Below are positions 1 to 62,666 of a stretch of 62,666 nt of DNA, piece by piece. The stretch covers positions 1 to 62,666 of the forward strand of contig QPMI01000329.1 of the NCBI GenBank assembly GCA_004431415.1, in the 5' to 3' direction. This stretch comes from Cyanophora paradoxa CCMP329. Taxonomy: Eukaryota > Plantae > Glaucophyta. Each line of letters starts with the position of its first letter. Position 1 is the first letter of the stretch. A program made the translations under genes and the position numbers. The notes beneath the pieces are model-generated. The model had not been told where the DNA came from. It did not search any database and saw only the letters and a list, made by a program, of their open reading frames with translations.

Positions 1-3000
1 CTAGAAAACTAACACCCTCCCTATCATGCAAACCTGCCAGAGTGCTCTGGCGAATCCCAGCGCTCCTTCCTGCTGTTTCGTGTGGGTGGGGACCCCTGTG
101 AGATTTCGGGGGCGATGGGGCAGCCCGAACCCAACCTCGAAACTAGAAAACTAACACCCTCCCTATCATGCAAACCTGCCAGAGTGCTCTGGCGAATCCC
201 AGCGCTCCCTGCCTGCTGTTTCGTGTGGGTGGGGACCCCTGTGAGATTTCGGGGGGCGATGGGGGCAGCCCCGAACCCAACCTCGAAACTAGAAAACTAA
301 CACCCTCCCTATCATGCAAACCTGCCAGAGTGCTCTGGCGAATCCCAGCGCTCCTGCCTGCTGTTTCGTGTGGGTGGGACCCTGTGAGATTTCGGGGGCG
401 ATGGGGCAGCCCGAACCCAACCTCGAAACTAGAAAACTAACACCCTCCCTATCATGCAAACCTGCCAGAGTGCTCTGGCGAATCCCAGCGCTCCCTGCCT
501 GCTGTTTCGTGTGGGTGGGGACCCCTGTGAGATTTCAGGGGGCGATCGGGGCAGCCCGAACCCAACCTCGAAACTAGAAAACTAACACCCCTCCCTATCA
601 TGCAAACCTGCCAGAGTGCTCTGGCGAATCCCAGCGCTCCCTGCCTGCTGTTTCGTGTGGGTGGGGACCCCTGTGAGATTTCGGGGGGCGATCGGGGCAG
701 CCCCGAACCCAACCTCGAAACTAGAAAACTAACACCCCTCCCTATCATGCAAACCTGCCAGAGTGCTCTGGCGAATCCCAGCGCTCCCTGCCTGCTGTTT
801 CGTGTGGGTGGGGACCCCTGTGAGATTTCGGGGGGCGATGGGGGCAGCCCCGAACCCAACCTCGAAACTAGAAAACTAACACCCCTCCCTATCATGCAAA
901 CCTGCCAGAGTGCTCTGGCGAATCCCAGCGCTCCCTGCCTGCTGTTTCGTGTGGGTGGGGACCCCTGTGAGATTTCAGGGGGCGATCGGGGCAGCCCCGA
1001 ACCCAACCTCGAAACTAGAAAACTAACACCCCTCCCTATCATGCAAACCTGCCAGAGTGCTCTGGCGAATCCCAGCGCTCCCTGCCTGCTGTTTCGTGTG
1101 GGTGGGGACCCCTGTGAGATTTCGGGGGCGATCGGGGCAGCCCGAACCCAACCTCGAAACTAGAAAACTAACACCCCTCCCTATCATGCAAACCTGCCAG
1201 AGTGCTCTGGCGAATCCCAGCGCTCCCTGCCTGCTGTTTCGTGTGGGTGGGGACCCCTGTGAGATTTCGGGGGGCGATGGGGGCAGCCCCGAACCCAACC
1301 TCGAAACTAGAAAACTAACACCCCTCCCTATCATGCAAACCTGCCAGAGTGCTCTGGCGAATCCCAGCGCTCCCTGCCTGCTGTTTCGTGTGGGTGGGGA
1401 CCCCTGTGAGATTTCGGGGGGCGATCGGGGCAGCCCCGAACCCAACCTCGAAACTAGAAAACTAACACCCCTCCCTATCATGCAAACCTGCCAGAGTGCT
1501 CTGGCGAATCCCAGCGCTCCCTGCCTGCTGTTTCGTGTGGGTGGGGACCCCTGTGAGATTTCGGGGGGCGATCGGGGCAGCCCCGAACCCAACCTCGAAA
1601 CTAGAAAACTAACACCCCTCCCTATCATGCAAACCTGCCAGAGTGCTCTGGCGAATCCCAGCGCTCCCTTCCTGCTGTTTCGTGTGGGTGGGGACCCCTG
1701 TGAGATTTCGGGGGGCGATCGGGGCAGCCCCGAACCCAACCTCGAAACTAGAAAACTAACACCCCCCTATCATGCAAACCTGCCAGAGTGCTCTGGCGAA
1801 TCCCAGCGCTCCCTTCCTGCTGTTTCGTGTGGGTGGGGACCCCTGTGAGATTTCGGGGGCGATCGGGGCAGCCCGAACCCAACCTCGAAACTAGAAAACT
1901 AACACCCCTCCCTATCATGCAAACCTGCCAGAGTGCTCTGGCGAATCCCAGCGCTCCCTGCCTGCTGTTTCGTGTGGGTGGGGACCCCTGTGAGATTTCG
2001 GGGGCGATTGGGGCAGCCCCGAACCCAACCTCGAAACTAGAAAACTAACACCCCTCCCTATCATGCAAACCTGCCAGAGTGCTCTGGCGAATCCCAGCGC
2101 TCCCTGCCTGCTGTTTTGTGTGGGTGGGGACCCTGTGAGATTACGGGGGCAATGGGGGCAGCCCCGAACCCAACCTCGAAACTAGAAAACTAACACCCCT
2201 CCCTATCATGCAAACCTGCCAGAGTGCTCTGGCGAATCCCAGCGCTCCCTGCCTGCTGTTTCGTGTGGGTGGGGACCCCTGTGAGATTTCAGGGGGCGAT
2301 CGGGGCAGCCCCAAACCCAACCTCGAAACTAGGAAACTAACACCCCTCCCTATCATGCAAACCTGCCAGAGTGCTCTGGCGAATCCCAGCGCTCCCTGCC
2401 TGCTGTTTGGTGTGGGTGGGGACCCCTGTGAGATTTCGGGGGGCGATGGGGGCAGCCCCGAACCCAACCTCGAAACTAGAAAACTAACACCCCTCCCTAT
2501 CATGCAAACCTGCCAGAGTGCTCTGGCGAATCCCAGCGCTCCCTGCCTGCTGTTTCGTGTGGGTGGGGACCCCTGTGAGATTTCGGGGGCGATCAGGGCA
2601 GCCCCAACCCAACCTCGAAACTAGAAAACTAACACCCCTCCCTATCATGCAAACCTGCCAGAGTGCTCTGGCGAATCCCAGCGCTCCCTTCCTGCTGTTT
2701 CGTGTGGGTGGGGACCCCTGTGAGATTTCGGGGGCGATCGGGGCAGCCCCGAACCCAACCTCGAAACTAGAAAACTAACACCCCTCCCTATCATGCAAAC
2801 CTGCCAGAGTGCTCTGGCGAATCCCAGCGCTCCTGCCTGCTGTTTCGTGTGGGTGGGGACCCCTGTGAGATTTCGGGGGGCGATGGGGGCAGCCCCGAAC
2901 CCAACCTCGAAACTAGAAAACTAACACCCCTCCCTATCATGCAAACCTGCCAGAGTGCTCTGGCGAATCCCAGCGCTCCCTGCCTGCTGTTTCGTGTGGG

Positions 3001-6000
3001 TGGGACCCCTGTGAGATTTCGGGGGCGATCGGGGCAGCCCCGAACCCAACCTCGAAACTAGAAAACTAACACCCTCCCTATCATGCAAACCTGCCAGAGT
3101 GCTCTGGCGAATCCCAGCGCTCCCTGCCTGCTGTTTCGTGTGGGTGGGGACCCCTGTGAGATTTCGGGGGGCGATCGGGGCAGCCCCGAACCCAACCTCG
3201 AAACTAGAAAACTAACACCCCTCCCTATCATGCAAACCTGCCAGAGTGCTCTGGCGAATCCCAGCGCTCCCTGCCTGCTGTTTGTGTGGGTGGGGACCCC
3301 TGTGAGATTTCGGGGGCGATGGGGGCAGCCCCGAACCCAACCTCGAAACTAGAAAACTAACACCCCTCCCTATCATGCAAACCTGCCAGAGTGCTCTGGC
3401 GAATCCCAGCGCTCCCTGCCTGCTGTTTCGTGTGGGTGGGGACCCCTGTGAGATTTCGGGGGCGATGGGGCAGCCCCAACCCAACCTCGAAACTAGAAAA
3501 CTAACACCCCTCCCTATCATGCAAACCTGCCAGAGTGCTCTGGCGAATTCCAGCGCTCCCTTCCTGCTGTTTGGTGTGGGTGGGGACCCCTGTGAGATTT
3601 CGGGGGCGATGGGGGCAGCCCCGAACCCAACCTCGAAACTAGAAAACTAACACCCCTCCCTATCATGCAAACCTGCCAGAGTGCTCTGGCGAATCCCAGC
3701 GCTCCCTGCCTGCTGTTTCGTGTGGGTGGGGACCCCTGTGAGATTTCGGGGGCGATGGGGGCAGCCCGAACCCAACCTCGAAACTAGAAAACTAACACCC
3801 CTCCCTATCATGCAAACCTGCCAGAGTGCTCTGGCGAATCCCAGCGCTCCCTTCCTGCTGTTTCGTGTGGGTGGGGACCCCTGTGAGATTTCGGGGGCGA
3901 TGGGGCAGCCCGAACCCAACCTCGAAACTAGAAAACTAACACCCCTCCCTATCATGCAAACCTGCCAGAGTGCTCTGGCGAATCCCAGCGCTCCCTGCCT
4001 GCTGTTTCGTGTGGGTGGGGACCCCTGTGAGATTTCGGGGGCGATGGGGCAGCCCCAACCCAACCTCGAAACTAGAAAACTAACACCCCTCCCTATCATG
4101 CAAACCTGCCAGAGTGCTCTGGCGAATCCCAGCGCTCCCTCCTGCTGTTTCGTGTGGGTGGGGACCCCTGTGAGATTTCGGGGGCATGGGGCAGCCCCGA
4201 ACCCAACCTCGAAACTAGAAAACTAACACCCCTCCCTATCATGCAAACCTGCCAGAGTGCTCTGGCGAATCCCAGCGCTCCCTGCCTGCTGTTTCGTGTG
4301 GGTGGGACCCCTGTGAGATTTCGGGGGCGATGGGGCAGCCCCAACCCAACCTCGAAACTAGAAAACTAACACCCCTCCCTATCATGCAAACCTGCCAGAG
4401 TGCTCTGGCGAATCCCAGCGCTCCCTCCTGCTGTTTCGTGTGGGTGGGGACCCCTGTGAGATTTGGGGGGCGATCGGGGCAGCCCCGAACCCAACCTCGA
4501 AACTAGAAAACTAACACCCCTCCCTATCATGCAAACCTGCCAGAGTGCTCTGGCGAATCCCAGCGCTCCCTGCCTGCTGTTTCGTGTGGGTGGGGACCCC
4601 TGTGAGATTTGGGGGGGCGATCGGGGCAGCCCCGAACCCAACCTCGAAACTAGAAAACTAACACCCCTCCCTATCATGCAAACCTGCCAGAGTGCTCTGG
4701 CGAATCCCAGCGCTCCCTGCCTGCTGTTTCGTGTGGGTGGGGACCCCTGTGAGATTTCGGGGGGCGATGGGGCAGCCCCGAACCCAACCTCGAAACTAGA
4801 AAACTAACACCCCTCCCCATCATGCAAACCTGCCAGAGTGCTCTGGCGAATCCCAGCGCTCCCTGCCTGCTGTTTGTGTGGGTGGGACCCCTGTGAGATT
4901 TCGGGGGCGATGGGGCAGCCCCAACCCAACCTCGAAACTAGAAAACTAACACCCCTCCCTATCATGCAAACCTGCCAGAGTGCTCTGGCGAATCCCAGCG
5001 CTCCCTCCTGCTGTTTCGTGTGGGTGGGGACCCCTGTGAGATTTCGGGGGCGATGGGGCAGCCCCAACCCAACCTCGAAACTAGAAAACTAACACCCCTC
5101 CCTATCATGCAAACCTGCCAGAGTGCTCTGGCGAATCCCAGCGCTCCCTGCCTGCTGTTTGTGTGGGTGGGGACCCCTGTGAGATTTCGGGGGCGATGGG
5201 GCAGCCCGAACCCAACCTCGAAACTAGAAAACTAACACCCCTCCCTATCATGCAAACCTGCCAGAGTGCTCTGGCGAATCCCAGCGCTCCCTTCCTGCTG
5301 TTTGGTGTGGGTGGGGACCCCTGTGAGATTTCGGGGGGCGATGGGGGCAGCCCCGAACCCAACCTCGAAACTAGAAAACTAACACCCCTCCCTATCATGC
5401 AAACCTGCCAGAGTGCTCTGGCGAATCCCAGCGCTCCCTGCCTGCTGTTTCGTGTGGGTGGGGACCCCTGTGAGATTTCGGGGGGCGATGGGGGCAGCCC
5501 CGAACCCAACCTCGAAACTAGAAAACTAACACCCCTCCCTATCATGCAAACCTGCCAGAGTGCTCTGGCGAATCCCAGCGCTCCCTGCCTGCTGTTTCGT
5601 GTGGTGGGGACCCCTGTGAGATTTCGGGGGCGATCGGGGCAGCCCCAAACCCAACCTCGAAACTAGAAAACTAACACCCCTCCCTATCATGCAAACCTGC
5701 CAGAGTGCTCTGGCGAATCCCAGCGCTCCCTGCCTGCTGTTTCGTGTGGGTGGGGACCCCTGTGAGATTTCGGGGGCAATCGGGGCAGCCCCGAACCCAA
5801 CCTCGAAACTAGAAAACTAACACCCCTCCCTATCATGCAAACCTGCCAGAGTGCTCTGGCGAATCCCAGCGCTCCCTGCCTGCTGTTTCGTGTGGGTGGG
5901 GACCCCTGTGAGATTTCGGGGGCATCGGGGCAGCCCCGAACCCAACCTCGAAACTAGAAAGCTAACACCCCTCCCTATCATGCAAACCTGCCAGAGTGCT

Positions 6001-8229
6001 CTGGCGAATCCCAGCGCTCCCTTCCTGCTGTTTGGTGTGGGTGGGGACCCCTGTGAGATTTCGGGGGCGATGGGGGCAGCCCCGAACCCAACCTCGAAAC
6101 TAGAAAACTAACACCCCTCCCTATCATGCAAACCTGCCAGAGTGCTCTGGCGAATCCCAGCGCTCCCTTCCTGCTGTTTGGTGTGGGTGGGGACCCCTGT
6201 GAGATTTCGGGGGCGATCGGGGCAGCCCCGAACCCAACCTGAAACTAGAAAACTAACACCCCTCCCTATCATGCAAACCTGCCAGAGTGCTCTGGCGAAT
6301 CCCAGCGCTCCCTGCCTGCTGTTTCGTGTGGGTGGGGACCCCTGTGAGATTTCGGGGGGCGATGGGGGCAGCCCCGAACCCAACCTCGAAACTAGAAAAC
6401 TAACACCCCTCCCTATCATGCAAACCTGCCAGAGTGCTCTGGCGAATCCCAGCGCTCCCTGCCTGCTGTTTCGTGTGGTGGGGACCCCTGTGAGATTTCG
6501 GGGGGCGATCGGGGCAGCCCCAACCCAACCTCGAAACTAGAAAACTAACACCCCTCCCTATCATGCAAACCTGCCAGAGTGCTCTGGCGAATCCCAGCGC
6601 TCCCTGCCTGCTGTTTCGTGTGGGTGGGGACCCCTGTGAATTTCGGGGGCAATGGGGCAGCCCCGACCCAACCTTGAAACTAGAAAACTAACACCCCTCC
6701 CTATCATGCAAACCTGCCAGAGTGCTCTGGCGAATCCCAGCGCTCCTTCCTGCTGTTTCGTGTGGGTGGGGACCCTGTGAAATTTCGGGGGCATCGGGGC
6801 AGCCCGACCCAACCTTGAAACTAGAAAACTAACACCCCTCCCTATCATGCAAACCTGCCAGAGTGCTCTGGCGAATCCCAGCGCCCCTGCCTGCTGTTTC
6901 GTGTGGGTGGGGACCCCTGTGAGATTTCGGGGGGCGATCGGGGCAGCCCCGAACCCAACCTCGAAACTAGAAAACTAACACCCCTCCCTATCATGCAAAC
7001 CTGCCAGAGTGCTCTGGCGAATCCCAGCGCTCCTTTCCTGCTGTTTCGTGTGGGTGGGGACCCCTGTGAGATTTCGGGGGGCATGGGGCAGCCCCGCACC
7101 CAACCTGAAACTAGAAAACTAACACCCCTCCCTATCATGCAAACTGCCAGAGTGCTCTGGCGAATCCCAGGCTCCCTGCCTGCTGTTTCTGTGGGTGGGG
7201 ACCCCTGTGAGATTTCGGGGGGCGATGGGGGCAGCCCCGAACCCAACCTCAAAACTAGAAAACTCACACCCCTCCCTATCATGCAAACCTGCCAGAGTGC
7301 TCTGGCGGATCCCAGCGCCCCCTGCCTGCTGTTTCGTGTGGGTGGGGACCCCTGTGAGATTTTGGGGGGCGATCGGGGCAGCCCCAAACCCAACCTCGAA
7401 ACTAGAAAACTAACACCCCTCCCTATCATGCAAACCTGCCAGAGTGCTCTGGCGAATCCCAGCGCCCCCTGCCTGCTGTTTCGTGTGGGTGGGGACCCCT
7501 GTGAAATTTCGGGGGGCAATCGGGGCAGCCCCGCACCCAACCTTGAAACTAGAAAACTAACACCCCTCCCTATCATGCAAACCTGCCAGAGTGCTCTGGC
7601 GAATCCCAGCGCTCCGTTCCTGCTGTTTCGTGTGGGTGGGGACCCCTGTGAGATTTCGGGGGGCGATCGGGGCAGCCCTGAACCCAACCTCGAAACTAGA
7701 AAACTAACACCCCTCCCTATCATGCAAACCTGCCAGAGTGCTCTGGCGGATCCCAGCGCTCCCTTCCTGCTGTTTCGTGTGGGTGGGGACCCCTGTGAGA
7801 TTTCAGGGGGCGATGGGGGCAGCCCGAACCCAACCCCGAAACTAGAAAACTAACACCCCTCCCTATCATGCAAACCTGCCAGAGTGCTCTGCCGAATCCC
7901 AGCGCTCCCTTCCTGCTGTTTTGTGTGGGTGGGGACCCCTGTGAGATTTCGGGGGGCGATGGGGGCAGCCCCGAACCCAACCTCAAAACTAGAAAATTCA
8001 CACCCCTCCCTATCATGCAAACCTGCCAGAGTGCTCTGGCAAATCCCAGCGCCCCCTGCCTGCTGTTTCGTGTGGGTGGGGACCCCTGTGAGATTTCAGG
8101 GGGCGATCGGGGCCACCCCGAACCCAACCCCGAAACTAGAAAACTAACACCCCTCCCTATCATGCAAACCTGCCAGAGTGCTCTGGCGGATCCCAGCCCT
8201 CCCTTCCTTCTGTTTCGTGTGGGTGGGGA
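1..8229 (+). repeat. 147-bp GC-rich satellite, homogeneous head-to-tail array (about 56 monomers)
   Basis: The unit ctagaaaactaacacccctccctatcatgcaaacctgccagagtgctctggcgaatcc...gaacccaacctcgaaa recurs continuously. The ORF track shows a 49-codon period (147 bp). Deviations are mostly 1-bp indels in G/C runs. Confidence 0.98.
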
Positions 8230-8538
8230 AGCTCAGCGTGGCGCCATGCCCCCAAAAAATAAAACCCAAATTCCCCCGATAATCCCGATAATAAACCGAT
8301 TCTTCCGAAAATCTCAGTAAGACTCAGTAATAGAATCGATAAAATCGAAATTTATCGTAATGTATCGATAGATTAACCCACGATCTATTTAATCTCGATA
8401 ATCCCGATAATCCCGATACTCACCCGAAAATCTCAGTAAGACTCAGTAAGACTATACGCGCAATACGCTTTTATTCATTGCATCGACAAAAACATGAAAT
8501 TCGCCGCCATGCCCCCGAAATTTTACATCGTTTCCCCC
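8230..8538 (+). repeat. Left terminal inverted repeat (309 bp)
   Basis: agctcagcgtggcgccatgcc...ttttacatcgtttccccc is the reverse complement of 19536-19844. It contains internal direct repeats (cccgataatcccgata; ccgaaaatctcagtaagactcagtaa twice). Confidence 0.96.
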
Positions 8539-8646
8539 CAAAAATACAAAGTGCTGCTTTGCATTTTATACAAAAAATACAAATAAGATACAAATATTTA
8601 TGCTATTTATGTATTAGCGTGCTTCAATTGCTACTTACGTAGGTGA

Positions 8647-9102
8647 TTACTCGAAGGGATCCTGAGAAGAGATCTCACGGACTTCGAGCTTGTCGAGCGG
8701 ATTGCCGTTAAGGGCGTTCAGCATCTTGTTGATACCGTCCAATTTAACAAAGTGTCCGAATTTGCGAATGTATTTGTGCGGGTTTGTCGGATTCTCACGC
8801 ATCGTGAGACGGGTCGCATTGGTGATGCGAAGGAACGCGATGTAATTCTTCAAATCTGCGGCGAACTTCTGATACTCCTGCGAATCCGGATTCGCGATAC
8901 GTTCCAAAAATTCGAGGTCTTCCGTCGTCTTTGAATGAGCTTCTTTGATAGCCGGCGGGATGTCACCCGCGCGAGCCTGAATTTGACCGAAGGCTCGGAA
9001 CATGAGTTCAATCATACCGTTATAATCTTCACGCTGCTTAGTCGGATCACTCATGATGGTCGCTGACATGCTACGAAGCTGGTCGATGGTGAGAGCCGCC
9101 AT
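8647..9102 (-). CDS. Hypothetical helical protein of the element (about 151 aa from MAALTIDQ; an upstream ATG at 9216 is possible)
   Basis: Open frame with protein-like composition. The track's N-terminal extension runs into the GCGCAACC repeats and is probably not real. No family recognised. Confidence 0.6.
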   Translation of the reverse strand: MAALTIDQLRSMSATIMSDPTKQREDYNGMIELMFRAFGQIQARAGDIPPAIKEAHSKTTEDLEFLERIANPDSQEYQKFAADLKNYIAFLRITNATRLTMRENPTNPHKYIRKFGHFVKLDGINKMLNALNGNPLDKLEVREISSQDPFE

Positions 9103-9230
9103 TGGTTCTTGATTTTGTTCGATTGGCTTAGCGACTTTCTGTTTTTTTGAAGCACGATATTGGCGATGATATAGTTTTCTATCGCGTTTTGGTGCGGTCT
9201 GAACGCCTTGCTCCATCTGCCCCGCCCCCC

Positions 9231-9350
9231 CGCAACCATTTTTTTGGTTGCGCAACCCTTTTTTTTGGTCGCGCAACCACCGCAACCTGGTCGCGCAACC
9301 ATCGCAACCTGGTCGCGCAACCACCGCAACCTGGTTGCGCAACCATTTTT
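9231..9350 (+). repeat. Subterminal (GC)GCAACC-based short repeats, left
   Basis: Tandem gcgcaaccaccgcaacctggtc-like units; inverted counterpart at 19411-19535. Confidence 0.85.
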
Positions 9351-10421
9351 TTAAGACCCCCCGCGCTTGGTCAACCCACTTCTCAGATTGTAGCGGCGCC
9401 TCACGACCTTGCTTCGGTTGGGTCTGATCCCTTCCTTCGCAACCAATCTATTCACTTTATTCGTTTTCTTTACGCGTTCGATGCGCTTTTGCGACGGAAT
9501 TCTTATAATTTCCTCCGCGTTCACTTTTTGCAACTCCTGCTTTTTAAAGCGCCTCGCTACCTCTTTCGGTGTCTCCCCATCGTTGTCCTCTAAAACTTTG
9601 AACCTGTTCCGGTCGGTTTTCCCCACCTTATAGACCTTCTGACTGAATTGCGCGCCTTCTTTTTCGAATGCGCCTCGCGGTTGCAAAACGCGAACAGTAT
9701 CACCCGGTTTGATTGTGTTCGGGTCGTTTGCCTTCACGTTATTGTTGTGAACTGTGTCGCGCATGTAAATAAAAAGTTGCTTGTCTTCACTTGCGTAAAC
9801 TGCGTTCGGCGAATCATTCTTCAATGCCGAATGTGGGCTACTGTTGTATACATCCACCACATCCCCCACTAAATCAATCCATTTCGTGGTTGCCTTGGAA
9901 GTCATAGCCTTCCTTAAATACTGCTTGAAGGTTCTCGTGAACCTATCGATTATCCCAAGTTTATCCCCCACACTTATGTGATCATCTTTCGCTAAATCTG
10001 TGTAAAGTGCTACACCATTTTCACTGCACCAATTTCGGTAGACTGCATTCGAAAATTCATTATCCCCTGATAATGCACTAACCTTACCTGCATCTCGTTT
10101 GAACCTATTTAAAATACTCGGAATCTCTTCATTGGTTCTAAAAGGAAACACAAATGCCTTTCTGCTGAGAATGTCTACAAAACTAATCAGTTTAAAATAA
10201 CCATTATTTGCTGTCTGATAACCTCGAAAGAACATGATGTCTACTTGAAATGAATTCGGTTTCGCGACAATTCGAAGGAACGATTTCGGCTTTTTCGGTT
10301 TCTTAAAGATCTGTTGGAGTTCCGAATTCTCAAATCGCTTTTTCAATTCTTTTTCATCAAATCGCACTTTTTCATTTATCAGTTTCTGACGATACTTTGA
10401 GTAAGAGAGGATCTGTTCCAT
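9351..10421 (-). CDS. Retroviral-like (rve) integrase, Polinton type
   Basis: Motifs FQVDIMF, FVDILSRKAF, SGDNEF, IIDRFTRTFK, WIDLVGDVVDVYNSSPHSAL..SPN and a C-terminal GDTVRV SH3-like part. The ATG at 10421-10419 overlaps the upstream stop (TAATG). Confidence 0.93.
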   Translation of the reverse strand: MEQILSYSKYRQKLINEKVRFDEKELKKRFENSELQQIFKKPKKPKSFLRIVAKPNSFQVDIMFFRGYQTANNGYFKLISFVDILSRKAFVFPFRTNEEIPSILNRFKRDAGKVSALSGDNEFSNAVYRNWCSENGVALYTDLAKDDHISVGDKLGIIDRFTRTFKQYLRKAMTSKATTKWIDLVGDVVDVYNSSPHSALKNDSPNAVYASEDKQLFIYMRDTVHNNNVKANDPNTIKPGDTVRVLQPRGAFEKEGAQFSQKVYKVGKTDRNRFKVLEDNDGETPKEVARRFKKQELQKVNAEEIIRIPSQKRIERVKKTNKVNRLVAKEGIRPNRSKVVRRRYNLRSGLTKRGGS

Positions 10422-13400
10422 TATTGCGCGGCGCAATTACACTTAATATGAGACAGGAAACAATTTTTAGTGATATGCGCCACTGCATTGTTCACTCGAT
10501 CCACTGAGATATCGGCGAAATCCAAAGCATCGTAGCACCGACCACAGTGACCGTATTGCTTGCCGTAGCGCTTCTTAATCCAATCCCAAGTGATGTAATC
10601 TTTGTCGTCATACAGTCTGTTCGCAATCCGGTCTTGATCCTTGTAAGTTGCGATTTTTTCGTTCCCGTCGCGCTTGTAAACTATCCAATCTGCATACTCG
10701 TAGCCATTGTGGTAAATCACAACATCACTTAGTCGCGTTGTTCTTGTCAATGCGACGTAAAGCCACTCCTTCGAAACAAAGGGCGCCCCCGCCTCAAACA
10801 CCACCACCCTGTTCCCTTCGCACCGAATCGTATCGCCCTGTATTACGTGACAAGTGTGAGCATACGAAAGAGCGAAATGTTTAACCGCATCAGATTCCAA
10901 CTTGATATGCTCACCGCTCGCAACATCCTCAATAACGAATTCCTTTTCGGAAAAGTTCACAATGTTGTAAGTGAATCCGTTGTGAATCGTGTAACCATTC
11001 TTGACCATGCGCGTCTTTGCGACGATCTTAACGCCGCTCGCGAAAATCGGCACATCTTCCCCGTAGTTCATTCTGTGAAGATTTAGATTCACTTCGGCGC
11101 CCTTCCTATTGGTGTAAACTATCGCGACGTCCGTTTTCTCCAAAGTATCAACCCTCTTGAATTGATACTTTTCGATCACATCAGATACACTCAATCCTTT
11201 CTCGAACAAGTCAGTGTGTATTTTCTCTACTGTTCTGCGATCTTCCACGCTTTCGTGTCGCTTGTTGACTTGTAGTAGCAACTCGTTCTCGAACAGTCGA
11301 TGTAGGATGTCCAAGTAGTATTCTTTCTGGTCTACCGTCATGTCCTGAATCGGTGGGTTCTGGAAGGGATCCCCCGTAGCTATGTAATCCTTGTCGGGGA
11401 ACTGCACACTCATGATGTGATCGAGAGCGGATAACTCGCCAATTTTGAACTGACAGATTTCATCGATTATGATGCAATCGTATTCGACTAATCCGGCTGA
11501 GTTGCCCCCGACGATCTCATCCATTGCGGATTCGTCAATTTTCAGGTGAAGCGCATCGTAGATTGTCTTTACGTTTTTCAAACCTTGTTCTTTCATCTCT
11601 TTCACGCGCTTGTTTGTCGGAACGATGAAAAGCGGGTTTTTGAATCGCTTGCCGTATTCAATTGTCATGTAAGTCTTTCCCACGCCCGGCACGACCCCAA
11701 GTAGAACCCACCGCTTTTGGGTTGCGAGGAGGTCACAGATAGCGAGGGTGTTGAACTCATCGGTTACGGTGTGGCGTTGAAACCCGAACTCCTGAATTTT
11801 AACGAAATCTTCCGATCGCTCAAACCTTCCGCATCGGATGCGCTTGTATTCCAAATCTTTCTTTTCGCCCACGAACTTCTTGTAGAAATTCCTGCATGGC
11901 TTCACACTGAATCGCCCGATATTCTCAAATGCATTTCGGTTAAAGTCTACGGATTCCATGGATCCGATTGCGTAGACACAATCCGTATTCATCGCGAGAG
12001 GATAGATTTGCAATTTTGCGAGTTCTATGCACTTCTCATACATGCACATGCGCATGAGTGAATACATGAGATTGTGGAACGGTAGAAATCCATCAATCAA
12101 TTGCTTTTCCGAAACCTGATTAACGTAGTAAACGTGGGGTTCTGTCATATCGCATTCACTCATAACGAATGTGGTGGGGTCGTAGGTTGTGGGGTCTTTC
12201 CCCAAAAAGTATATCTTCACTTCCCCGCCGTGTTGCTTCTGGAACTCAATCGCATCATCGCGCTTATTAAATACTGTCGTCTTCACCCTGCTATTTTTTT
12301 GCTTCCCAAGTTGACCCGTGTTTGAAACGAGAATCTGTTTCTTATCGGTCGATTCGAGATCGCTCTCTAATACTTGCTTGACTGTGTGACCCGCAAGGTT
12401 ACGAACCAATTTGTATGGCCGTAGAACCCCGGTAATGCGTATGTCGTCCTTTAAGTCGCTGTAATGTTTTTTTAGAACCAAACCGGGGATAACATTGTAG
12501 CGATCACTAACTATCATGCGCTTGTATCTATCATACGTGTTTGCCTCGAACTTGTTCCCGTTCTTGTCCTTCCGCTTGACGAAGTATTTTTCGTTCAGAG
12601 TCACGTAGTAGAAGCTGTATTCTTCGATTTCGTCCGCCGAAGCAATCGAGGCTTTTTTGAACACATCGAACTTGCTCAGAACCGGAACGAACTCAATCAG
12701 ATTCGCGATAATGTGAGGATACGCCTTACACATGTCGACCTCTTTGATGTCTTCGCTGTAATAGATCTCTTCGCGAATTTGTTCATCCAAGTCGAACAGT
12801 CCACGAAGTGCTGTTTGTGATCCGATTTTGAAGGCTGTTTGCGTTTGCTCATTATAGCAACTCTTGTTCGCGGAATTGATCAGAGTGCGATACATCGCCA
12901 AGTTCAGTTTCTCGAATTTTTCGCGATACTCAGCATTTCTGAACTGAATCTCGAAGGCTGTTTCTACTTCGGTGTCTGAACCTGGCGGGGTAATTACTAC
13001 ATCCTTGTCTTCGATCGTGAAGTGAATCTGAGTGATCTTTTTCATGGGCGAGATTGTTGCATGAACTTGATAATTGTGATTCACCACAAATTGTGTAAAC
13101 AATTCATCGAGCGGCGCCCCATAACAAATGCGAATCTTCGACTGATTTTTCAGAGTATCCGAATTCAGAATCTGGACGATCTCATCCGGATTCGAAGCGA
13201 ATTCTTTGTGTCTCCTTTGCTTGATGATCTTGTAACGAGATCCGAGCGAAAGCGTCGTATCTTTCGGCTTTGATCCGTTGAAAGATTGCGTTAGTGATTT
13301 CACATTGTGGTTGAGCAAATACATGTGTTCGTTTTCGATCTTAACGTATGCAACACAGGGAACAAGGTGTTTGTTTCGTGTTTTGGGGTGATAGGTCAAC

Positions 13401-14506
13401 TCAGGGATTACGGTTTTATCGTCTTTCCCAATTGTTACCATTCCCAAGCGTAGCGGTTCGAGAATCTTTGTAACCACTTCCGCGAAAGACACACCCCAAT
13501 CATCCCCTTCAACTGGCGGGCGCCCCCGAACCATCGTAAATAATCCCTCGTATGACCAATCCACTTTCTTGTATTTTCCCTTTTCTTTTGCTTTCGCATA
13601 CGCTGGTGTGAACTGCTGAATAAGAACATCAAACACACACTTCCCGACTTTGAACGCATTGCCTCTAAGAAACATGTCCTGAAAAGTCTTCGCCTCAGGA
13701 TTCATTGCGTAGCGCAAGTAGTTCGAAATGATCATAGGCGCGTGCGTATTGTCCCGAAGAATTTGCTCATTTCTTGGGATGTGCGTTTGGTTATCGGTAG
13801 TAATGATTCGCTCGATTGTCATGATCTCAGGGTAAATGTCCATTTCGACATGGCGAAGGTAACGGAAATCTTGGTTTTGCTTGTTGAAATCGATCACTTG
13901 GAAAATGAAATCGTAGATACGTTCACCCGTCACACAAGGGAATGTGTTAAACGTTCCAAGAATCAGATTAGATGCAACAAGGAAGGCTTCTTTTGTGCAT
14001 TGAACAGCGAGGGGGCGATTGTTGCGAACTCGCTTCGCTTCGATATACGTAATTCCATTCTCGGGGTCGACGACCCGGTTTACGTGCGCGGGGGCTGCCT
14101 CGCCCTCCCTCAATTCCCGAAAGAGTCGAATGTGAATTGTGACCATGTTACCGGGCGAGTTTACAATGAACTCGCGAAGGTCGGTTTTCATCCGATTGAA
14201 CGGATTCGTGTGTGTCTTTGTGTTTCTCTCTGGTCGCTGATTCACCAACTCCTGCGGAACATCAATACGACCCAAGCGGTTAATTTCATCTTCTGTGTTT
14301 TGCTGAGCCTCACCTCTCGCAATGATATCATCAATTGAGAATTCGATGTCGTTTAGTGCGCTTAGTCTCGGTCGTCTGACGAAGGCAAAGTGACCGAATG
14401 CGTTAAATTGCTCTTCATTCATAAACCCATTTCCAAGAGCATAACCAAGCTTCGAAAGAATACTCGCTCTCTTCTTCGCGGATTGGATACTAACTGCGCG
14501 AGGCAT
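10421..14506 (-). CDS. Family B (protein-primed type) DNA polymerase fused to an SF1 (Pif1/RecD-like) helicase, with a possible N-terminal OTU-like protease and C-terminal HNH-like domain
   Basis: PolB-like motifs A DMCKAYP, B KQILVSNTGQLG, C MNTDCVY. SF1 motifs GVVPGVGKT, IIIDE, GDPFQNPP, AHTCHVIQGDT, YVALTR. C-terminus CGRC...SVDRVNN..AH...NC....CNC. Confidence 0.85.
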   Translation of the reverse strand: MPRAVSIQSAKKRASILSKLGYALGNGFMNEEQFNAFGHFAFVRRPRLSALNDIEFSIDDIIARGEAQQNTEDEINRLGRIDVPQELVNQRPERNTKTHTNPFNRMKTDLREFIVNSPGNMVTIHIRLFRELREGEAAPAHVNRVVDPENGITYIEAKRVRNNRPLAVQCTKEAFLVASNLILGTFNTFPCVTGERIYDFIFQVIDFNKQNQDFRYLRHVEMDIYPEIMTIERIITTDNQTHIPRNEQILRDNTHAPMIISNYLRYAMNPEAKTFQDMFLRGNAFKVGKCVFDVLIQQFTPAYAKAKEKGKYKKVDWSYEGLFTMVRGRPPVEGDDWGVSFAEVVTKILEPLRLGMVTIGKDDKTVIPELTYHPKTRNKHLVPCVAYVKIENEHMYLLNHNVKSLTQSFNGSKPKDTTLSLGSRYKIIKQRRHKEFASNPDEIVQILNSDTLKNQSKIRICYGAPLDELFTQFVVNHNYQVHATISPMKKITQIHFTIEDKDVVITPPGSDTEVETAFEIQFRNAEYREKFEKLNLAMYRTLINSANKSCYNEQTQTAFKIGSQTALRGLFDLDEQIREEIYYSEDIKEVDMCKAYPHIIANLIEFVPVLSKFDVFKKASIASADEIEEYSFYYVTLNEKYFVKRKDKNGNKFEANTYDRYKRMIVSDRYNVIPGLVLKKHYSDLKDDIRITGVLRPYKLVRNLAGHTVKQVLESDLESTDKKQILVSNTGQLGKQKNSRVKTTVFNKRDDAIEFQKQHGGEVKIYFLGKDPTTYDPTTFVMSECDMTEPHVYYVNQVSEKQLIDGFLPFHNLMYSLMRMCMYEKCIELAKLQIYPLAMNTDCVYAIGSMESVDFNRNAFENIGRFSVKPCRNFYKKFVGEKKDLEYKRIRCGRFERSEDFVKIQEFGFQRHTVTDEFNTLAICDLLATQKRWVLLGVVPGVGKTYMTIEYGKRFKNPLFIVPTNKRVKEMKEQGLKNVKTIYDALHLKIDESAMDEIVGGNSAGLVEYDCIIIDEICQFKIGELSALDHIMSVQFPDKDYIATGDPFQNPPIQDMTVDQKEYYLDILHRLFENELLLQVNKRHESVEDRRTVEKIHTDLFEKGLSVSDVIEKYQFKRVDTLEKTDVAIVYTNRKGAEVNLNLHRMNYGEDVPIFASGVKIVAKTRMVKNGYTIHNGFTYNIVNFSEKEFVIEDVASGEHIKLESDAVKHFALSYAHTCHVIQGDTIRCEGNRVVVFEAGAPFVSKEWLYVALTRTTRLSDVVIYHNGYEYADWIVYKRDGNEKIATYKDQDRIANRLYDDKDYITWDWIKKRYGKQYGHCGRCYDALDFADISVDRVNNAVAHITKNCFLSHIKCNCAAQ

Positions 14507-14545
14507 TTCGTTGGCGCTTTTCTTATTCTATACAAATAAATTTAT

Positions 14546-14580
14546 TCTTTAAGTGATTTTATTTTACGGCGTCATTTTTT
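14546..14580 (-). promoter_or_regulatory. Putative viral promoter (AAAAAATGACG plus ACTTAAAGA) upstream of the pol-helicase gene
   Basis: The same two motifs recur at 15074-15084 and 15031-15039. The first also recurs at 19388-19398. Each lies upstream of a minus-strand gene. Confidence 0.55.
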
Positions 14581-14741
14581 GACCGTTGCATTTTAGCGAT
14601 CAGACAAGAAAATTAGAAAAATAACAAAGGGTCGACCATCATACAATGGTTCTAAAAATAATACAAACAAGATTTATTACGATTAAGCGCGGTTGCGCTC
14701 GCGCTGGGTTCTCAGGGCAAACGCGCTGAGAAAAAACAATT

Positions 14742-14996
14742 TCAGAAGTAGATCGAAGGGCGCCCCCGATTTGAGTGCGGAACCCCATAAAGGTATTTAA
14801 TGTAACACACCGCGTTCGCGACGTATTGGCGTTGTGAACTATCGACTATCTTCATCGCTCGGTAACACTCGTCGGTGTCGTATAATTCCTTCATCTGTTT
14901 CGAAAGTCTGTTGCTATACTTTTTCAGATACTCACGACCCTTTTCGGTCTTGCGGTAACGGTAAATTGCGCGCTTCTGTGCTTCGCTAATCGGCAT
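14742..14996 (-). CDS. Small basic hypothetical protein (84 aa, MPISEAQKRAIYRY...), possibly DNA-binding
   Basis: ATG preceded by the shared promoter-like motifs; K/R/Y-rich helical sequence. Confidence 0.6.
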   Translation of the reverse strand: MPISEAQKRAIYRYRKTEKGREYLKKYSNRLSKQMKELYDTDECYRAMKIVDSSQRQYVANAVCYIKYLYGVPHSNRGRPSIYF

Positions 14997-15333
14997 CGTG
15001 CTTTGTCCTCTTCTGTTATATAACAAGAAATCTTTAAGTCCTTTTTGTTGTTGGTATATACTTTTTGAAATGCCGTCATTTTTTGCACCGTTTTGAAAGA
15101 AAGATGCCGGAAAAATAAATCGAAGTGTCCCCGATTGTCTACTTGTCGGTCGCAAGTTTCCACGAATGAACCCCGTAGAACAGGTGATAAAAGCGCGATA
15201 TACATGGATATCACATTTTTCTACAACGCCACCCAAAAAAAAATGAGTAACGTGAGCCTACGCGAATGGATTGTTTACGTAGCGCTACATTTGAACAAGA
15301 AATTTTTTAACGGTAAAATGATCATTAAGGGTT

Positions 15334-16092
15334 TTAAAACCTCCGGTAACCGGGGCGGATCCCAAGTTTTGCGAACCCCGAAACCATGGGGGCGGCGGAG
15401 GGAACCGATGTAATGGGGTCGGCTTGCGAAGTGGCGACCCGAAGTAAACTCTTATTCATTACCGGTAAATCGGTCTTGTTACTCTCCGCGTAATCGATGG
15501 TCTTAGCGATTAATTCAATTGGTGTATTTTGCGCGGTTGTGATTGGATCGGGAAGAACGTCGAACGTGACATCCGGTTTCTTTTCGACCTTCTCTTTCGT
15601 GATCTGCTGTTCGAGAATCTTGTTCTCTAACGCGGACTCGTTCGCAATCCCTTGAACCATTTTTTTGGCGTCCTGGTATTTGACCGATTTAAGACCGCCC
15701 GTTTTCAAGCGGATAAAGTAACGATTGCGGTTATCCTTCTCAGAGTATGTCGAATAAAGTCGCTCGCCGCCATCGAGAAGCTTTAAAAGCGTGGCGGATG
15801 GTAAAAGTTTCTCTTTGGTCTTCTCTCTGAAATGCTTTCGCTTCTTGGGCATTCGATTCAGTGGAACCTGGTCAATCAAAGCGTTATCGTCGTTCGCATT
15901 ATCGGTTGGTGTTGCTGTGTGCTGGTTCATCATTTTGTGGATGTCCTTGTCAAGATCACCTGTTCCAAGTGCTGCTGTTCCTTTGGATTTCTTGCCCCAA
16001 TTCCTTCCTGTCTTTCCCTCTGTTATCCTATCTGCATCTGCAACTGGTTTAGCCAAGAAATTCTTGGGTTGGGTTTTCCTGGATCCTGACAT
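15334..16092 (-). CDS. Lysine-rich hypothetical protein (252 aa), possible virion core protein
   Basis: Long ORF 24 bp downstream of the minor capsid gene on the same strand. Function is inferred from position and composition only. Confidence 0.7.
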   Translation of the reverse strand: MSGSRKTQPKNFLAKPVADADRITEGKTGRNWGKKSKGTAALGTGDLDKDIHKMMNQHTATPTDNANDDNALIDQVPLNRMPKKRKHFREKTKEKLLPSATLLKLLDGGERLYSTYSEKDNRNRYFIRLKTGGLKSVKYQDAKKMVQGIANESALENKILEQQITKEKVEKKPDVTFDVLPDPITTAQNTPIELIAKTIDYAESNKTDLPVMNKSLLRVATSQADPITSVPSAAPMVSGFAKLGIRPGYRRF

Positions 16093-16116
16093 TTGATATA
16101 TGCAAAGATATATTTT

Positions 16117-17010
16117 TTACAGATATGACCTACAAAATGGAATGAATGCCTCTTCGAAATCTTGTATCACCTTTTGAAGGGATCTCTTGGTTAGTTCCTT
16201 CTCATCCTCAGTCACAACTTCCAATGTCATACTCCAATCAGTTGTAATGTCTGCTGTGTTACCATTCCAATAAGAAAGTCTTACATCCATTGCTTCAAGT
16301 TCCACCAAGCCATTCTGTTCATGGGTGATCATTGCATTATTTGAAGAATCATATCTAAGCAAACTACCAACTGTCTTGTCAATCTCAATTTTAGCAAGAG
16401 CATTATTGTCTTTAATGTTATTGCTCACATACTTGCCTTTCAGTTGTGCAATGTGAAGTAGTAGGTATGAATTAAATAGAAGGTCTAATGGTATTTCACT
16501 GTCTATGTAGTGTGTGTATGTGTATGATCCAATGGTAACACTCCCATCTAAAAGTGTTGAGGGGTATACTTTGTTTGCATCTTTAAACCCAAGGAAATTT
16601 GCAAGAATCTTACTTCCAATAGTGATGCTGAATTCAACTTCACACATTAATCTTAAAAACATAGTAATGGGATCATAAGTAACATAGAAGTGTTTGGTGT
16701 AGGTTCCACTGGGACTTTGGGAATAGTTCTGTGATCCAATCTTAGCAATTAGGTAATTCACTAAACTGTCTGTTGTGTATGAACCTTTTGCAATAATATT
16801 ATGTCTGTTCTTTGTGCTTCCTGCTGCATCTTTGGTAGATGTGGTAAGTGATCCTGCTTCTGCAAGGTTGTAAATGTTATTGAACATTTCGAAATTGGTA
16901 ACTCTGCATGCTTTTACCTTTTGAATTGCATGGGGAAGTTTGTAGAGAAATTCGGATGGAGTTCCGTTTTCGCGATCTCTCGAATCAATATTAATATAAT
17001 AACGCGTCAT
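16117..17010 (-). CDS. Minor capsid (penton-like, single jelly-roll) protein
   Basis: N-terminal YINIDSRDR...PSEFLYKL and C-terminal MDVRLSYWNG....DWSMTLEV patterns are typical of PLV/NCLDV pentons. Divergent from the MCP gene. Confidence 0.8.
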   Translation of the reverse strand: MTRYYINIDSRDRENGTPSEFLYKLPHAIQKVKACRVTNFEMFNNIYNLAEAGSLTTSTKDAAGSTKNRHNIIAKGSYTTDSLVNYLIAKIGSQNYSQSPSGTYTKHFYVTYDPITMFLRLMCEVEFSITIGSKILANFLGFKDANKVYPSTLLDGSVTIGSYTYTHYIDSEIPLDLLFNSYLLLHIAQLKGKYVSNNIKDNNALAKIEIDKTVGSLLRYDSSNNAMITHEQNGLVELEAMDVRLSYWNGNTADITTDWSMTLEVVTEDEKELTKRSLQKVIQDFEEAFIPFCRSYL

Positions 17011-17062
17011 TCTGTTTATTATTGTAATTTAAAAATTTCTTGTTGTATTGTAAACAGCGAAA

Positions 17063-18289
17063 ATGGCGCTAAGTGGAACAACTCTTAAAGAACTACTTGT
17101 GACTCCCGGTTCGGATCAAGTGTATTTATCTCCTGGTCTTCAAATCGGAACCAATCCCAAGTATAAACCGTTTTTAGAGCAAGTCCGCCCTCGTGGTAAC
17201 ACTTTCGGATTCAAAACAACCGCTTACTTTGATCTACCGCGTAAGCAACTTCTGAGCGGTGTTAGTCTCAATTTTAAGGTCACAACGGGTGGCGCCGTTC
17301 AATGCGTAATGCCCAATGGTGGTTCGTCGTTTATTTCCGAAGTCCGCTTCGTTCACGGTGGGTTTAAATACATTATTCCCGGCGATTGGATTACAGTTAA
17401 TGCGCTCGTCGATAACGACCACGCCACAATGGCGAGCATGTTTGTTTCGCTGGGTTACTACTCTGAGAACAACCGAAACAGCACCGATAAGACCTGGGAA
17501 TATGTCGTTAAAATTCCGGCGCAATTCTGGGATGATGCGTATTTCCCACTTTGCGTTCTTGCCGATATGCCTACGATTGAGGTCGACTTCCGCGAAGCTG
17601 CGGTAGTTCAGGTTCCCGAGGGCGGAAAGGTTGCTATGAACGACTGCGCCCTCATCTGTCAATTCGTTAACATCGCCTCCCCCGAGGCGGAAGCGCTACT
17701 GAAAATGGCGAACGAACAAGGGGGCATTCGCATCCCAATTACCGAAGTGATTCAGAAGCGAACTCGATCTCTCAAAACCGCCGATGCGGGTGAATCTGTC
17801 GAGGTTTCGCTTGCGAATGTTTCCGGTCTTGTTCACAGCATTCTCATGACAGTGCGCGAAGTGAACAAACTTAACAAATACACGCATTCAGATTTCGAGG
17901 GTTACGAAGGAAATGTTAGGATTGATCAATTCCAAATCTTCCACAATAACCGTTCTCTTGACATCTCGAACCGACCGATTAGCGGGTTCCTTTCGGCTGT
18001 GAACCACATCCCCTCGCATTACAAGGGAACTACCGTAGGTAATGTAAACTTCGGATTCCAAGGCGGCAATGTTTACGGGATCGTTCTTTCGAAGTCCGGT
18101 AAGGATTCCCTGCACAACTCTGTCATGGGTTACCAAGATTTCTTCAACTCTTCGAGTTCCTACATGGATCTCACAGTTTCCGGTTGCACTGATGCTGCAC
18201 CTGTTGTTGTTGACATTTACGCACTTCGCCACAACGTTCTCGTTCTCAACGGCTATAATATTTCTACGCTTAAAGTAAGTAACTTCTAA
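17063..18289 (+). CDS. Major capsid protein (double jelly-roll), 408 aa
   Basis: Size, beta-rich pattern (FDLP..LLSGVSLNFKV, SFISEVRFVHGG, YVVKIP, YFPLCVL..IEVDF) and position between the penton and ATPase genes. Confidence 0.8.
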   Translation: MALSGTTLKELLVTPGSDQVYLSPGLQIGTNPKYKPFLEQVRPRGNTFGFKTTAYFDLPRKQLLSGVSLNFKVTTGGAVQCVMPNGGSSFISEVRFVHGGFKYIIPGDWITVNALVDNDHATMASMFVSLGYYSENNRNSTDKTWEYVVKIPAQFWDDAYFPLCVLADMPTIEVDFREAAVVQVPEGGKVAMNDCALICQFVNIASPEAEALLKMANEQGGIRIPITEVIQKRTRSLKTADAGESVEVSLANVSGLVHSILMTVREVNKLNKYTHSDFEGYEGNVRIDQFQIFHNNRSLDISNRPISGFLSAVNHIPSHYKGTTVGNVNFGFQGGNVYGIVLSKSGKDSLHNSVMGYQDFFNSSSSYMDLTVSGCTDAAPVVVDIYALRHNVLVLNGYNISTLKVSNF

Positions 18290-18339
18290 GCGAGTGGTGT
18301 GGGTTATTGGCTTAATCGTTTTTTTATGGGATTACTGTA

Positions 18340-19097
18340 ATGGATAACACAGTAGACCTAAACGATATACCGGAATTCGAGCCGAACAGAACAATTAAAA
18401 TACCTACGCGAATCTTAAATTGTGGACGCTCCAACACTGGTAAGACAATGTTCACTAAATATTTACTTTACGAATTACGCGATAAAATCGATCAGATCGT
18501 AGTTTTTAGTTCGACTGCGTTTACGGGTCAATTTAGAGACATCACCCATCCCGATAATATTTACGAGGAATGGAATGATGATTTAGTTTTAAGATTGATC
18601 AGCATGCAAAAAAAAGAATCGAGAACAACGAGAAACGCCACAATTTAGTTTTGATTCTTGATGACATGATAGGTTCCACACTGGACATGCATAATAATGC
18701 TGTGTTATCTAAATTGGTAACGAGTGGACGCCATTATTCGATTTCGGTTATTTTTAATGTCCAACGTATATGTTCTATTTCTACTACCATTCGTCGTAAT
18801 GTGGAATTCGTTGTATTTTTTAATATTCTTGGGAACGAAAAAGAGTTTAACTGCGCTTACGATGAATACAATGGTGGAATGGATAAGAAAACTTACAAAG
18901 AATTACATCGCCTGTGGGGATATAATTATCAAACTGTAATCGCAAGTTTGCAAGGTTATGACATAAAAACTTACACAGATCGCGCGATTTTGACAGATGA
19001 TGACATGAACGGTTTTAGGAAGTTTATGAGACGAAGAGCGATAAAAAGGAGTGGTGGAGCGAGAATTAGTAGGGAACCGACAACGATTACAGTTTAG
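18340..19097 (+). CDS. A32/FtsK-HerA family genome-packaging ATPase, split by a 1-bp frameshift in the A-run near 18610
   Basis: Walker A GRSNTGKT, Walker B LILDD, and SGRHYSISVIFNVQ. One extra A joins the two track ORFs (MQKKRIENNEKRHNLVLILDD). Confidence 0.92.
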
Positions 19098-19359
19098 GAT
19101 TGCTTTTTGGCTTCGAGTTTCATTCTCAGTCTCAGTCTTGCGAAGTTGGAATCGTGGCGGGCTTCCGCTAATTTGAGGTTTTCATGATACGTATACGAGC
19201 GTTCAGCGTTCAAGTCTTTCTGGCGGAACTCTGAACTTGCGAAAGATTGCAACCGGTTAAACGTGTGAATGCGCGACGCCCGATTTCTTTGTTTTTCTCG
19301 TCTTCTGAAAGATCAAGGTTGACCCCGATAAGATCGAAATATTCTTTTGGGATACTCAT
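19094..19359 (-). CDS. Small hypothetical protein (about 88 aa, MSIPKEYFDL...MKLEAKKQS), needs +1 A in an A-run; not in the ORF track
   Basis: Manual translation. AAAAAATGACG lies about 29 nt upstream, and the stop overlaps the ATPase stop. Confidence 0.4.
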
Positions 19360-19410
19360 GGTTAGCAATCATTTTTTCGGTGCAACGCGTCATTTTTTGC
19401 CCTTGAAGGG

Positions 19411-19535
19411 GTGGTTGCGCGACCAAAAAAATGGTTGCGGGGTGGTTGCGCGACCTGGTTGCGGTGGTTGCGCGACCTGGTTGCGATGGTTGCGCAACCA
19501 AAAAAAATGGTTGCGCGACCAAAACAAATGGTTGC
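19411..19535 (-). repeat. Subterminal GGTTGCGC-based short repeats, right, abutting the TIR
   Basis: Imperfect reverse complement of 9231-9350. Confidence 0.85.
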
Positions 19536-19844
19536 GGGGGAAACGATGTAAAATTTCGGGGGCATGGCGGCGAATTTCATGTTTTTGTCGATGCAATGAA
19601 TAAAAGCGTATTGCGCGTATAGTCTTACTGAGTCTTACTGAGATTTTCGGGTGAGTATCGGGATTATCGGGATTATCGAGATTAAATAGATCGTGGGTTA
19701 ATCTATCGATACATTACGATAAATTTCGATTTTATCGATTCTATTACTGAGTCTTACTGAGATTTTCGGAAGAATCGGTTTATTATCGGGATTATCGGGG
19801 GAATTTGGGTTTTATTTTTTGGGGGCATGGCGCCACGCTGAGCT
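19536..19844 (-). repeat. Right terminal inverted repeat (309 bp)
   Basis: Reverse complement of 8230-8538; no mismatch noticed by eye. Confidence 0.96.
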
Positions 19845-20091
19845 TGGGGACCCCTGTGAAATTTCGGGGGGCAATCGGGGAAGCCCCGCACCCAACCTTG
19901 AAACTAGAAAACTAACACCCCTCCCTATCATGCAAACCTGCCAGAGTGCTCTGGCGGATCCCAGCACTCCCTGCCTGCTGTTTCATGTGGGTGGGGACCC
20001 CTGTGAGATTTCGGGGGGCGATGGGGGCAGCCCCGAACCCAACCTCAAAACTAGAAAACTCACACCCCTCCCTATCATGCAAACCTGCCAG
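19845..20091 (+). repeat. 147-bp satellite, about 1.7 monomers
   Basis: Continues the monomer interrupted at 8229. Confidence 0.95.
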
Positions 20092-20226
20092 TGTTAGCCC
20101 CCCCCCCCTATGACTCTTGTCCCTTGGGTCTTGCCCCTTCAGAGAGTGTCTTGTCTTTTCGTCTTGTTTTTGTCAAAAAGAACTATTTCAACTCTTCAAA
20201 TTACCACTGTAAGCTCTTCGCTTACA
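20092..20226 (+). repeat. 5' LTR (about 135 bp, TG...CA) of Ty3/Gypsy family 1, followed by PBS TGGTAGCA (20229-20236)
   Basis: Runs tgttagccc...cttaca. The same sequence follows a polypurine tract at 57460. The PBS resembles the complement of an initiator tRNA-Met 3' end. Confidence 0.85.
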
Positions 20227-20385
20227 AGTGGTAGCATCGGATCTCACGATCCTTTGCTTGATTCTCCAAAAATTTCACATTACAACCTCAGGCAAACCCT
20301 TGTGCGATTACAGCGCATTAATTTGGACACCGTGGAACAAGATATAGAAGTAGAAGTTGAAGACGATCAGGAAGACGAAGACGAA

Positions 20386-23333
20386 ATGGCTGCTGAAAAA
20401 TCAAAGTTTTTGCTGTCGCTGCGATCAATTCCTGCTGAGGAACGCTTTTCTGGAAGTGGAACTTCTTATGATTACAGTGATTTTCTTATGAAAGTAAAAA
20501 TGGACTTCGAATTCATGAATCTCCAGTTCACAGAGCGGGAAAAAGTGCAGATAATCACATACCACACTTCTGGAATGGCCAATAAACACGTTATGCAAAA
20601 GTTATCGGGTGCTCCCGTTGTCGTGCCCAACGGGTTTTCTGCTGAACTTTTAGAGGAGCTACGAGTGAAATTTGACCTATCGGAACATGAGTATAAGCGT
20701 CGGCTGGACGCACTCAGCCCAAAGCTTCCAAATTCGAACGAAATTTGTCTTAAAACATTTTTGAATGAGGCTATTCCATTGGTTGAGAAGGCTTTCCCAA
20801 ATGCGTCTGATAAGGCTAAGGTAACAGAATTGGCAGCACGCTTATCCAAAATTCCCGGCTTTGAAGAAAAAATTCAAATGCTTATTGTTACTGGCGGAAT
20901 TCAAACGCTTTCGGATTTCGCTAAGGCCCGTGAGAAATTGGATCACGTTGCTGAGATTGAAGACAAAGCAACGAAGCTCAAGGCTCCAGTACCTGAAATT
21001 GGTGTGGCAAAAAGTAGTTCTACTTCTTCGACATCATCTGCGATTGCCACCTCTGGAACTGCTAATGTTGGTATTAAAATTGATGGATTGCAAAATTCTG
21101 GAAATATGGACAAGAAATGTCCTGTTTGCAACATTCCCTATGCCCTTGGCCCGCATCCGTATCCAAATGTTTGCAGAGCCCGCCAAGAGGGCTATGGTAG
21201 CGGGAGTGTGCCGCAACGGACGCCCCCTTCTGGATTTCGTGGTGGGATGCAACAGCTCCCTGGAAATTATCGACCCCCTATTCAGTACCAAGGTGCTCCC
21301 CGACGTGTGAATGTTGTGGAGTCTGAAGCAGATAATGTACCTGATCTGAACAATTCAACTACTGATGTGTACACCAAACACACAAAGCGGATTTATGTGG
21401 CCCAGGAAATGCTAAGATTAAAGCCAGAAATAGAAATAAAGGCAGGGACTGTGCCGCTGGTGGTTCAAGGGGTACCAACACGTGCACTGTTGGATACTGG
21501 AGCCGATGTGTCGTTAACTAGCACTAAACTGATTAAAAGGGCGCAAATGCCGCCTAATATCAGGAAACCTTCAGTGCCTTTGAAGGGTTTCACTCAGAAC
21601 ATTGTTCAGCCATTAGGTCAAGCAAATGTCACAGTAGAACTTGGCTCTTTGAAAACCAGTGAACCAGTGATTGTAATGGATAAGTTATCTCATGAAGTTA
21701 TCCTTGGTCGTGATTATATGATTAAGAATAACGTGGATATTTCGCATTCAAAAGGTGTAGTCTATTCAGACAACAAACCAGATTTATTTGTTCCGATTGC
21801 ATTGGAAAAGAACAAACACAAGCTTATGGTTGCAAAAACAGTTGACATTCCAGCACAAAGTGGTGTTCGAGTGACTCTTCAAGGAAATGTTGACAACAAA
21901 GAAGGGCTTCTTCATTTTGAGCAAACTGAAGTTCTCCCAGGGATCTTTGCAATTTCTGGACTCCAGTCAATGGAGAACAATACCACTTGGGCAGTAATGT
22001 ATAATACAAATGATGAGTTGTTTCGACTGGAATGTGGGAAAGAAATTGGAGAGTGGCATGATTTGGACAGTTATAATATTGAACAGGTAGAAATTTGCAA
22101 TGTAAATTTGCATCAGCATTCAAATCCAGTCAAATCTACAATTGACGAATCGTTTAATAAATCTTTCTTTGATCAGATCAAGAGGGAAATTGACTATGGC
22201 GAAACTGATGCATCACCTGAACAACTTGCCTGCATGGAAGAAATGCTTCGTAATAATTGTGATTTATTTGTTGAAAAATTCAAGTTTGACCCAGCGCACT
22301 GCTTGCCTGGTGAACACAGCATTGAAACTGGTAATGCAGCTCCAATAAATGCTCGACCTATGCAGCATTCACCAAAGGACCGTGAGCTGTTCAAGAAAAC
22401 TATTGACGACTTGCTTCAGCGAAACATTGCAGAACCAAGCGAGTCTCCATGGGCAGCTCCCGCATTCTTTGTTAGCAAACATGGAACTGATGAAAAGAGG
22501 CTTGTTACAGACTATAGACGGCTCAATGCTGTCACTAAGCGGGATGTTTATCCACTGCCTAAAATACAGGATATGCTGGATGCGCTGCAAGGCAATGAAT
22601 ATTTTTCTAACATGGACTTTGCTTCCGGTTTCTGGCAAGTTAAAATGAGGACTGAGGACAAAGAAAAGACGGCCTTCAAAACTCCATTTGGCCTTTTTCA
22701 AATGAATGTTATGGCAATGGGGTTGACAAATGCCCCACCTACATTCCAACGTATTATGGAGCAAATGTTCAATGATTACTTGTGGATTTCTGTCCTGATT
22801 TTTGTAGATGATCTAATCACTTTTTCGAAGTCATTTGATGATCATTGCAGGGACCTGCAGCTAGTGTTCAACAGGCTCCGCAAAAACAATGCGAAATTGA
22901 AGCCTTCAAAGTGTCATTTCTTCAAGAAACAACTGAAATTTCTTGGACACATAGTTTGCAAGGAGGGAAGGAGACCAGATCCAGAGAAACTAAAGGCCAT
23001 CAAGGAGTTTCCAGTTCCAACAAATGCAACTGCTCTTCGTTCCTTCCTTGGCACTTGCAATTATTACCGGGACAATGTACAAGACTTTTCTAAAACAACA
23101 TCGATTTTGTATGACCTAACTCAAAAGGACGTCATATGGAGGTGGACTCTCGACCATCAATCAGCATTTAATAAAATTAAAGATGATTTGCTTCAGGAAA
23201 CCATGCTTCACTATCCCGACTTCAACAAACCATTTGTTATCGAAACTGATGCAAGTGATAAGGGCATTGGTGGAATTCTCTCGCAAGAACAACATGGAGT
23301 GCTAAAGCCCGTTTATTTTTACAGTAGGAAATG
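20386..23333 (+). CDS. Ty3/Gypsy family 1 single-frame Gag-protease-RT-RNase H polyprotein, truncated in RNase H by satellite
   Basis: Knuckle-like CPVC-x8-H-x5-C; LLDTGAD; SPWAAPAFFV, RLVTDYRRLN, YPLP, DFASGFWQ, KTAF, MGLTNAP, FVDD; FVIETDAS. The frame is also open upstream into the LTR. Confidence 0.93.
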
Positions 23334-26300
23334 GATTCGCCAGAGCACTCTGGCAGGTTTGCATGAAAGGGAGGGGTGTTAGTTATCTAGTTGCGGCGTT
23401 GGGTTCAGGGCTGCCCCCATCGCCCCCCGAAATTTCACAGGGGTCCCCACCCACACGAAACAGCAGGCAGGGAGCGCTGGGAAATCTCACAGGGGTCCCC
23501 ACCCACACGAAACAGCAGGAAGGGAGCGCTGGGATTCGCCAGAGCACTCTGGCAGGTTTGCATGATAGGGAGGGGTGTTAGTTGTCTAGTTTTGAGGTTG
23601 GGTTCGGGGCTGCCCCCCTCGCCCCCCGAAATATCAGAGGGGTCCCCACCCACACGAAACAGCAGGCAGGGAGCGCTGGGATTCACCAGAGCACTCTGGC
23701 AGGTTTGCATGATAAGGAGGGGTGTTAGTTTTCTAGTTTCGAGGTTGGGTTCGGGGCTGCCCCCATCGCCCCCCAAAATCTCACAGTGCTCCCCACCCAC
23801 AGGAAACAGCAGGCAGGGAGCGCTGGGATTCGCCAGAGCACTCTGGCAGGTTTGCATGATAGGGAGGGGTGTTAGTTTTCTAGTTTCGAGGTTGGGTTTG
23901 GGGCTGCCCCGATCGCCTGCTGTTTCGTGTGGGTGGGGACCCCTGTGAAATTTCGGGGGGCGGTCGGGGCCACCCCGAACCCAACCCCGAAACTAGAAAA
24001 CTAACACCCCTCCCTATCATGCAAACCTGCCAGAGTGCTCTGGCGGATCCCAGCGCTCCCTTCCTGCTGTTTCGTGTGGGTGGGGACCCCTGTGAGATTT
24101 CGGGGGGCAATCGGGGCAGCCCCGCACCCAACCTTGAAACTAGAAAACTAACACCCCTCCCTATCATGCAAACCTGCCAGAGTGCTCTGGCGAATCCCAG
24201 CGCTCCGTTCCTGCTGTTTCGTGTGGGTGGGGACCTCACCCACAGGAAACAGCAGGCAGGGAGTGCTGGGATTCGCCAGAGCACTCTGGCAGGTTTGCAT
24301 GATAGGGAGGGGTGTTAGGTTTCTAGTTTCGAGGTTGGGTTCGGGGCTGCCCCAATCGCCCCCCGAAATCTCACAGGGGTCCCCACCCACAGGAAACAGC
24401 AGGAAGGGAGTGCTGGGATTCGCCAGAGCACTCTGGCAGGTCTGCATGATAGGGAGGGGTGTAAGGTTTCTAGTTTCGAGGTTGGGTTCGGGGCTGCCCC
24501 CATTGCCCCCCCAAATCTCACAGGGGTCCCCACCCACATGAAACAGCAGGCAGGGAGCGCTGGGATTCGCCAGAGCACTCTGGCAGGTTTGCATGATAGG
24601 GAGGGGTGTTAGGTTTCTAGTTTCGAGGTGGGGTTCGGGGCTGCCCCAATCGCCCCCCGAAATCTCACAGGGGTCCCCACCCACAGGAAACAGCAGGAAG
24701 GGAGCGCTGGGATTCGCCAGAGCACTCTGGCAGGTCTGCATGATAGGGAGGGGTGTTAGTTTTCTAGTTTCGAGGTTGGGTTCGGGGCTGCCCCCATTGC
24801 CCCCCGAAATCACACAGGGGTCCCCACCCACAAGAAACAGCAGGCAGGGAGTGTTGGGATTCGCCAGAGCACTCTGGCAGGTTTGCATGATAGGGAGGGG
24901 TGTAAGTTTTCTAGTTTCGAGGTTGGGTTTGGGGCTGCCCCCATTGCCCCCCAAAATCTGACAGGGGTCCCCACCCACACGAAACAGCAGGAAGGGAGCG
25001 CTGGGATTCGCCAGAGCACTCTGGCAGGTTTGCATGATAGGAAAGGGTGTTGGTTTTCCAGTTTCGAGGTTGGGTGCAGGGCTGCCACCATTGCCCCCCA
25101 AAATCTGACAGGGGTCCCCACCCACAGGAAACAGCAGGCAGGGAGCGCTGGGATTCGCCAGAGCACTCTGGCAAATTTGCATGATAGGGAGGGGTGTTAG
25201 GTTTCTAGTTTCGAGGTTGGGTTCGGGGCTGCCCCAATCGCCCCCCAAAATCTCACAGGGGTCCCCACCCACAGGAAACAGCAGGCAGGGAGCGCTGGGA
25301 TTCGCCAGAGCACTCTGGCAGGTCTGCATGATAGGGAGGGGTGTTAGGTTTCTAGTTTCGAGGTTGGGTTCGTGGCTGCCCCAATCGCCCCCGAAATCTC
25401 ACAGGGGTCCCCACCCACAGGAAACAGCAGGAAGGGAGCCCTGGGATTCGCCAGAGCACTCTGGCAGGTTTGCATGATAGGGAGGGGTGTTAGTTTTCTA
25501 GTTTCGAGGTTGGGTTCGGGGCTGCCCCCATTGCCCCCCCAAATCTCACAGGGGTCCCCACCCACATGAAACAGCAGGCAGGGAGCGCTGGGATTCGCCA
25601 GAGCACTCTGGCAGGTCTGCATGATAGGGAGGGGTGTTAGGTTTCTAGTTTCGAGGTTGGGTTCGGGGCTGCCCCCATTGCCCCCCCAAATCTCACAGGG
25701 GTCCCCACCCACAGGAAACAGCAGGAAGGGAGTGCTGGGATTCGCCAGAGCACTCTGGCAGGTCTGCATGATAGGGAGGGGTGTAAGTTTCTAGTTTCGA
25801 GGTTGGGTTCGGGGCTGCCCCCATTGCCCCCCAAATCTCACAGGGGTCCCCACCCACATGAAACAGCAGGCAGGGAGCGCTGGGATTCGCCAGAGCACTC
25901 TGGCAGGTTTGCATGATAGGGAGGGGTGTTAGTTTCTAGTTTCGAGGTGGGTTCGGGGCTGCCCCAATCGCCCCCGAAATCTCACAGGGGTCCCCACCCA
26001 CAGAAACAGCAGGAAGGGAGCGCTGGGATTCGCCAGAGCACTCTGGCAGGTCTGCATGATAGGGAGGGGTGTTAGTTTTCTAGTTTCGAGGTTGGGTTCG
26101 GGGCTGCCCCATTGCCCCCGAAATCCACAGGGGTCCCCACCCACAGAAACAGCAGGCAGGGAGTGTGGGATTCGCCAGAGCACTCTGGCAGGTTTGCATG
26201 ATAGGGAGGGGTGTAGTTTTCTAGTTTCGAGGTTGGGTTGGGGCTGCCCCATTGCCCCCCAAATCTACAGGGGTCCCCACCCACACGAAACAGCAGGAGG

Positions 26301-27408
26301 GAGCGCTGGGATTCGCCAGAGCACTCTGGCAGGTTTGCATGATAGGAAGGGTGTTGTTTTCAGTTTCGAGGTTGGGTGCGGGCTGCCCCATTGCCCCCCA
26401 AAATCTGACAGGGGTCCCCACCCACAGGAAACAGCAGGCAGGGAGCGCTGGGATTCGCCAGAGCACTCTGGCAAATTTGCATGATAGGGAGGGGTGTTAG
26501 TTTCTAGTTTCGAGGTTGGGTTCGGGGCTGCCCCAATCGCCCCCCAAAATCTCACAGGGGTCCCCACCCACAGGAAACAGCAGGCAGGGAGCGCTGGGAT
26601 TCGCCAGAGCACTCTGGCAGGTTTGCATGATAGGGAGGGGTGTTAGTTTCTAGTTTCGAGGTTGGGTTCGGGGCTGCCCCAATCGCCCCCGAAATCTCAC
26701 AGGGGTCCCCACCCACAGGAAACAGCAGGAAGGGAGCCCTGGGATTCGCCAGAGCACTCTGGCAGGTTTGCATGATAGGGAGGGGTTTTAGTTTTCTAGT
26801 TTCGAGGTTGGGTTCGGGGCTGCCCCCATTGCCCCCCCAAATCTCACAGGGGTCCCCACCCACATGAAACAGCAGGCAGGGAACGCTGGGATTCGCCAGA
26901 GCACTCTGGCAGGTCTGCATGATAGGGAGGGGTGTTAGTTTTCTAGTTTCGAGGTTGGATCCAGGGCTGCCCCCATTGCCCCCCAAAATCTGACAGGGGT
27001 CCCCACCCACACGAAACAGCAGGCAGGGAGCGCTGGGATTCGCCAGAGCACTCTGGCAGGTTTGCATGATAGGAAAGGGGGTTGGTTTTCCAGTTTCGAG
27101 GTTGGGTGCGGGGCTGCCCCCGTTGCCCCCCAAAATCTCACAGGGGTCCCCACCCACACGAAACAGCAGGCAGGGAGTGCTGGGATTTGCCAGAGCACTC
27201 TGGCAAATTTGCATGATAGGGAGGGGTGTGAGTTTTCTAGTTTCAAGGTGGGGTTCGGGGCTGCCCCAATCGCCCCCCGAAATCTCACAGGGGTCCCCAC
27301 CCACACGAAACAGCAGGCGGGTAGCGCTGGGATTCGCCAGAGCACTCTGGCAGGTTTGCATGATAGGAAAGGGTGTTGGTTTTCCAGTTTCGAGGTTGGG
27401 TGCGGGGC
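23332..27408. repeat. 147-bp satellite: minus 23332-23914, plus 23915-24235, minus 24236-27408, with a roughly 9-mer higher-order repeat
   Basis: Orientation switches are visible. Diagnostic variants recur at about 1.3 kb spacing (gaagggagtgctggg near 24403 and 25725). Confidence 0.93.
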
Positions 27409-27493
27409 TGGGCGATAAAGCCATTCTAAACGTCATTTAAACTGCGATTACCAAACGCAGTCTTATTTTTCTCTTGTTTTTAGTAGTGAAAAC

Positions 27494-27975
27494 ATGACTG
27501 AACTAGAAGAGTTCAATGCTGGCGAGATGATTTCGAACAGCTTCAGAGCCATTTTTATAGGACGCTCAAACACTGGTAAATCTGAAGCTTGTCTATACTG
27601 GATTAAGCAGCTCCACGATGCAAAAAAAATCGATGCTGTTGTTGTGTTTACCGGGACGAAATTCAATAATTTCTGGGCACCTGTAACTCCCATGGTAATT
27701 GATGGATGGGATGCAGCTTTTGTATCGCAGTTGCTAGATGCAAGGCAGCAAAAGATTGCAGCTGGGGGAAAGGTTAACGAACTTTTAATTGTCCTGGATG
27801 ATTTAATCGACAATGAGCATATTGACCTCCATAAAAGTCCGCAGGTTGCATCCCTCTACACCAGAGGTCGCCATTCCCATATTAGCATAATTTGCATCAC
27901 TCAAAAGATGCGAAAGCTTTCAAGTACAATCCGAGTGAACACTGAATACACATGTATTCTGAATGCCAGTAATCG
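27494..27975 (+). pseudogene. 3'-truncated A32-type packaging ATPase from a second, divergent Polinton-like virus
   Basis: GRSNTGKS, LIVLDDLI, YTRGRHSHISIICITQ. Homologous to but clearly different from 18340-19097. Joined directly to a retrotransposon piece. Confidence 0.88.
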
Positions 27976-29250
27976 CTTGACCCTAAGGGTCGGGGCGGTT
28001 CGCAGCCCCGCCCGGCGGGAAAAGCCTAACCCAGCCTGTTGTTGCCCGCCAGGCTGGGGCGGCCAAGAAACCAGCCATTTTCGGCGCAGCGAATGGACTG
28101 CGATCGTTGTTGCCTTTGATTACTCTCAATGAGTTCTTGAAGCGGCAGTCGTTGTCAGTCGCTCGCGCTTTCCCTTTCCCTTCCTTGGATGCTCCTCAAT
28201 CTTCTTCTCCTATTTCTTCTTCTGGTCCCGATGTTACCCTTCAAGAGAATGATCCCATTATCCATGAGGTTGCTTCAGTGGAAATTCGCCCAGACATTCG
28301 TCCTGGTTTTGGTCAAGCGCATTCGCGTGGAATTGAAAATGTTTTGGATGACTCGAAAAGTGCTAGTAGAGTAGTGGTAGTTAGTGGAAATCGTGGAAAA
28401 TTGGAACAGAAGTCCCTTTCGAATTTCTTTTCTGATGAGCTGCGATGGAAACGAGATGCCCCTGCTAAAAAGCATTTTATATCATCTGCAAACAATTCGA
28501 AGCCGGTTTCCCTGAAGTTGTCTTTTGATGATAATGGCCGAGCCTCAATTCAAATTTGTTCTCTGGACTCCCAGAGCCCTCCTGCTGAGCCTGCATTCGC
28601 AGGGCCGCGTCCCTTCATGACCTCAGCTCCGGGGAGGTCAACTCTGGACGTTGTCATTCAGGGCAAACATCACAAATTCCTTCTCGACAGCGGGGCAGAT
28701 GTCTCTTTCATTCTTTCTTCTACAATCTCTTCTCTTGGACTTCAAAATAAGGTGTTTAGAACTATTCACACTCCTTCTGTCAAGCTCCCGAATTCTGCAT
28801 TGGTGGCTGTTCCCGGTGAGGTTCATGTGGCTGCTACTATTGGGCCCCTCACCCGGAGTTTTCCTTTTCTTGTGGTTGATTTCCCAGGATACGCATTCGA
28901 TGGCATCTTAGGCCAAGATTTCTTTTCTGATAATGGAGTCACCTATTGCAATAAGGACGCTGACAACCGATTTGTGGTCTTCGCCAAGCACCCAGACAAG
29001 CCAGTTAAGTGTGGAATTCTCTCTTTCTTACCTGGCACCTCTACGCAGCCGAGTTCTCTGTCGCCGGAGACACCGGAATCTGACCCCTCGGACGACTCCA
29101 GCACTCGCAGAGTGTCCAAGGAGCATGGTCATATTCTGGAGGTTGCAAGGGAGGTTAAAATTGAACCTGGTGTGCAACGGAAGGTTGAACTGCAAGTCGG
29201 AGGCAACCGCTATTTGCCGGATTGTGAAGGTTTTCTTGTCAACTTCTACA
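27975..29250 (+). mobile_element. Ty3/Gypsy family 2 fragment: gag end, recoding signal and aspartic protease
   Basis: FLLDSGADVS ... DGILGQDF. Homologous to 45284-46625 (minus strand). Confidence 0.85.
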
Positions 29251-32200
29251 AACGAAACAGCAGGAAGGGAGCGCTGGGATTCGCCAGAGCACTCTGGCAG
29301 GTTTGCATGATAGGAAAGGGTGTTCGTTTTCCAGTTTCGAGGTTGGGTGCAGGGCTGCCACCATTGCCCCCCAAAATCTGACAGGGGTCCCCACCCACAG
29401 GAAACAGCAGGCAGGGAGCGCTGGGATTCGCCAGAGCACTCTGGCAGGTTTGCATGATAGGGAGGGGTGTAAGGTTTCTAGTTTCGAGGTTGGGTTCGGG
29501 GCTGCCCCCATTGCCCCCCAAATCTCACAGGGGTCCCCACCCACATGAAACAGCAGGCAGGGAACGCTGGAATTCGCAAGAGCACTCTTGCAAATTTGCA
29601 TGATAGGGAGGGGTGTTAGTTTTCTAGTTTCGAGGTTGGGTTCAGGGCTGCCCCCATTGCCCACCAAAATCTGACAGGGGTCCCCACCCACATGAAACAG
29701 CAGGAAGGGAGCGCTGGGATTCGCCAGAGCACTCTGGCAGGTTTGCATGATAGGGAGGTGTGTTCGTTTTCCAGTTTCGAGGTTGGGTGCAGGGCTGCCA
29801 CCATTGCCCCCCAAAATCTGACAGGGGTCCCCACCCACAGGAAACAGCAGGCAGGGAGCGATGGGATTCGCCAGAGCACTCTGGCAGGTTTGCATGATAG
29901 GGAGGGGTGTAAGGTTTCTAGTTTCGAGGTTGGGTTCGGGGCTGCCCCAATCGCCCCCCGAAATCTCACAGGGGTCCCCACCCACAGGAAACAGCAGGAA
30001 GGGAGCGCTGGGATTCGCCAGAGCACTCTGGCAGGTCTTCATGATAGGGAGGGGTATAAGTTTTCTAGTTTCGAGGTTGGGTTTGGGGCTGCCCCCATTG
30101 CCCCCCGAAATCACACAGGGGTCCCAACCCACAGGAAACAGCAGGCAGGGAACGCTGGGATTCGCCAGAGCACTCTGGCAGGTCTGCATGATACGGAGGG
30201 GTGTTAATTTTCTAGTTTCGAGGTTGGGTTTGGGGCTGCCCCCATTGCCCCCCAAAATCTGACAGGGGTCCCCACCCACACGAAACAGCAGGCAGGGAGC
30301 GCTGGGATTCGCCAGAGCACTCTGGCAGGTTTGCATGATAGGAAAGGGTGTTGGTTTTCCAGTTTCGAGGTTGGGTGCGGGGCTGCCACCATTGCCCCCC
30401 AAAATCTCACAGGGGTCTCCACCCACACAAAACAGCAGGCAGGGAGTGCTGGGATTCACCAGAGCACTCTGGCAAATTTGCATGATAGGGAGGGGTGTTA
30501 ATTTTCTAGTTTCGAGGTGGGGTTCGGGGCTGCCCCAATCGCCCCCCGAAGTCTCACAGGGGTCCCCACCCACAGGAAACAGCAGGAAGGGAGCGCTGGG
30601 ATTCGCCAGAGCACTCTGGCAAATTTGCATGATAGGGAGGGGTGTAAGTTTTCTAGTTTCGAGGTTGGGTTCGGGGCTGCCCCCATTGCCCCCCGAAATC
30701 ACACAGGGGTCCCCACCCACAGGAAACAGCAGGCAGGGAGCGCTGGGATTCTCCAGAGCACTCTGGCAGGTTTGCATGATAGGGAGGGGTGTTAAGTTTC
30801 TAGTTTCGAGGTGGGGTTCGGGGCTGCCCCAATCGCCCCCCGAAATCTCACAGGGGTCCCCACCCACAGGAAACAGCAGGAAGGGAGCGCTGGGATTCGC
30901 CAGAGCACTCTGGCAGGTCTGCATGATAAGGAGGGGTGTAAGTTTTCTAGTTTCGAGGTTGGGTTCGGGGCTGCCCCCATTGCCCCCCAAATCTCACAGG
31001 GGTCCCCACCCACAGGAAACAGCAGGCAGGGAGCGCTGGGATTCGCCAGAGCACTCTGGCAGGTCTGCATGATAGGGAGGGGTGTAAGTTTTCTAGTTTC
31101 GAGGTTGGGTTTGGGGCTGCCCCCATTGCCCCCCCAAATCTCACAGGGGTCCCCACCCACACAAAACAGCAGGCAGGGAGTGCTGGGATTCGCCAGAGCA
31201 CTCTGGCAGGTTTTCATGATAGGGAGGGGTGTTAGGTTTCTAGTTTCGAGGTTGGGTTCGGGGCTGCCCCAATCGCCCCCCGAAATCTCACAGGGGTCCC
31301 CACGCACAGGAAACAGCAGGAAGGGAGCGCTGGGATTCGCCAGAGCACTCTGGCAGGTCTGCATGATAGGGAGGGGTGTAAGTTTTCTAGTTTCGAGGTT
31401 GGTTTGCATGATAGGAAAGGGTGTTCGTTTTCCAGTTTCAAGGTTGGGTGCAGGGCTGCCACCATTGCCCCCCAAAATCACACAGGGGTCCCCACCCACA
31501 GGAAACAGCAGGCAGGGAGTGCTGGGATTCGCCAGAGCACTCTGGCAGGTTTGCATGATAGGGAGGGGTGTAAGTTTTCTAGTTTCGAGGTTGGGTTTGG
31601 GGCTGCCCCCATTGCCCCCCAAAATCTGACAGGGGTCCCCACCCACACGAAACAGCAGGCAGGGAGCGCTGGGATTCGCCAGAGCACTCTGGCAGGTCTG
31701 CATGATAGGGAGGGGTGTAAGTTTTCTAGTTTCGAGGTTGGGTTCGGGGCTGCCCCCATTGCCCACCAAAATCTGACAGGGGTCCCCACCCACAGGAAAC
31801 AGCAGGAAGGGAGCCCTGGGATTCGCCAGAGCACTCTGGCAGGTTTGCATGATAGGAAAGGGTGTTCGTTTTCCAGTTTCGAGGTTGGGTGCAGGGCTGC
31901 CACCATTGCCCCCCAAAATCTGACAGGGTGAGATTTCGGGGGGCGATGGGGGCAGCCCCAAACCCAACCTCGAAACTAGAGAACTAACACCCCTCCCTAT
32001 CATGCAAACCTGCCAGAGTGCTCTGGTGAATCCCAGCGCTCCCTTCCTGCTGTTTTGTGTTGGTGGGGACCCCTGTGAGATTTTGGGGGGCGATGGGGGC
32101 AGCCCCGAACCCAACCTCGAAACTAGAGAACTAACACCCCTCCCTATCATGCAAACCTGCCAGAGTGCTCTGGCAAATCCCAGCGCTCCCTTCCTGCTGT

Positions 32201-33095
32201 TTTGTGTGGGTGGGGACCCCTGTGAGATTTTGGGGGGCGATCGGGGCCACCCCGAACCCAACCTTGAAACTAGAAAACTAACACCCCTCCCTATCATGCA
32301 AACCTGCCAGAGTGCTCTGGTGAATCCCAGCGCTCCCTTCCTGCTGTTTTGTGTGGGTGGGGACCCCTGTGAGATTTTGGGGGGCGATCGGGGCCACCCC
32401 GAACCCAACCTCGAAACTAGAAAACTAACACCCCTCCCTATCATGCAAACCTGCCAGAGTGCTCTGGCAAATCCCAGCGCTCCCTGCCTGCTGTTTCGTG
32501 TGGGTGGGCACCCCTGTGAGATTTCGGGGGTCGATTGGGGCCGCCCCGAACACAACCTCGAAACTAGAGAACTAACACCCCTACCTATCATGCAAACCTG
32601 CCAGAGTGCTCTGGCGAATCCCAGTGCTCCCTGCCTGCTGTTTTGTGTGGGTGGGGACCCATCAGGGCAGCCCCAAACCCAACCTCCAAACTAGAAAACT
32701 AACACCCCTCCCTATCATGCAAACCTGCCAGAGTGCTCTGGCGAATCCCAGAGCTCCCTTCCTGCTGTTTGGTGTGGGTGGGGACCCCTGTGAGATTTCG
32801 GGGGGCCCCCGAAATCTCACAGGGGTCCCCACCCACACAAAACAGCAGGCAGGGAGCGCTGGGATTCGCCAGAGCACTCTGGCAGGTTTGCATGATAGGG
32901 AGGGGTGTTAGTTTTCTAGTTTCGAGGTTGGGTTTGGGGCTGCCCTGATCGCCCTGTGAGATTTTGGGGGGCAATCGGGGCAGCCCTGAACCCAACCTCG
33001 AAACCAGAAAACTAACACCCCTCCCTATCATGCAAACCTGCCAGAGTGCTCTGGCGAATCCCAGCGCTCCCTGCCTGCTGTTTGATGTGGGTGGG
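29251..33095. repeat. 147-bp satellite: minus to about 31927, plus to about 32808, minus to about 32952, plus to about 33095
   Basis: Monomer matches with visible fold-back junctions, e.g. gatttcggggggccccccgaaatc at about 32795-32818. Confidence 0.93.
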
Positions 33096-33468
33096 AAAGT
33101 TGACCTGAAACTCTGCAGCCACCACCAATAAATGCTCCTCCTGATCTCACAGTTACAGCAGCAGTGTTTTTATCATAATCAAGGGCTTTCAGATCAACAC
33201 TGTAAGCATCAGGACCTCCATTTGTAGGCTGAAAGAAGTTAGCATTTGTGACAAGCAGTCGAGTTGTTTTAACCACACCAGAATTCTTATCAGCTCTCAG
33301 CTCTTTAACTCGAATAATCGAATTTTTATCAAAGGAGTTACCATTGGAGTTGGGTCTCTCTGTGGATTCTAAACCACGAACCTCATCATTTACTTCATGC
33401 TGGCGAAAATGCATTGCAGGGGATCCAAGGGAATATATAGGCAGTTGAACTCGATTATATTCACCCAT
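33096..33468 (-). pseudogene. 3'-truncated hypothetical gene of a virus-like cluster
   Basis: Intronless ORF in an AT-rich segment; runs into the satellite. Confidence 0.55.
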
Positions 33469-33507
33469 TGCTTCTTTTACTAAGAAGGAAAGAAAAATAA
33501 ACTACCA

Positions 33508-33813
33508 TCAAGCCAAAGTGATTAAATTCGATCCAAGGGATTGGTAAACAGTTGAAAGAACTTGCAGGTTGGATGTCATTGCTTTAATGTTGTTATCACA
33601 CTCATTGTATTTAGCAACAGGGTCACCATATGCAGCTTGAGCAAGGACATTAACCAAGAGGTTTTTATACTCATTTACAACTGGTGAGAGCTTGTTAGTT
33701 TGCTGAATCGTTTTTTCAACTGTTTGTAATGCGTTTACAAGGGTGATTGTATCAAAAGAAAGCGCAACAGGCTCAGTAGAATAGGTGGTTCCACCAAGAG
33801 GATAGGTCGCCAT
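33508..33813 (-). CDS. Hypothetical protein (101 aa) of the virus-like cluster
   Basis: ATG 3 bp after the fibre gene stop; tightly packed and co-oriented. Confidence 0.65.
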   Translation of the reverse strand: MATYPLGGTTYSTEPVALSFDTITLVNALQTVEKTIQQTNKLSPVVNEYKNLLVNVLAQAAYGDPVAKYNECDNNIKAMTSNLQVLSTVYQSLGSNLITLA

Positions 33814-33816
33814 TTA

Positions 33817-35446
33817 TTATACTGTGACATTTTTAATTTGATCTATTTGACTTTGGAGATTTTCACATGTTTGTGTTAAATCTTTGCATTTCTGGGATAA
33901 CTCCTTCACTGCTTCAATGAGAACCGGAATTAAACCTGTGTATGCAAGGGTTAAATAATTTTCGTGATTTTTACCTACTACTTCTGGTATGACTTTTTCG
34001 ACATCTTGCGCAATCAAACCTAAATTTACTTTCTGTTTTTCATCACCAATCTTTTTATAACTCACACCCTGTAATTTTTCAATTGCTGAAAGGGCGCCGG
34101 TAATATTTCTTATATCTGTTTTATATCTACGGTCGCTTCCTTGTGTAAGCCATCCCCAAAAGTAAGCGTTACCATCATTATAAAAAGCTTGCATTGTTAT
34201 ATCGATTCCATTTCTAAAATGGATCATTTCGTAACCATAACCTTTAATGTATGTAGTTGATGATGAACCGAAATAAACTCTCCCATTACCTTCATCTGAT
34301 GTTATCCAAGTTCCGGTTGCCCAAGTTGTGCGAGCATCTTTACTAAAAACGTTATCCCAACTTATAAAACCATTTGCTGGTGCTGTTCTTCCTTTTTCTT
34401 TTGTCCATCCAATCATATCAATGTGACATCTCCCTTTTCTTGCAACAAATCTTACATGGGAGAATGTATCACAATGGAAAGAAGTCCATGTTAAGCCATC
34501 ATGCCAATCTGAATCGTAATTATTTGAAACGGCTTGGTAACAATTTACCCTCATAATGTGATGCCACCTCCCACTTCGATAGCCTCCAATATCGAAATAT
34601 CTGCAATTTGTCCAACACATATACTGAACATGACATGTTTTCATATTGGCTGGGACTTCAATTTGTGCATAATCTGAACTTGTTTGATCATCTACATTGT
34701 TGCTATAAAATCCATCAATGGGATTAGTGTAAGAAGGAACCCAACCTCCTGTCCAAGATCCAACATAATAAAGACTGTAACTACCATGTCCACTCCAAGT
34801 ATCAAAACCTGTAATGTTTCCAATCGAATTGGTGACATCTGTTAATGATAGATAGGATGTAGGTATATTTGGCTTACTGTACACATTATTCCAATGAATA
34901 TAACCAGTGTGACCACCATAGCTATGCCCAACCCATATTTTCATGAAACTAATACCCATAATGTGAACCCTTCCAATTCTTGCTTGAATTCGAATTCTTA
35001 CAAATCGGTTTCCTAGGAAGATGGGGACATTATTCACACCACTATGGTTATCATTTGCAGACCCTGCATAAGGGTGATAATTGTTGACAGTTGTTATGAA
35101 AATCGCATTGCCTTGTCGATTAATTCCCCAAATCTCGAAAATTCGTGTGTTGCCCCATGGTAAATGAGTCAGAAATGCTGACCCTGTGTGTAATCCATCG
35201 GGTATATTGTATTCAATCCAAGCGGAGAGGTTTGGTCATCCACTTCATTATTGTATGCATGCCCACCATAATTAAAATAGGGTTCCCAAGCTGAACCATA
35301 ACCGAAATTCCAACCTCCAGAATAATTATATGGAGAACTACCTGCAACATATGCATCATTTGAGTGAAGCTTAGGAACAGCGTTGCCATTTATTTGGAGA
35401 TTTGTAGTAGCATTTATAGTGGTTGCTGTAATGGTATTATTTAAAT
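33817..35446 (-). CDS. Viral fibre/spike-like protein with a C-terminal Peptidase S74 (intramolecular chaperone) domain; 5'-truncated and frameshifted upstream of 35037
   Basis: SDRRYKTDI...LQGVSY...LGLIAQDVEKVIPEVV...YTGLIPVLIEAVKEL followed by a coiled coil. Internal repeats (NNEVDDQTS / SNNVDDQTS; GYIHWNNV / GFISWDNV) link ORF 35169-35446 to the same gene. Confidence 0.82.
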
Positions 35447-35597
35447 CAGCAGCGCCCTGTTCGCCAGGTAAATAATGTGCAGGAAGATGTTGACGAAAAT
35501 GTGTCAAATGAAACCAACTCTGGGTACTTGGCTCGGGATAAAAGAGTGTATACTAAGCAGGAGCTCATGCAACTTCGCCCTAGGGAGGGAACAGTGC
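35447..35597 (+). mobile_element. 150-bp fragment of a family 1-related Ty3 Gag/protease junction
   Basis: RQVNNVQEDVDENV...KRVYTKQELMQLRPREGTV aligns with RRVNVVESEADNV...KRIYVAQEMLRLKP...GTV at about 21300-21455. Confidence 0.65.
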
Positions 35598-36046
35598 CAC
35601 CCACACAAAACAGCAGGAGGAACAGAGCGCTGGAATTCGCCAGAGCACTCTGGCAGGTTTGCATGATAGGGAGGGGTGTTAGTTTTCTAGTTTCAAGGTT
35701 GGGTGCGGGGCTGCCCCGATTGCCCCCCGAAATCTCACAGGGGTCCCCACCCACACGAAACAGCAGGCAGGGGGCGCTGGGATCCGCCAGAGCACTCTGG
35801 CAGGTTTGCATGATAGGGAGGGGTGTTAGTTTTCTAGTTTCGAGGTTGGGTTCGGGGCTGCCCCGATCGCCCCCCGAAATCTCACAGGGGTCCCCACCCA
35901 CACGAAACAGCAGGAAGGGAGCCCTGGGATTCGCCCCAGCACTCTGGCAGGTTTGCATGATAGGGAGGGGTGTTAGTTTTCTAGGTTCGAGGTTGGGTTC
36001 AGGGCTGCCCCGATTGCCCCCCGAAATCTCACAGGGGTCCCCACCC
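35598..36046 (-). repeat. 147-bp satellite, about 3 monomers
   Basis: Monomer match. Confidence 0.95.
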
Positions 36047-36514
36047 TTCGGAATTCGAGTAATTCCCTACACAGTCAACTTTCCAGCTTTGCTAGTCCAT
36101 CATATGACAGATCGCTATGGTCGTTTTGTTGACGCAAATGGAGTTTATGAGCAGTACAGAAACCTCACCAATGTCCAAGGACGTTTCATTGCCCCTTTCC
36201 TAGAGGATTTCAAAGAGTCGCTGCCATTTGCCCAAAATGATACTTCGCAAGGATGTAACTTGCCGCAATACTTCAGACGTTCTATTGGTGGCGAAAAAGT
36301 ACCAATTTTTTATTTTCAAGGACTTTCACATGATGTGGGCCTCTTTCCGTACTGGAGTCATTTACAGTATGTTCTTGGAGAAATCTTTTGTTTTTTTTAA
36401 TACAATCAACATAATATGATTTAAATAGAAGGAGTCTCTGGGGAAGGCCAGCATCCCCCTGGATGTTTCCTAGAAATCTTTCTTACCAACTCTGTTCTGC
36501 TCCATCCCTTACTC
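36047..36514. other. Unassigned unique insert, coding-like on the + strand to 36400
   Basis: Non-satellite with an open frame; no family recognised. Confidence 0.4.
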
Positions 36515-36829
36515 TCCCCGTGAAATCTCATACGGGTCCCCACCCTCACTTTTGGACAGGCAGGGTGGTGCTGGCGTTCCCCAGAGCCTCCCTGGGGTTG
36601 GTTGGTGGGAAGAGTGTTGCTCTTCTAGTTTCGTGCTTGGGGCTGAGGCTCCCCAACACCGCCCCCTGAAATCTCATACGGGTCCTCACACTCGCATATG
36701 GACAGGGAGGGCGGTGCTGGCGTTCCCCAGAGCATCCCTCTGGGTTGGTTGGGTGGAATGAGTGTTGTTTTTCTAGTTTCGTGCTTGTGGCTGGGGCTCC
36801 CCAACACCACCCCCTGAAATCTCATACGG
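36515..36829 (-). repeat. Diverged satellite subfamily B (about 147-bp period, 2 monomers)
   Basis: gaaatctcatacggg at about 36522, 36668 and 36816. Shares landmarks with the main monomer (ccagagc, ttctagtttcg). A piece also occurs at about 48812-48855. Confidence 0.8.
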
Positions 36830-36969
36830 GAGGGGCGCCATTGTTTGAATACTCCAGGCTTCCACGCCCATCTTGGTCATAAGAAAGTACAAGGCCAATG
36901 TCACAAATCTCAGAAACAACTCTGCTCAAGGGAACAAATCGAGCAAGTTTGAGACCAAGAGGCACTGTT

Positions 36970-38650
36970 GTGTGAGATTTGGGGGGGCGATCGGAGCAGC
37001 TCCTTTCCTGCTGTTTCGTGTGGGTGGGGACCCCTGTCAGATTTCCGGGGGCGATCGGGGCGGCCCAAACCCAACCTCGAAACTAGAATACTAACACCCC
37101 TTCCTATCATGCAAACCTGCACAGGGGTCCCCACCCACACGAAACAGCAGGCAGGGAGTGCTGGGATTCGCCAGAGCACTCTGGCAGGTTTGCATGATAG
37201 GGAGGGGTGTTAGTTTTCTAGTTTCGAGGTTGGGTTTGGGGCTGCCCCGATCGCCCCCCAAAATCTCACAGGGGTCTCCACCCACACGAAACAGCAGGCG
37301 GGGAGCGCTGGGATTCGCCAGAGCACTCTGGCAGGTTTGCATGATAGGGAGGGGTGTTAGTTTTCTAGTTTCAAGGTTGGGTGCGGGGCTGCCCCGATTG
37401 CCCCCCGAAATTTCACAGGGGTCCCCACCCACACGAAACAGCAGGAACGGAGCGCTGGGATCCGCCAGAGCACTCTGGCAGGTTTGCATGATAGGGAGGG
37501 GTGTTAGTTTTCTAGTTTCGGGGTTGGGTTCGGGGTGGCCCCGATCGCCCCCTGAAATCTCACAGGGGTCCCCACCCACACGAAACAGCAGGCAGGGGGC
37601 GCTGGGATTCGCCAGAGCACTCTGGCAGGTTTGCATGATAGGGAGGGGTGTTAGTTTTCTAGTTTCGAGGTTGGGTTTGGGGCTGCCCCCATCGCCCCCC
37701 GAAATCTCACAGGGGTCCCCACCCACACGAAACAGCAGGCAGGGAGCGCTGGGATCCGCCAGAGCACTCTGGCAGGTTTGCATGATAGGGAGGGGTGTTA
37801 GTTTTCTAGTTTCGGGGTTGGGTTCGGGGTGGCCCCGATCGCCCCCTGAACAGGGGTCCCCACCCACACCAAACAGCAGGAAGGGAGCACTGAGATTCCC
37901 CTGTGAGATTTCGGGGGCGATGGGGGCAGCCCTGAACCCAACCTCAAAACTAGAATACTAACACCCCTTCCTATCATGCAAACCTGCCAGAGTGCTCTGG
38001 CGAATCTCAGCGCTCCCTTCCTGCTGTTTCATGTGGGTGGGGACCCCTGTGAGATTTAGGGGGGTGATCGGGGCAGCCCCGAACCCAACCTCGAAACTAG
38101 AGAACTAACACCCCTTCCTATCATGCAAACCTGCCAGAGTGCTCTGGCAAATCCCAGCGCTCCCTGCTTGCTGATTGGTGTGGGTGGGGACCCCCCGAGC
38201 GCCTCCGCTCCGTCCGGCGAGCCGCGCCGCCGTCCCTGGCGCCTCCTCACCATCCACCAAGTCATGCCGCCAGGCCGCTGAGCTCCGAGGCTGAGCTCCG
38301 CCCGGCGAGCCAGGGCGCCCGGCCCGGCGGCAGCTGCGCGCCGCGCCTGTGAGATTTCGGGGGGCGATGGTGGCAGCCCCGAACCCAACCCCGAAACTAG
38401 AAAACTTACACCCCTCCCTATCATGCAAACCTGCCAGAGTGCTCTGGCAAATCCCAGCACTCCCTGCCTGCTGTTTCCTGTGGGTGGGGACCCCTGTGAG
38501 ATTTCAGGGGGTTAGATTTCCAGGGGCAATGGGGGCAGCCCCGAACCCAAACTCAAAACTAGAAACCTAACACCCCTCCCTTTCATGCAAACCTGCCAGA
38601 GTGCTCTGGCGGATCCCAGCACTCCCTGCCTGCTGTTTCGTGTGGGTGGA
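36970..38650. repeat. 147-bp satellite, mixed orientation, with a roughly 150-bp very GC-rich insert at 38196-38346
   Basis: Plus 36970-37119, minus 37120-37893, plus thereafter. Confidence 0.9.
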
Positions 38651-40431
38651 CATCACGCCGTCGCAGGCAGCCGAATGCGACGCGGTCGCCGAGTTGGCGT
38701 ACTTCCAGAGCGCCTGGAACGCAGCAGCCCTGTTCATCCGCAGGAACCAGCACCACAGCGATCTCCCGCAGGCGCCTCTGCCTTGCGAGAGCGAGGCTGC
38801 GCTGTGTCAGCTTCCCGACCACGCCCTGGAGGCGAAGCGGCAGCAGTATTCGCGAGACTTCTGGCGCACCATGGAGCGTCTGCCGCACAGCATTCAGGAC
38901 GATCCGTTCCTAGCGCGTGCCTTTAGCTGCGGGCAGGCCCGGCCGCCGGCGGAGAACCCGTTCGAGGGGCGCCACAAGTACCAGTTCACGCGCCAGACGC
39001 TCGTAGGCCAGCTCCGCTTCCATGAGATGCAGAAGCGGCAGCAGGAGGCGCAGCAGGTTCGTCAGCTGCAGCAGGCCGCCGCTGGGCGGTTCGTCTCGCC
39101 CACCACCATGGCGCCCGCCCCGCCCGCCCCACGCAACGCCGGCCCGCCGCAGGAAGGTCTCGGGAGCTGCGCTCGCCACCCTTCTCTTGTGTGTCGCTAA
39201 TCGTGCTTCGCGCAGTGCCGCACGCGGAGCGGTGCGCGAGGCCGGACCCGAGCAGGCCGTTCAAAGCGCCACGGAAGAAGGATCCGTGCCAGACCATCGC
39301 TGACCCGCCGCCGCAGGAGTCGGGCGCAGACGACGCGGATGCCGAGGTGCAGCCCCAGCCGGAGGCACAGCCGCAGCCCTCCTCGCCCGCCAAGCCGGCG
39401 GCGAAGAAGGCCAGGGCGTCGGCGAAGTCCAAGACCGCCGGCGGCAGCCCCTCCGCCAGCGAGGGGGAGGGCGCGCCCGCTGCAAAGCCGAAGGCGAAGG
39501 TTCGCACGTCGTTCTGCTTGCTCGGTGCGCGTTCTGACTCGCGGCAGCCCGGGCCCAAGCCCGGAAGCTGCACCTTCAGCGCCTGCAACTGCATCGGGCC
39601 TGCCTTTCTCCCCCCGCAGCGCGAGGAGCAGGAGACTCCCGCCACCGACGACGAGCCTCAGTACATCGACTGTGCGAGGGACTGCAACGATGAGGCCGTG
39701 CGCCGCGACCCGCAGCGACCCCCCGTAGCCCTTAATCGAAGTCCGCAGGGCATCATCTTCAAGCTCTGCCTCGAGACCTCGCCCACCTTCCCCCGCGCGG
39801 AGCCGGTCGAGGATGGCGTCAACTCTCAGGACTTCAAGCACTTCTATACAACGGGCGAGGGCGGCGTGCCGCTCTGGACCGTCATCGGGCGCATCGCAAA
39901 GGAGAACGGGATCGGGCTCGGGATCCCTGCCCTCAACCAGAAGATCAAGGCGTACAACCTGCAGCTCAGCCGAACTTCGCGCAACAAGAAGCACCTGACC
40001 ATCAAGCCCGCGCACCTCGGCCTGAGCGATGAGCAGCTGAAGGTCGGCCTGAGGAAGCTCATTGACAGGGCGGCCAACGTCCGCAGCAGCACGAAGTGGA
40101 GCGGTGCGCCCTACCCCCCCCTCCTTCCCGCCCCCTCTCCCCTCCCATCCCTTACCCCTTAACCGCAGGGCGGACTCCGGTGTGGCCCGAGTGGGTCGTG
40201 CTGGGCTCCACCTTCGCAGACATGCTCGCGGGCGTGAACCACGCGACGGCGGAGGGTGAGCCGGACGACGGCCCGGACGTCGACTCCGAGCTTTGCGTTC
40301 TCACCGAGGTGCGTCACCTCCCCGCAGCCTCTTCGAGCCTGATCTCCCCCGCAGGACGAGCCTCGCGATCTGGCGGAGGCCGAGTCGCAGTCCAAGGCCG
40401 CGGAACGCAAGGCGCCCCGCACCCCCGCCAA
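38651..40431 (+). pseudogene. Fragment of a GC-rich, intron-containing eukaryotic gene of unknown function
   Basis: GC3-rich exons separated by short GT..CAG introns with CTRAC-like branch points (e.g. about 39157-39214, 39500-39548, 40103-40168, 40309-40354). Both ends abut satellite. Confidence 0.65.
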
Positions 40432-40919
40432 CCCACCCACACCAAACAGCAGGAAGGGAGCGCTGGGATTTGCCAGAGCACTCTGACAGGTCTGCAGAAC
40501 AAGGGGGTGTGTTCCTTTTCTAGTCAGGTTTGGGTTCCCGACTCCCCCCATCACCCCCCGAAATCTCACAGGGGTCCCCACCCACACAAATCATTGGGCA
40601 GGGATGGCTTGGATTCTGCAGAGCACTCTGACAGGTCTGCATGACCAGGGTGGTGTTCGTTTTCTAGTTTCAGGTTTGGGTTCCCAGCTCCCCCCATCAC
40701 CCCCTGAAATCTCACAGGGGTCACCACCCACACAAATCATGGGGCAGGGATGGCTTGGATTCTGCAGAGCACTCTGACAGGTCTGCATGACCAGGGGGTG
40801 TGTTGCTTTTCTTATTTCAAGTTTGAGTTCCCGACTCCCCCCACACCAAACAGCAGGCAGGGAGCGCTGGGATTCGCCAGAGCACTCTGGCAGGTTTGCA
40901 TGATAGGGCGGGGTGTTGG
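40432..40919 (-). repeat. Satellite subfamily C (ctctgacaggtctgca variant, about 147-bp period) flanked by canonical pieces
   Basis: Three recurrences of cactctgacaggtctgca about 146-147 bp apart. Confidence 0.8.
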
Positions 40920-41261
40920 CCGAGCTGGCGAAGCGCATCCCCGACATCGTCGACAAGCAGGACGCGGTGCGCGCTTGCTCTTTCCCCCCTTAAAGCCCCT
41001 CAAGGCCGGCTGCAGCTGCTGACCCCCTCCCTTGCCTTAGACCAATGCTACTGCTGCTGGGGAGGAGGAGACCAACGTCTACCCGCCGATCACGGAGCTG
41101 ATGGTGCTGGCGGAGTTCTGCAAGCTGAAGGGCGTGGACGCCTTCAAGAAGGCAGTGGGGCTGAACAAGCCCAAGAACTGGGCAGTTGTGATCGTGAAGC
41201 TAGAGGCAGCTCGCAAGGCAGCCCACCAGTGGTACCGCCAGTACAGCGACAAGACCATCTA
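40920..41261 (+). pseudogene. 3' end of an intron-containing gene (intron about 40967-41040; ends ...WYRQYSDKTI-stop)
   Basis: gtgcgc...gctgac...cttag intron, a coding-like last exon, then AT-rich sequence. Confidence 0.5.
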
Positions 41262-41371
41262 AATATATAAAAATACATACACATTTCGTTTTTTTCGACT
41301 TTTCATTTAGATCTCGATAGCTAGCAGTTCAAGACTTGTCATGTTCTTGAGAATCTCATAATAAAGTTTAG

Positions 41372-41575
41372 CCTGATTCTAACTCAATTCGTCCTCGCAT
41401 TCGAGATCTGCAAACTATCAACTCTGCCTATTCCCATGGTGCCCCTGGTCCTGATGGCATTCCTATCGGCATCTTCCAACTTGATTCAGCCCGCTGGGGC
41501 ACTTTGTTATCGTCCGTCTTTCAAGATATTCTGTCGGCGGGGTTCCTTCCAAACTGCATGCGACAGCTTAAGCGT
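41372..41575 (+). mobile_element. Non-LTR retrotransposon (LINE) ORF2 fragment
   Basis: Manual translation GAPGPDGIPIGIFQ...LLSSVFQDILSAGFLP matches the APGPDG motif that precedes LINE RT domains. Confidence 0.65.
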
Positions 41576-41889
41576 GTGGTGTCCAATGATCCCTCTGGAT
41601 CTGGTCGGAAAGGAGTACTCCGCTCATGTTACGTGCATGTCAATCTTTCTAATCACGGACTTCATGTCATCGCTTTCCATATCAATGTTGCCAACCCAGC
41701 TCAGTGTATCTCGTCTTGAGGAGAAATTCTCCAAGTCATTTGGCGTTGTCTACTCCACCTTCAGCCCAAGCAAGGCAGATATCGAGGAGGTCCAGCGTGT
41801 CTTCGAAAACCGTGAATCCACAGATGATTACTTCTTCCAACCTCCTCCCGGGAACGGAAGTTTTGTGCACACTTCTGAGTACAAGGGTC

Positions 41890-44800
41890 CTGATTCAGTA
41901 GATATCACTGCGTCCGAAGCTGTTCTCCAGTCTTCTTCTGATGATTCAAGTAAAAGAGTTTCAGATTCTGTTGTAAATAACTCGACTCCATTAGATAGCG
42001 ATAAAAAGAGTTCTGTATTTTCGCAAGCAAGTTCTGTACCAGTATCTTCGGTTGATGAAGTGATTTTGAAGGAGATTCGGGAGCGATTTGGTGATAATGT
42101 TGCAAGCCTTATTTCTCCATGCAGTGTTGGTTCAGCTGATGATAATCTTGATGAGAGGAAGCTTATGTGGGATTTCTTGGCGAGGAAGCATGAAGTGTTT
42201 GCTGAGGGTCAATGGAAATATGATGAGTCCAGACCTGGTCCTCCTATTGAGCATAGCATTGACACTGGAGATGCAAAACCGTTTGCTGAACCTCCAAGAC
42301 GTCTCTCTTTTGACCAGCGCCAAAAGATTGTTCAAGAGACTCAAAAGCTGATTGACAGGAATTTAATTCGTCCTTCTAGAAGCCCTTGGGCCGCTCCAGT
42401 GGTCCTTGTGCGGAAAAAGGATGGCTCATATCGTTTCTGCATCGATTACAGAAGGCTCAACAGTGTTACCAAGGATGATGCATATCCCTTACCAAGAATT
42501 GATGATGCTCTTGAAGCTCTTTCTGGATCCATATATATTTCTGTTGCAGATTGTGATGATGGATATTGGAATGTCAAGATGAGTGAGAAGGACCGGCCGA
42601 AGACAGCTTTTAGGACACCAACTGGTTTGTATGAGTGGAATGTCATGCCTCAGGGCCTCAAAACGGCCCCTGCGACATTTCAGATGTTGATGAATGGAGT
42701 GTTAGGAGCATACCTTTACATCTTTATTCTTGTTTATCTTGATGATATATGTGTCTTTTCCAGGAGTCTGAAGGAGCATTTCGAACATCTTGAATGGGTT
42801 TTTGATCAGCTGATTGCTGCTCACCTGCGGTTAAAAGCACGCAAGTGTCGTTTCTTCAAGGCTGAAGCTGAGTACCTTGGATTTGTTGTTTGCCGAGAAG
42901 GAATCAAGCCGTGTGACAGCAAAGTTCAGGCTGTGAAGAATTTCAAGACTCCAACATCTGTATCAGAAGTCAGGTCTTTCTTAGGTTTAGTGAATTACTA
43001 CAGGGTCTTCATACCTTCATGTGCAATCATTGCTTCTCCATTGTATGATTTGTTGAAATCCAAGAATTTGTTTGTATGGGGAGAATCACAAGACTTTGCT
43101 TTCCGTAAGCTCAAGGAGTTATTGTGTTCCTCTCCTATTCTTGCATATCCAGATTTCAAGAAGCCTTTTATCCTCAAAACAGATGCTTCGAAAACTGGCA
43201 TTGGTGCTGTGTTGTCGCACTGGATGACAATGGTCAGGAGCGAGTCATTTCGTTTGCTTCTAAGACACTCACCCCAGCTGAGTGCAAGTGGAACAAGGAG
43301 GTTGTTATTGCACATGCTGCTGAGCCATTATCAGATAAGCAACAGAAGTGGACAGTTACTGAGCAAGAGTTATATGCTGTTTACTGGGCTGTGACTAAAA
43401 AGTTCTCACATTATCTGAAAGGCCCCAAGTTCGTCATCAAGTCGGATCACAGTGCTCTCCAGTATATGAAGTCGAATAAGGAGTTCCCAAATGCTCGGAT
43501 CGCCCGCTGGATTCTTGGAATGCAGGAGTACAATTATGAAATTTCGCACAAATCTGGTACCCTGAATGCTGATGCCGATGCACTTTCGAGACTTGTGAAG
43601 CGAGTTGTTGCCAAGATTGAAGAGTTGTCTCTCATTTCCCCTATCATTCCCATCCCTATTCTTGTGAATGCAGTTGAGCTTGATTTATCTCTTTCTGCTT
43701 CTGATATTAGAGCTGCTCAACTTGAGGATCCGTTGCTCAACACCATTATCAGGTATCTTGAAGATGATGTGCTTGTCCTTCCTGAGGGCGTGGACAAGTC
43801 AGTGGAGCGAACTCTCAAGAGTGGGAAATTCGTACTGAAGTGTGATGTTCTTTGTTGCCAACGAACTGGATCTGATTCTTTTCAAGTTGTTGTTCCGTAC
43901 TCCATGACTCAACAGGTTCTTCGGGCTCTTCATGACAATTTCGGACATCCTGGAGTGACCAAGTTGATCGATCTTGTCTCATCTCGTTACTATTGGAAGA
44001 ATTTGCGTCGCGATGTCTATGATTATGTTCGGAGCTGCCACAAGTGTCAGTTGATTAAACCGAAGCCAACCTCTTCAAATCTTCCGACTGTACCTGTGGT
44101 TGCTGATGCTCCTATGCAACATATCGAGATCGACATCGTTGGACCATTTCCCAAATCAAGTCGTGGAAACAAGTACGTGGTGACAATTGTCGATGTTTTT
44201 ACTCGATGGGGCACCGCAGTGCCTGCACGGTCCAAGTCGGCCACTGTCGCTGTTCGCGCACTTTTCGAACATTGGATCCCTGAACATGGAGTTCCTCGCA
44301 AAATCTCTTCTGATCGTGGCGGAGAATTCGATAATCTCATTCTGCAAGAGTTGGAACGGATCTTCGGAATAAAACATGTTTTCGCTGCTCCTTATCATCC
44401 CCAATCGCAGGGTCTCGTGGAAAAGTTCAACGATGTTCTCGTCACTCGCCTTCGTTTCTATGCGGAACAGAACGAGAAGCAATGGGACTTGTTCATTCCT
44501 TTCGCCTCGTTTGCGATTCGCAACTTCAAGAATCCATCTACTGGATTCACACCTTTCGAGATGTTGTACGGTCGACAGTGTACGCTTCCTACTGATTTGT
44601 TGCTTCAACCTGATATCACTGTCGGCAACTCTGTCTCTACTCACGCTGCTCAACTTGGTCGTCGGTTCTCGCGTATCTACTCCGAGGCTAATCTGGTTCG
44701 GCAAGCTCGACAGGATGCGCAAGGGCAAGCTGACTCACCCTCGGGTGACCCGTTGTTCGTTCAAGGTGAACTGTTCTGCGTCAAGACCCCTTCGACTCGT

Positions 44801-45055
44801 TTGCGCAAGATGGACCCCAAGTTCACTGGTCCTTGGGAGATCGTTGCTGATGCCTCTCGTGGACATGGTGTGTCCTATGTGGTTCGATTTGTTGGTGGTG
44901 ACGACAAGCTTGGCTATTCTACCGGTGACAAGGTTACGGTTCATGCTAATCGTCTCATCCCCTACGCTGAGCGTGATTGGGTTGGCCAGCGAGGACGTGG
45001 CCCTCTCAACTACGGAGCGAAATGTTGTATCTCAAACCCAAACTCCCCCTCGTAG
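41890..45055 (+). mobile_element. Ty3/Gypsy pol region (RT, RNase H, integrase); frameshift near 43219 and chimeric within RNase H
   Basis: SPWAAPVVLVRKKDG, FCIDYRRLN, YLDD, KTDAS; HDNFGHPG...CHKC; IDIVGP, SDRGGEF, YHPQSQGLVEKFN, KFTGPW. The left boundary is approximate. Confidence 0.92.
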
Positions 45056-45283
45056 GGTAGCCCTGTGCCTTGTGTGTGGTAGGGAGTTGGGGGCTTGTAC
45101 TGGCTTCTGGAATAAATACACGAGACTCTTGCAAATGACGGGTAAACATGTTCTCCTAAGTGTTCTTTGATCATTTCTGGCCGCAACCCGTCAGCACTAC
45201 CTATAGGAACAGTATGCAATTTCGAAAACTCTTTTAATCTATCTTCATATGGATACTTGCACTCAGGAAGTCCATTGGAAAAC

Positions 45284-47078
45284 TCAGAAAACTCCACCTC
45301 CACGACACGCCGTCGGCCCAGCTGCCAAGTGGACCTCAGGGTTGTCGTCCCATGTGAAAAACTCTTTAAGAAAACCGTCACAATCCGGCACGAAATGATT
45401 GCCACGAACTCTAAATTCCACGAGACACTGATATCCAGGAGCAATTTTAGCATCCTTGGCAACTTCCAAGACAAATCCGTGATCCTCAGAAATTCTGCGA
45501 CTGCTGGAATTATCCGAGGGGATTTCATCTTGAGCACCTGGCGAAGGTGATGGTTGCTCTGATGCGCCGCCCAGCACAGGAAGAATCTTGCACTGGACTG
45601 GCTTGTCCGGAAACCGGTCGAAAGTCAGAGTCCGATCTGCGGAGCCAACATTTTTGTAAGTGACCCCATTCTCGGAGAAAAAGTCCTGGCCCAAAATGCC
45701 GTCGAGAGCATAACCAGGAAAGTCTACAACAAGAAATGGAAAACTCTTGGTGAGCGGCCCAATTGTGGCCGATAAGCTGATCTCACCAGGAACAGTCACA
45801 AGCGTCGAATTTGGCAGCTTAACAGATGGAGTGAAACGATTGCGAAACACTTTATGATTAAGTCCAAGTTGGGAAATAGTCTTTGAGAGGATAATGGAGA
45901 CATCTGCCCCGCTGTCCAATAAGAAAGAGTGATTTTTGCCTTGGATTTCGACTTCCACAATCGATCTCCCTGGAGCAGACGCGAATCGCCGCTCAGCTGG
46001 AGCATTATTGTAGGAGTCCAAGGAACATACATTAATTGAAGCACGGCCATCATTGTTGAAACTAATTCCAAGAGACACAATTTTTCGATTTCTTTCAAGT
46101 GGTAGGAAATGCTTGCGCGAGTGCAAATGCTCGTGAAGTCGTGAACTAGCCGAAATGAAAGTGCCAAAGTGGCCTCTCTCGAACTGTCCAAAACTTTTTG
46201 AAACAAGCACTTCCCGGGACGAATACCCTTTTCCACTTCTCGGGGAAGATCCCCTTTTTGAAACAAACACTTCTTGGGGAAGATCCCCTTTTCCACTCGG
46301 AATTTGAGAATTTGAAGCACGCAAATGCGGTTGACCATCCGGCACACTGACCAGGATTGTATCCAAAGAATCAATTCTACAACTACTAGCATCTTTCTTT
46401 TCATTGGCAACGATAGGGAAATTGGTTGATTGGGAAATAGTGGATGGTGAAAGAGAAGAAGAAAAGAGATGATCAGAACAACTGTTGACTTGTTTCGAAG
46501 TTCGAAAGCTGCTCCGAAAGTGGCTGGTTTCTTGGCCCCCCCAGCCTGGCGGGCAGAAACAGGCTGTTTTAGGCTTTTCCTGCAGAGCGGGGCTGCGAAG
46601 CGCCCCGACCCTTGGGGTCAGCCGACGACCCACGGCGCTCAACGGAGCGACCGCGATCATCGCCACCAGAATAATTTGCAAAATCACGAGAATCGCGCTG
46701 GGAATATTTGCCATTCCCACGACCACGACCTCCGTATCCACCACGATTGAAGTTGTAATTTCCACGCCAAGTGTCACCCTGGGGGCGAGAACTCACTTGG
46801 TAAGCAATATTTTTAATTTCTTCTACTACAGAACTCATTGTGCGCTTGAAATCCGAGCGCATTCCATCCACGTCAGAACGCAACTCATCAATCTTTGAAT
46901 CCATGCGAGCAGAAACTGTTTTCACTTCAGCCCGTACTTTGTCCACAACAAAATATTCAATCTCGGCACGAGTCATACCGGTGGACGAGGCAGGGGAACC
47001 ACGCTCTGTAGGAAGAGACGTTGGACCCACTCCTGGCGTCATTGAAACACCGGGAAATTTAGAAAGTCCAAGGGAGTC
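45284..47078 (-). mobile_element. Ty3/Gypsy family 2 fragment: C-terminal Gag (RG-rich; stop at 46569), recoding signal and aspartic protease
   Basis: FLLDSGADVS, DGILGQDF; clear protein and nucleotide similarity to 27975-29250. Confidence 0.85.
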
Positions 47079-47388
47079 CTTGGACTTGACAAGGTTCTTG
47101 GCAATCTTCGCAAGAAGTACTACTGGAGAACAATGGCTGAAGACGTCAAGAAATACGTCGAGCAATGCAAGAAGTGCCAATTCCGCAAACCATTAACTGG
47201 TCGGTCTCAAGCTCCTCAGCAAATGGTTCCCGCTTCTCGACCCTTCGAAGTTGTCGAGTTGGATTTCATTGGACCTCTCCCTACTACATCTCGCGGCAAT
47301 CGGTATATTTGCACTGCCATTTGCGTATACACAGGTTATCCGGAGGCTGTCGCAACACCATCTATGTCAGCCAAGGCTGCTTGCAACG
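47079..47388 (+). mobile_element. Integrase fragment (zinc finger to first Asp), family 1-related
   Basis: LDKVLGNLRKKYYW...CKKCQFRKP...LDFIGPLP; highly similar at protein level to 56470-56770. Confidence 0.88.
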
Positions 47389-47687
47389 CAGCTGTCTTTG
47401 CCACTGCCGCGGTTCAGCCGCCATGGCGCCCGCCAGAACGAATCTGAACACGTTCTTACCGAGACGGGAAGCGCGTTCAACCGCTACGATCGCTCGCTTA
47501 GCCAGCGAGCTCGAAGCGGTCATCGGGGCAGCCCCGAACCCAACCTCGAAACTAGAAAACTAACACCCCTCCCTATCATGCAAACCTGCCAGAGTGCTCT
47601 GGGGAATCCCAACGCTCCCTGCCTGCTGTTTCATGTGGGTGGGGACCCCTGTGGGATTTCGGGGGGCAATGGGGGCAGCCCCGAACC

Positions 47688-47712
47688 CAGAGAGAGAGAG
47701 AGAGAGAGAGAG
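47688..47712 (+). repeat. (AG)n microsatellite joining a satellite monomer (47521-47687) to the GT7 segment
   Basis: Directly visible. Confidence 0.9.
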
Positions 47713-47808
47713 CAAGTAAAAGCAACGAGGAGACATTGCGGGTGCATCGCTGCTCATCTTGTATTTATTTCCTGCCGATTATGTGAAAAGATCGTGAATT
47801 GGAGAAGC

Positions 47809-48738
47809 ATGCACATCTCTCGCTTCTTGACAGGAAGCTTGACGACTCTTCTTCTTATCCTTGCGGCTGCAAAGATGAACACGCTTTCCAGCACATGCAC
47901 TTGCGTTGCTGATTCAGAAGTTTCCATGCACTCGCTTAGCCGGATGACCAAGTTCGCCGTAGGTAGCCAAGCATGGAATACAGATTATAAAATGGATCAC
48001 GTTGCACTAATTGTTCCATACAGAGACCGCGCAAAACATTTGACAGAATTTTTGATGGAAACAAGGAGTTTTCTGCGGAATCAAAATGTCAGGTTCCAAA
48101 CTTTCATTATTGAACAAAATAATGTGTACAAATTCAATCGCGGAGCACTTTTCAACATCGCAGCAATACTTCTTTCCAAATCTTCGTTCAATTTTTTCAT
48201 TTTCCACGATGTTGACCTTATCCCTGTAAGCCCAGAGCTTGTTTATTCTTTTTCTAAAGACAAACCTTATCACATTAGCCCACCAGGAATTCATTGGTCT
48301 GCAGATTATGACACTTTTTTCGGAGGGGCGGCTATTTTCTTCAAGCCTCTGTTTTTCAAGATTCATGGTTTTAATCCCGAAATCTGGGGATGGGGACAAG
48401 AGGACAATAATCTACAAGCACGATGTGCAGCACATGGGTTGTGGCCACCTTTATATCCACCAAAGCGATCACGGTCATATATCAGGCATTTATCCTTGAA
48501 CCACACTGATAGAGTTGGAAGGGATCCAGCACTCAACTCTAAGTTAGAGCAGAATCTGATAACTGGCATCTCTGAGACGGCTTTTTGGGTGCAAGAAATC
48601 GAATCGAACAACATTTCGATTCATGTACATGTTCATATTTTCTGTAATGTAACATCCACCCCTTTTTGTGTGACTGGAGTTCAGCAGAAAGCTTTTCTTC
48701 CAGGCATTGGCTATGTAGATGAAATACAGAGTATATGA
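47809..48738 (+). CDS. Glycosyltransferase family 7 (beta-1,4-galactosyltransferase-like), intronless, 309 aa
   Basis: IVPYRDR..HL, IIEQ, FNRGALFN, FHDVDL, FFGG, WGWGQED; N-terminal hydrophobic anchor. The track's longer N-terminus is read-through from satellite. Confidence 0.9.
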   Translation: MHISRFLTGSLTTLLLILAAAKMNTLSSTCTCVADSEVSMHSLSRMTKFAVGSQAWNTDYKMDHVALIVPYRDRAKHLTEFLMETRSFLRNQNVRFQTFIIEQNNVYKFNRGALFNIAAILLSKSSFNFFIFHDVDLIPVSPELVYSFSKDKPYHISPPGIHWSADYDTFFGGAAIFFKPLFFKIHGFNPEIWGWGQEDNNLQARCAAHGLWPPLYPPKRSRSYIRHLSLNHTDRVGRDPALNSKLEQNLITGISETAFWVQEIESNNISIHVHVHIFCNVTSTPFCVTGVQQKAFLPGIGYVDEIQSI

Positions 48739-49284
48739 GCAATTTGGAATTCGGCATGTATGACCCAGATCGACGGGCACACGCACCCGTGGCCTGGTCC
48801 CTCACAAATGGTCAGGCAGGGCGGTGCTGGCGTTCCCCAGAGCATCCCCAGAGCAGAGGGGTGGGGGGAGGAGGGGGGGCCTTCCCCGCGTGAGTGGATG
48901 TCTTATATATATATATATATATATTGGCCCCCCCCCATAATTTTTCTCCCAGGTGCCCGCCCGAAATGGGGTCCAGGAATCGAACCCGGGTTTTTTTGAT
49001 ACTGCAAGAAGAAGAGTATGTATAAGACACGCCCAAGCCGGTTGTGCGGTACTGCAGACGGCGACCCCCCACACCCATTGGACGCCCTTTACCCGAATTT
49101 GCCCCTCACAGGTCTCGCACCCCGGTGAGATTTCGGGGGTGGGGACCCCAGTGAGATTTCAGGGGGGCGATGGGGGCAGCCCTGAACCCAACCTCGAAAC
49201 TAGAAAACTAACACCCCTCCCTATCATGCAAACCTGCCAGAGTGCTCTGGCGAATCCCAACGCTCCCTGCCTGCTGTTTTGTGT

Positions 49285-49610
49285 CGATCTCTTGGAGACC
49301 AATGCATTGGTCTCGACTTGATTGGTGGATGATCCCCTGTATCAATGCTGTGTTCACCTGGCAAACATTTGTCTTCACGGAAAATAAACTTGTTCTCAAA
49401 TACATCACAGTTGTTTTTGAAGAGCTCTTTCATTTTTGATTTTTGCTCTGGTGTTGAATCTGCAAAACCAAAATCCAACAAAGACTCTATGGCATCAAAG
49501 TACGACTTGTCAAAAGAGGGGTCAATGGTTGAGGTCACATCATCTTTCTCTTTAAGAAGACTGAGTGAATAAATCTCGTAATTAGATTCTGTTATCCAGG
49601 ACGCCACCAT
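49285..49610 (-). mobile_element. Family 1-related Ty3 fragment (pre-RT linker)
   Basis: STIDPSFDKSYFD...NNCDVF...CLPGEHSIDTG aligns with the protein encoded at about 22135-22383. Confidence 0.85.
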
Positions 49611-52600
49611 GCATGATGGGGAGGGGTGTGAGTTTTCTAGTTTCGGGGTTGGGTTCGGGGTGGCTCCGACCGCCCCCCGAAATTTCACAGGGGTCCCCAC
49701 CCACACCAAACAGCAGGCAGGGGGCGCTGGGATTCGCCAGAGCACTCTGGCAGGTTTGCATGATAGGGAGGGGTGTTAGTTTTCTAGTTTCGAGGTTGGG
49801 TTTGGGGCTGCCCCAATCGCCCCCCGAAATCTCACAGGGGTCCCCACCCACACGAAACAGAAGGAAGGGAGCGCTGGGATCCGCCAGAGCACTCTGGCAG
49901 GTTTGCATGATAGGGAGGGGTGTTAGTTTTCTAGTTTCGGGGTTGGGTTCGGGGTGGCTCCGACCGCCCCCCGAAATTTCACAGGGGTCCCCACCCACAC
50001 CAAACAGCAGGCAGCATGATAGGGAGGGGTGTTGGTTTTCTAGTTTCGGGGTTGGGTTCGGGGCTGCCCCCATTGCCCCCCCAAATCTCACAGGGGTCCC
50101 CACCCACATGAAACAGCAGGCAGGGAACGCTGGGATTCGCCAGAGCACTCTGGCAGGTCTGCATGATAGGGAGGGGTGTAAGGTTTCTAGTTTCGAGGTG
50201 GGGTTTGGGGCTGCCCCAATCGCCCCCCGACATCTCACAGGGGTCCCCACCCACAGGAAACAGCAGGAAGGGAGCGCTGGGATTCGCCAGAGCACTCTGG
50301 CAGGTCTGAATGATAGGGAGGGGTGTAAGTTTTCTAGTTTCGGGGTTGGGTTCGGGGTGGCTCCGACCGCCCCCCGAAATCTCACAGGGGTCCCCACCCA
50401 CACGAAACAGCAGGCAGGGAGCGCTGGGATTCGCCAGAGCACTCTGGCAGGGTTGCATGATGGGGAGGGGTGTGAGTTTTCTAGTTTCGGGGTTGGGTTC
50501 GGGGTGGCTCCGACCGCCCCCCGAAATTTCACAGAGGTCCCCACCCACACCAAACAGCAGGCAGGGGGCGCTGGGATTCGCCAGAGCACTCTGGCAGGTT
50601 TGCATGATAGGGAGGGGTGTTCGTTTTCTAGTTTCGAGGTTGGGTTCGGGGCTGCCCCCATAGCCCCCTGAAATCTCACAGGGGTCCCCACCCACACGGA
50701 ACAGCAGGCAGGGAGCGCTGGGATTCGCCAGAGCACTCTGGCAGGTTTGTATGATAGGGAGGGGTTTTTTTTCCTAGTTTCGAGGTTGGGTTTGGGGCTG
50801 CCCCAATCGCCCCCCCAAATCTCACAGGGGTCCCCACCCACACGAAACAGCAGGCAGGGAGCGCTGGGATTCGCCAGAGCACTCTGGCAGGTTTGCATGA
50901 TAGATTTCAGGGGGCGATTGGGGCAGCCCCAAACCCAACCTCGAAACTAGAAAACTAACACCCCTCCCTATCATGCAAACCTGCCAGAGTGCTCTGGCGA
51001 ATCCCAGCGCCCCCTGCCTGCTGTTTCGTGTGGGTGGGGACCCCTGTGAAATTTCGGGGGGTGGTCGGAGCCTCCCCGAACCCAACCCCGAAACTAGAAA
51101 ACTCACACCCCTCCCCATCATGCAAACCTGCCAGAGTGCTCTGGCGAATCCCAGCGCTCCCTGCCTGCTGTTTCGTGTGGGTGGGGACCCCTGTGAGATT
51201 TCGGGGGGCGATGGGGGCAGCCCCAAACCCAACCTCGAAACTAGAAAACTAACACCCCTCCCTATCATGCAAACCTGCCAGAGTGCTCTGGCGAATCCCA
51301 GCGCTCCCCACCTGCTGTTTCGTGTGGGTGAGGACCCCTGTGAGATTTCGGGGGGCGATGGGGGTAGCCCTGAACCCAACGCCCAAACTAGAAAACTAAC
51401 ACCCCTCCTTTTCATGCAAACCTGCCAGAGTGCTCTGGCGGATCCCAGCACTCCCACTCTGGCAGGTTTGCATGATGGGGAGGGGTGTGAGTTTTCTAGT
51501 TTCGGGGTTGGGTTCGGGGTGGCTCCGACCGCCCCCGAAATTTCACAGGGGTCCCCACCCACACGAAACAGCAGGCAGGGAGCGCTGGGATTCGCCAGAG
51601 CACTCTGGCAGGTTTGCATGATAGGGAGGGGTGTTCGTTTTCTAGTTTCGAGGTTGGGTTCGGGGCTGCCCCCATAGCCCCCTGAAATCTCACAGGGGTC
51701 CCCACCCACACGGAACAGCAGGCAGGGAGCGCTGGGATTCGCCAGAGCACTCTGGCAGGTTTGTATGATAGGGAGGGTTTTTTTTCCTAGTTTCGAGGTT
51801 GGGTTTGGGGCTGCCCAAATCGCCCCCCCAAATCTCACAGGGGTCCCCACCCACACGAAACAGCAGGCAGGGAGCGCTGGGATTCGCCAGAGCACTCTGG
51901 CAGGTTTGCATGATAGATTTCAGGGGGTGATTGGGGCAGCCCCAAACCCAACCTCGAAACTAGAAAACTAACACCCCTCCCTATCATGCAAACCTGCCAG
52001 AGTGCTCTGGCGAATCCCAGCGCCCCCTGCCTGCTGTTTGGTGTGGGTGGGGACCCCTGTGAAATTTCGGGGGGTGGTTGGAGCCTCCCCGAACCCAACC
52101 CCGAAACTAGAAAACTCACACCCCTCCCCATCATGCAAACCTGCCAGAGTGCTCTGGCGAATCCCAGCGCTCCCTGCCTGCTGTTTCGTGTGGGTGGGGA
52201 CCCCTGTGAGATTTCAGGGGGCGATCGGTGCAGCCCCAAACCCAACCTCGAAACTAGAAAACTAACACCCCTCCCTATCATGCAAACCTGCCAGAGTGCT
52301 CTGGCGAATCCCAGCGCTCCCCACCTGCTGTTTCAAGTGGGTGGGGACCCCTGTGAGATTTCGGGGGGCGATGGGGGTAGCCCTGAACCCAACGCCGAAA
52401 CTAGAAAACTAACACCCCTCCTTTTCATGCAAACCTGCCAGAGTGCTCTGGCGGATCCCAGCACTCCCACTCTGGCAGGTTTGCATGATGGGGAGGGGTG
52501 TGAGTTTTCTAGTTTCGGGGTTGGGTTCGGGGTGGCTCCGACCGCCCCCGAAATTTCACAGGGGTCCCCACCCACAACAAACAGCAGGCAGGGGGCGCTG

Positions 52601-55600
52601 GGATTCGCCAGAGCACTCTGGCAGGTTTGCATGATAGGGAGGGGTGTTCGTTTTCTAGTTTCGAGGTTGGGTTCGGGGCTGCCCCCATAGCCCCTGAAAT
52701 CTCACAGGGGTCCCCACCCACACGGAACAGCAGGCAGGGAGCGCTGGGATTCGCCAGAGCACTCTGGCAGGTTTGTATGATAGGGAGGGTTTTTTTTCCT
52801 AGTTTCGAGGTTGGGTTTGGGGCTGCCCAAATCGCCCCCCCAAATCTCACAGGGGTCCCCACCCACACGAAACAGCAGGCAGGGAGCGCTGGGATTCGCC
52901 AGAGCACTCTGGCAGGTTTGCATGATAGATTTCAGGGGGCGATTGGGGCAGCCCCAAACCCAACCTCGAAACTAGAAAACTAACACCCCTCCCTATCATG
53001 CAAACCTGCCAGAGTGCTCTGGCGAATCCCAGCGCCCCCTGCCTGCTGTTTGGTGTGGGTGGGGACCCCTGTGAAATTTCGGGGGGTGGTTGGAGCCTCC
53101 CCGAACCCAACCCCGAAACTAGAAAACTCACACCCCTCCCCATCATGCAAACCTGCCAGAGTGCTCTGGCGAATCCCAGCGCTCCCTGCCTGCTGTTTCG
53201 TGTGGGTGGGGACCCCTGTGAGATTTCAGGGGGCGATCGGTGCAGCCCCAAACCCAACCTTGAAACTAGAAAACTAACACCCCTCCCTATCATGCAAACC
53301 TGCCAGAGTGCTCTGGCGAATCCCAGCGCTCCCCACCTGCTGTTTCAAGTGGGTGGGGACCCCTGTGAGATTTCGGGGGGCGATGGGGGTAGCCCTGAAC
53401 CCAACGCCGAAACTAGAAAACTAACACCCCTCCCTTTCATGCAAACCTGCCAGAGTGCTCTGGCGGATCCCAGCACTCCCACTCTGGCAGGTTTGCATGA
53501 TGGGGAGGGGTGTGAGTTTTCTAGTTTCGGGGTTGGGTTCGGGGTGGCTCCGACCGCCCCCCGAAATTTCACAGGGGTCCCCACCCACACCAAACAGCAG
53601 GCAGGGGGCGCTGGGATTCGCCAGAGCACTCTGGCAGGTTTGCATGATAGGGAGGGGTGTTAGTTTTCTAGTTTCGAGGTTGGGTTTGGGGCTGCCCCAA
53701 TCGCCCCCTGAAATCTCACAGGGGTCCCCACCCACACGAAACAGCAGGCAGGGAGTGCTGGGATCCGCCAGAGCACTCTGGCAGGTTTGCATGATGGGGA
53801 GGGGTGTTAGTTTTCTAGTTTTGGCGTTGGGTTCAGGGCTACCCCCATCACCCCCCGAAATCTCACAGGGGTCCCCACCCACACGAAACAGCAGGCAGGG
53901 AGCGCTGGGATTCGCCAGAGCACTCTGGCAGGTTTGCATGATAGGGAGGGGTGTTCGTTTTCTAGTTTCGAGGTTGGGTTCGGGGCTGCCCCCATAGCCC
54001 CTGAAATCTCACAGGGGTCCCCACCCACACGGAACAGCAGGCAGGGAGCGCTGGGATTCGCCAGAGCACTCTGGCAGGTTTGTATGATAGGGAGGGTTTT
54101 TTTTCCTAGTTTCGAGGTTGGGTTCGGGGCTGCCCAATCGCCCCCCAAATCTCACAGGGTCCCCACCCACACGAAACAGCAGGCAGGGAGCGCTGGGATT
54201 CGCCAGAGCACTCTGGCAGGTTTGCATGATAGATTTCAGGGGGCGATTGGGGCAGCCCCAAACCCAACCTCGAAACTAGAAAACTAACACCCCTCCCTAT
54301 CATGCAAACCTGCCAGAGTGCTCTGGCGAATCCCAGCGCCCCCTGCCTGCTGTTTGGTGTGGGTGGGGACCCCTGTGAAATTTCGGGGGGTGGTCGGAGC
54401 CTCCCCGAACCCAACCCCGAAACTAGAAAACTCACACCCCTCCCTATCATGCAAACCTGCCAGAGTGCTCTGGCGAATCCCAGCGCTCCCTGCCTGCTGT
54501 TTCGTGTGGGTGGGGACCCCTGTGAGATTTCAGGGGGCGATTGGTGCAGCCCCAAACCCAACCTCGAATCTAGAAAACTAACACCCCTCCCTATCATGCA
54601 AACCTGCCAGAGTGCTCTGGCAAATCCCAGCGCTCCCCGCCTGCTGTTTCGTGTGGGTGGGGACCCCTGTGAGATTTCGGGGGGCGATGGGGGTAGCCCT
54701 GAACCCAACGCCGAAACTAGAAAACTAACACCCCTCCTTTTCATGCAAACCTGCCAGAGTGCTCTGGCGGATCCCAGCACTCCCACTCTGGCAGGTTTGC
54801 ATGATGGGGAGGGGTGTGAGTTTTCTAGTTTCGGGGTTGGGTTCGGGGTGGCTCCGACCGCCCCCCAAAATTTCACAGGGGTCCCCACCCACAACAAACA
54901 GCAGGCAGGGGGCGCTGGGATTCGCCAGAGCACTCTGGCAGGTTTGCATGATAGGGAGGGGTGTTCGTTTTCTAGTTTCGAGGTTGGGTTCGGGGCTGCC
55001 CCCATAGCCCCCTGAAATCTCACAGGGGTCCCCACCCACACGGAACAGCAGGCAGGGAGCGCTGGGATTCGCCAGAGCACTCTGGCAGGTTTGTATGATA
55101 GGGAGGGTTTTTTTTCCTAGTTTCGAGGTTGGGTTTGGGGCTGCCCAAATCGCCCCCCCAAATCTCACAGGGGTCCCCACCCACACGAAACAGCAGGCAG
55201 GGAGCGCTGGGATTCGCCAGAGCACTCTGGCAGGTTTGCATGATAGATTTCAGGGGGCGATTGGGGCAGCCCCAAACCCAACCTCGAAACTAGAAAACTA
55301 ACACCCCTCCCTATCATGCAAACCTGCCAGAGTGCTCTGGCGAATCCCAGCGCCCCCTGCCTGCTGTTTGGTGTGGGTGGGACCCCTGTGAAATTTCGGG
55401 GGTGGTTGGAGCCTCCCGAACCCAACCCGAAACTAGAAAACTCACACCCCTCCCCATCATGCAAACCTGCCAGAGTGCTCTGGCGAATCCCAGCGCTCCC
55501 TGCCTGCTGTTTCGTGTGGGTGGGGACCCCTGTGAGATTTCAGGGGCGATCGGTGCAGCCCCAAACCCAACCTTGAAACTAGAAAACTAACACCCCTCCC

Positions 55601-56198
55601 TATCATGCAAACCTGCCAGAGTGCTCTGGCGAATCCCAGCGCTCCCCACCTGCTGTTTCAAGTGGGTGGGGACCCCTGTGAGATTTCGGGGGGCGATGGG
55701 GGTAGCCCTGAACCCAACGCCGAAACTAGAAAACTAACACCCCTCCCTTTCATGCAAACCTGCCAGAGTGCTCTGGCGGATCCCAGCACTCCCACTCTGG
55801 CAGGTTTGCATGATGGGGAGGGGTGTGAGTTTTCTAGTTTCGGGGTTGGGTTCGGGGTGGCTCCGACCGCCCCCCGAAATTTCACAGGGGTCCCCACCCA
55901 CACCAAACAGCAGGCAGGGGGCGCTGGGATTCGCCAGAGCACTCTGGCAGGTTTGCATGATAGGGAGGGGTGTTAGTTTTCTAGTTTCGAGGTTGGGTTT
56001 GGGGCTGCCCCAATCGCCCCCTGAAATCTCACAGGGGTCCCCACCCACACGAAACAGCAGGCAGGGAGTGCTGGGATCCGCCAGAGCACTCTGGCAGGTT
56101 TGCATGATGGGGAGGGGTGTTAGTTTTCTAGTTTTGGCGTTGGGTTCAGGGCTACCCCCATCGCCCCCCGAAATCTCACAGGGGTCCCCACCCACACA
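49611..56198. repeat. 147-bp satellite organised as a roughly 1013/1304-bp higher-order repeat, each unit containing two inversion junctions
   Basis: Junction catga-tagatttcaggggg at 50901, 51914, 52926, 54230, 55244. Junction gatcccagcactcccactctgg at 51441, 52454, 53466, 54770, 55779. Confidence 0.93.
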
Positions 56199-57448
56199 AC
56201 GCTCAGATAAGCACTTACGAAGCATAATTAACATATTAGAAGGACATCCAAGCAGCGATGAAGCAATCAACCGGAAGGCAAAACTTTTCCGGCTGAACAA
56301 GGATGGTATCCTGGTTTTTGCGGCATCCAACCTGAACCCACGAGTAGTTATTCCCTCTTCCATGTCATTGGATCTCATTCGAGACGCTCATGATAATCCC
56401 TTGTCTGGTCACTTCGGCGTTGACAAGGTGCTCGCGGCTTGGGCGTGTCTTATACATACTCTTCTTCTTTGACAAGGTGCTCGCGCAACTCCGCAAAAAT
56501 TACTTTTGGGAGAGCATGCAAGAAGATGTCAAAAAGTATATTACACAATGTCAGAAATGTCAGTTTCGGAAACCTTTAACTGGTCGTTCGCAAGCACCTC
56601 AGCTGACAGTTCCGGCATCAAGTCCCTTCGAAGTTGTTGAACTTGATTTTATCGGTCCTCTTCCGACTACATCTCGTGGAAATCGTTTTATCTGCACTGC
56701 AATCTGCGTTTACACAGGTTACGCTGAGGCCGAGGCGACTCCTTCCATGTCTGCTAAGTCCGCGTGCAACATGATCTACAATCACATTATATGTTGTCAT
56801 GGCTGTCCGTGGATGATCTATACGGACCAAGGCGGAGCATTTGCAAGCAAGGTGACGAAGCTTCTGTTGTCAAAACTCGGCATCAAGTCAGTTCTCAGCA
56901 CTGGTTATCGGCCTATGGCTACAGGGAAAATCGAACGGCTGAATCAGACGCTCAAGAACATCATCTACAATTATATTAACGAAGACCACGACAACTGGGA
57001 TAAATATTTGGCTCCGGCGTTGTTTGCAGTTCGGACGCACATAAACGCAACCACCGGAACATCGCCGTTCTTTTTGACGTACGGTCGTGACCCGGTGATG
57101 CCATACGACACCTATGTTCCAACTGCGGAATTGCGACCTCCCGATTACGTGACACAAATGATTTCCGATTTGAACGCTGCTATGGCGAAGGTCGATACAA
57201 TTAAACTCAAAAAGGATTCAAAAATTGCGGAGGCAGCGGCCAAAAACGACTGGACAGAATTTTGCATCGACGACATGGTCCTTCTACGCGACCCATCTTC
57301 ATCTGGTTTTCAGCCTCGATTTACAGGGCCTTACGCGGTGCTCAAGCGTACCTCGGCGGTCAACTACCTGCTCTGGGACCCGGAACGCCCAAAGTTTCCC
57401 TTCGTAGCGCACGTCGATCGAATGCGGCCCTACGTAGCTCAGATCTAG
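56199..57448 (+). pseudogene. Ty3/Gypsy family 1 integrase, 5'-truncated and disrupted by a 49-bp insertion plus duplication
   Basis: HDNPLSGHFG...CQKC, LDFIGP, TDQG, TGKIERLN, RFTGPY, HVDRMRPY; followed by PPT and LTR. Confidence 0.92.
56437..56468 (+). mobile_element. 32-bp insertion with a 17-bp target-site duplication
   Basis: ttgacaaggtgctcgcg (56420-56436 and 56469-56485) flanks gcttgggcgtgtcttatacatactcttcttct. The same sequence occurs inverted at 49007-49038. Confidence 0.85.
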
Positions 57449-57449
57449 C

Positions 57450-57530
57450 GGAGAGGGGGTGTTAGCCCCCCCCCCCTTATGACTCTTGTCCCTTGGGTCT
57501 TGCCCCTTCAGAGAGTGTCTTGTCTTTTCG
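57450..57530 (+). repeat. Polypurine tract (57450-57459) and truncated 3' LTR (57460-57530) of family 1
   Basis: ggagaggggg then tgttagccc...tgtcttttcg, matching 20092-20161. Confidence 0.9.
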
Positions 57531-58365
57531 CCAGAGCACTCTGGCAGGTTCGCATGACAGGGAGGGGTGTTAGTTTTCTAGTTTCGAGGTTGGGTTCTGG
57601 GCTGCCCCCATTGCCCGACGAAATCTCACAGGGGTCCCCACCCACACCAAACAGCAGGAAGGGAGCGCTGGGATTCGCCAGAGCACTCTGGCAGGTTTGC
57701 ATGATAGGGAGGGGTGTTAGGTTTCTAGTTTCGAGGTTGGGTTCGGGGCTGCCCCCATCGCCCCCCGAAATCTCACAGGGTCCCCACCCACACAAAACAG
57801 CAGGCAGGGAGCGCTGGGATTCGCCAGAGCACTCTGGCAGGTTTGCCTGATAGGGAGGGGTGTTAGTTTTCTAGTTTCCAGGTTGGGTTCGGGGCTGCCC
57901 CCATTGCCCCCCAAAATCTGACAGGGATCCCCACCAACACGAAACAGCAGGCAGGTAGTGCTGGGATTTGCCAGAGCACTCTGGCAGGTTTGCATGATAG
58001 GGAGGGGTGTAAGGTTTCTAGTTTCGGGGTTGGGTGCGGGGCTGCCACCATCGCCCCCCGAAATCTGACAGGGGTCCCCACCCACACGAAACAGCAGGCA
58101 GGGAGCGCTGGGATTCGCCAGAGCACTCTGGCAGATTTGCATGATAGGGAGGGGTGTTAGTTTTCTACTTTCAGGGTTGGGTTCGGGGCTGCCCCCATCA
58201 CCCCCCGAAATCTCACAGGGGTCCCCACCCACACGAAACAGCAGGCAGGGAGTGCTGGGATTCGCCAGAGCACTCTGGCTGGTTTGCATGATAGGGAGGG
58301 GTGTTGGTTTTCTAGTTTCAAGGTTGGGTTCGGGGCTGCCCCCATCACCCCCCAAAATCTCACAG
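57527..58365 (-). repeat. 147-bp satellite, about 5.7 monomers
   Basis: Monomer match. Confidence 0.95.
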
Positions 58366-59504
58366 GACACATCGGAAATGCGGCTTGTAGTTGATTATAG
58401 AAATTTGAATGCAGCAACCAAGAAAAATGTTTATCCATTGCCTAATATACAAGATATGCTGGATGCTTTGCAAGGAAGTCAATTCTTTTCAAACATGGAT
58501 CTTGCCACTGGATTTTGGCAGGTTAAGATGAAACAATCTGACCGTGAGAAAACAGCTTTTAAAACGCCTTTTGGCTTGTTTGAAATGAAGGTTATGCCCA
58601 TGGGACTTACAAATGCTCCTCCCACATTCCAGTCTATCATGGAAAATATGTTCAATGATTATCTTTGGATGTTTGTGCTCGTTTTCATTGATGATCTCAT
58701 CACATATTCCAAGACTTTTGAAGACCACTGCAGGGATTTGCAACTCACATTCAACAGACTCCGTGCTAACAATGCGAAGCTTAAGCCTAATAAATGCCAC
58801 TTCTTTAAAACAGAACTCAAATTTCTTGGACATATTGTAGATAGAAATGGAAGGCGTCCTGACCCAGCAAAACTAGATGCGATTGAAAAGGTCGCCATTC
58901 CTACGAATGCAACTGAACTACGATCGTTTTTAGGGTCGTGCAACTATTATAGGGACAATGTTGACAGATTTTCCATCATTACTTCTCGTTTATATGATTT
59001 GATACAGAAGGATGTGCCATTTCATTGGACAGACACGCACACTCATGATTTTACAACGCTTAAGAGTGAATTACTCAAAGCTGTGGTTCTTCACTATCCA
59101 GATTTTAACAAAAGTTTTGTAATTGAAACTGATGCCTGTGAATTAGGTGCTTCTGGAATTCTTTCACAAGAGCATGATGGAATTCTCAAACCTGTTTGTT
59201 TTTATAGTCGCAAATGGCGAGGTTCTGAACGCCAAATGCCTCCTTCCGAAGGTGAGTGTGCAGCTCTCGTCGATTGTCTTACTCAGTGGAGTCACTACCT
59301 TCTGGGAGCACCAAAATCTACTGTGTACACAGATTGTGAAGCCCTGGAATGGCTTCTCAACAGGAAACCTGGAAAAGGGAAGCTTGCACGTTGGGCTGCT
59401 CTGATTCAACAATATGATATTGAAATAAAGCACAGAAAAGGATCTTTGAACCGTGCTGATGGATTCTCAAGAGTACCTGTTGAACCAACATCCCACATCT
59501 ATGC
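58366..59504 (+). mobile_element. Family 1-related RT-RNase H fragment
   Basis: RLVVDYRNLN, DLATGFWQ, FIDD, IETDAC, YTDCEAL, RADGFSR. A diverged paralog of 22490-23333. Confidence 0.92.
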
Positions 59505-59650
59505 AAATCTCACAGGGGTCCCCACCCACATGAAACAGCAGGAATGGAGCGCTGGGATTTGCCAGAGCATTCTGGCAGGTTTGCATGATGGGGAGGGGTG
59601 TGAGTTTTCTAGTTTCAAGGTTGGGTTCAGGGCTGCCCCAATCGCCCCCT

Positions 59651-60538
59651 GATTGCAGCTGCTTGGCGATGCAATTGAACTTCGAGAGGCATCTTTTTTC
59701 GAGCGAACTGAACGTGTCTTCACCGCTGCTGTGGTGCATTTGTAGCCACTTCCTCCACGTTTGTCCCACTTGTGCTTTGTAGATGGACATTGGAGTCCAA
59801 GATGAACACAGCATCAATGGCCTTATTGAGCTGGTTTTTTGAACACGTCTCTGTATTCTATATGAAATCACTGACTCCTCTGTAGACAAAGACTTATGAT
59901 GTGATCGAATTGGTAGCAACTGAAAAGCGTTTTTTCTTTCGAGACCGTAGTACTGTGAGTCAAGGCAATCATGCTCTCACATTTTCTAATGGCCTGCTCA
60001 GATGATCAAGGTTTTGGGACTTCTACCATCTGGCATCTCCTGCTGCCCCACCCTGACGAAAGCCCTGTCGTTGCTCAAGCTCACATGGCCTTTTGGCAAT
60101 GGCTGTAGAAATCTATCTTCTCTTTCAACCCCTGATGAGGATGTACCCTGTATCTGATATGTATCTGACGGTGGTCTTATTGAGGACCTAGTTTGGTGCC
60201 TGTCGAGCCAGTTCACAGTCATACAATAGTTTACTAAAAACCGGCCTCTTCCTAATGCCGGCCTGGGGTATTCCCGATCGATATCCCGTTCACGTTTGTA
60301 AATCCTAATTGCAGTGATATAGAGAGAAAAGTTAGAGAGCTTTGCCATCAGCATCATCAGCACAGTCAATGAGCACCACAGGAGAACCTGAATCATCACT
60401 GAAAACCGGAAGGTCAGCAGGAGAGAAACGATGCAAACGGTTTAACTGAATATAATTTATAATAGCACTTTTTGACATTTGGCCACCTTTATCCAAAGTC
60501 CTACCTGAACCGAAAATCTACCCACTTTTGCCCACTTC
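59651..60538. other. Unassigned unique insert between satellite blocks
   Basis: Non-satellite; no motif recognised in any frame. Confidence 0.4.
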
Positions 60539-61490
60539 TGGGGACCCCTGTAAGATTTCGGGGGGCGATGGTGGCAGCCCCGAACCCAACCCCGAAACTA
60601 GAAAACTTACACCCCTCCCTATCATGCAAACCTGCCAGAGTGCTCTGGCAAATCCCAGCACTCCCTGCCTGCTGTTTCCTGTGGGTGGGGACCCCTGTGA
60701 GATTTCAGGGGGTGATGGGGGCAGCCCCGAACCCAACCCCGAAACTAGAAAACTAACACCCCTCCCTATCATGCAAATTTGCCAGGGTGCTCTGGCGAAT
60801 CCCAGCGCTCCCTGCCTGCTGTTTCGTGTGGGTGGGGACTGTGAGATTTCAGGGGGTGATGGGGGCAGCCCCGAACCCAACCTGGAAACTAGAAAACTTA
60901 CACCCCTCCCTATCATGCAAACCTGCCAGAGTGCTCTGGCAAATCCCAGCGCTCCCTGCCTGCTGTTTCGTGTGGGTGGGGACCCCTGTGAGATTTCGGG
61001 GGGTGATGGGGGCAGCCCTGTGAGATTTCAGGGGGCGGTCGGGGCAGCCCCGAACCCAACCTCGAAACTAGAAAACTCACACCCCTCCCTTTCATGCAAA
61101 CCTGCCAGAGTGCTCTGGCGAATCCCAGCGCTCCCCGCCTGCTGTTTCGTGTGGGTGGGGACCCCTGTGAGATTTCAGGGGGCCACCCACACGAAACAGC
61201 AGGAAGGGAGCCCTGGGATTCGCCCCAGCACTCTGGCAGGTTTGCATGATAGGGAGGGGTGTTAGTTTTCTAGGTTCGAGGTTGGGTTCGGGGCTGCCCC
61301 GATCGCCCCCCGAAATCTCACAGGGGTCCCCACCCACACGAAACAGCAGGCAGGGGGCGCTGGGATCCGCCAGAGCACTCTGGCAGGTTTGCATGATAGG
61401 GAGGGGTGTGAGTTTTCTAGTTTTGAGGTTGGGTTCGGGGCTGCCCCCATCGCCCCCCGAAATCTCACAGGGGTCCCCACCCACATGAAA
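60539..61490. repeat. 147-bp satellite, plus to about 61182 then minus
   Basis: Monomer match with a fold-back junction. Confidence 0.93.
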
Positions 61491-61654
61491 CGGCTTAGTC
61501 ATTTTCAGTAGCGCGTTCAGAGGGGCTGAATCGAACGGGGCGCGCCCACACCAGTGTAGCGCTAGGGGTGGAGCTCTTGTGAAGGGTGGGTGTAGACATG
61601 GTCCGGACCGGTACGCGCGAAAGGTCAATATTTATTGCGAGCCAGCTAGCTGCT

Positions 61655-62666
61655 GGTGGGTGGGTCATCTTCCCACGGCTAGCGCCTTGTGCATATTCCC
61701 CCAGAGAGATTTGGGGTGCATCTTTCTTCTATTTTGTGGCAGATGAGAAACCTGCGGCCTCCGACTGGTTGACTTGCTGGTGGGTGGGTCATCTGCCTAA
61801 GGCTAGCGCCTTCTGCCCAGGTTTCCGATCTGCCACAAAATAGAAGAAGATGCACCCCAAATCTCTCTGGGGGAATATGCCCAAGGCGCTAGCCTTAGGC
61901 AGATGACCCACCCTCCAGCAAGTCACCAAGTCAGAGGCCGCAGTTTTCTCATCTGCCACAAAAAAGAAGAAAGATGCACCCCAAATCTCTCTGGGGGAAT
62001 ATGCACAAGGCGCTAGCCTTAGGCAGATGACCCACCCACCCACAAGTCACTTAATCAAAAGCCCCAGGTTTCCAATCTGCCACAAAATAGAAGAAGGATG
62101 CACCCCAAATCTCTCTGGGGGAATATGCACAAGGCTCTAGCCTTAGGCAGATGACCCACCAACCAGCAAGTCACTCAGTCGAAGGCCCCAGGTTTCCGAT
62201 CTGCCACAAAATAGAAGAAAGATGCACTCCAAATCTCTCTGGGGGAATATGCACAAGGCGCTAGCCTTAGGCAGATGACCCACCAACCAGCAAGTCACTC
62301 AGTCAAAGGCCCCAGGTTTCCGATCTGCCACAAAATAGAAGAAAGATGCACTTCAAATCTCTCTGGGGGAATATGCACAAGGCGCTAGCCTTAGGCAGAT
62401 GACCCACCCTCCAGCAAGTCACCCAGTCGGAGGCCGCAGGTTTCTCATCTGCCACAAAAAAGAAGAAAGATGCACCCCAAATCTCTCTGGGGGAATATGC
62501 ACAAGGCGCTAGCCTTAGGCAGATGACCCACCAACCAGCAAGTCACTCAGTCGAAGGCCCCAGGTTTCCGATCTGCCACAAAATAGAAGAAAGATGCACC
62601 CCAAATCTCTCTGGGGGAATATGCACAAGGCGCTAGCCTTAGGCAGATGACCCACCACCAGCAAGT
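61655..62666. repeat. Second satellite family, 124-bp unit; first 1.3 units or so inverted (to about 61812), then head-to-tail to the window end
   Basis: atctctctggggg at 61861, 61985, 62109, 62233, 62357, 62481, 62605 (124-bp spacing). Confidence 0.95.

Follow-up and report, generated by a model that had tools for sequence, protein, structure and literature searches.

A compact Polinton-like virus genome, probably a recent insertion, where a satellite array begins to fray

The window, i.e. the whole stretch of 62,666 nucleotides analysed here, opens with a host satellite array of about 57 monomers of 147 bp (1-8,229, forward strand), which is interrupted by an element at 8,230-19,844. The element starts with AG, ends with CT and is bounded by TIRs of 309 bp (8,230-8,538, forward strand; 19,536-19,844, reverse strand) that are identical at 309/309 nucleotides, measured inward from 8,230 and 19,844. 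On both sides stands the TSD TGGGGA (8,224-8,229 and 19,845-19,850, forward strand), and the satellite monomer is split in register: it halts at phase 146 and restarts at phase 141, with 6 nt doubled. Among the 38 satellite junctions in the window, no other shows both a duplication and a restart in phase. Matching TIRs of this length, AG...CT ends and an exact 6-bp TSD had already been claimed by a sequence-only reading, and direct sequence matching bears them out. Immediately inside the right TIR lies a subterminal GGTTGCGC repeat block (19,410-19,535), the inverted counterpart (86-93%) of a GCGCAACC repeat block at 9,226-9,345. On the left a segment of ~690 bp, bounded by C-runs and carrying ORF189, parts the TIR from this block, which is likely the inner portion of a longer TIR.

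ORFs cover 84% of the element. An rve-type integrase of 356 aa (9,351-10,421, reverse strand) matches Pfam rve with an E value of 0.003, below the curated cut-off, and the motifs of its acidic triad, as seen by eye, begin at residues 59, 118 and 157, with Asp at the third position. The element has the TIRs and the integrase with a 5-6-bp TSD that are expected of Tlr1-type PLVs. RecA matches returned for the integrase by a PDB sequence search were rejected, as they had no passing stretch and came from concatenated chains. The neighbouring gene encodes a putative Tlr1-type replicase of 1,361 aa (10,421-14,506, reverse strand), identified by helicase profiles and by motifs seen by eye. Its C-terminal SF1 helicase (about 930-1,260), a feature of the large replicases of Tlr1-type PLVs, reaches 30.5 bits with Pfam AAA_19 (cut-off 25.1) and matches RecD2 (E 2.4e-8). 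Upstream of the helicase, vOTU and pPolB palm motifs can be read by eye in the expected order, i.e. Cys/His motifs at the vOTU position (288 and 391, by comparison with PMC11161782) and polymerase motifs A, B and C at 589, 723 and 839, motif C being devoid of the first Asp; a Cys/His nuclease-like tail, also seen by eye, forms the C-terminus. Pfam and further profile and PDB sequence searches gave no match for the polymerase, vOTU and nuclease parts. In Tlr1-like pPolB-S1H fusions the first motif-C Asp is missing as well and an HNH or GIY-YIG nuclease stands at the end (PMC11161782). The layout of the replicase agrees with these fusions and points to a Tlr1-type polymerase–SF1-helicase fusion, with the polymerase, vOTU and nuclease parts assigned by eye. 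The stand-alone, exonuclease-bearing pPolB of Mavericks/Polintons was not found; the replicase is fused to a helicase and matches no DNA polymerase family.

A protein of 408 aa (17,063-18,289, forward strand) is the predicted major capsid protein. Its structure model, derived from a 6-sequence alignment, is of middling quality (pLDDT 65, pTM 0.73), and a single-sequence model failed (pLDDT 32). The model suggests a double jelly-roll, the capsid fold of Tlr1-type PLVs, with PBCV-1 Vp54 as closest structure (Foldseek E 1e-18; VIA Z 28.0, rmsd 3.3, 330 aligned). Given the middling quality of the model, the lower Z values of Sputnik (16.3) and mavirus (14.7) speak against a capsid of the virophage type. 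Atlas places the protein with Capsid_N/Capsid_NCLDV clusters (0.98, at a low recognition value). Homologues are scarce: 4 matches, 25-27% identical, were obtained among 1.84 billion representatives, 2 matches (1 new) with the capsid alignment as query, and none among 2,499 candidates in a word-based search; PDB sequence searches with the element's proteins yielded nothing useful. ORF297 (16,117-17,010, reverse strand) has terminal motifs which we take to be penton-like, and Atlas relates it to viral clusters including Nucleocytoviricota and Preplasmiviricota (0.97-0.98, at a recognition value just below the tool's threshold). It matches nothing in PDB or Pfam, and judging from its sequence features it is likely a minor capsid (penton) protein. 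The A32-type packaging ATPase (18,340-19,097, forward strand), likewise expected of a Tlr1-type PLV, is broken in this copy; its two pieces match Pox_A32 just under the cut-off (E 0.0017 and 0.0002). Unassigned are ORF189 (8,647-9,216, reverse strand; basic N-terminus, no family match in Pfam, PHROGs or NCBIfam), ORF84 (14,742-14,996, reverse strand; a small basic protein) and ORF252 (15,334-16,092, reverse strand), while ORF69 (15,204-15,413, forward strand) may be a small gene; the sequence around it differs from copy to copy.

The sequence-only reading had listed replication, integration, capsid and packaging genes and had made the double jelly-roll of the 408-aa protein a decisive point. 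The gene set and, at the level of the structure model, the fold hold, but the replication gene is apparently a Tlr1-type fusion rather than a Maverick-type polymerase. No protease family was matched by the element's ORFs in Pfam, PHROGs or NCBIfam, the four unassigned ORFs being seen by sequence profile alone, and Rfam gave 0 matches. To regard the missing protease as the mark of a minimal lineage, as had been proposed, is an overstatement, since according to PMC12220804 and 10.64898/2026.06.19.733378 groups other than Polintoviricetes and Gosseviruses as a rule lack one. Integrase, A32 ATPase and polymerase-helicase fusion without a protease make up a known PLV layout, of which the element is a small and divergent example.

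The element is young, because it is CpG-rich among CpG-depleted host repeats (CpG o/e 1.43-1.48 vs 0.51 in the satellite, 0.64-0.75 in retroelements and 0.50 in fibre-like debris) and because contigs of other runs are about 99.5% alike; long contigs of run X2, for instance, differ from the window at 13/2,379 and 2/1,407 letters. Of the 24 runs listed, 20 contain 74-79% of the element's words; all are from organism A and stem from 13 studies, one may be the source, and no RNA run is among those listed as holding the element's words. In the four runs compared, all 30 bins are covered, and loose ends have the look of capsid and penton paralogues, as expected if the element is one of several related family members. 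Searches of viral contigs (with capsid, replicase or integrase as query) and of metagenome contigs (with capsid and integrase) confirmed no related locus. Exact TIRs, the TSD in register, CpG richness and near-identical contigs agree with the earlier view of a young, compact, integrated PLV. That the element is apparently intact, as the same reading had it, does not hold for the assembled copy, in which the ATPase is split. This one clear lesion, at which the reading frame shifts in the A-run 18,608-18,615, might indicate a non-autonomous or dead derivative whose copying and packaging depend on proteins from other PLV families of the same genome. Such a derivative could also be seen in the lack of fibre, methyltransferase and protease genes, in a size below the range of 14-40 kb that PMC10120064 quotes for PLVs of protists and in the debris of other PLV families nearby. 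We nevertheless consider it improbable: no interruption is seen in the frames of the integrase, the replicase and the two capsid ORFs, and contigs of 4/4 runs differ from the window by one gap at an unspecified place in the ATPase-covering span; the split is possibly confined to this copy. Moreover, length errors in the flanking array are deletion-only (89 deletions, 0 insertions), which is typical of unpolished long reads; as only 19/89 of the left-array indels fall in runs of at least 3, homopolymer error is not established assembly-wide.

A CpG-depleted patch over the penton-like gene (15,903-16,890) had been overlooked by the sequence-only reading. It holds 1 CpG, between bounding CGs, where about 54 are expected, TG and CA are in excess, and both edges lie inside genes. 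When the amino acids are held constant and codon use follows that of the element, simulation gives 42.4 +/- 5.0 CG for codons 41-297 of ORF297 (1 observed), 12.1 +/- 2.5 for codons 1-63 of ORF252 (0 observed) and 12.7 +/- 2.5 for codons 61-120 of the integrase (3 observed); 0/2,000 simulations are as low in CG as these segments, the borders of which were picked after inspection of the data. In the same analysis NCG counts 0 against 33 for NCA. The depletion points to recombination and likely reflects a kilobase swapped in from an older, silenced, CpG-methylated relative; no donor was found within the window. Alternatively, the patch may have formed locally if methylation was concentrated on the penton region of every copy. 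As it is covered in 4/4 runs it is a family trait, and the TG/CA excess is compatible with deamination; still, we regard decay in place as rather unlikely, since the edges are sharp and within two genes, G+C is lower (0.38 vs 0.45) and the depletion exceeds that of every host repeat measured while the neighbouring sequence is CpG-enriched. Methylation furthermore extends over whole repeats in the single host of a named relative (PMC12344493). Recombination remains the preferred reading, and the PLV family is likely a mosaic that obtained the penton-like gene and parts of two neighbours from a relative long CpG-methylated in a host genome. Mosaicism in general is described in 10.64898/2026.10.13.758929 and PMC8547959; titles and abstract openings retrieved by literature searches mention neither CpG-mosaic nor satellite-targeting PLVs.

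The satellite is homogeneous to about 7,000, and its last 6-7 monomers before the element diverge; substitutions, mostly 0-3 per monomer, rise to 3-9 from 7,288, i.e. about 0.9 kb left of the element. To the right the array continues in register for 250 bp (19,845-20,094, forward strand), followed by a Ty3-type retroelement fragment; retroelement polymerase in the window has best local identities of about 50%. Debris of other PLVs, including fibre-like debris, is found near the element. The element, which had been taken to mark the switch from pristine to scrambled array, in fact sits within an already diverging array edge. Pairwise monomer identity does drop from 98% on the left to 92% on the right, with inversions and insertions on the right, but that the element triggered the scrambling is highly improbable, as the rise in substitutions precedes it, its ends and duplication are untouched and the array stays in phase beyond it. 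Integrase-driven targeting of the satellite at a G-rich GGGTGGGGA|CCCC site, a safe harbour for the virus, would account for an insertion at the very spot where other satellite runs break: of 59 run ends counted, 25 are no more than about 10 nt away from the duplication (15% expected; reached by 0/5,000 random sets), 19/78 ends having been dropped (the element's own 2, the window start and 16 that repeat a single higher-order unit). Fragments of two other PLV insertions or remnants are likewise found between satellite runs. However, there is a single insertion, with a 15% chance by itself of landing in that 22-nt interval, the break ends are not independent and alignment ends are biased by G/C runs. 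The other breaks are without duplications and are therefore rearrangements rather than insertions, and sequence-specific integration was not found for mavirus-like elements, according to PMC8547959. No G-quadruplex motif was found in a monomer dimer. We deem targeting unlikely; the element likely landed in heterochromatin that tolerates insertions or is accessible to them.

Taken together, the ends, duplication, gene set, capsid fold and CpG pattern are shown by the data, and 8,230-19,844 is very probably a compact PLV genome of 11.6 kb in a satellite repeat, likely of a microbial eukaryote, which its own rve integrase likely inserted recently, with a 6-bp duplication, at a fraying array edge. 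By analogy with known relatives, linear DNA, excised or from an incoming virion, would be replicated from its termini by the polymerase-helicase fusion. The A32 ATPase would then load it into a double jelly-roll capsid whose vertices are formed by the 297-aa protein, and the integrase would insert it anew. As the element has no transcription genes, host or giant-virus transcription would be needed, and the closest demonstrated model would be a helper-dependent (virophage-like) cycle. Tentatively, and with more doubt than confidence, we speculate that this is a minimal, still-mobile PLV family with a capsid unlike described groups, which replaces its vertex protein and the core of its integrase by recombination with ancient, methylation-scarred viral copies in the host's satellite heterochromatin, where PLVs gather at a break-prone monomer site; the silenced archive would serve as a gene bank, and CpG would map exchanges to the base. 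If the patch is a recombination scar, it marks in a simple and datable way that genes have flowed back from silenced endogenous viruses to a young family of viruses, a process otherwise hard to show.

Mavericks/Polintons (Polintoviricetes) share TIRs, a 6-bp TSD, an rve integrase and the AG…CT ends that are typical of them; the element differs in having no stand-alone, exonuclease-bearing pPolB, and no maturation protease was found. Its capsid fold is nearest to NCLDV capsids, as in the NCLDV-like small viruses (Zora-, Zephyr- and Mriyaviruses), but it is half their size or less. Some Zephyr members carry PolB-SF1 fusions and many Zora members rve (10.64898/2026.06.19.733378); Pfam gave no family match for HUH, VLTF (VLTF2/3) or Mriya48. 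The only named capsid relative, compared as protein alone, is predicted protein P0122 of the glaucophyte Cyanophora paradoxa (EukProt), merely 22-25% identical; PLVs of this species are mentioned in PMC12220804 and PMC8502044. The reactivating endogenous PLVs of Tetraselmis, the model for a helper-dependent cycle, are also TIR-bounded and carry capsid, penton and ATPase, but are 18-19 kb long, with fibre genes and other replicases, and activity has been demonstrated for them (10.1101/2025.10.09.676808). With Tlr1 from Tetrahymena and other pPolB-S1H ('Tlr1-like helicase') PLVs, as described in PMC11161782 and PMC12220804, the element shares the rve integrase, an apparent polymerase-helicase-nuclease fusion without exonuclease, the double jelly-roll capsid, the A32 ATPase and TIRs. 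It differs from them in being smaller and CpG-mosaic and in a capsid for which sequence comparison detects no relative in any described group, and adds a very small, divergent PLV that current sequence profiles miss.

The element at 8,230-19,844 (11,615 bp) is most likely a Tlr1-type Polinton-like virus (PLV), both by its working and by its identity. Its two ends are inverted copies that are identical over 309 nt, start with AG and finish with CT, and TGGGGA is found on either side, confirming the matching 309-bp terminal inverted repeats and the exact 6-bp target-site duplication (TSD) claimed in the sequence-only reading. Mapping of the satellite phase shows that the array halts at phase 146 and restarts at 141, i.e. 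one insertion with a 6-nt duplication, which is the sole in-register case among 38 satellite junctions. The perfect 309-nt inverted match and the in-register duplication are far beyond chance. The G+C content is ~44% in the element vs 60% in the satellite. Inside both element ends there are GCGCAACC blocks that may serve as origins or promoters. Only at the left end is a longer inverted repeat split by the ORF189 segment (8,539-9,231), which has C-runs at its borders. Its contig depth, which is no measure of copy number, is below that of the replicase in sequencing runs X2 and X7 and above it in run X1; some copies may carry the segment as an accessory insertion.

The minus strand carries ORF189, a 356-aa integrase, a 1,361-aa protein, ORF84, ORF252 and ORF297, the plus strand a 408-aa protein and an A32 ATPase split over two frames. 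ORF297 resembles viral proteins in language-model features (similarity 0.97-0.98), and we take its end motifs to look penton-like. The integrase matches Pfam rve under the cut-off (E 0.003), and the 1,361-aa protein contains an SF1 helicase (Pfam AAA_19 above cut-off; RecD2, E 2.4e-8). By eye, Cys and His motifs are followed in the latter by polymerase motifs A, B and C, the helicase and a Cys/His tail, the same domain order as described for Tlr1-like pPolB-S1H fusions, down to the missing first Asp of motif C and a nuclease at the end (PMC11161782). Of the Polinton/Maverick hallmarks named earlier, the rve integrase, the TSD and the AG...CT ends stand, but a Maverick in the strict sense is rejected, the replicase appearing to be a Tlr1-like polymerase-helicase fusion. 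As had been noted, an adenain-type protease is not recognisable: no protease family was matched in Pfam, PHROGs or NCBIfam, and such absence is described as the norm among PLVs other than Polintoviricetes and Gosseviruses (PMC12220804; 10.64898/2026.06.19.733378). A virophage of the Sputnik or mavirus type was weighed on the predicted fold of the 408-aa capsid candidate. This protein has only four relatives among 1.84 billion representatives (25-27% identity) and one further relative in an alignment-based search, the sole named one being a Cyanophora paradoxa protein. The AlphaFold2 model from the six-sequence alignment (pLDDT 65, pTM 0.73) is predicted to adopt the double jelly-roll fold, the test named beforehand, and is closest to PBCV-1 Vp54 (Foldseek E 1e-18; VIA Z 28.0, rmsd 3.3, 330 residues), followed by other NCLDV capsids (Z 20-27), PRD1 (17.3), Sputnik (16.3) and mavirus (14.7), so that the model argues against a virophage, which we reject. 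A link to the NCLDV-like small viruses of 10.64898/2026.06.19.733378 is a further possibility.

The CpG content speaks for a young element, as had been proposed. Host-side repeats have low CpG o/e values (satellite 0.51, retroelements 0.64-0.75), as would be expected under CpG methylation, and repressive CpG methylation of C. paradoxa repeats has been reported (PMC12344493). The element, in contrast, reaches 1.43-1.48 and therefore has not been under methylation for long. Within it, a patch at 15,903-16,890, covering most of ORF297 and part of ORF252, contains a single CG, with TG at 1.48 and CA at 1.40 over 15,860-16,945. With amino acids fixed and the codon frequencies of the element's other genes, codons 41-297 of ORF297 have 1 CG vs 42.4 +/- 5.0 expected and codons 1-63 of ORF252 have 0 vs 12.1 +/- 2.5, whereas the adjoining parts of the two genes are normal (7 vs 8.9 and 52 vs 39.8, respectively); NCG codons number 0 vs 33 NCA. 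The deficit amounts to ~8 standard deviations for borders picked after seeing the data. Integrase codons 61-120 are also CG-low (3 vs 12.7). As the frames are open, the patch donor was under selection while CpG was lost, and the sharp edges inside genes speak for homologous recombination, the partner being a PLV that was older and methylated; no donor was found within the window.

The element had also been called apparently intact. The ATPase does shift frame at an A-run (18,608-18,615); since the four contigs over this break each carry one gap vs the window, somewhere along their span, the frame shift may be confined to this copy or stem from the assembly. Of the 24 listed runs, 20 (13 studies, all labelled organism A) contain 74-79% of the words of the element, and one of them may be the source of the window; all 30 element bins are covered in the four runs compared. 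Long contigs of other runs differ from the window by ~0-1%, the variable 14,800-15,800 region aside, and loose contig ends point to paralogues of the capsid and penton genes. Run X1 spans the whole element (8,170-19,400) almost without satellite (first-bin depth 45 vs 83,584 in X2). It thus differs from total genomic DNA, and, its kind being guessed, gives a lead on transcription or enrichment rather than evidence.

Contrary to what had been suggested, the element does not mark a switch from pristine to scrambled array. Pairwise monomer identity is 98% on its left and 92% on its right, but substitutions against the reference monomer, mostly 0-3, climb to 3-9 already from 7,288 on, 6-7 monomers ahead of the insertion, and beyond the element the array stays in phase for 250 bp up to a Ty3 fragment. 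Hence, the element sits within the edge zone of the array and is not its cause. Satellite run ends (23,333-61,494) gather at the G-rich insertion site, near the near-palindrome GGGGACCCC of the monomer, in 25 of 59 counted cases, reached by 0 of 5,000 random sets; 19 of 78 ends had been dropped (the element's own, the window start, repeats of one unit). Insertion at this cluster has a 15% prior for coincidence, with run ends that are not independent. Of the 54 monomers measured in the left array (1-7,000), 36 fall short of 147 bp, by deletions only, which is likely unpolished long-read error. Five copies of a ~1-kb higher-order unit (50,902-56,197) are built of satellite blocks in alternating, inverted orientation, whose junctions share the same phases (74/8 and 120/97), and a second, 124-bp satellite starts at the window end (61,816-62,666).

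Other mobile debris lies among the satellite blocks. A truncated second A32 ATPase (27,411-27,985; Pox_A32 E 8e-10, 31-38% identity to that of the element, CpG o/e 0.76), fused to part of a retroelement, is debris of another PLV family, and a fibre-like ORF with a terminal Peptidase_S74 chaperone domain (33,096-35,596; E 4e-17, CpG o/e 0.50) and small ORFs beside it is likely debris of an older PLV. As these fragments stem from other, CpG-poorer PLVs, the satellite heterochromatin took up PLVs repeatedly. The window further contains several Ty3-type retroelements, which are truncated and belong to different families (20,095-23,332; 41,325-46,792; 56,198-59,504), an intronless glycosyltransferase family 7 fragment of host or viral origin among repeats (47,690-48,738; E 2e-22) and a coding-like stretch (38,195-41,270; G+C 65%) that is interrupted by satellite, shows short gaps resembling introns and lacks Pfam matches.

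Anatomy, fold, duplication and CpG pattern are observed; on the basis of its gene families the element would replicate end-primed by the polymerase-helicase, be packaged by the A32 ATPase into a double jelly-roll capsid and integrate via the rve integrase. The element has no genes for transcription, and its expression would therefore rely on the nucleus of the host or on a giant virus; endogenous Tetraselmis PLVs are described as reactivated only with a giant virus (10.1101/2025.10.09.676808). Noteworthy above all are the mosaic CpG content and the divergence of the capsid. Neither a CpG scar as a mark of PLV mosaicism nor satellite targeting by PLVs was found in the literature search listings; mosaicism itself is a known PLV trait (10.64898/2026.10.13.758929; PMC8547959) and glaucophyte PLVs have been mentioned before (PMC8502044; PMC12220804). 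With 11.6 kb the element is smaller than the protist PLVs of 14-40 kb described in PMC10120064, but lies within the range of 5-27 kb given for Oxyrrhis elements in PMC12721341.

Follow-up and report, generated by a model that had tools for sequence, protein, structure and literature searches.

Whether a single open reading frame that joins protease, polymerase, helicase and nuclease motifs could encode the working replicase of a mobile element, and what its terminal nuclease would then do, is the question raised by a 1361-amino-acid frame (10421..14506, minus strand, open throughout) of Cyanophora paradoxa CCMP329. The window analyzed here is a stretch of 62,666 nucleotides (contig QPMI01000329.1), which consists of scrambled satellite with numerous truncated mobile elements. 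A previous sequence-only reading had reported the four motif sets in this frame, all of which were found at the places given. It is quite probable that the frame encodes the replication protein known as pPolB-S1H or Tlr1-like helicase, here belonging to a polinton-like virus that has integrated, and that this protein likely serves as the self-processing, protein-primed replicase of the virus.

Integration Site and Gene Content of the Provirus

The element enclosing the frame is an integrated polinton-like virus of 11,615 bp (8230..19844, no strand assigned), bounded by identical terminal inverted repeats of 309 bp, of which the left one (8230..8538, plus strand) starts with AG and the right one (19536..19844, minus strand) ends with CT. 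It is flanked by an exact 6-bp target-site duplication, TGGGGA (8224..8229 and 19845..19850, both plus strand), sited in a 147-bp satellite, and its GC content is 43.7% compared with 59.7% in the enclosing satellite. Inverted ends, 6-bp duplication, retrovirus-type (RVE) integrase and A32-like ATPase are all present, as in polinton-like proviruses with this type of integrase, and the genes use the standard code. Nine metagenome matches to the first 20 bases of the provirus were dismissed as chance, only 20-24 bases being in common.

The integrase (9351..10436, minus strand; Pfam rve, E 0.003) has 79 relatives, among which its acidic columns are well kept (D66 in 74, D125 in 78 and D164 in 75), and the gene overlaps the end of the replicase gene by 16 bp. 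An unassigned ORF of about 189 amino acids, counted from the first ATG (8647..9216, minus strand), had sub-threshold Pfam matches only and no PHROG match. On the other side of the replicase, two minus-strand ORFs of 164 (14742..15236) and 252 amino acids (15334..16092), searched against Pfam and PHROG, have no assignment. They are followed by a possible minor capsid protein (297 amino acids; 16117..17010, minus strand), proposed from its size and its position beside the capsid gene, with no family match in Pfam or PHROG and none to the candidate from L001 in a pairwise comparison. The likely capsid gene (17063..18289, plus strand) was suggested by Atlas features, which scored 0.98 to clusters having Capsid_N or Capsid_NCLDV in 10-18% of their members, a match of low recognition value; a word-indexed protein search and a viral-contig scan found no sequence relative of it. 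The A32-like packaging ATPase (18340..19097, plus strand) lies in two reading frames, both halves matching Pox_A32 in Pfam, the assignment drawing on tblastn as well. The frame is split at about 18609-18650 by either a real lesion or a sequencing error, implying that this copy may not be autonomous. No capsid maturation protease gene was detected in the provirus.

Relatives and Domain Architecture of the Replicase

A full HMMER search retrieved 887 replicase relatives at E<=0.001 (metagenome clusters at 50% identity) and 204 at E<=1e-30, which align with the query over almost its full length (aa 170-1361) and are at most about 30% identical to it. Conservation was counted in 119 aligned full-length relatives (22-30% identity), and the same architecture is widespread among them, 99 retaining the key residues in every one of the four domains. 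None of the relatives retrieved was a named Tlr1, polinton-like virus or transpoviron protein; the best viral structure match was H6WBE3 (999 aa, E 1.4e-34, 1119 columns), for which a literature search yielded no name. A word-indexed protein search found no replicase relative, and the emptiness of such searches can be attributed to sequence divergence, since the full HMMER search did retrieve them. Tblastn against phage records gave no match, and PDB searches with single sequences gave no meaningful one. No locus was detected when viral contigs were scanned with the replicase, with the capsid protein or with P0010, and Pfam was of no use when the protease, palm, N-terminal and HNH parts of the query were submitted separately.

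Short polymerase motifs by themselves are not beyond chance: in 2000 shuffled sequences, a motif A-like pattern occurred in 603 and a motif C-like pattern in 145, the HNH pattern occurring in none. Conviction comes from conservation and fold. The structure of aa 170-1361 was modelled with pLDDT 81 and pTM 0.79, and three globular domains are predicted upstream of the palm region, matching the description in PMC11161782. At the N-terminus, a three-helix bundle is predicted (aa 7-77; 14276..14488, minus strand), which matched generic helical bundles but no specific fold. It is followed by an alpha/beta domain (aa 102-237; 13796..14203, minus strand) that would be the terminal protein by its position, fold and sequence giving no support for this role; among the matches listed, where generic helical bundles filled the lists, no fold match was present, and aa 170-240 are poorly conserved (13% identity).

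The next domain (aa 282-409; 13280..13663, minus strand) is a putative vOTU-like cysteine protease, as had been proposed from its Cys/His pair. Cys290 (GKCVFD, 13645-13628) is kept in 118/119 relatives and His394 (NEHMYL, 13333-13316) in all, and they lie at a helix start and a strand start, respectively, in the model. The fold match to OTU proteases is modest (7mic, Z 5.5, rmsd 4.2, 90 aligned; 6ks5, 5.4; 3tmp, 5.3; 4boz, 5.2), with no Foldseek match at E<=0.001; 7MIC and 4BOZ are the structures displayed for vOTU in PMC11161782. A further modelled alpha/beta domain (aa 430-560; 12827..13219, minus strand) without conserved acidic residues is possibly a degenerate exonuclease. The suspected lack of exonuclease motifs was borne out, no exonuclease-type acidic column being conserved between protease and palm (aa 400-590) in the 119 relatives, and a canonical Polinton polymerase was rejected on this ground.

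The middle region matches a family B polymerase palm (aa 585-880; 11867..12754, minus strand), in line with the idea of a divergent PolB. Its motifs A (D591, in DMCKAYP, 12736-12716), B (K723) and C (D842, in NTDC, from 11989) are in place, and Foldseek matched the model to phi29 polymerase (E 2.1e-9), no other polymerase appearing among the matches listed. As regards the TPR1 and TPR2 subdomains of protein-primed polymerases, phi29 was listed without an aligned range, and the VIA list of fold matches for this helicase-containing model was filled by helicases. The SF1B (Pif1/RecD/Dda-like) helicase (aa 914-1268; 10703..11767, minus strand) was recognized by Pfam, profile (Bacteroides Pif1, E 2e-18) and fold (RecD2, Z 28.3, rmsd 3.0, 321 aligned; Pif1, 26.9; UvrD, 17.9), with Walker A at 11698-11672, Walker B at 11473-11456 and motif VI at 10759-10742. 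Its Walker GK, E1016 and R1255 are each invariant in 119/119 relatives.

The C-Terminal Nuclease

The last domain (10424..10660, minus strand), previously noted as an HNH-like zinc domain from its CxxC, DR, H, N and HxxCN residues (10549-10436), is a zinc-binding His-Me finger that appears to be PacI-like, with D1336, R1337, H1344, N1348 and N1357. The profile match to PacI is statistically weak (E 0.01; a second alignment, E 0.77). Pfam HNH was found on three of 19 tails (best E 0.0009), and an Atlas cluster in which 84% of members have HNH scored 0.96 to this domain. D92, R93, Y100, N104, C109, C112 and N113 of PacI align gap-free with D1336, R1337, H1344, N1348, H1353, C1356 and N1357, and an Arg occupies the typical HNH catalytic His position as in PacI-type His-Me fingers (group 20, PMC5714182; PDB 3ldy). 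Unlike PacI, the nuclease is fused to a replicase and has His rather than Tyr in the loop, a feature of 108 of the 110 aligned rows having the Arg. C1321 and C1324 are kept in 112/119 relatives, H1344 in 109 and N1348 in 112.

According to PMC5499653 and PMC11161782, such nucleases are selfish homing endonucleases, so that the replicase assignment would be right and the HNH domain a passenger with no role in replication. This account, which competes with the nuclease step of the proposed mechanism only, has a little under an even chance of being correct. Endonuclease type and position vary in the family, Tlr1 having GIY-YIG (PMC5499653). The domain is absent in seven of the 119 relatives, and the relative in L011, which lies directly upstream of an integrase 31% identical to that of the provirus in the same gene order, has no C-terminal domain, its HNH being of the canonical kind and located at aa 470-530. 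Separate ORFs resembling endonucleases, noticed by eye in L001, also speak for a passenger. On the other hand, all seven tested residues are kept in 106/119 relatives, and no region is better conserved than the nuclease (33% identity to the query), although the search query included the nuclease and so favoured relatives having it. The domain lies 58-71 residues past helicase motif VI, and a median of only 6 residues come after it, so that an intein would have no C-terminal extein.

Being PacI-like, terminal and intact in most relatives, the domain would be more readily seen as a working part than as the homing endonuclease of the published reading. The specific proposal that it is a domesticated PacI-type nuclease, with His for the Tyr of PacI, which together with the helicase nicks or trims genome ends, is rather unlikely. 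It might, for example, remove the terminal protein ahead of integration, which PMC11161782 calls an unexplained step. If this were true, an 11.6-kb element with replicase and RVE integrase would be a minimal test system. The suggestion that the nuclease cuts host DNA gained no support in the analysis.

Proposed Replication Mechanism

For the proposed replicase, following PMC11161782, the N-terminal alpha/beta domain would prime synthesis at the inverted-repeat ends, and the vOTU (Cys290/His394) would then release the priming domain by cleavage, leaving it attached to the 5' end. The palm (D591, K723, D842) would be active without proofreading, again as inferred from that paper. SF1B helicases are described as the 5'-to-3' class in PMC5499653, and we suggest that this helicase, placed on the displaced strand and moving in the fork direction, may supply unwinding. 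As the least certain step, the C-terminal His-Me finger would probably nick or trim replication intermediates. The separate RVE integrase presumably inserted the genome, leaving the 6-bp duplication. Self-processing and a helicase offsetting a reduced polymerase are predicted as the best reading. These ideas, also put forward in the earlier reading, are not new: they are predictions of PMC5499653 and PMC11161782, the latter predicting that both vOTU and palm are active and that gain of the helicase compensates for loss of the exonuclease. No biochemical tests of palm activity, vOTU release, self-processing, helicase compensation or the part played by the nuclease were found in the literature.

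It was proposed in 2016 that the polymerase domain is dead and structural, the protein being mainly a helicase and the genome being copied by a host or helper-virus polymerase (PMC5499653), where loss of the first Asp of motif C was read as inactivation. That Asp is indeed missing in the query (NTDC) and in the common variants of the family (mostly K/N-T-D), the motif B Asn is replaced by Val727, and the exonuclease residues are lacking. However, D591, K723, G731 and D842 are each invariant in 119/119 relatives, and palm region and helicase are equally well conserved (27.9% and 28.2% identity to the query, respectively). The motif B Asn is present in 108/119 relatives, and 10 of the 11 without it join the query in one 14-row group (FastTree, SH-like 98; long branches), suggesting a lineage trait rather than decay; polymerase decay was therefore rejected. 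Moreover, active PolBs without the same motif C Asp are noted in PMC11161782. A dead polymerase is thus improbable. Finally, an origin in which neighbouring genes became fused by chance or through an assembly error, which the decayed and scrambled repeat region might suggest, has a negligible probability, being refuted by four domains in one chain in 99 of 119 independent full-length relatives and by the identical inverted ends with their exact duplication.

Comparison with Known Systems

The TP-vOTU-PALM-S1H architecture with C-terminal HNH or GIY-YIG is known from polinton-like viruses, Tlr1 and transpovirons, in print since 2016 and again in 2024 (PMC5499653; PMC11161782), and a new architecture was rejected accordingly. 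As it is also common in metagenomes, the finding is ordinary. Compared by published description (PMC5499653; PMC11161782), the protein resembles Tlr1-like/pPolB-S1H proteins in size range (1000-1400 aa), in the order of variable N-terminal domain, TP-position domain, vOTU, palm, SF1B helicase and HNH, and in having no active exonuclease and no first Asp in motif C. It differs from them in the motif B Val and in one zinc ligand, His for Cys. A small addition to those descriptions is the identification of its nuclease as probably PacI-like, with His replacing the Tyr of PacI, terminal and intact in 106/119 relatives. The value is modest: an intact example within an integrated element that is very compact and has exact ends, which might serve as a test bed for palm activity, vOTU release of the terminal protein, and the nuclease as working part or passenger.

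As described in PMC5499653, Tlr1 of Tetrahymena thermophila similarly has an RVE integrase and an ATPase gene between inverted ends, along with capsid genes, those of the provirus being candidates, and with pPolB-S1H replacing canonical pPolB and no maturation protease detected; its protein ends in GIY-YIG instead of HNH, whereas the provirus differs in being only 11.6 kb with genes in the standard code. With the canonical Polinton/Maverick pPolB (TP-vOTU-EXO-PALM; PMC11161782) the protein shares a palm of the protein-primed type with a vOTU fused upstream of it, and the elements share RVE integrase, inverted repeats and the 6-bp duplication; unlike these, it has a fused helicase and nuclease and no conserved exonuclease residues, and the provirus lacks a detected capsid protease gene. 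The Helicase SF1-pPolB of OmPLV from Oxyrrhis marina (PMC12721341) also unites an SF1 helicase and a pPolB in one chain, but with the helicase first, the exonuclease kept, and a tyrosine recombinase instead of the RVE integrase.

Probable replicase and its relatives

The ORF at 10421-14506 (minus strand) encodes a probable replicase of 1361 aa, which is a divergent new addition to an already published kind of protein. It had been read from sequence alone as a fusion of OTU-like protease, PolB palm, SF1 helicase and HNH-like zinc domain, and this four-domain reading proved correct: all the motifs named were found where they had been placed, the key residues of the four domains occur together in 99 of 119 aligned relatives, and predicted folds match for protease, polymerase and helicase. 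Because the short polymerase motifs also arose in 603 and 145 of 2000 shuffles (the HNH pattern in none of 2000), the case rests on conservation and fold. A phmmer search with aa 170-1361 against 1.84 billion representatives recovered 887 proteins at E<=0.001 (204 at E<=1e-30); 119 of the 150 listed were aligned, leaving out 28 shorter than 1020 aa and three longer than 1540 aa. At identities of 22-30%, H394, D591, K723, G731, D842, the Walker GK, E1016 and R1255 are present in all rows, the protease Cys C290 in 118, C1321/C1324 and N1348 in 112 and H1344 in 109. Independently, the Atlas placed the replicase near clusters of SF1 helicase proteins of 1200-1340 aa, and 84% of the members of one neighbouring cluster have an HNH.

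The available text of PMC5499653 describes Tlr1-like helicases as proteins of 1000-1400 aa with a pPolB palm, an altered motif C and no exonuclease, ending in HNH in polinton-like viruses (PLVs) and in GIY-YIG in Tlr1. In the accessible part of PMC11161782, which renames them pPolB-S1H, three domains precede the palm, the vOTU has a conserved Cys and His, protease and polymerase are predicted to be active, exonuclease loss is proposed to be compensated by helicase gain, and the endonucleases are attributed to intein invasions. PolB-SF1 fusions are further presented as a common PLV replication module (bioRxiv 10.64898/2026.06.19.733378, in part). A search of openly accessible literature, partly as excerpts, found no biochemical test of pPolB-S1H.

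Predicted folds and mechanism

For aa 170-1361, modelled from 56 sequences (pLDDT 81, pTM 0.79), the matches listed include a single polymerase, phi29 DNA polymerase (E 2.1e-9), which together with the invariant D591, K723 and D842 supports the PolB assignment of the middle region. In the model, aa 914-1268 resemble SF1B helicases (RecD2, Z 28.3, rmsd 3.0, 321 aligned; Pif1, Z 26.9). The best viral structure match was H6WBE3 (999 aa, E 1.4e-34, spanning 1119 columns). In the N-terminal model (aa 1-423; 57 sequences, pLDDT 80), a bundle of three helices is followed by an alpha/beta domain spanning aa 102-237 and by a further domain, aa 282-409. Every fold match listed for aa 282-409 was an OTU, with modest Z (7mic, Z 5.5, rmsd 4.2, 90 aligned; also 6ks5, 3tmp and 4boz) and no Foldseek match at E<=0.001, and Cys290 and His394 are modelled at a helix start and a strand start, in agreement with the proposed OTU-type Cys/His pair. 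The stretch that separates the protease from the palm is modelled as a folded alpha/beta domain, and no catalytic-type acidic residue in it is conserved across the 119 rows; we infer that this domain may be a degenerate exonuclease.

Alongside the established domain folds, conserved residues and element anatomy, a mechanism can be proposed in which replication would begin protein-primed at the inverted ends of the element, the vOTU would free the priming domain, the palm would synthesise DNA without proofreading, the helicase would move 5'-to-3' on the displaced strand, and a separate RVE enzyme would carry out integration. A dead polymerase domain is the less probable reading, since palm and helicase are conserved to the same degree and a clade has the Val727 change in common (FastTree only).

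C-terminal nuclease

The HNH-like C-terminus, also part of the sequence-only reading, is intact in 106 of the 119 relatives, partial in six and absent in seven, counts that are biased upward since the query included this domain. It is the best-conserved region of the replicase and ends a median of six residues from the C-terminus. PacI was matched weakly by the family profile (E 0.01) and by a profile of 19 C-terminal tails (E 0.77), the latter without gaps, pairing PacI D92, R93, Y100, N104, C109, C112 and N113 with D1336, R1337, H1344, N1348, H1353, C1356 and N1357. The loop Tyr of PacI is presumably residue 100, with which the alignment to H1344 agrees; at this position, 108 of the 110 rows having the Arg carry His. 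According to the available portion of PMC5714182, the catalytic His typical of such enzymes is missing from PacI, which relies on a loop Tyr. No relevant literature was found on a PacI-like pattern in this family, and the supplementary HNH alignments of PMC5499653 and PMC11161782 may show it.

Two viral contigs bear on the role of this domain. L001 encodes a relative (P0004) alongside genes that are ATPase-like or of capsid size; the 13.9 of its 18.8 kb covered yielded no match to the integrase. At 2273-7097 of L011, a 17-kb contig assigned to a giant-virus bin, a relative (1204 aa, E 4e-38) lies 103 bp upstream of an RVE integrase 31% identical to that of the element; its protease, palm and helicase motifs are retained, its C-terminal nuclease is missing, and a canonical HNH is located internally at aa 470-530. 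Retention and terminal position argue for a functional role, whereas the variable type and place of the nuclease, and L001 without an integrase match, argue against one specific to integration; overall, a working part and a passenger are about equally probable.

Element and surroundings

The polinton-like element that contains the replicase gene (8230-19844) has AG...CT ends, identical 309-bp inverted repeats and a flanking TGGGGA duplication; the empty site occurs in the 147-bp satellite of the window (146 copies within 4 substitutions), and no second element copy lies within the window. Its RVE integrase (9351-10436), directly downstream of the replicase, has D66, D125 and D164 conserved among 79 relatives. 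The third acidic position is Asp (D164) in 75 of the 79; Glu is usual there in retroviral integrases. RVE integrases with helicase-HNH genes immediately upstream and 6-bp duplications are reported in the available text of PMC12220804. The element likely has a jelly-roll capsid gene, judging from a feature score, and also a candidate minor capsid gene, three further ORFs without assigned function and an A32 packaging ATPase (18340-19097), whose coding sequence is divided over two frames at about 18609-18650. This split, which may be a real lesion or a sequencing error, coexists with identical element ends and otherwise intact long genes. Arrays of 21-22-bp repeats (9226-9345 and 19401-19540) form a second inverted pair, 86% complementary; the right array adjoins the right terminal repeat and the left lies about 690 bp inside the element, past ORF 8647-9216.

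Elsewhere in the window, a diverged A32-like ATPase fragment (27494-27970), about 30% identical to the ATPase of the element and fused to LTR-retrotransposon sequence, is a remnant of another polinton-like element. A Peptidase_S74 ORF (33817-35037; C-terminal chaperone domain, Pfam E 3e-17, PHROG E 1e-27), resembling phage tail fibres and located in an AT-rich island, possibly derives from another virus-like element. The 147-bp satellite forms arrays in both orientations (1-8229, 23481-32806, 35597-38649 and 49610-61491), interrupted by truncated LTR-retrotransposon pieces (20110-23382, 28107-29381, 41436-46777 and 56390-59652). Satellite and LTR-retrotransposon genes together point to a eukaryotic host. 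A glycosyltransferase family 7 (galactosyltransferase-like) ORF (47251-48738) lies next to satellite, and a 124-bp repeat begins at 61816.

Follow-up and report, generated by a model that had tools for sequence, protein, structure and literature searches.

It is established in yeast that NHEJ can trap several fragments at a break (PMC11372161); the inserts there lack paired termini, hold two to four pieces each, join through short microhomology and derive from retrotransposons and other repeats. Joints in Meloidogyne satellites recur at a motif with a predicted non-B structure (PMC3694981), and inversions in a Tribolium madens satellite recur at a particular motif, giving conserved inversion sites (PMC13081366). 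Endogenous Polinton-like viruses of protists carry a phage-like fibre with an endosialidase chaperone domain and show retrotransposon nesting (PMC12220804). The locus described here shares these features and differs from each system. Compared with yeast, it holds many events over 42 kb of a natural genome, with pieces of up to 3 kb and one monomer phase reused. The Meloidogyne and T. madens rearrangements join satellite to satellite, whereas here foreign fragments and a whole Polinton-like virus are involved as well. Unlike the endogenous viruses of protists, the captured viral pieces lack termini and amount to single genes or a 2.4-kb cluster. No like locus was found within the literature searched.

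The locus belongs to Cyanophora paradoxa CCMP329 (GCA_004431415.1, contig QPMI01000329.1, positions 1 to 62,666, forward strand), and the window is this whole stretch of 62,666 nucleotides. Within it, a patchwork of ~42 kb (20092-61630) lies between a 147-bp satellite array and a 124-bp satellite. The patchwork was probably built by repeated end-joining repair at a fragile satellite site, capturing nearby repeat-rich DNA. Segmentation by comparison with the majority monomer of the locus's own 147-bp array, with piece boundaries inside the cargo placed partly by eye, gave 13 non-satellite inserts of 140-6,604 bp within 20095-60538 and an additional 156-bp piece at 61495-61650, directly before the 124-bp satellite. 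The 43 satellite blocks of 18-3,177 bp (20 on the plus and 23 on the minus strand, with 25 orientation switches) make up 47% of the patchwork length (19,576 of about 41,540 bp). The preliminary description had noted about a dozen inserts alternating with short satellite blocks, several of them multi-piece chimeras; the counts agree, and four inserts are indeed multi-piece (27411-29248, 33096-35596, 40918-47521 and 47690-49118). No Rfam families or tRNAs were found in the window. The satellite parts, assigned inside the patchwork by segmentation against the monomer, and the flanking context are:

1..8229, plus strand: clean 147-bp satellite array, left context (56.6 copies by TRF; 98.9% identity to its own majority monomer)
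8230..19844: Polinton-like virus with both ends intact, context (309-bp perfect TIR; 6-bp target duplication)
23333..27410: satellite blocks in the order minus, minus, plus, minus
36513..36830, minus strand: diverged satellite variant, 71% identity
40432-40836: second satellite variant, 82% identity
50902..56197: higher-order repeat of about 1,013 bp with one inverted satellite joint, five copies
61651..62666: second satellite with a 124-bp unit, right context, first 166 bp inverted

The joints are concentrated in one part of the monomer. After 8 repeated higher-order joints were dropped, 14 of 27 satellite-insert ends fell in monomer phases 56-70, where 2.8 would be expected (p 5e-5), and phases 60-89 took 26 of 44 satellite-satellite ends, against an expected 9 (p 5e-5). 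When a single end per insert was counted, the cluster held 8 of 13 (p 0.002) and 7 of 13 (p 0.015). The window widths of the cluster test (3-4 of them) were picked after the data had been seen, which counts against it. Roughly half of the insert joints fall in this hotspot, which the Polinton-like virus also targets: its target duplication corresponds to monomer phases 60-65. As single-stranded DNA, the monomer folds far better than shuffles (z -4.35, 0/200); the hotspot lies inside the predicted stem, and a four-G-run motif extends across phases 57-95. What is new here is a joint cluster in a 15-base monomer window shared with the target of a Polinton-like virus and with a predicted G-rich fold-back stem. 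Cutting by an integrase or endonuclease, or nucleosome phasing on the 147-bp unit, would fit the hotspot equally well; nucleosome-ladder periodicity in the sizes of the nine single-piece inserts was not significant (best period 146.75, p 0.10). The resident virus encodes a double jelly-roll capsid fold (17063-18286), a helicase domain and an A32 ATPase split across two frames (Pfam). Relatives of its capsid gene were not found in metagenome contigs.

The joints themselves point to end joining. Microhomology at 22 satellite-satellite joints is 0-4 bases, with a mean of 1.55 compared with 0.85 for re-paired ends (p 0.004), a statistic of satellite-satellite joints since satellite-insert joints are mostly unscorable for want of donors. 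Most inserts had been described as cut mid-gene, lacking their own termini or TSDs. This stands insofar as none of the 13 has both ends, but three Ty3 pieces retain a single LTR end (20092, about 45024-45135 and 57460-57526) and two inserts have flanking duplications, of 2 bp and 12 bp. Blunt or short-microhomology joints, the lack of paired termini and donors elsewhere in the genome bear out the earlier proposal of DNA capture at breaks.

Orientation looks random. Cargo lies in both orientations, as first described, with 8 pieces on the plus strand (11,423 bp) and 4 on the minus strand (4,625 bp). Flanking blocks, reported to be often inverted, are inverted at 7 of 13 inserts, but this is no more than chance. 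The seven inverted arm pairs are 80-93% alike against a background of 93.2 +/- 1.8%; because this likeness does not exceed the background, the pairs represent different monomers joined. Sister-end fold-back as a source of the inverted flanks was rejected, as 0 of 7 insert-flanking pairs exceed the background. Arms more alike than background occur only at the joints at 32805 and 50901 (and the repeats of 50901). Between the plus blocks of the higher-order repeat, 0-11 substitutions were counted over 546-551 bp.

A CRISPR array has a constant repeat and spacer length and one orientation, and new spacers enter it at a fixed nucleotide, duplicating the repeat. In the patchwork, blocks and inserts vary over the size ranges given above and orientation switches 25 times, while the joints spread across 15-18 bases with no single fixed base and duplication is confined to 2 of 13 inserts. 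Together with inverted flanks at chance level and the capture of host-like DNA and satellite variants, these observations weaken the case for the repeat-plus-spacer record that had been suggested.

The cargo comprises the following pieces:

20092..23332, plus strand: Ty3-A 5' part with a complete short 5' LTR and gag-protease-RT, truncated inside RNase H (Pfam)
27411..29248, plus strand: A32 ATPase of a different Polinton-like virus (27411-27977; Pfam) joined to a Ty3 gag-end/protease piece (after 27977; 71-89% DNA match to 45657-46620)
33096..35596, minus strand: cluster of virus-like genes (38% GC), among them an S74-chaperone fibre gene; also a 136-bp piece without assignment
36047..36512: 466-bp piece, no family assigned
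38195..38345: 151-bp piece, 80% GC, clean insertion at phase 68-69 with a 2-bp duplication
38650..40431, plus strand: GC-rich gene fragment with short introns (by eye), flanked by inverted satellite arms
40918..47521, mixed strands: multi-piece insert (Pfam and GC; joints bridged in public runs)
41850-45135, plus strand: Ty3-B RT-integrase-3' LTR, within the preceding insert
45284-47081, minus strand: Ty3 gag-protease, within the same insert
47809..48738, plus strand: intact, intronless glycosyltransferase-7 ORF of 309 aa, beta-1,4-galactosyltransferase-like (Pfam; PDB E 3e-29)
49285..49609, minus strand: Ty3 piece between protease and RT (by translation)
56198..57526, plus strand: Ty3-A 3' part with integrase, purine tract and the first 67 bp of the 3' LTR (Pfam)
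58367..59504, plus strand: Ty3-C RT-RNase H piece, flanked by a 12-bp satellite duplication
59653..60538: 886-bp piece, no Pfam family in 9 open frames

The Ty3 cargo consists of RT, RNase H, integrase and protease pieces (Pfam) from at least three lineages, with RT regions 72%, 42% and 44% identical, in line with the several distinct variants first noted. The Ty3-A 5' LTR matches 57460-57530 in 70 of 71 columns, and the 3' part carries a 35-bp insertion with a 17-bp duplication. The Ty3-B protein has no close homologue, the best matches being about 30%. The insert at 40918-47521 is composed, in order, of a GC-rich exon, a LINE-like piece (about 41330-41600), a piece without assignment, Ty3-B, a 148-bp piece, Ty3 gag-protease, a Ty3 integrase piece on the plus strand and a 131-bp piece. 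The LINE piece reported earlier is weakly borne out: its RT match has an E value of 0.25, but 5 of 5 matches are LINE-1 ORF2 RT. A second LINE piece (45136-45283, 148 bp of 419 LINE bp) was not supported on re-search. The captured A32 ATPase is 29-34% identical to that of the resident element, in line with the different Polinton-like virus proposed, and the viral fibre cluster is upheld by an S74 domain (Pfam, E 4e-17) and PHROG tail fibre matches (E 1e-27). Homologues of the fibre gene match the S74 end only. No donor virus for the captured ATPase or fibre gene was found among viral contigs.

Host-like cargo had been overlooked. The glycosyltransferase has no close homologue (best 38% identity), and the GC-rich gene, about 2.1 kb in total with 62-69% GC and short introns, belongs to no Pfam family in its fragment at 38650-40431. 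An SF3A3 identity for 36047-36512 was not supported: the match was weak and below cut-off, and a PDB search did not back it. In the 21,983 non-satellite bp, taken by themselves, Ty3 makes up 58%, virus-like DNA 13% and LINE-like DNA 2%. The description of the cargo as mostly parasitic therefore holds for the 71% that is Ty3 or virus-like, a share that counts against a plain debris reading and leaves room for enrichment of parasites over the genome background, but about 27%, including the intact glycosyltransferase gene, is without recognisable parasitic origin.

The same arrangement could be a centromere island, a stretch of complex DNA that is bounded by two satellites and bears or adjoins centromeric histone, with the jumble as a by-product of break-prone chromatin. 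This reading is compatible with break repair on origin and differs on function; we consider it improbable. About 42 kb of complex DNA does lie between the 147-bp and 124-bp satellites, and in public DNA runs the former exceeds the lowest depth class by a factor of thousands. In Drosophila, islands of 43-69 kb, one of them between two different satellites, likewise hold tens of kb of retroelement-rich DNA with some transcription (PMC6516634). However, where G2/Jockey-3 dominates the Drosophila islands, the patchwork has no dominant retroelement family, and it contains a transcribed protein-coding gene. It also differs in that satellite scraps of either orientation are finely interleaved with its Ty3, Polinton-like virus and host-like DNA.

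Public runs were compared over 38150-49609 only, or 28% of the patchwork. The data are assembled contigs, from which short RNAs drop out, of four DNA runs and three probable RNA runs from four studies; the RNA nature of the latter, three of six such candidates, is guessed and not on record. The 41850 joint is bridged by at least 31 bases with 0 differences in three of four DNA runs (26 bases in the fourth) and in all three probable RNA runs, and the 48801 joint is bridged in all four DNA runs. The satellite-insert joints 38649 and 40432 are crossed by 28 and 22 bases, below the 31-base bar, and no listed contig spans the compared stretches. Joints absent from the window were also seen, one between Ty3 and satellite from 42272 to 49252 (2/4 runs) and one from 44461 to 46649 (4/4).

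The short, inverted, end-to-end pieces look like those of amplification chimeras, and whole-genome amplification or misassembly of satellite-rich reads could in principle have produced such a locus. The independent support covers single joints within 28% of the patchwork, and two joints fall short of the bar. However, several chimeric joints recur unaltered in contigs of four studies, which makes amplification chimerism unlikely in the tested 28%; one run may be the assembly source, but not all four, and up to 11 substitutions separate the copies of the higher-order repeat. We regard an artefact as very unlikely overall, and amplification or assembly chimerism, an alternative raised in the preliminary description, fails for the testable joints.

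The runs also trace donors. Other copies or other flanks exist for Ty3-B, for 38195-38345 (loose contig ends at 38193 and 38346 in run X2) and for 49284-49600, in the Ty3 piece at 49285-49609, a near-identical copy of which continues differently elsewhere. Ty3-B has 3-13x the lowest depth class, with substitutions, in the four DNA runs. The Ty3 pieces tested are members of resident multi-copy families. In the four DNA runs and the probable RNA runs, neither the LINE piece nor the glycosyltransferase or GC-rich gene showed copies elsewhere. An X2 contig (38622-40453) covers the GC-rich gene fragment with 0 differences in the lowest depth class. The glycosyltransferase gene is in one contig of the lowest depth class in all four DNA runs and is covered in all three probable RNA runs; this intact gene is apparently single-copy and transcribed, which counts against inert debris.

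Probable RNA contigs with 0 differences run over locus-specific joints at 41087-41885 (depth about 420), spanning the GC exon, the LINE piece and the Ty3-B joint, and at 48445-49035 (depth 156-344), including the glycosyltransferase 3' flank to 49035 (X17, X18); another crosses the gag/integrase joint at 46762-47199 (X15). These contigs support the read-through transcription envisaged earlier, across some joints, and their depth exceeds what inert debris needs, which argues against the debris reading. No strand, start, end or continuity is readable from them in the central 8 kb (41087-49035), and the gaps in X17 and X18 (38150-40823, with satellite blocks and the GC-rich gene, and the Ty3-B bin 44644-45025 at 97% likeness) carry no evidential weight. 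Antisense transcripts of the Ty3-B family are also seen, spliced at GT-AG introns of 51-108 nt in 7 of 15 listed joints. Among these spliced contigs, the deepest differ from the local Ty3-B and so probably originate, for the most part, in other copies. Ty3-B shows no enrichment of antisense branch-site motifs (5 compared with 4.9 in shuffles), and with five listed introns removed the longest stop-free stretch does not exceed 163 aa; the antisense introns thus look cryptic.

Such transcripts raise the possibility of a small-RNA memory locus, in which a break-captured patchwork is kept and transcribed as an siRNA- or piRNA-like precursor against Ty3 and Polinton-like viruses. Insect piRNA pathways are supplied by read-through precursors and by antisense transcripts of chimeric make-up, and mosquito piRNA clusters with EVEs share with our locus dense transposable-element and virus fragments and transcription across chimeric joints beside a gene (10.1101/2022.08.22.504762, PMC13226689). 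In contrast to those clusters, the evidence here consists of DNA and probable RNA contigs, and satellite scraps take up nearly half of the length. The dense parasitic cargo, the joint-crossing contigs and the spliced antisense RNA of the Ty3-B family would suit a memory locus. The reading is nevertheless unlikely: flanks and cargo are oriented at chance level, there is no fixed unit size, the host-like or unassigned cargo includes an intact gene, so that silencing would be directed at self, and the deepest antisense RNA probably arises elsewhere. The fold-back of read-through RNA proposed earlier would base-pair the satellite arms, with the cargo looped out between them. In a stronger version, the satellite capture site doubles as the virus target, so that breaks swallow pieces of invading viruses and retrotransposons and captured promoters make antisense RNA for silencing, an acquired immune record anchored in a satellite of a microbial eukaryote; we find this still less plausible.

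Repeated break repair remains our preferred explanation. Breaks would recur at one structure-prone site of the 147-bp monomer, where the G-rich fold-back stem may cause them, and end joining would fill them with loose pieces of nearby repeat-rich DNA. The satellite blocks may themselves be captured fragments and not a scaffold. One joint was amplified later, as seen in the five copies of the higher-order repeat. The source of the RNA would be promoters that arrived with the cargo, one belonging to the glycosyltransferase gene and the other an antisense promoter of the Ty3-B family, rather than a dedicated silencing unit.

The locus shows the decay of a satellite edge. Because parts of it are unique and apparently transcribed, the question of silencing memory in such debris is directly testable; if no small RNAs map, the patchwork would be a well-marked but ordinary repair scar. 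One monomer site ties satellite structure to virus integration and fragment capture.

Segmentation of the patchwork at 20092..61630 with a path model of the 147-bp monomer on both strands yielded 13 inserts (140-6,604 bp) and 43 satellite blocks (18-3,177 bp; 20 plus, 23 minus), in agreement with the alternation of inserts and satellite blocks reported in the preliminary description. The patchwork starts 250 bp past a Polinton-like element and lies among the following features.

Features flanking the patchwork
First 8.2 kb of the window: homogeneous 147-bp satellite, 98.9% identical to its own majority monomer
8230-19844 (11.6 kb): Polinton-like element with intact ends, interrupting the 147-bp satellite; 309-bp perfect inverted ends and a 6-bp target duplication
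Right end of the region: second satellite, unit 124 bp

Identity of the patchwork blocks to the majority monomer is 92-98%, falling to 71% and 82% in two variants, so the blocks are older than the clean array or came from elsewhere. At 50902-56197 a ~1-kb inverted unit recurs in five copies with 0-11 substitutions between them, which fits amplification within the genome. It is a new higher-order satellite unit of ~1,013 bp that originated in an inverted joint. The edge of the 124-bp satellite also opens with an inverted piece (61651-61816).

The element at 8230-19844 has a terminal structure that we take to be typical of Polintons. Its target duplication corresponds to phase 60-65 (position within the 147-bp monomer), and it forms the boundary between the 99% and 95% parts of the array. 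The predicted structure of its capsid protein is a double jelly roll (pLDDT 64) that best matches the PBCV-1 capsid (E 8e-16); only four relatives were found, all distant (25-27%). A 1,368-aa protein combines polymerase-B-like motifs, recognized by eye, with a C-terminal superfamily-1 helicase domain. The rve-like integrase is a weak match, and the ATPase is divided between two frames. Intron-like signals are depleted on both strands (6 vs 17-19 in shuffles).

The inserts carry Ty3 protease, RT, RNase H and integrase pieces (Pfam) from at least three lineages, as expected from the several Ty3 variants described earlier. The A32 ATPase, attributed as proposed to a different Polinton-like virus, shares only 29-34% identity with its counterpart in the resident element. 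An S74-chaperone fibre gene is also present; PMC12220804 backs a Polinton-like origin for such genes. Support for one LINE RT piece is weak, and a second proposed LINE piece was unsupported. By length, with some boundaries set by eye, the non-satellite DNA is 58% Ty3, 13% virus-like and 2% LINE-like. The cargo is mostly parasitic, as claimed, but within the other 27% are a glycosyltransferase-7 ORF that is intact and part of a GC-rich gene whose intron-like stretches measure 46-77 nt. The glycosyltransferase-7 gene (47809-48738) is intronless and 43% GC; it appears to be present once and to be transcribed, and no homologue exceeding 38% identity was found for it. The inserts were also said to lack their own termini: none has paired termini, but three Ty3 pieces retain one LTR end. 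The LTR common to the pieces at 20092 and 56198 matches in 70 of 71 columns, and from sequence these may be two halves of one broken Ty3 element. The integrase in the piece at 56198 (Ty3-A) is interrupted by a 35-bp insertion (56435-56469) that has a CTT-repeat tail and is accompanied by a 17-bp duplication. The reverse complement of this insertion occurs at 49006-49040 (within 49006-49050) and, judging by loose ends in the sequencing runs, is part of a high-copy element; the insertion resembles a LINE or SINE 3' end.

The joints cluster within the monomer. With eight repeated higher-order joints dropped and window widths chosen after the data were seen, 14 of 27 satellite-insert ends fall within phases 56-70 (2.8 expected; p 5e-5), and among the 44 ends that join satellite to satellite, 26 fall within phases 60-89; the clustering persists with one end per insert (p 0.002 and 0.015). 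A four-G-run motif begins in this part of the monomer, which lies within a predicted multi-branched stem (z -4.35). Microhomology at satellite-satellite joints is 0-4 bases, slightly above chance, a trace that end joining would leave. Flanks are inverted around 7 of 13 inserts and cargo lies 8 plus vs 4 minus, neither departing from chance; the inversion noted earlier is at chance level. Since the inverted arms around inserts are no closer to each other than unrelated blocks, they are not fold-back copies, which account for only two joint types. The satellite blocks themselves, we infer, were also captured, as the other pieces were.

The patchwork probably arose through breaks that would recur at a structure-prone site of the 147-bp satellite and be mended by end joining, taking in repeat-rich DNA. 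In yeast, PMC11372161 describes fragment capture by end joining at single breaks, whereas repeated breaks with the same type of repair are proposed here. The site resembles the motif-bound site of nematode and beetle satellites, as described in PMC3694981 and PMC13081366. No comparable locus was found in the literature searched. A centromere island, for which PMC6516634 offers a comparison, is an improbable reading.

The matches listed comprised 24 public runs, 20 of them containing part of 40918-49609, from 17 studies and at shares up to 0.68. Seven runs were aligned to 38150-49609, 28% of the patchwork; 32 of ~21,500 and 32 of ~4,350 alignment pieces were listed. Joint 41850, where other copies of Ty3-B (RT-integrase-3' LTR, 41850-45135, plus strand) continue differently, is spanned with at least 31 bases and no differences in three of four DNA runs, and with 26 bases in the fourth. 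Joint 48801, from the glycosyltransferase flank to a satellite-variant piece, is bridged in all four. These bridges argue against an artefact such as amplification chimerism at the joints covered; an artefact is judged very improbable. One contig of the DNA run X2 (38622-40453) passes from satellite through the GC-rich gene to satellite without differences, its overlaps being only 28 and 22 bases. Contigs over both joints and this gene fall in each run's lowest depth class (67-75, 111-116, 38-44 and 38-44), read as single copy even though depth is not itself a copy number. Ty3-B is 3-13x deeper and carries substitutions, indicating a resident family.

Runs X15, X17 and X18 were taken as RNA by guess. 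Minus-strand GT-AG joints, 7 of 15 among the joints listed, occur in these runs (7 in X17, 6 in X18, 3 in X15) and none in X2, supporting the guess. The introns (51-108 nt) are antisense to Ty3-B pol and look cryptic; the deepest antisense spliced contigs differ from the window's copy. Across the Ty3-B family (41850-44640), antisense RNA is very deep in X17 and X18; it shows several GT-AG introns, all short, as well as alternative splicing, and no long antisense frame was found there. In itself, this RNA is a candidate for triggering silencing or controlling copy number. Locus-specific contigs without differences cover 41087/41090-41885 in X17 and X18 (depth ~420), 41391-41885 and 46762-47199 in X15, and the stretch from the glycosyltransferase gene to 49035 in X17 and X18. 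Among the loose ends listed, those at 41087-41090 come from two studies and lie at most 3 bases apart, and DNA contigs extend beyond them, which hints weakly at the end of a transcript. Most simply, promoters brought with the cargo would drive this probable RNA. The locus had been proposed as a memory of invaders with a putative small-RNA product. It has the fragments that would serve as raw material and it shows some transcription, like the insect read-through clusters described in 10.1101/2022.08.22.504762 and PMC13226689, but the analogy to a repeat-plus-spacer record breaks on size, orientation and duplication, and we consider a memory locus unlikely. The features of CRISPR arrays are the standard for that analogy.

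Recurrent breakage and end joining remains our preferred explanation. The runs also contain joints foreign to the window, at 42272/49252 (Ty3-satellite) and 44461/46649 (Ty3-Ty3). These too are in the lowest depth class, suggesting that similar patchworks likely exist elsewhere in the Cyanophora paradoxa genome.
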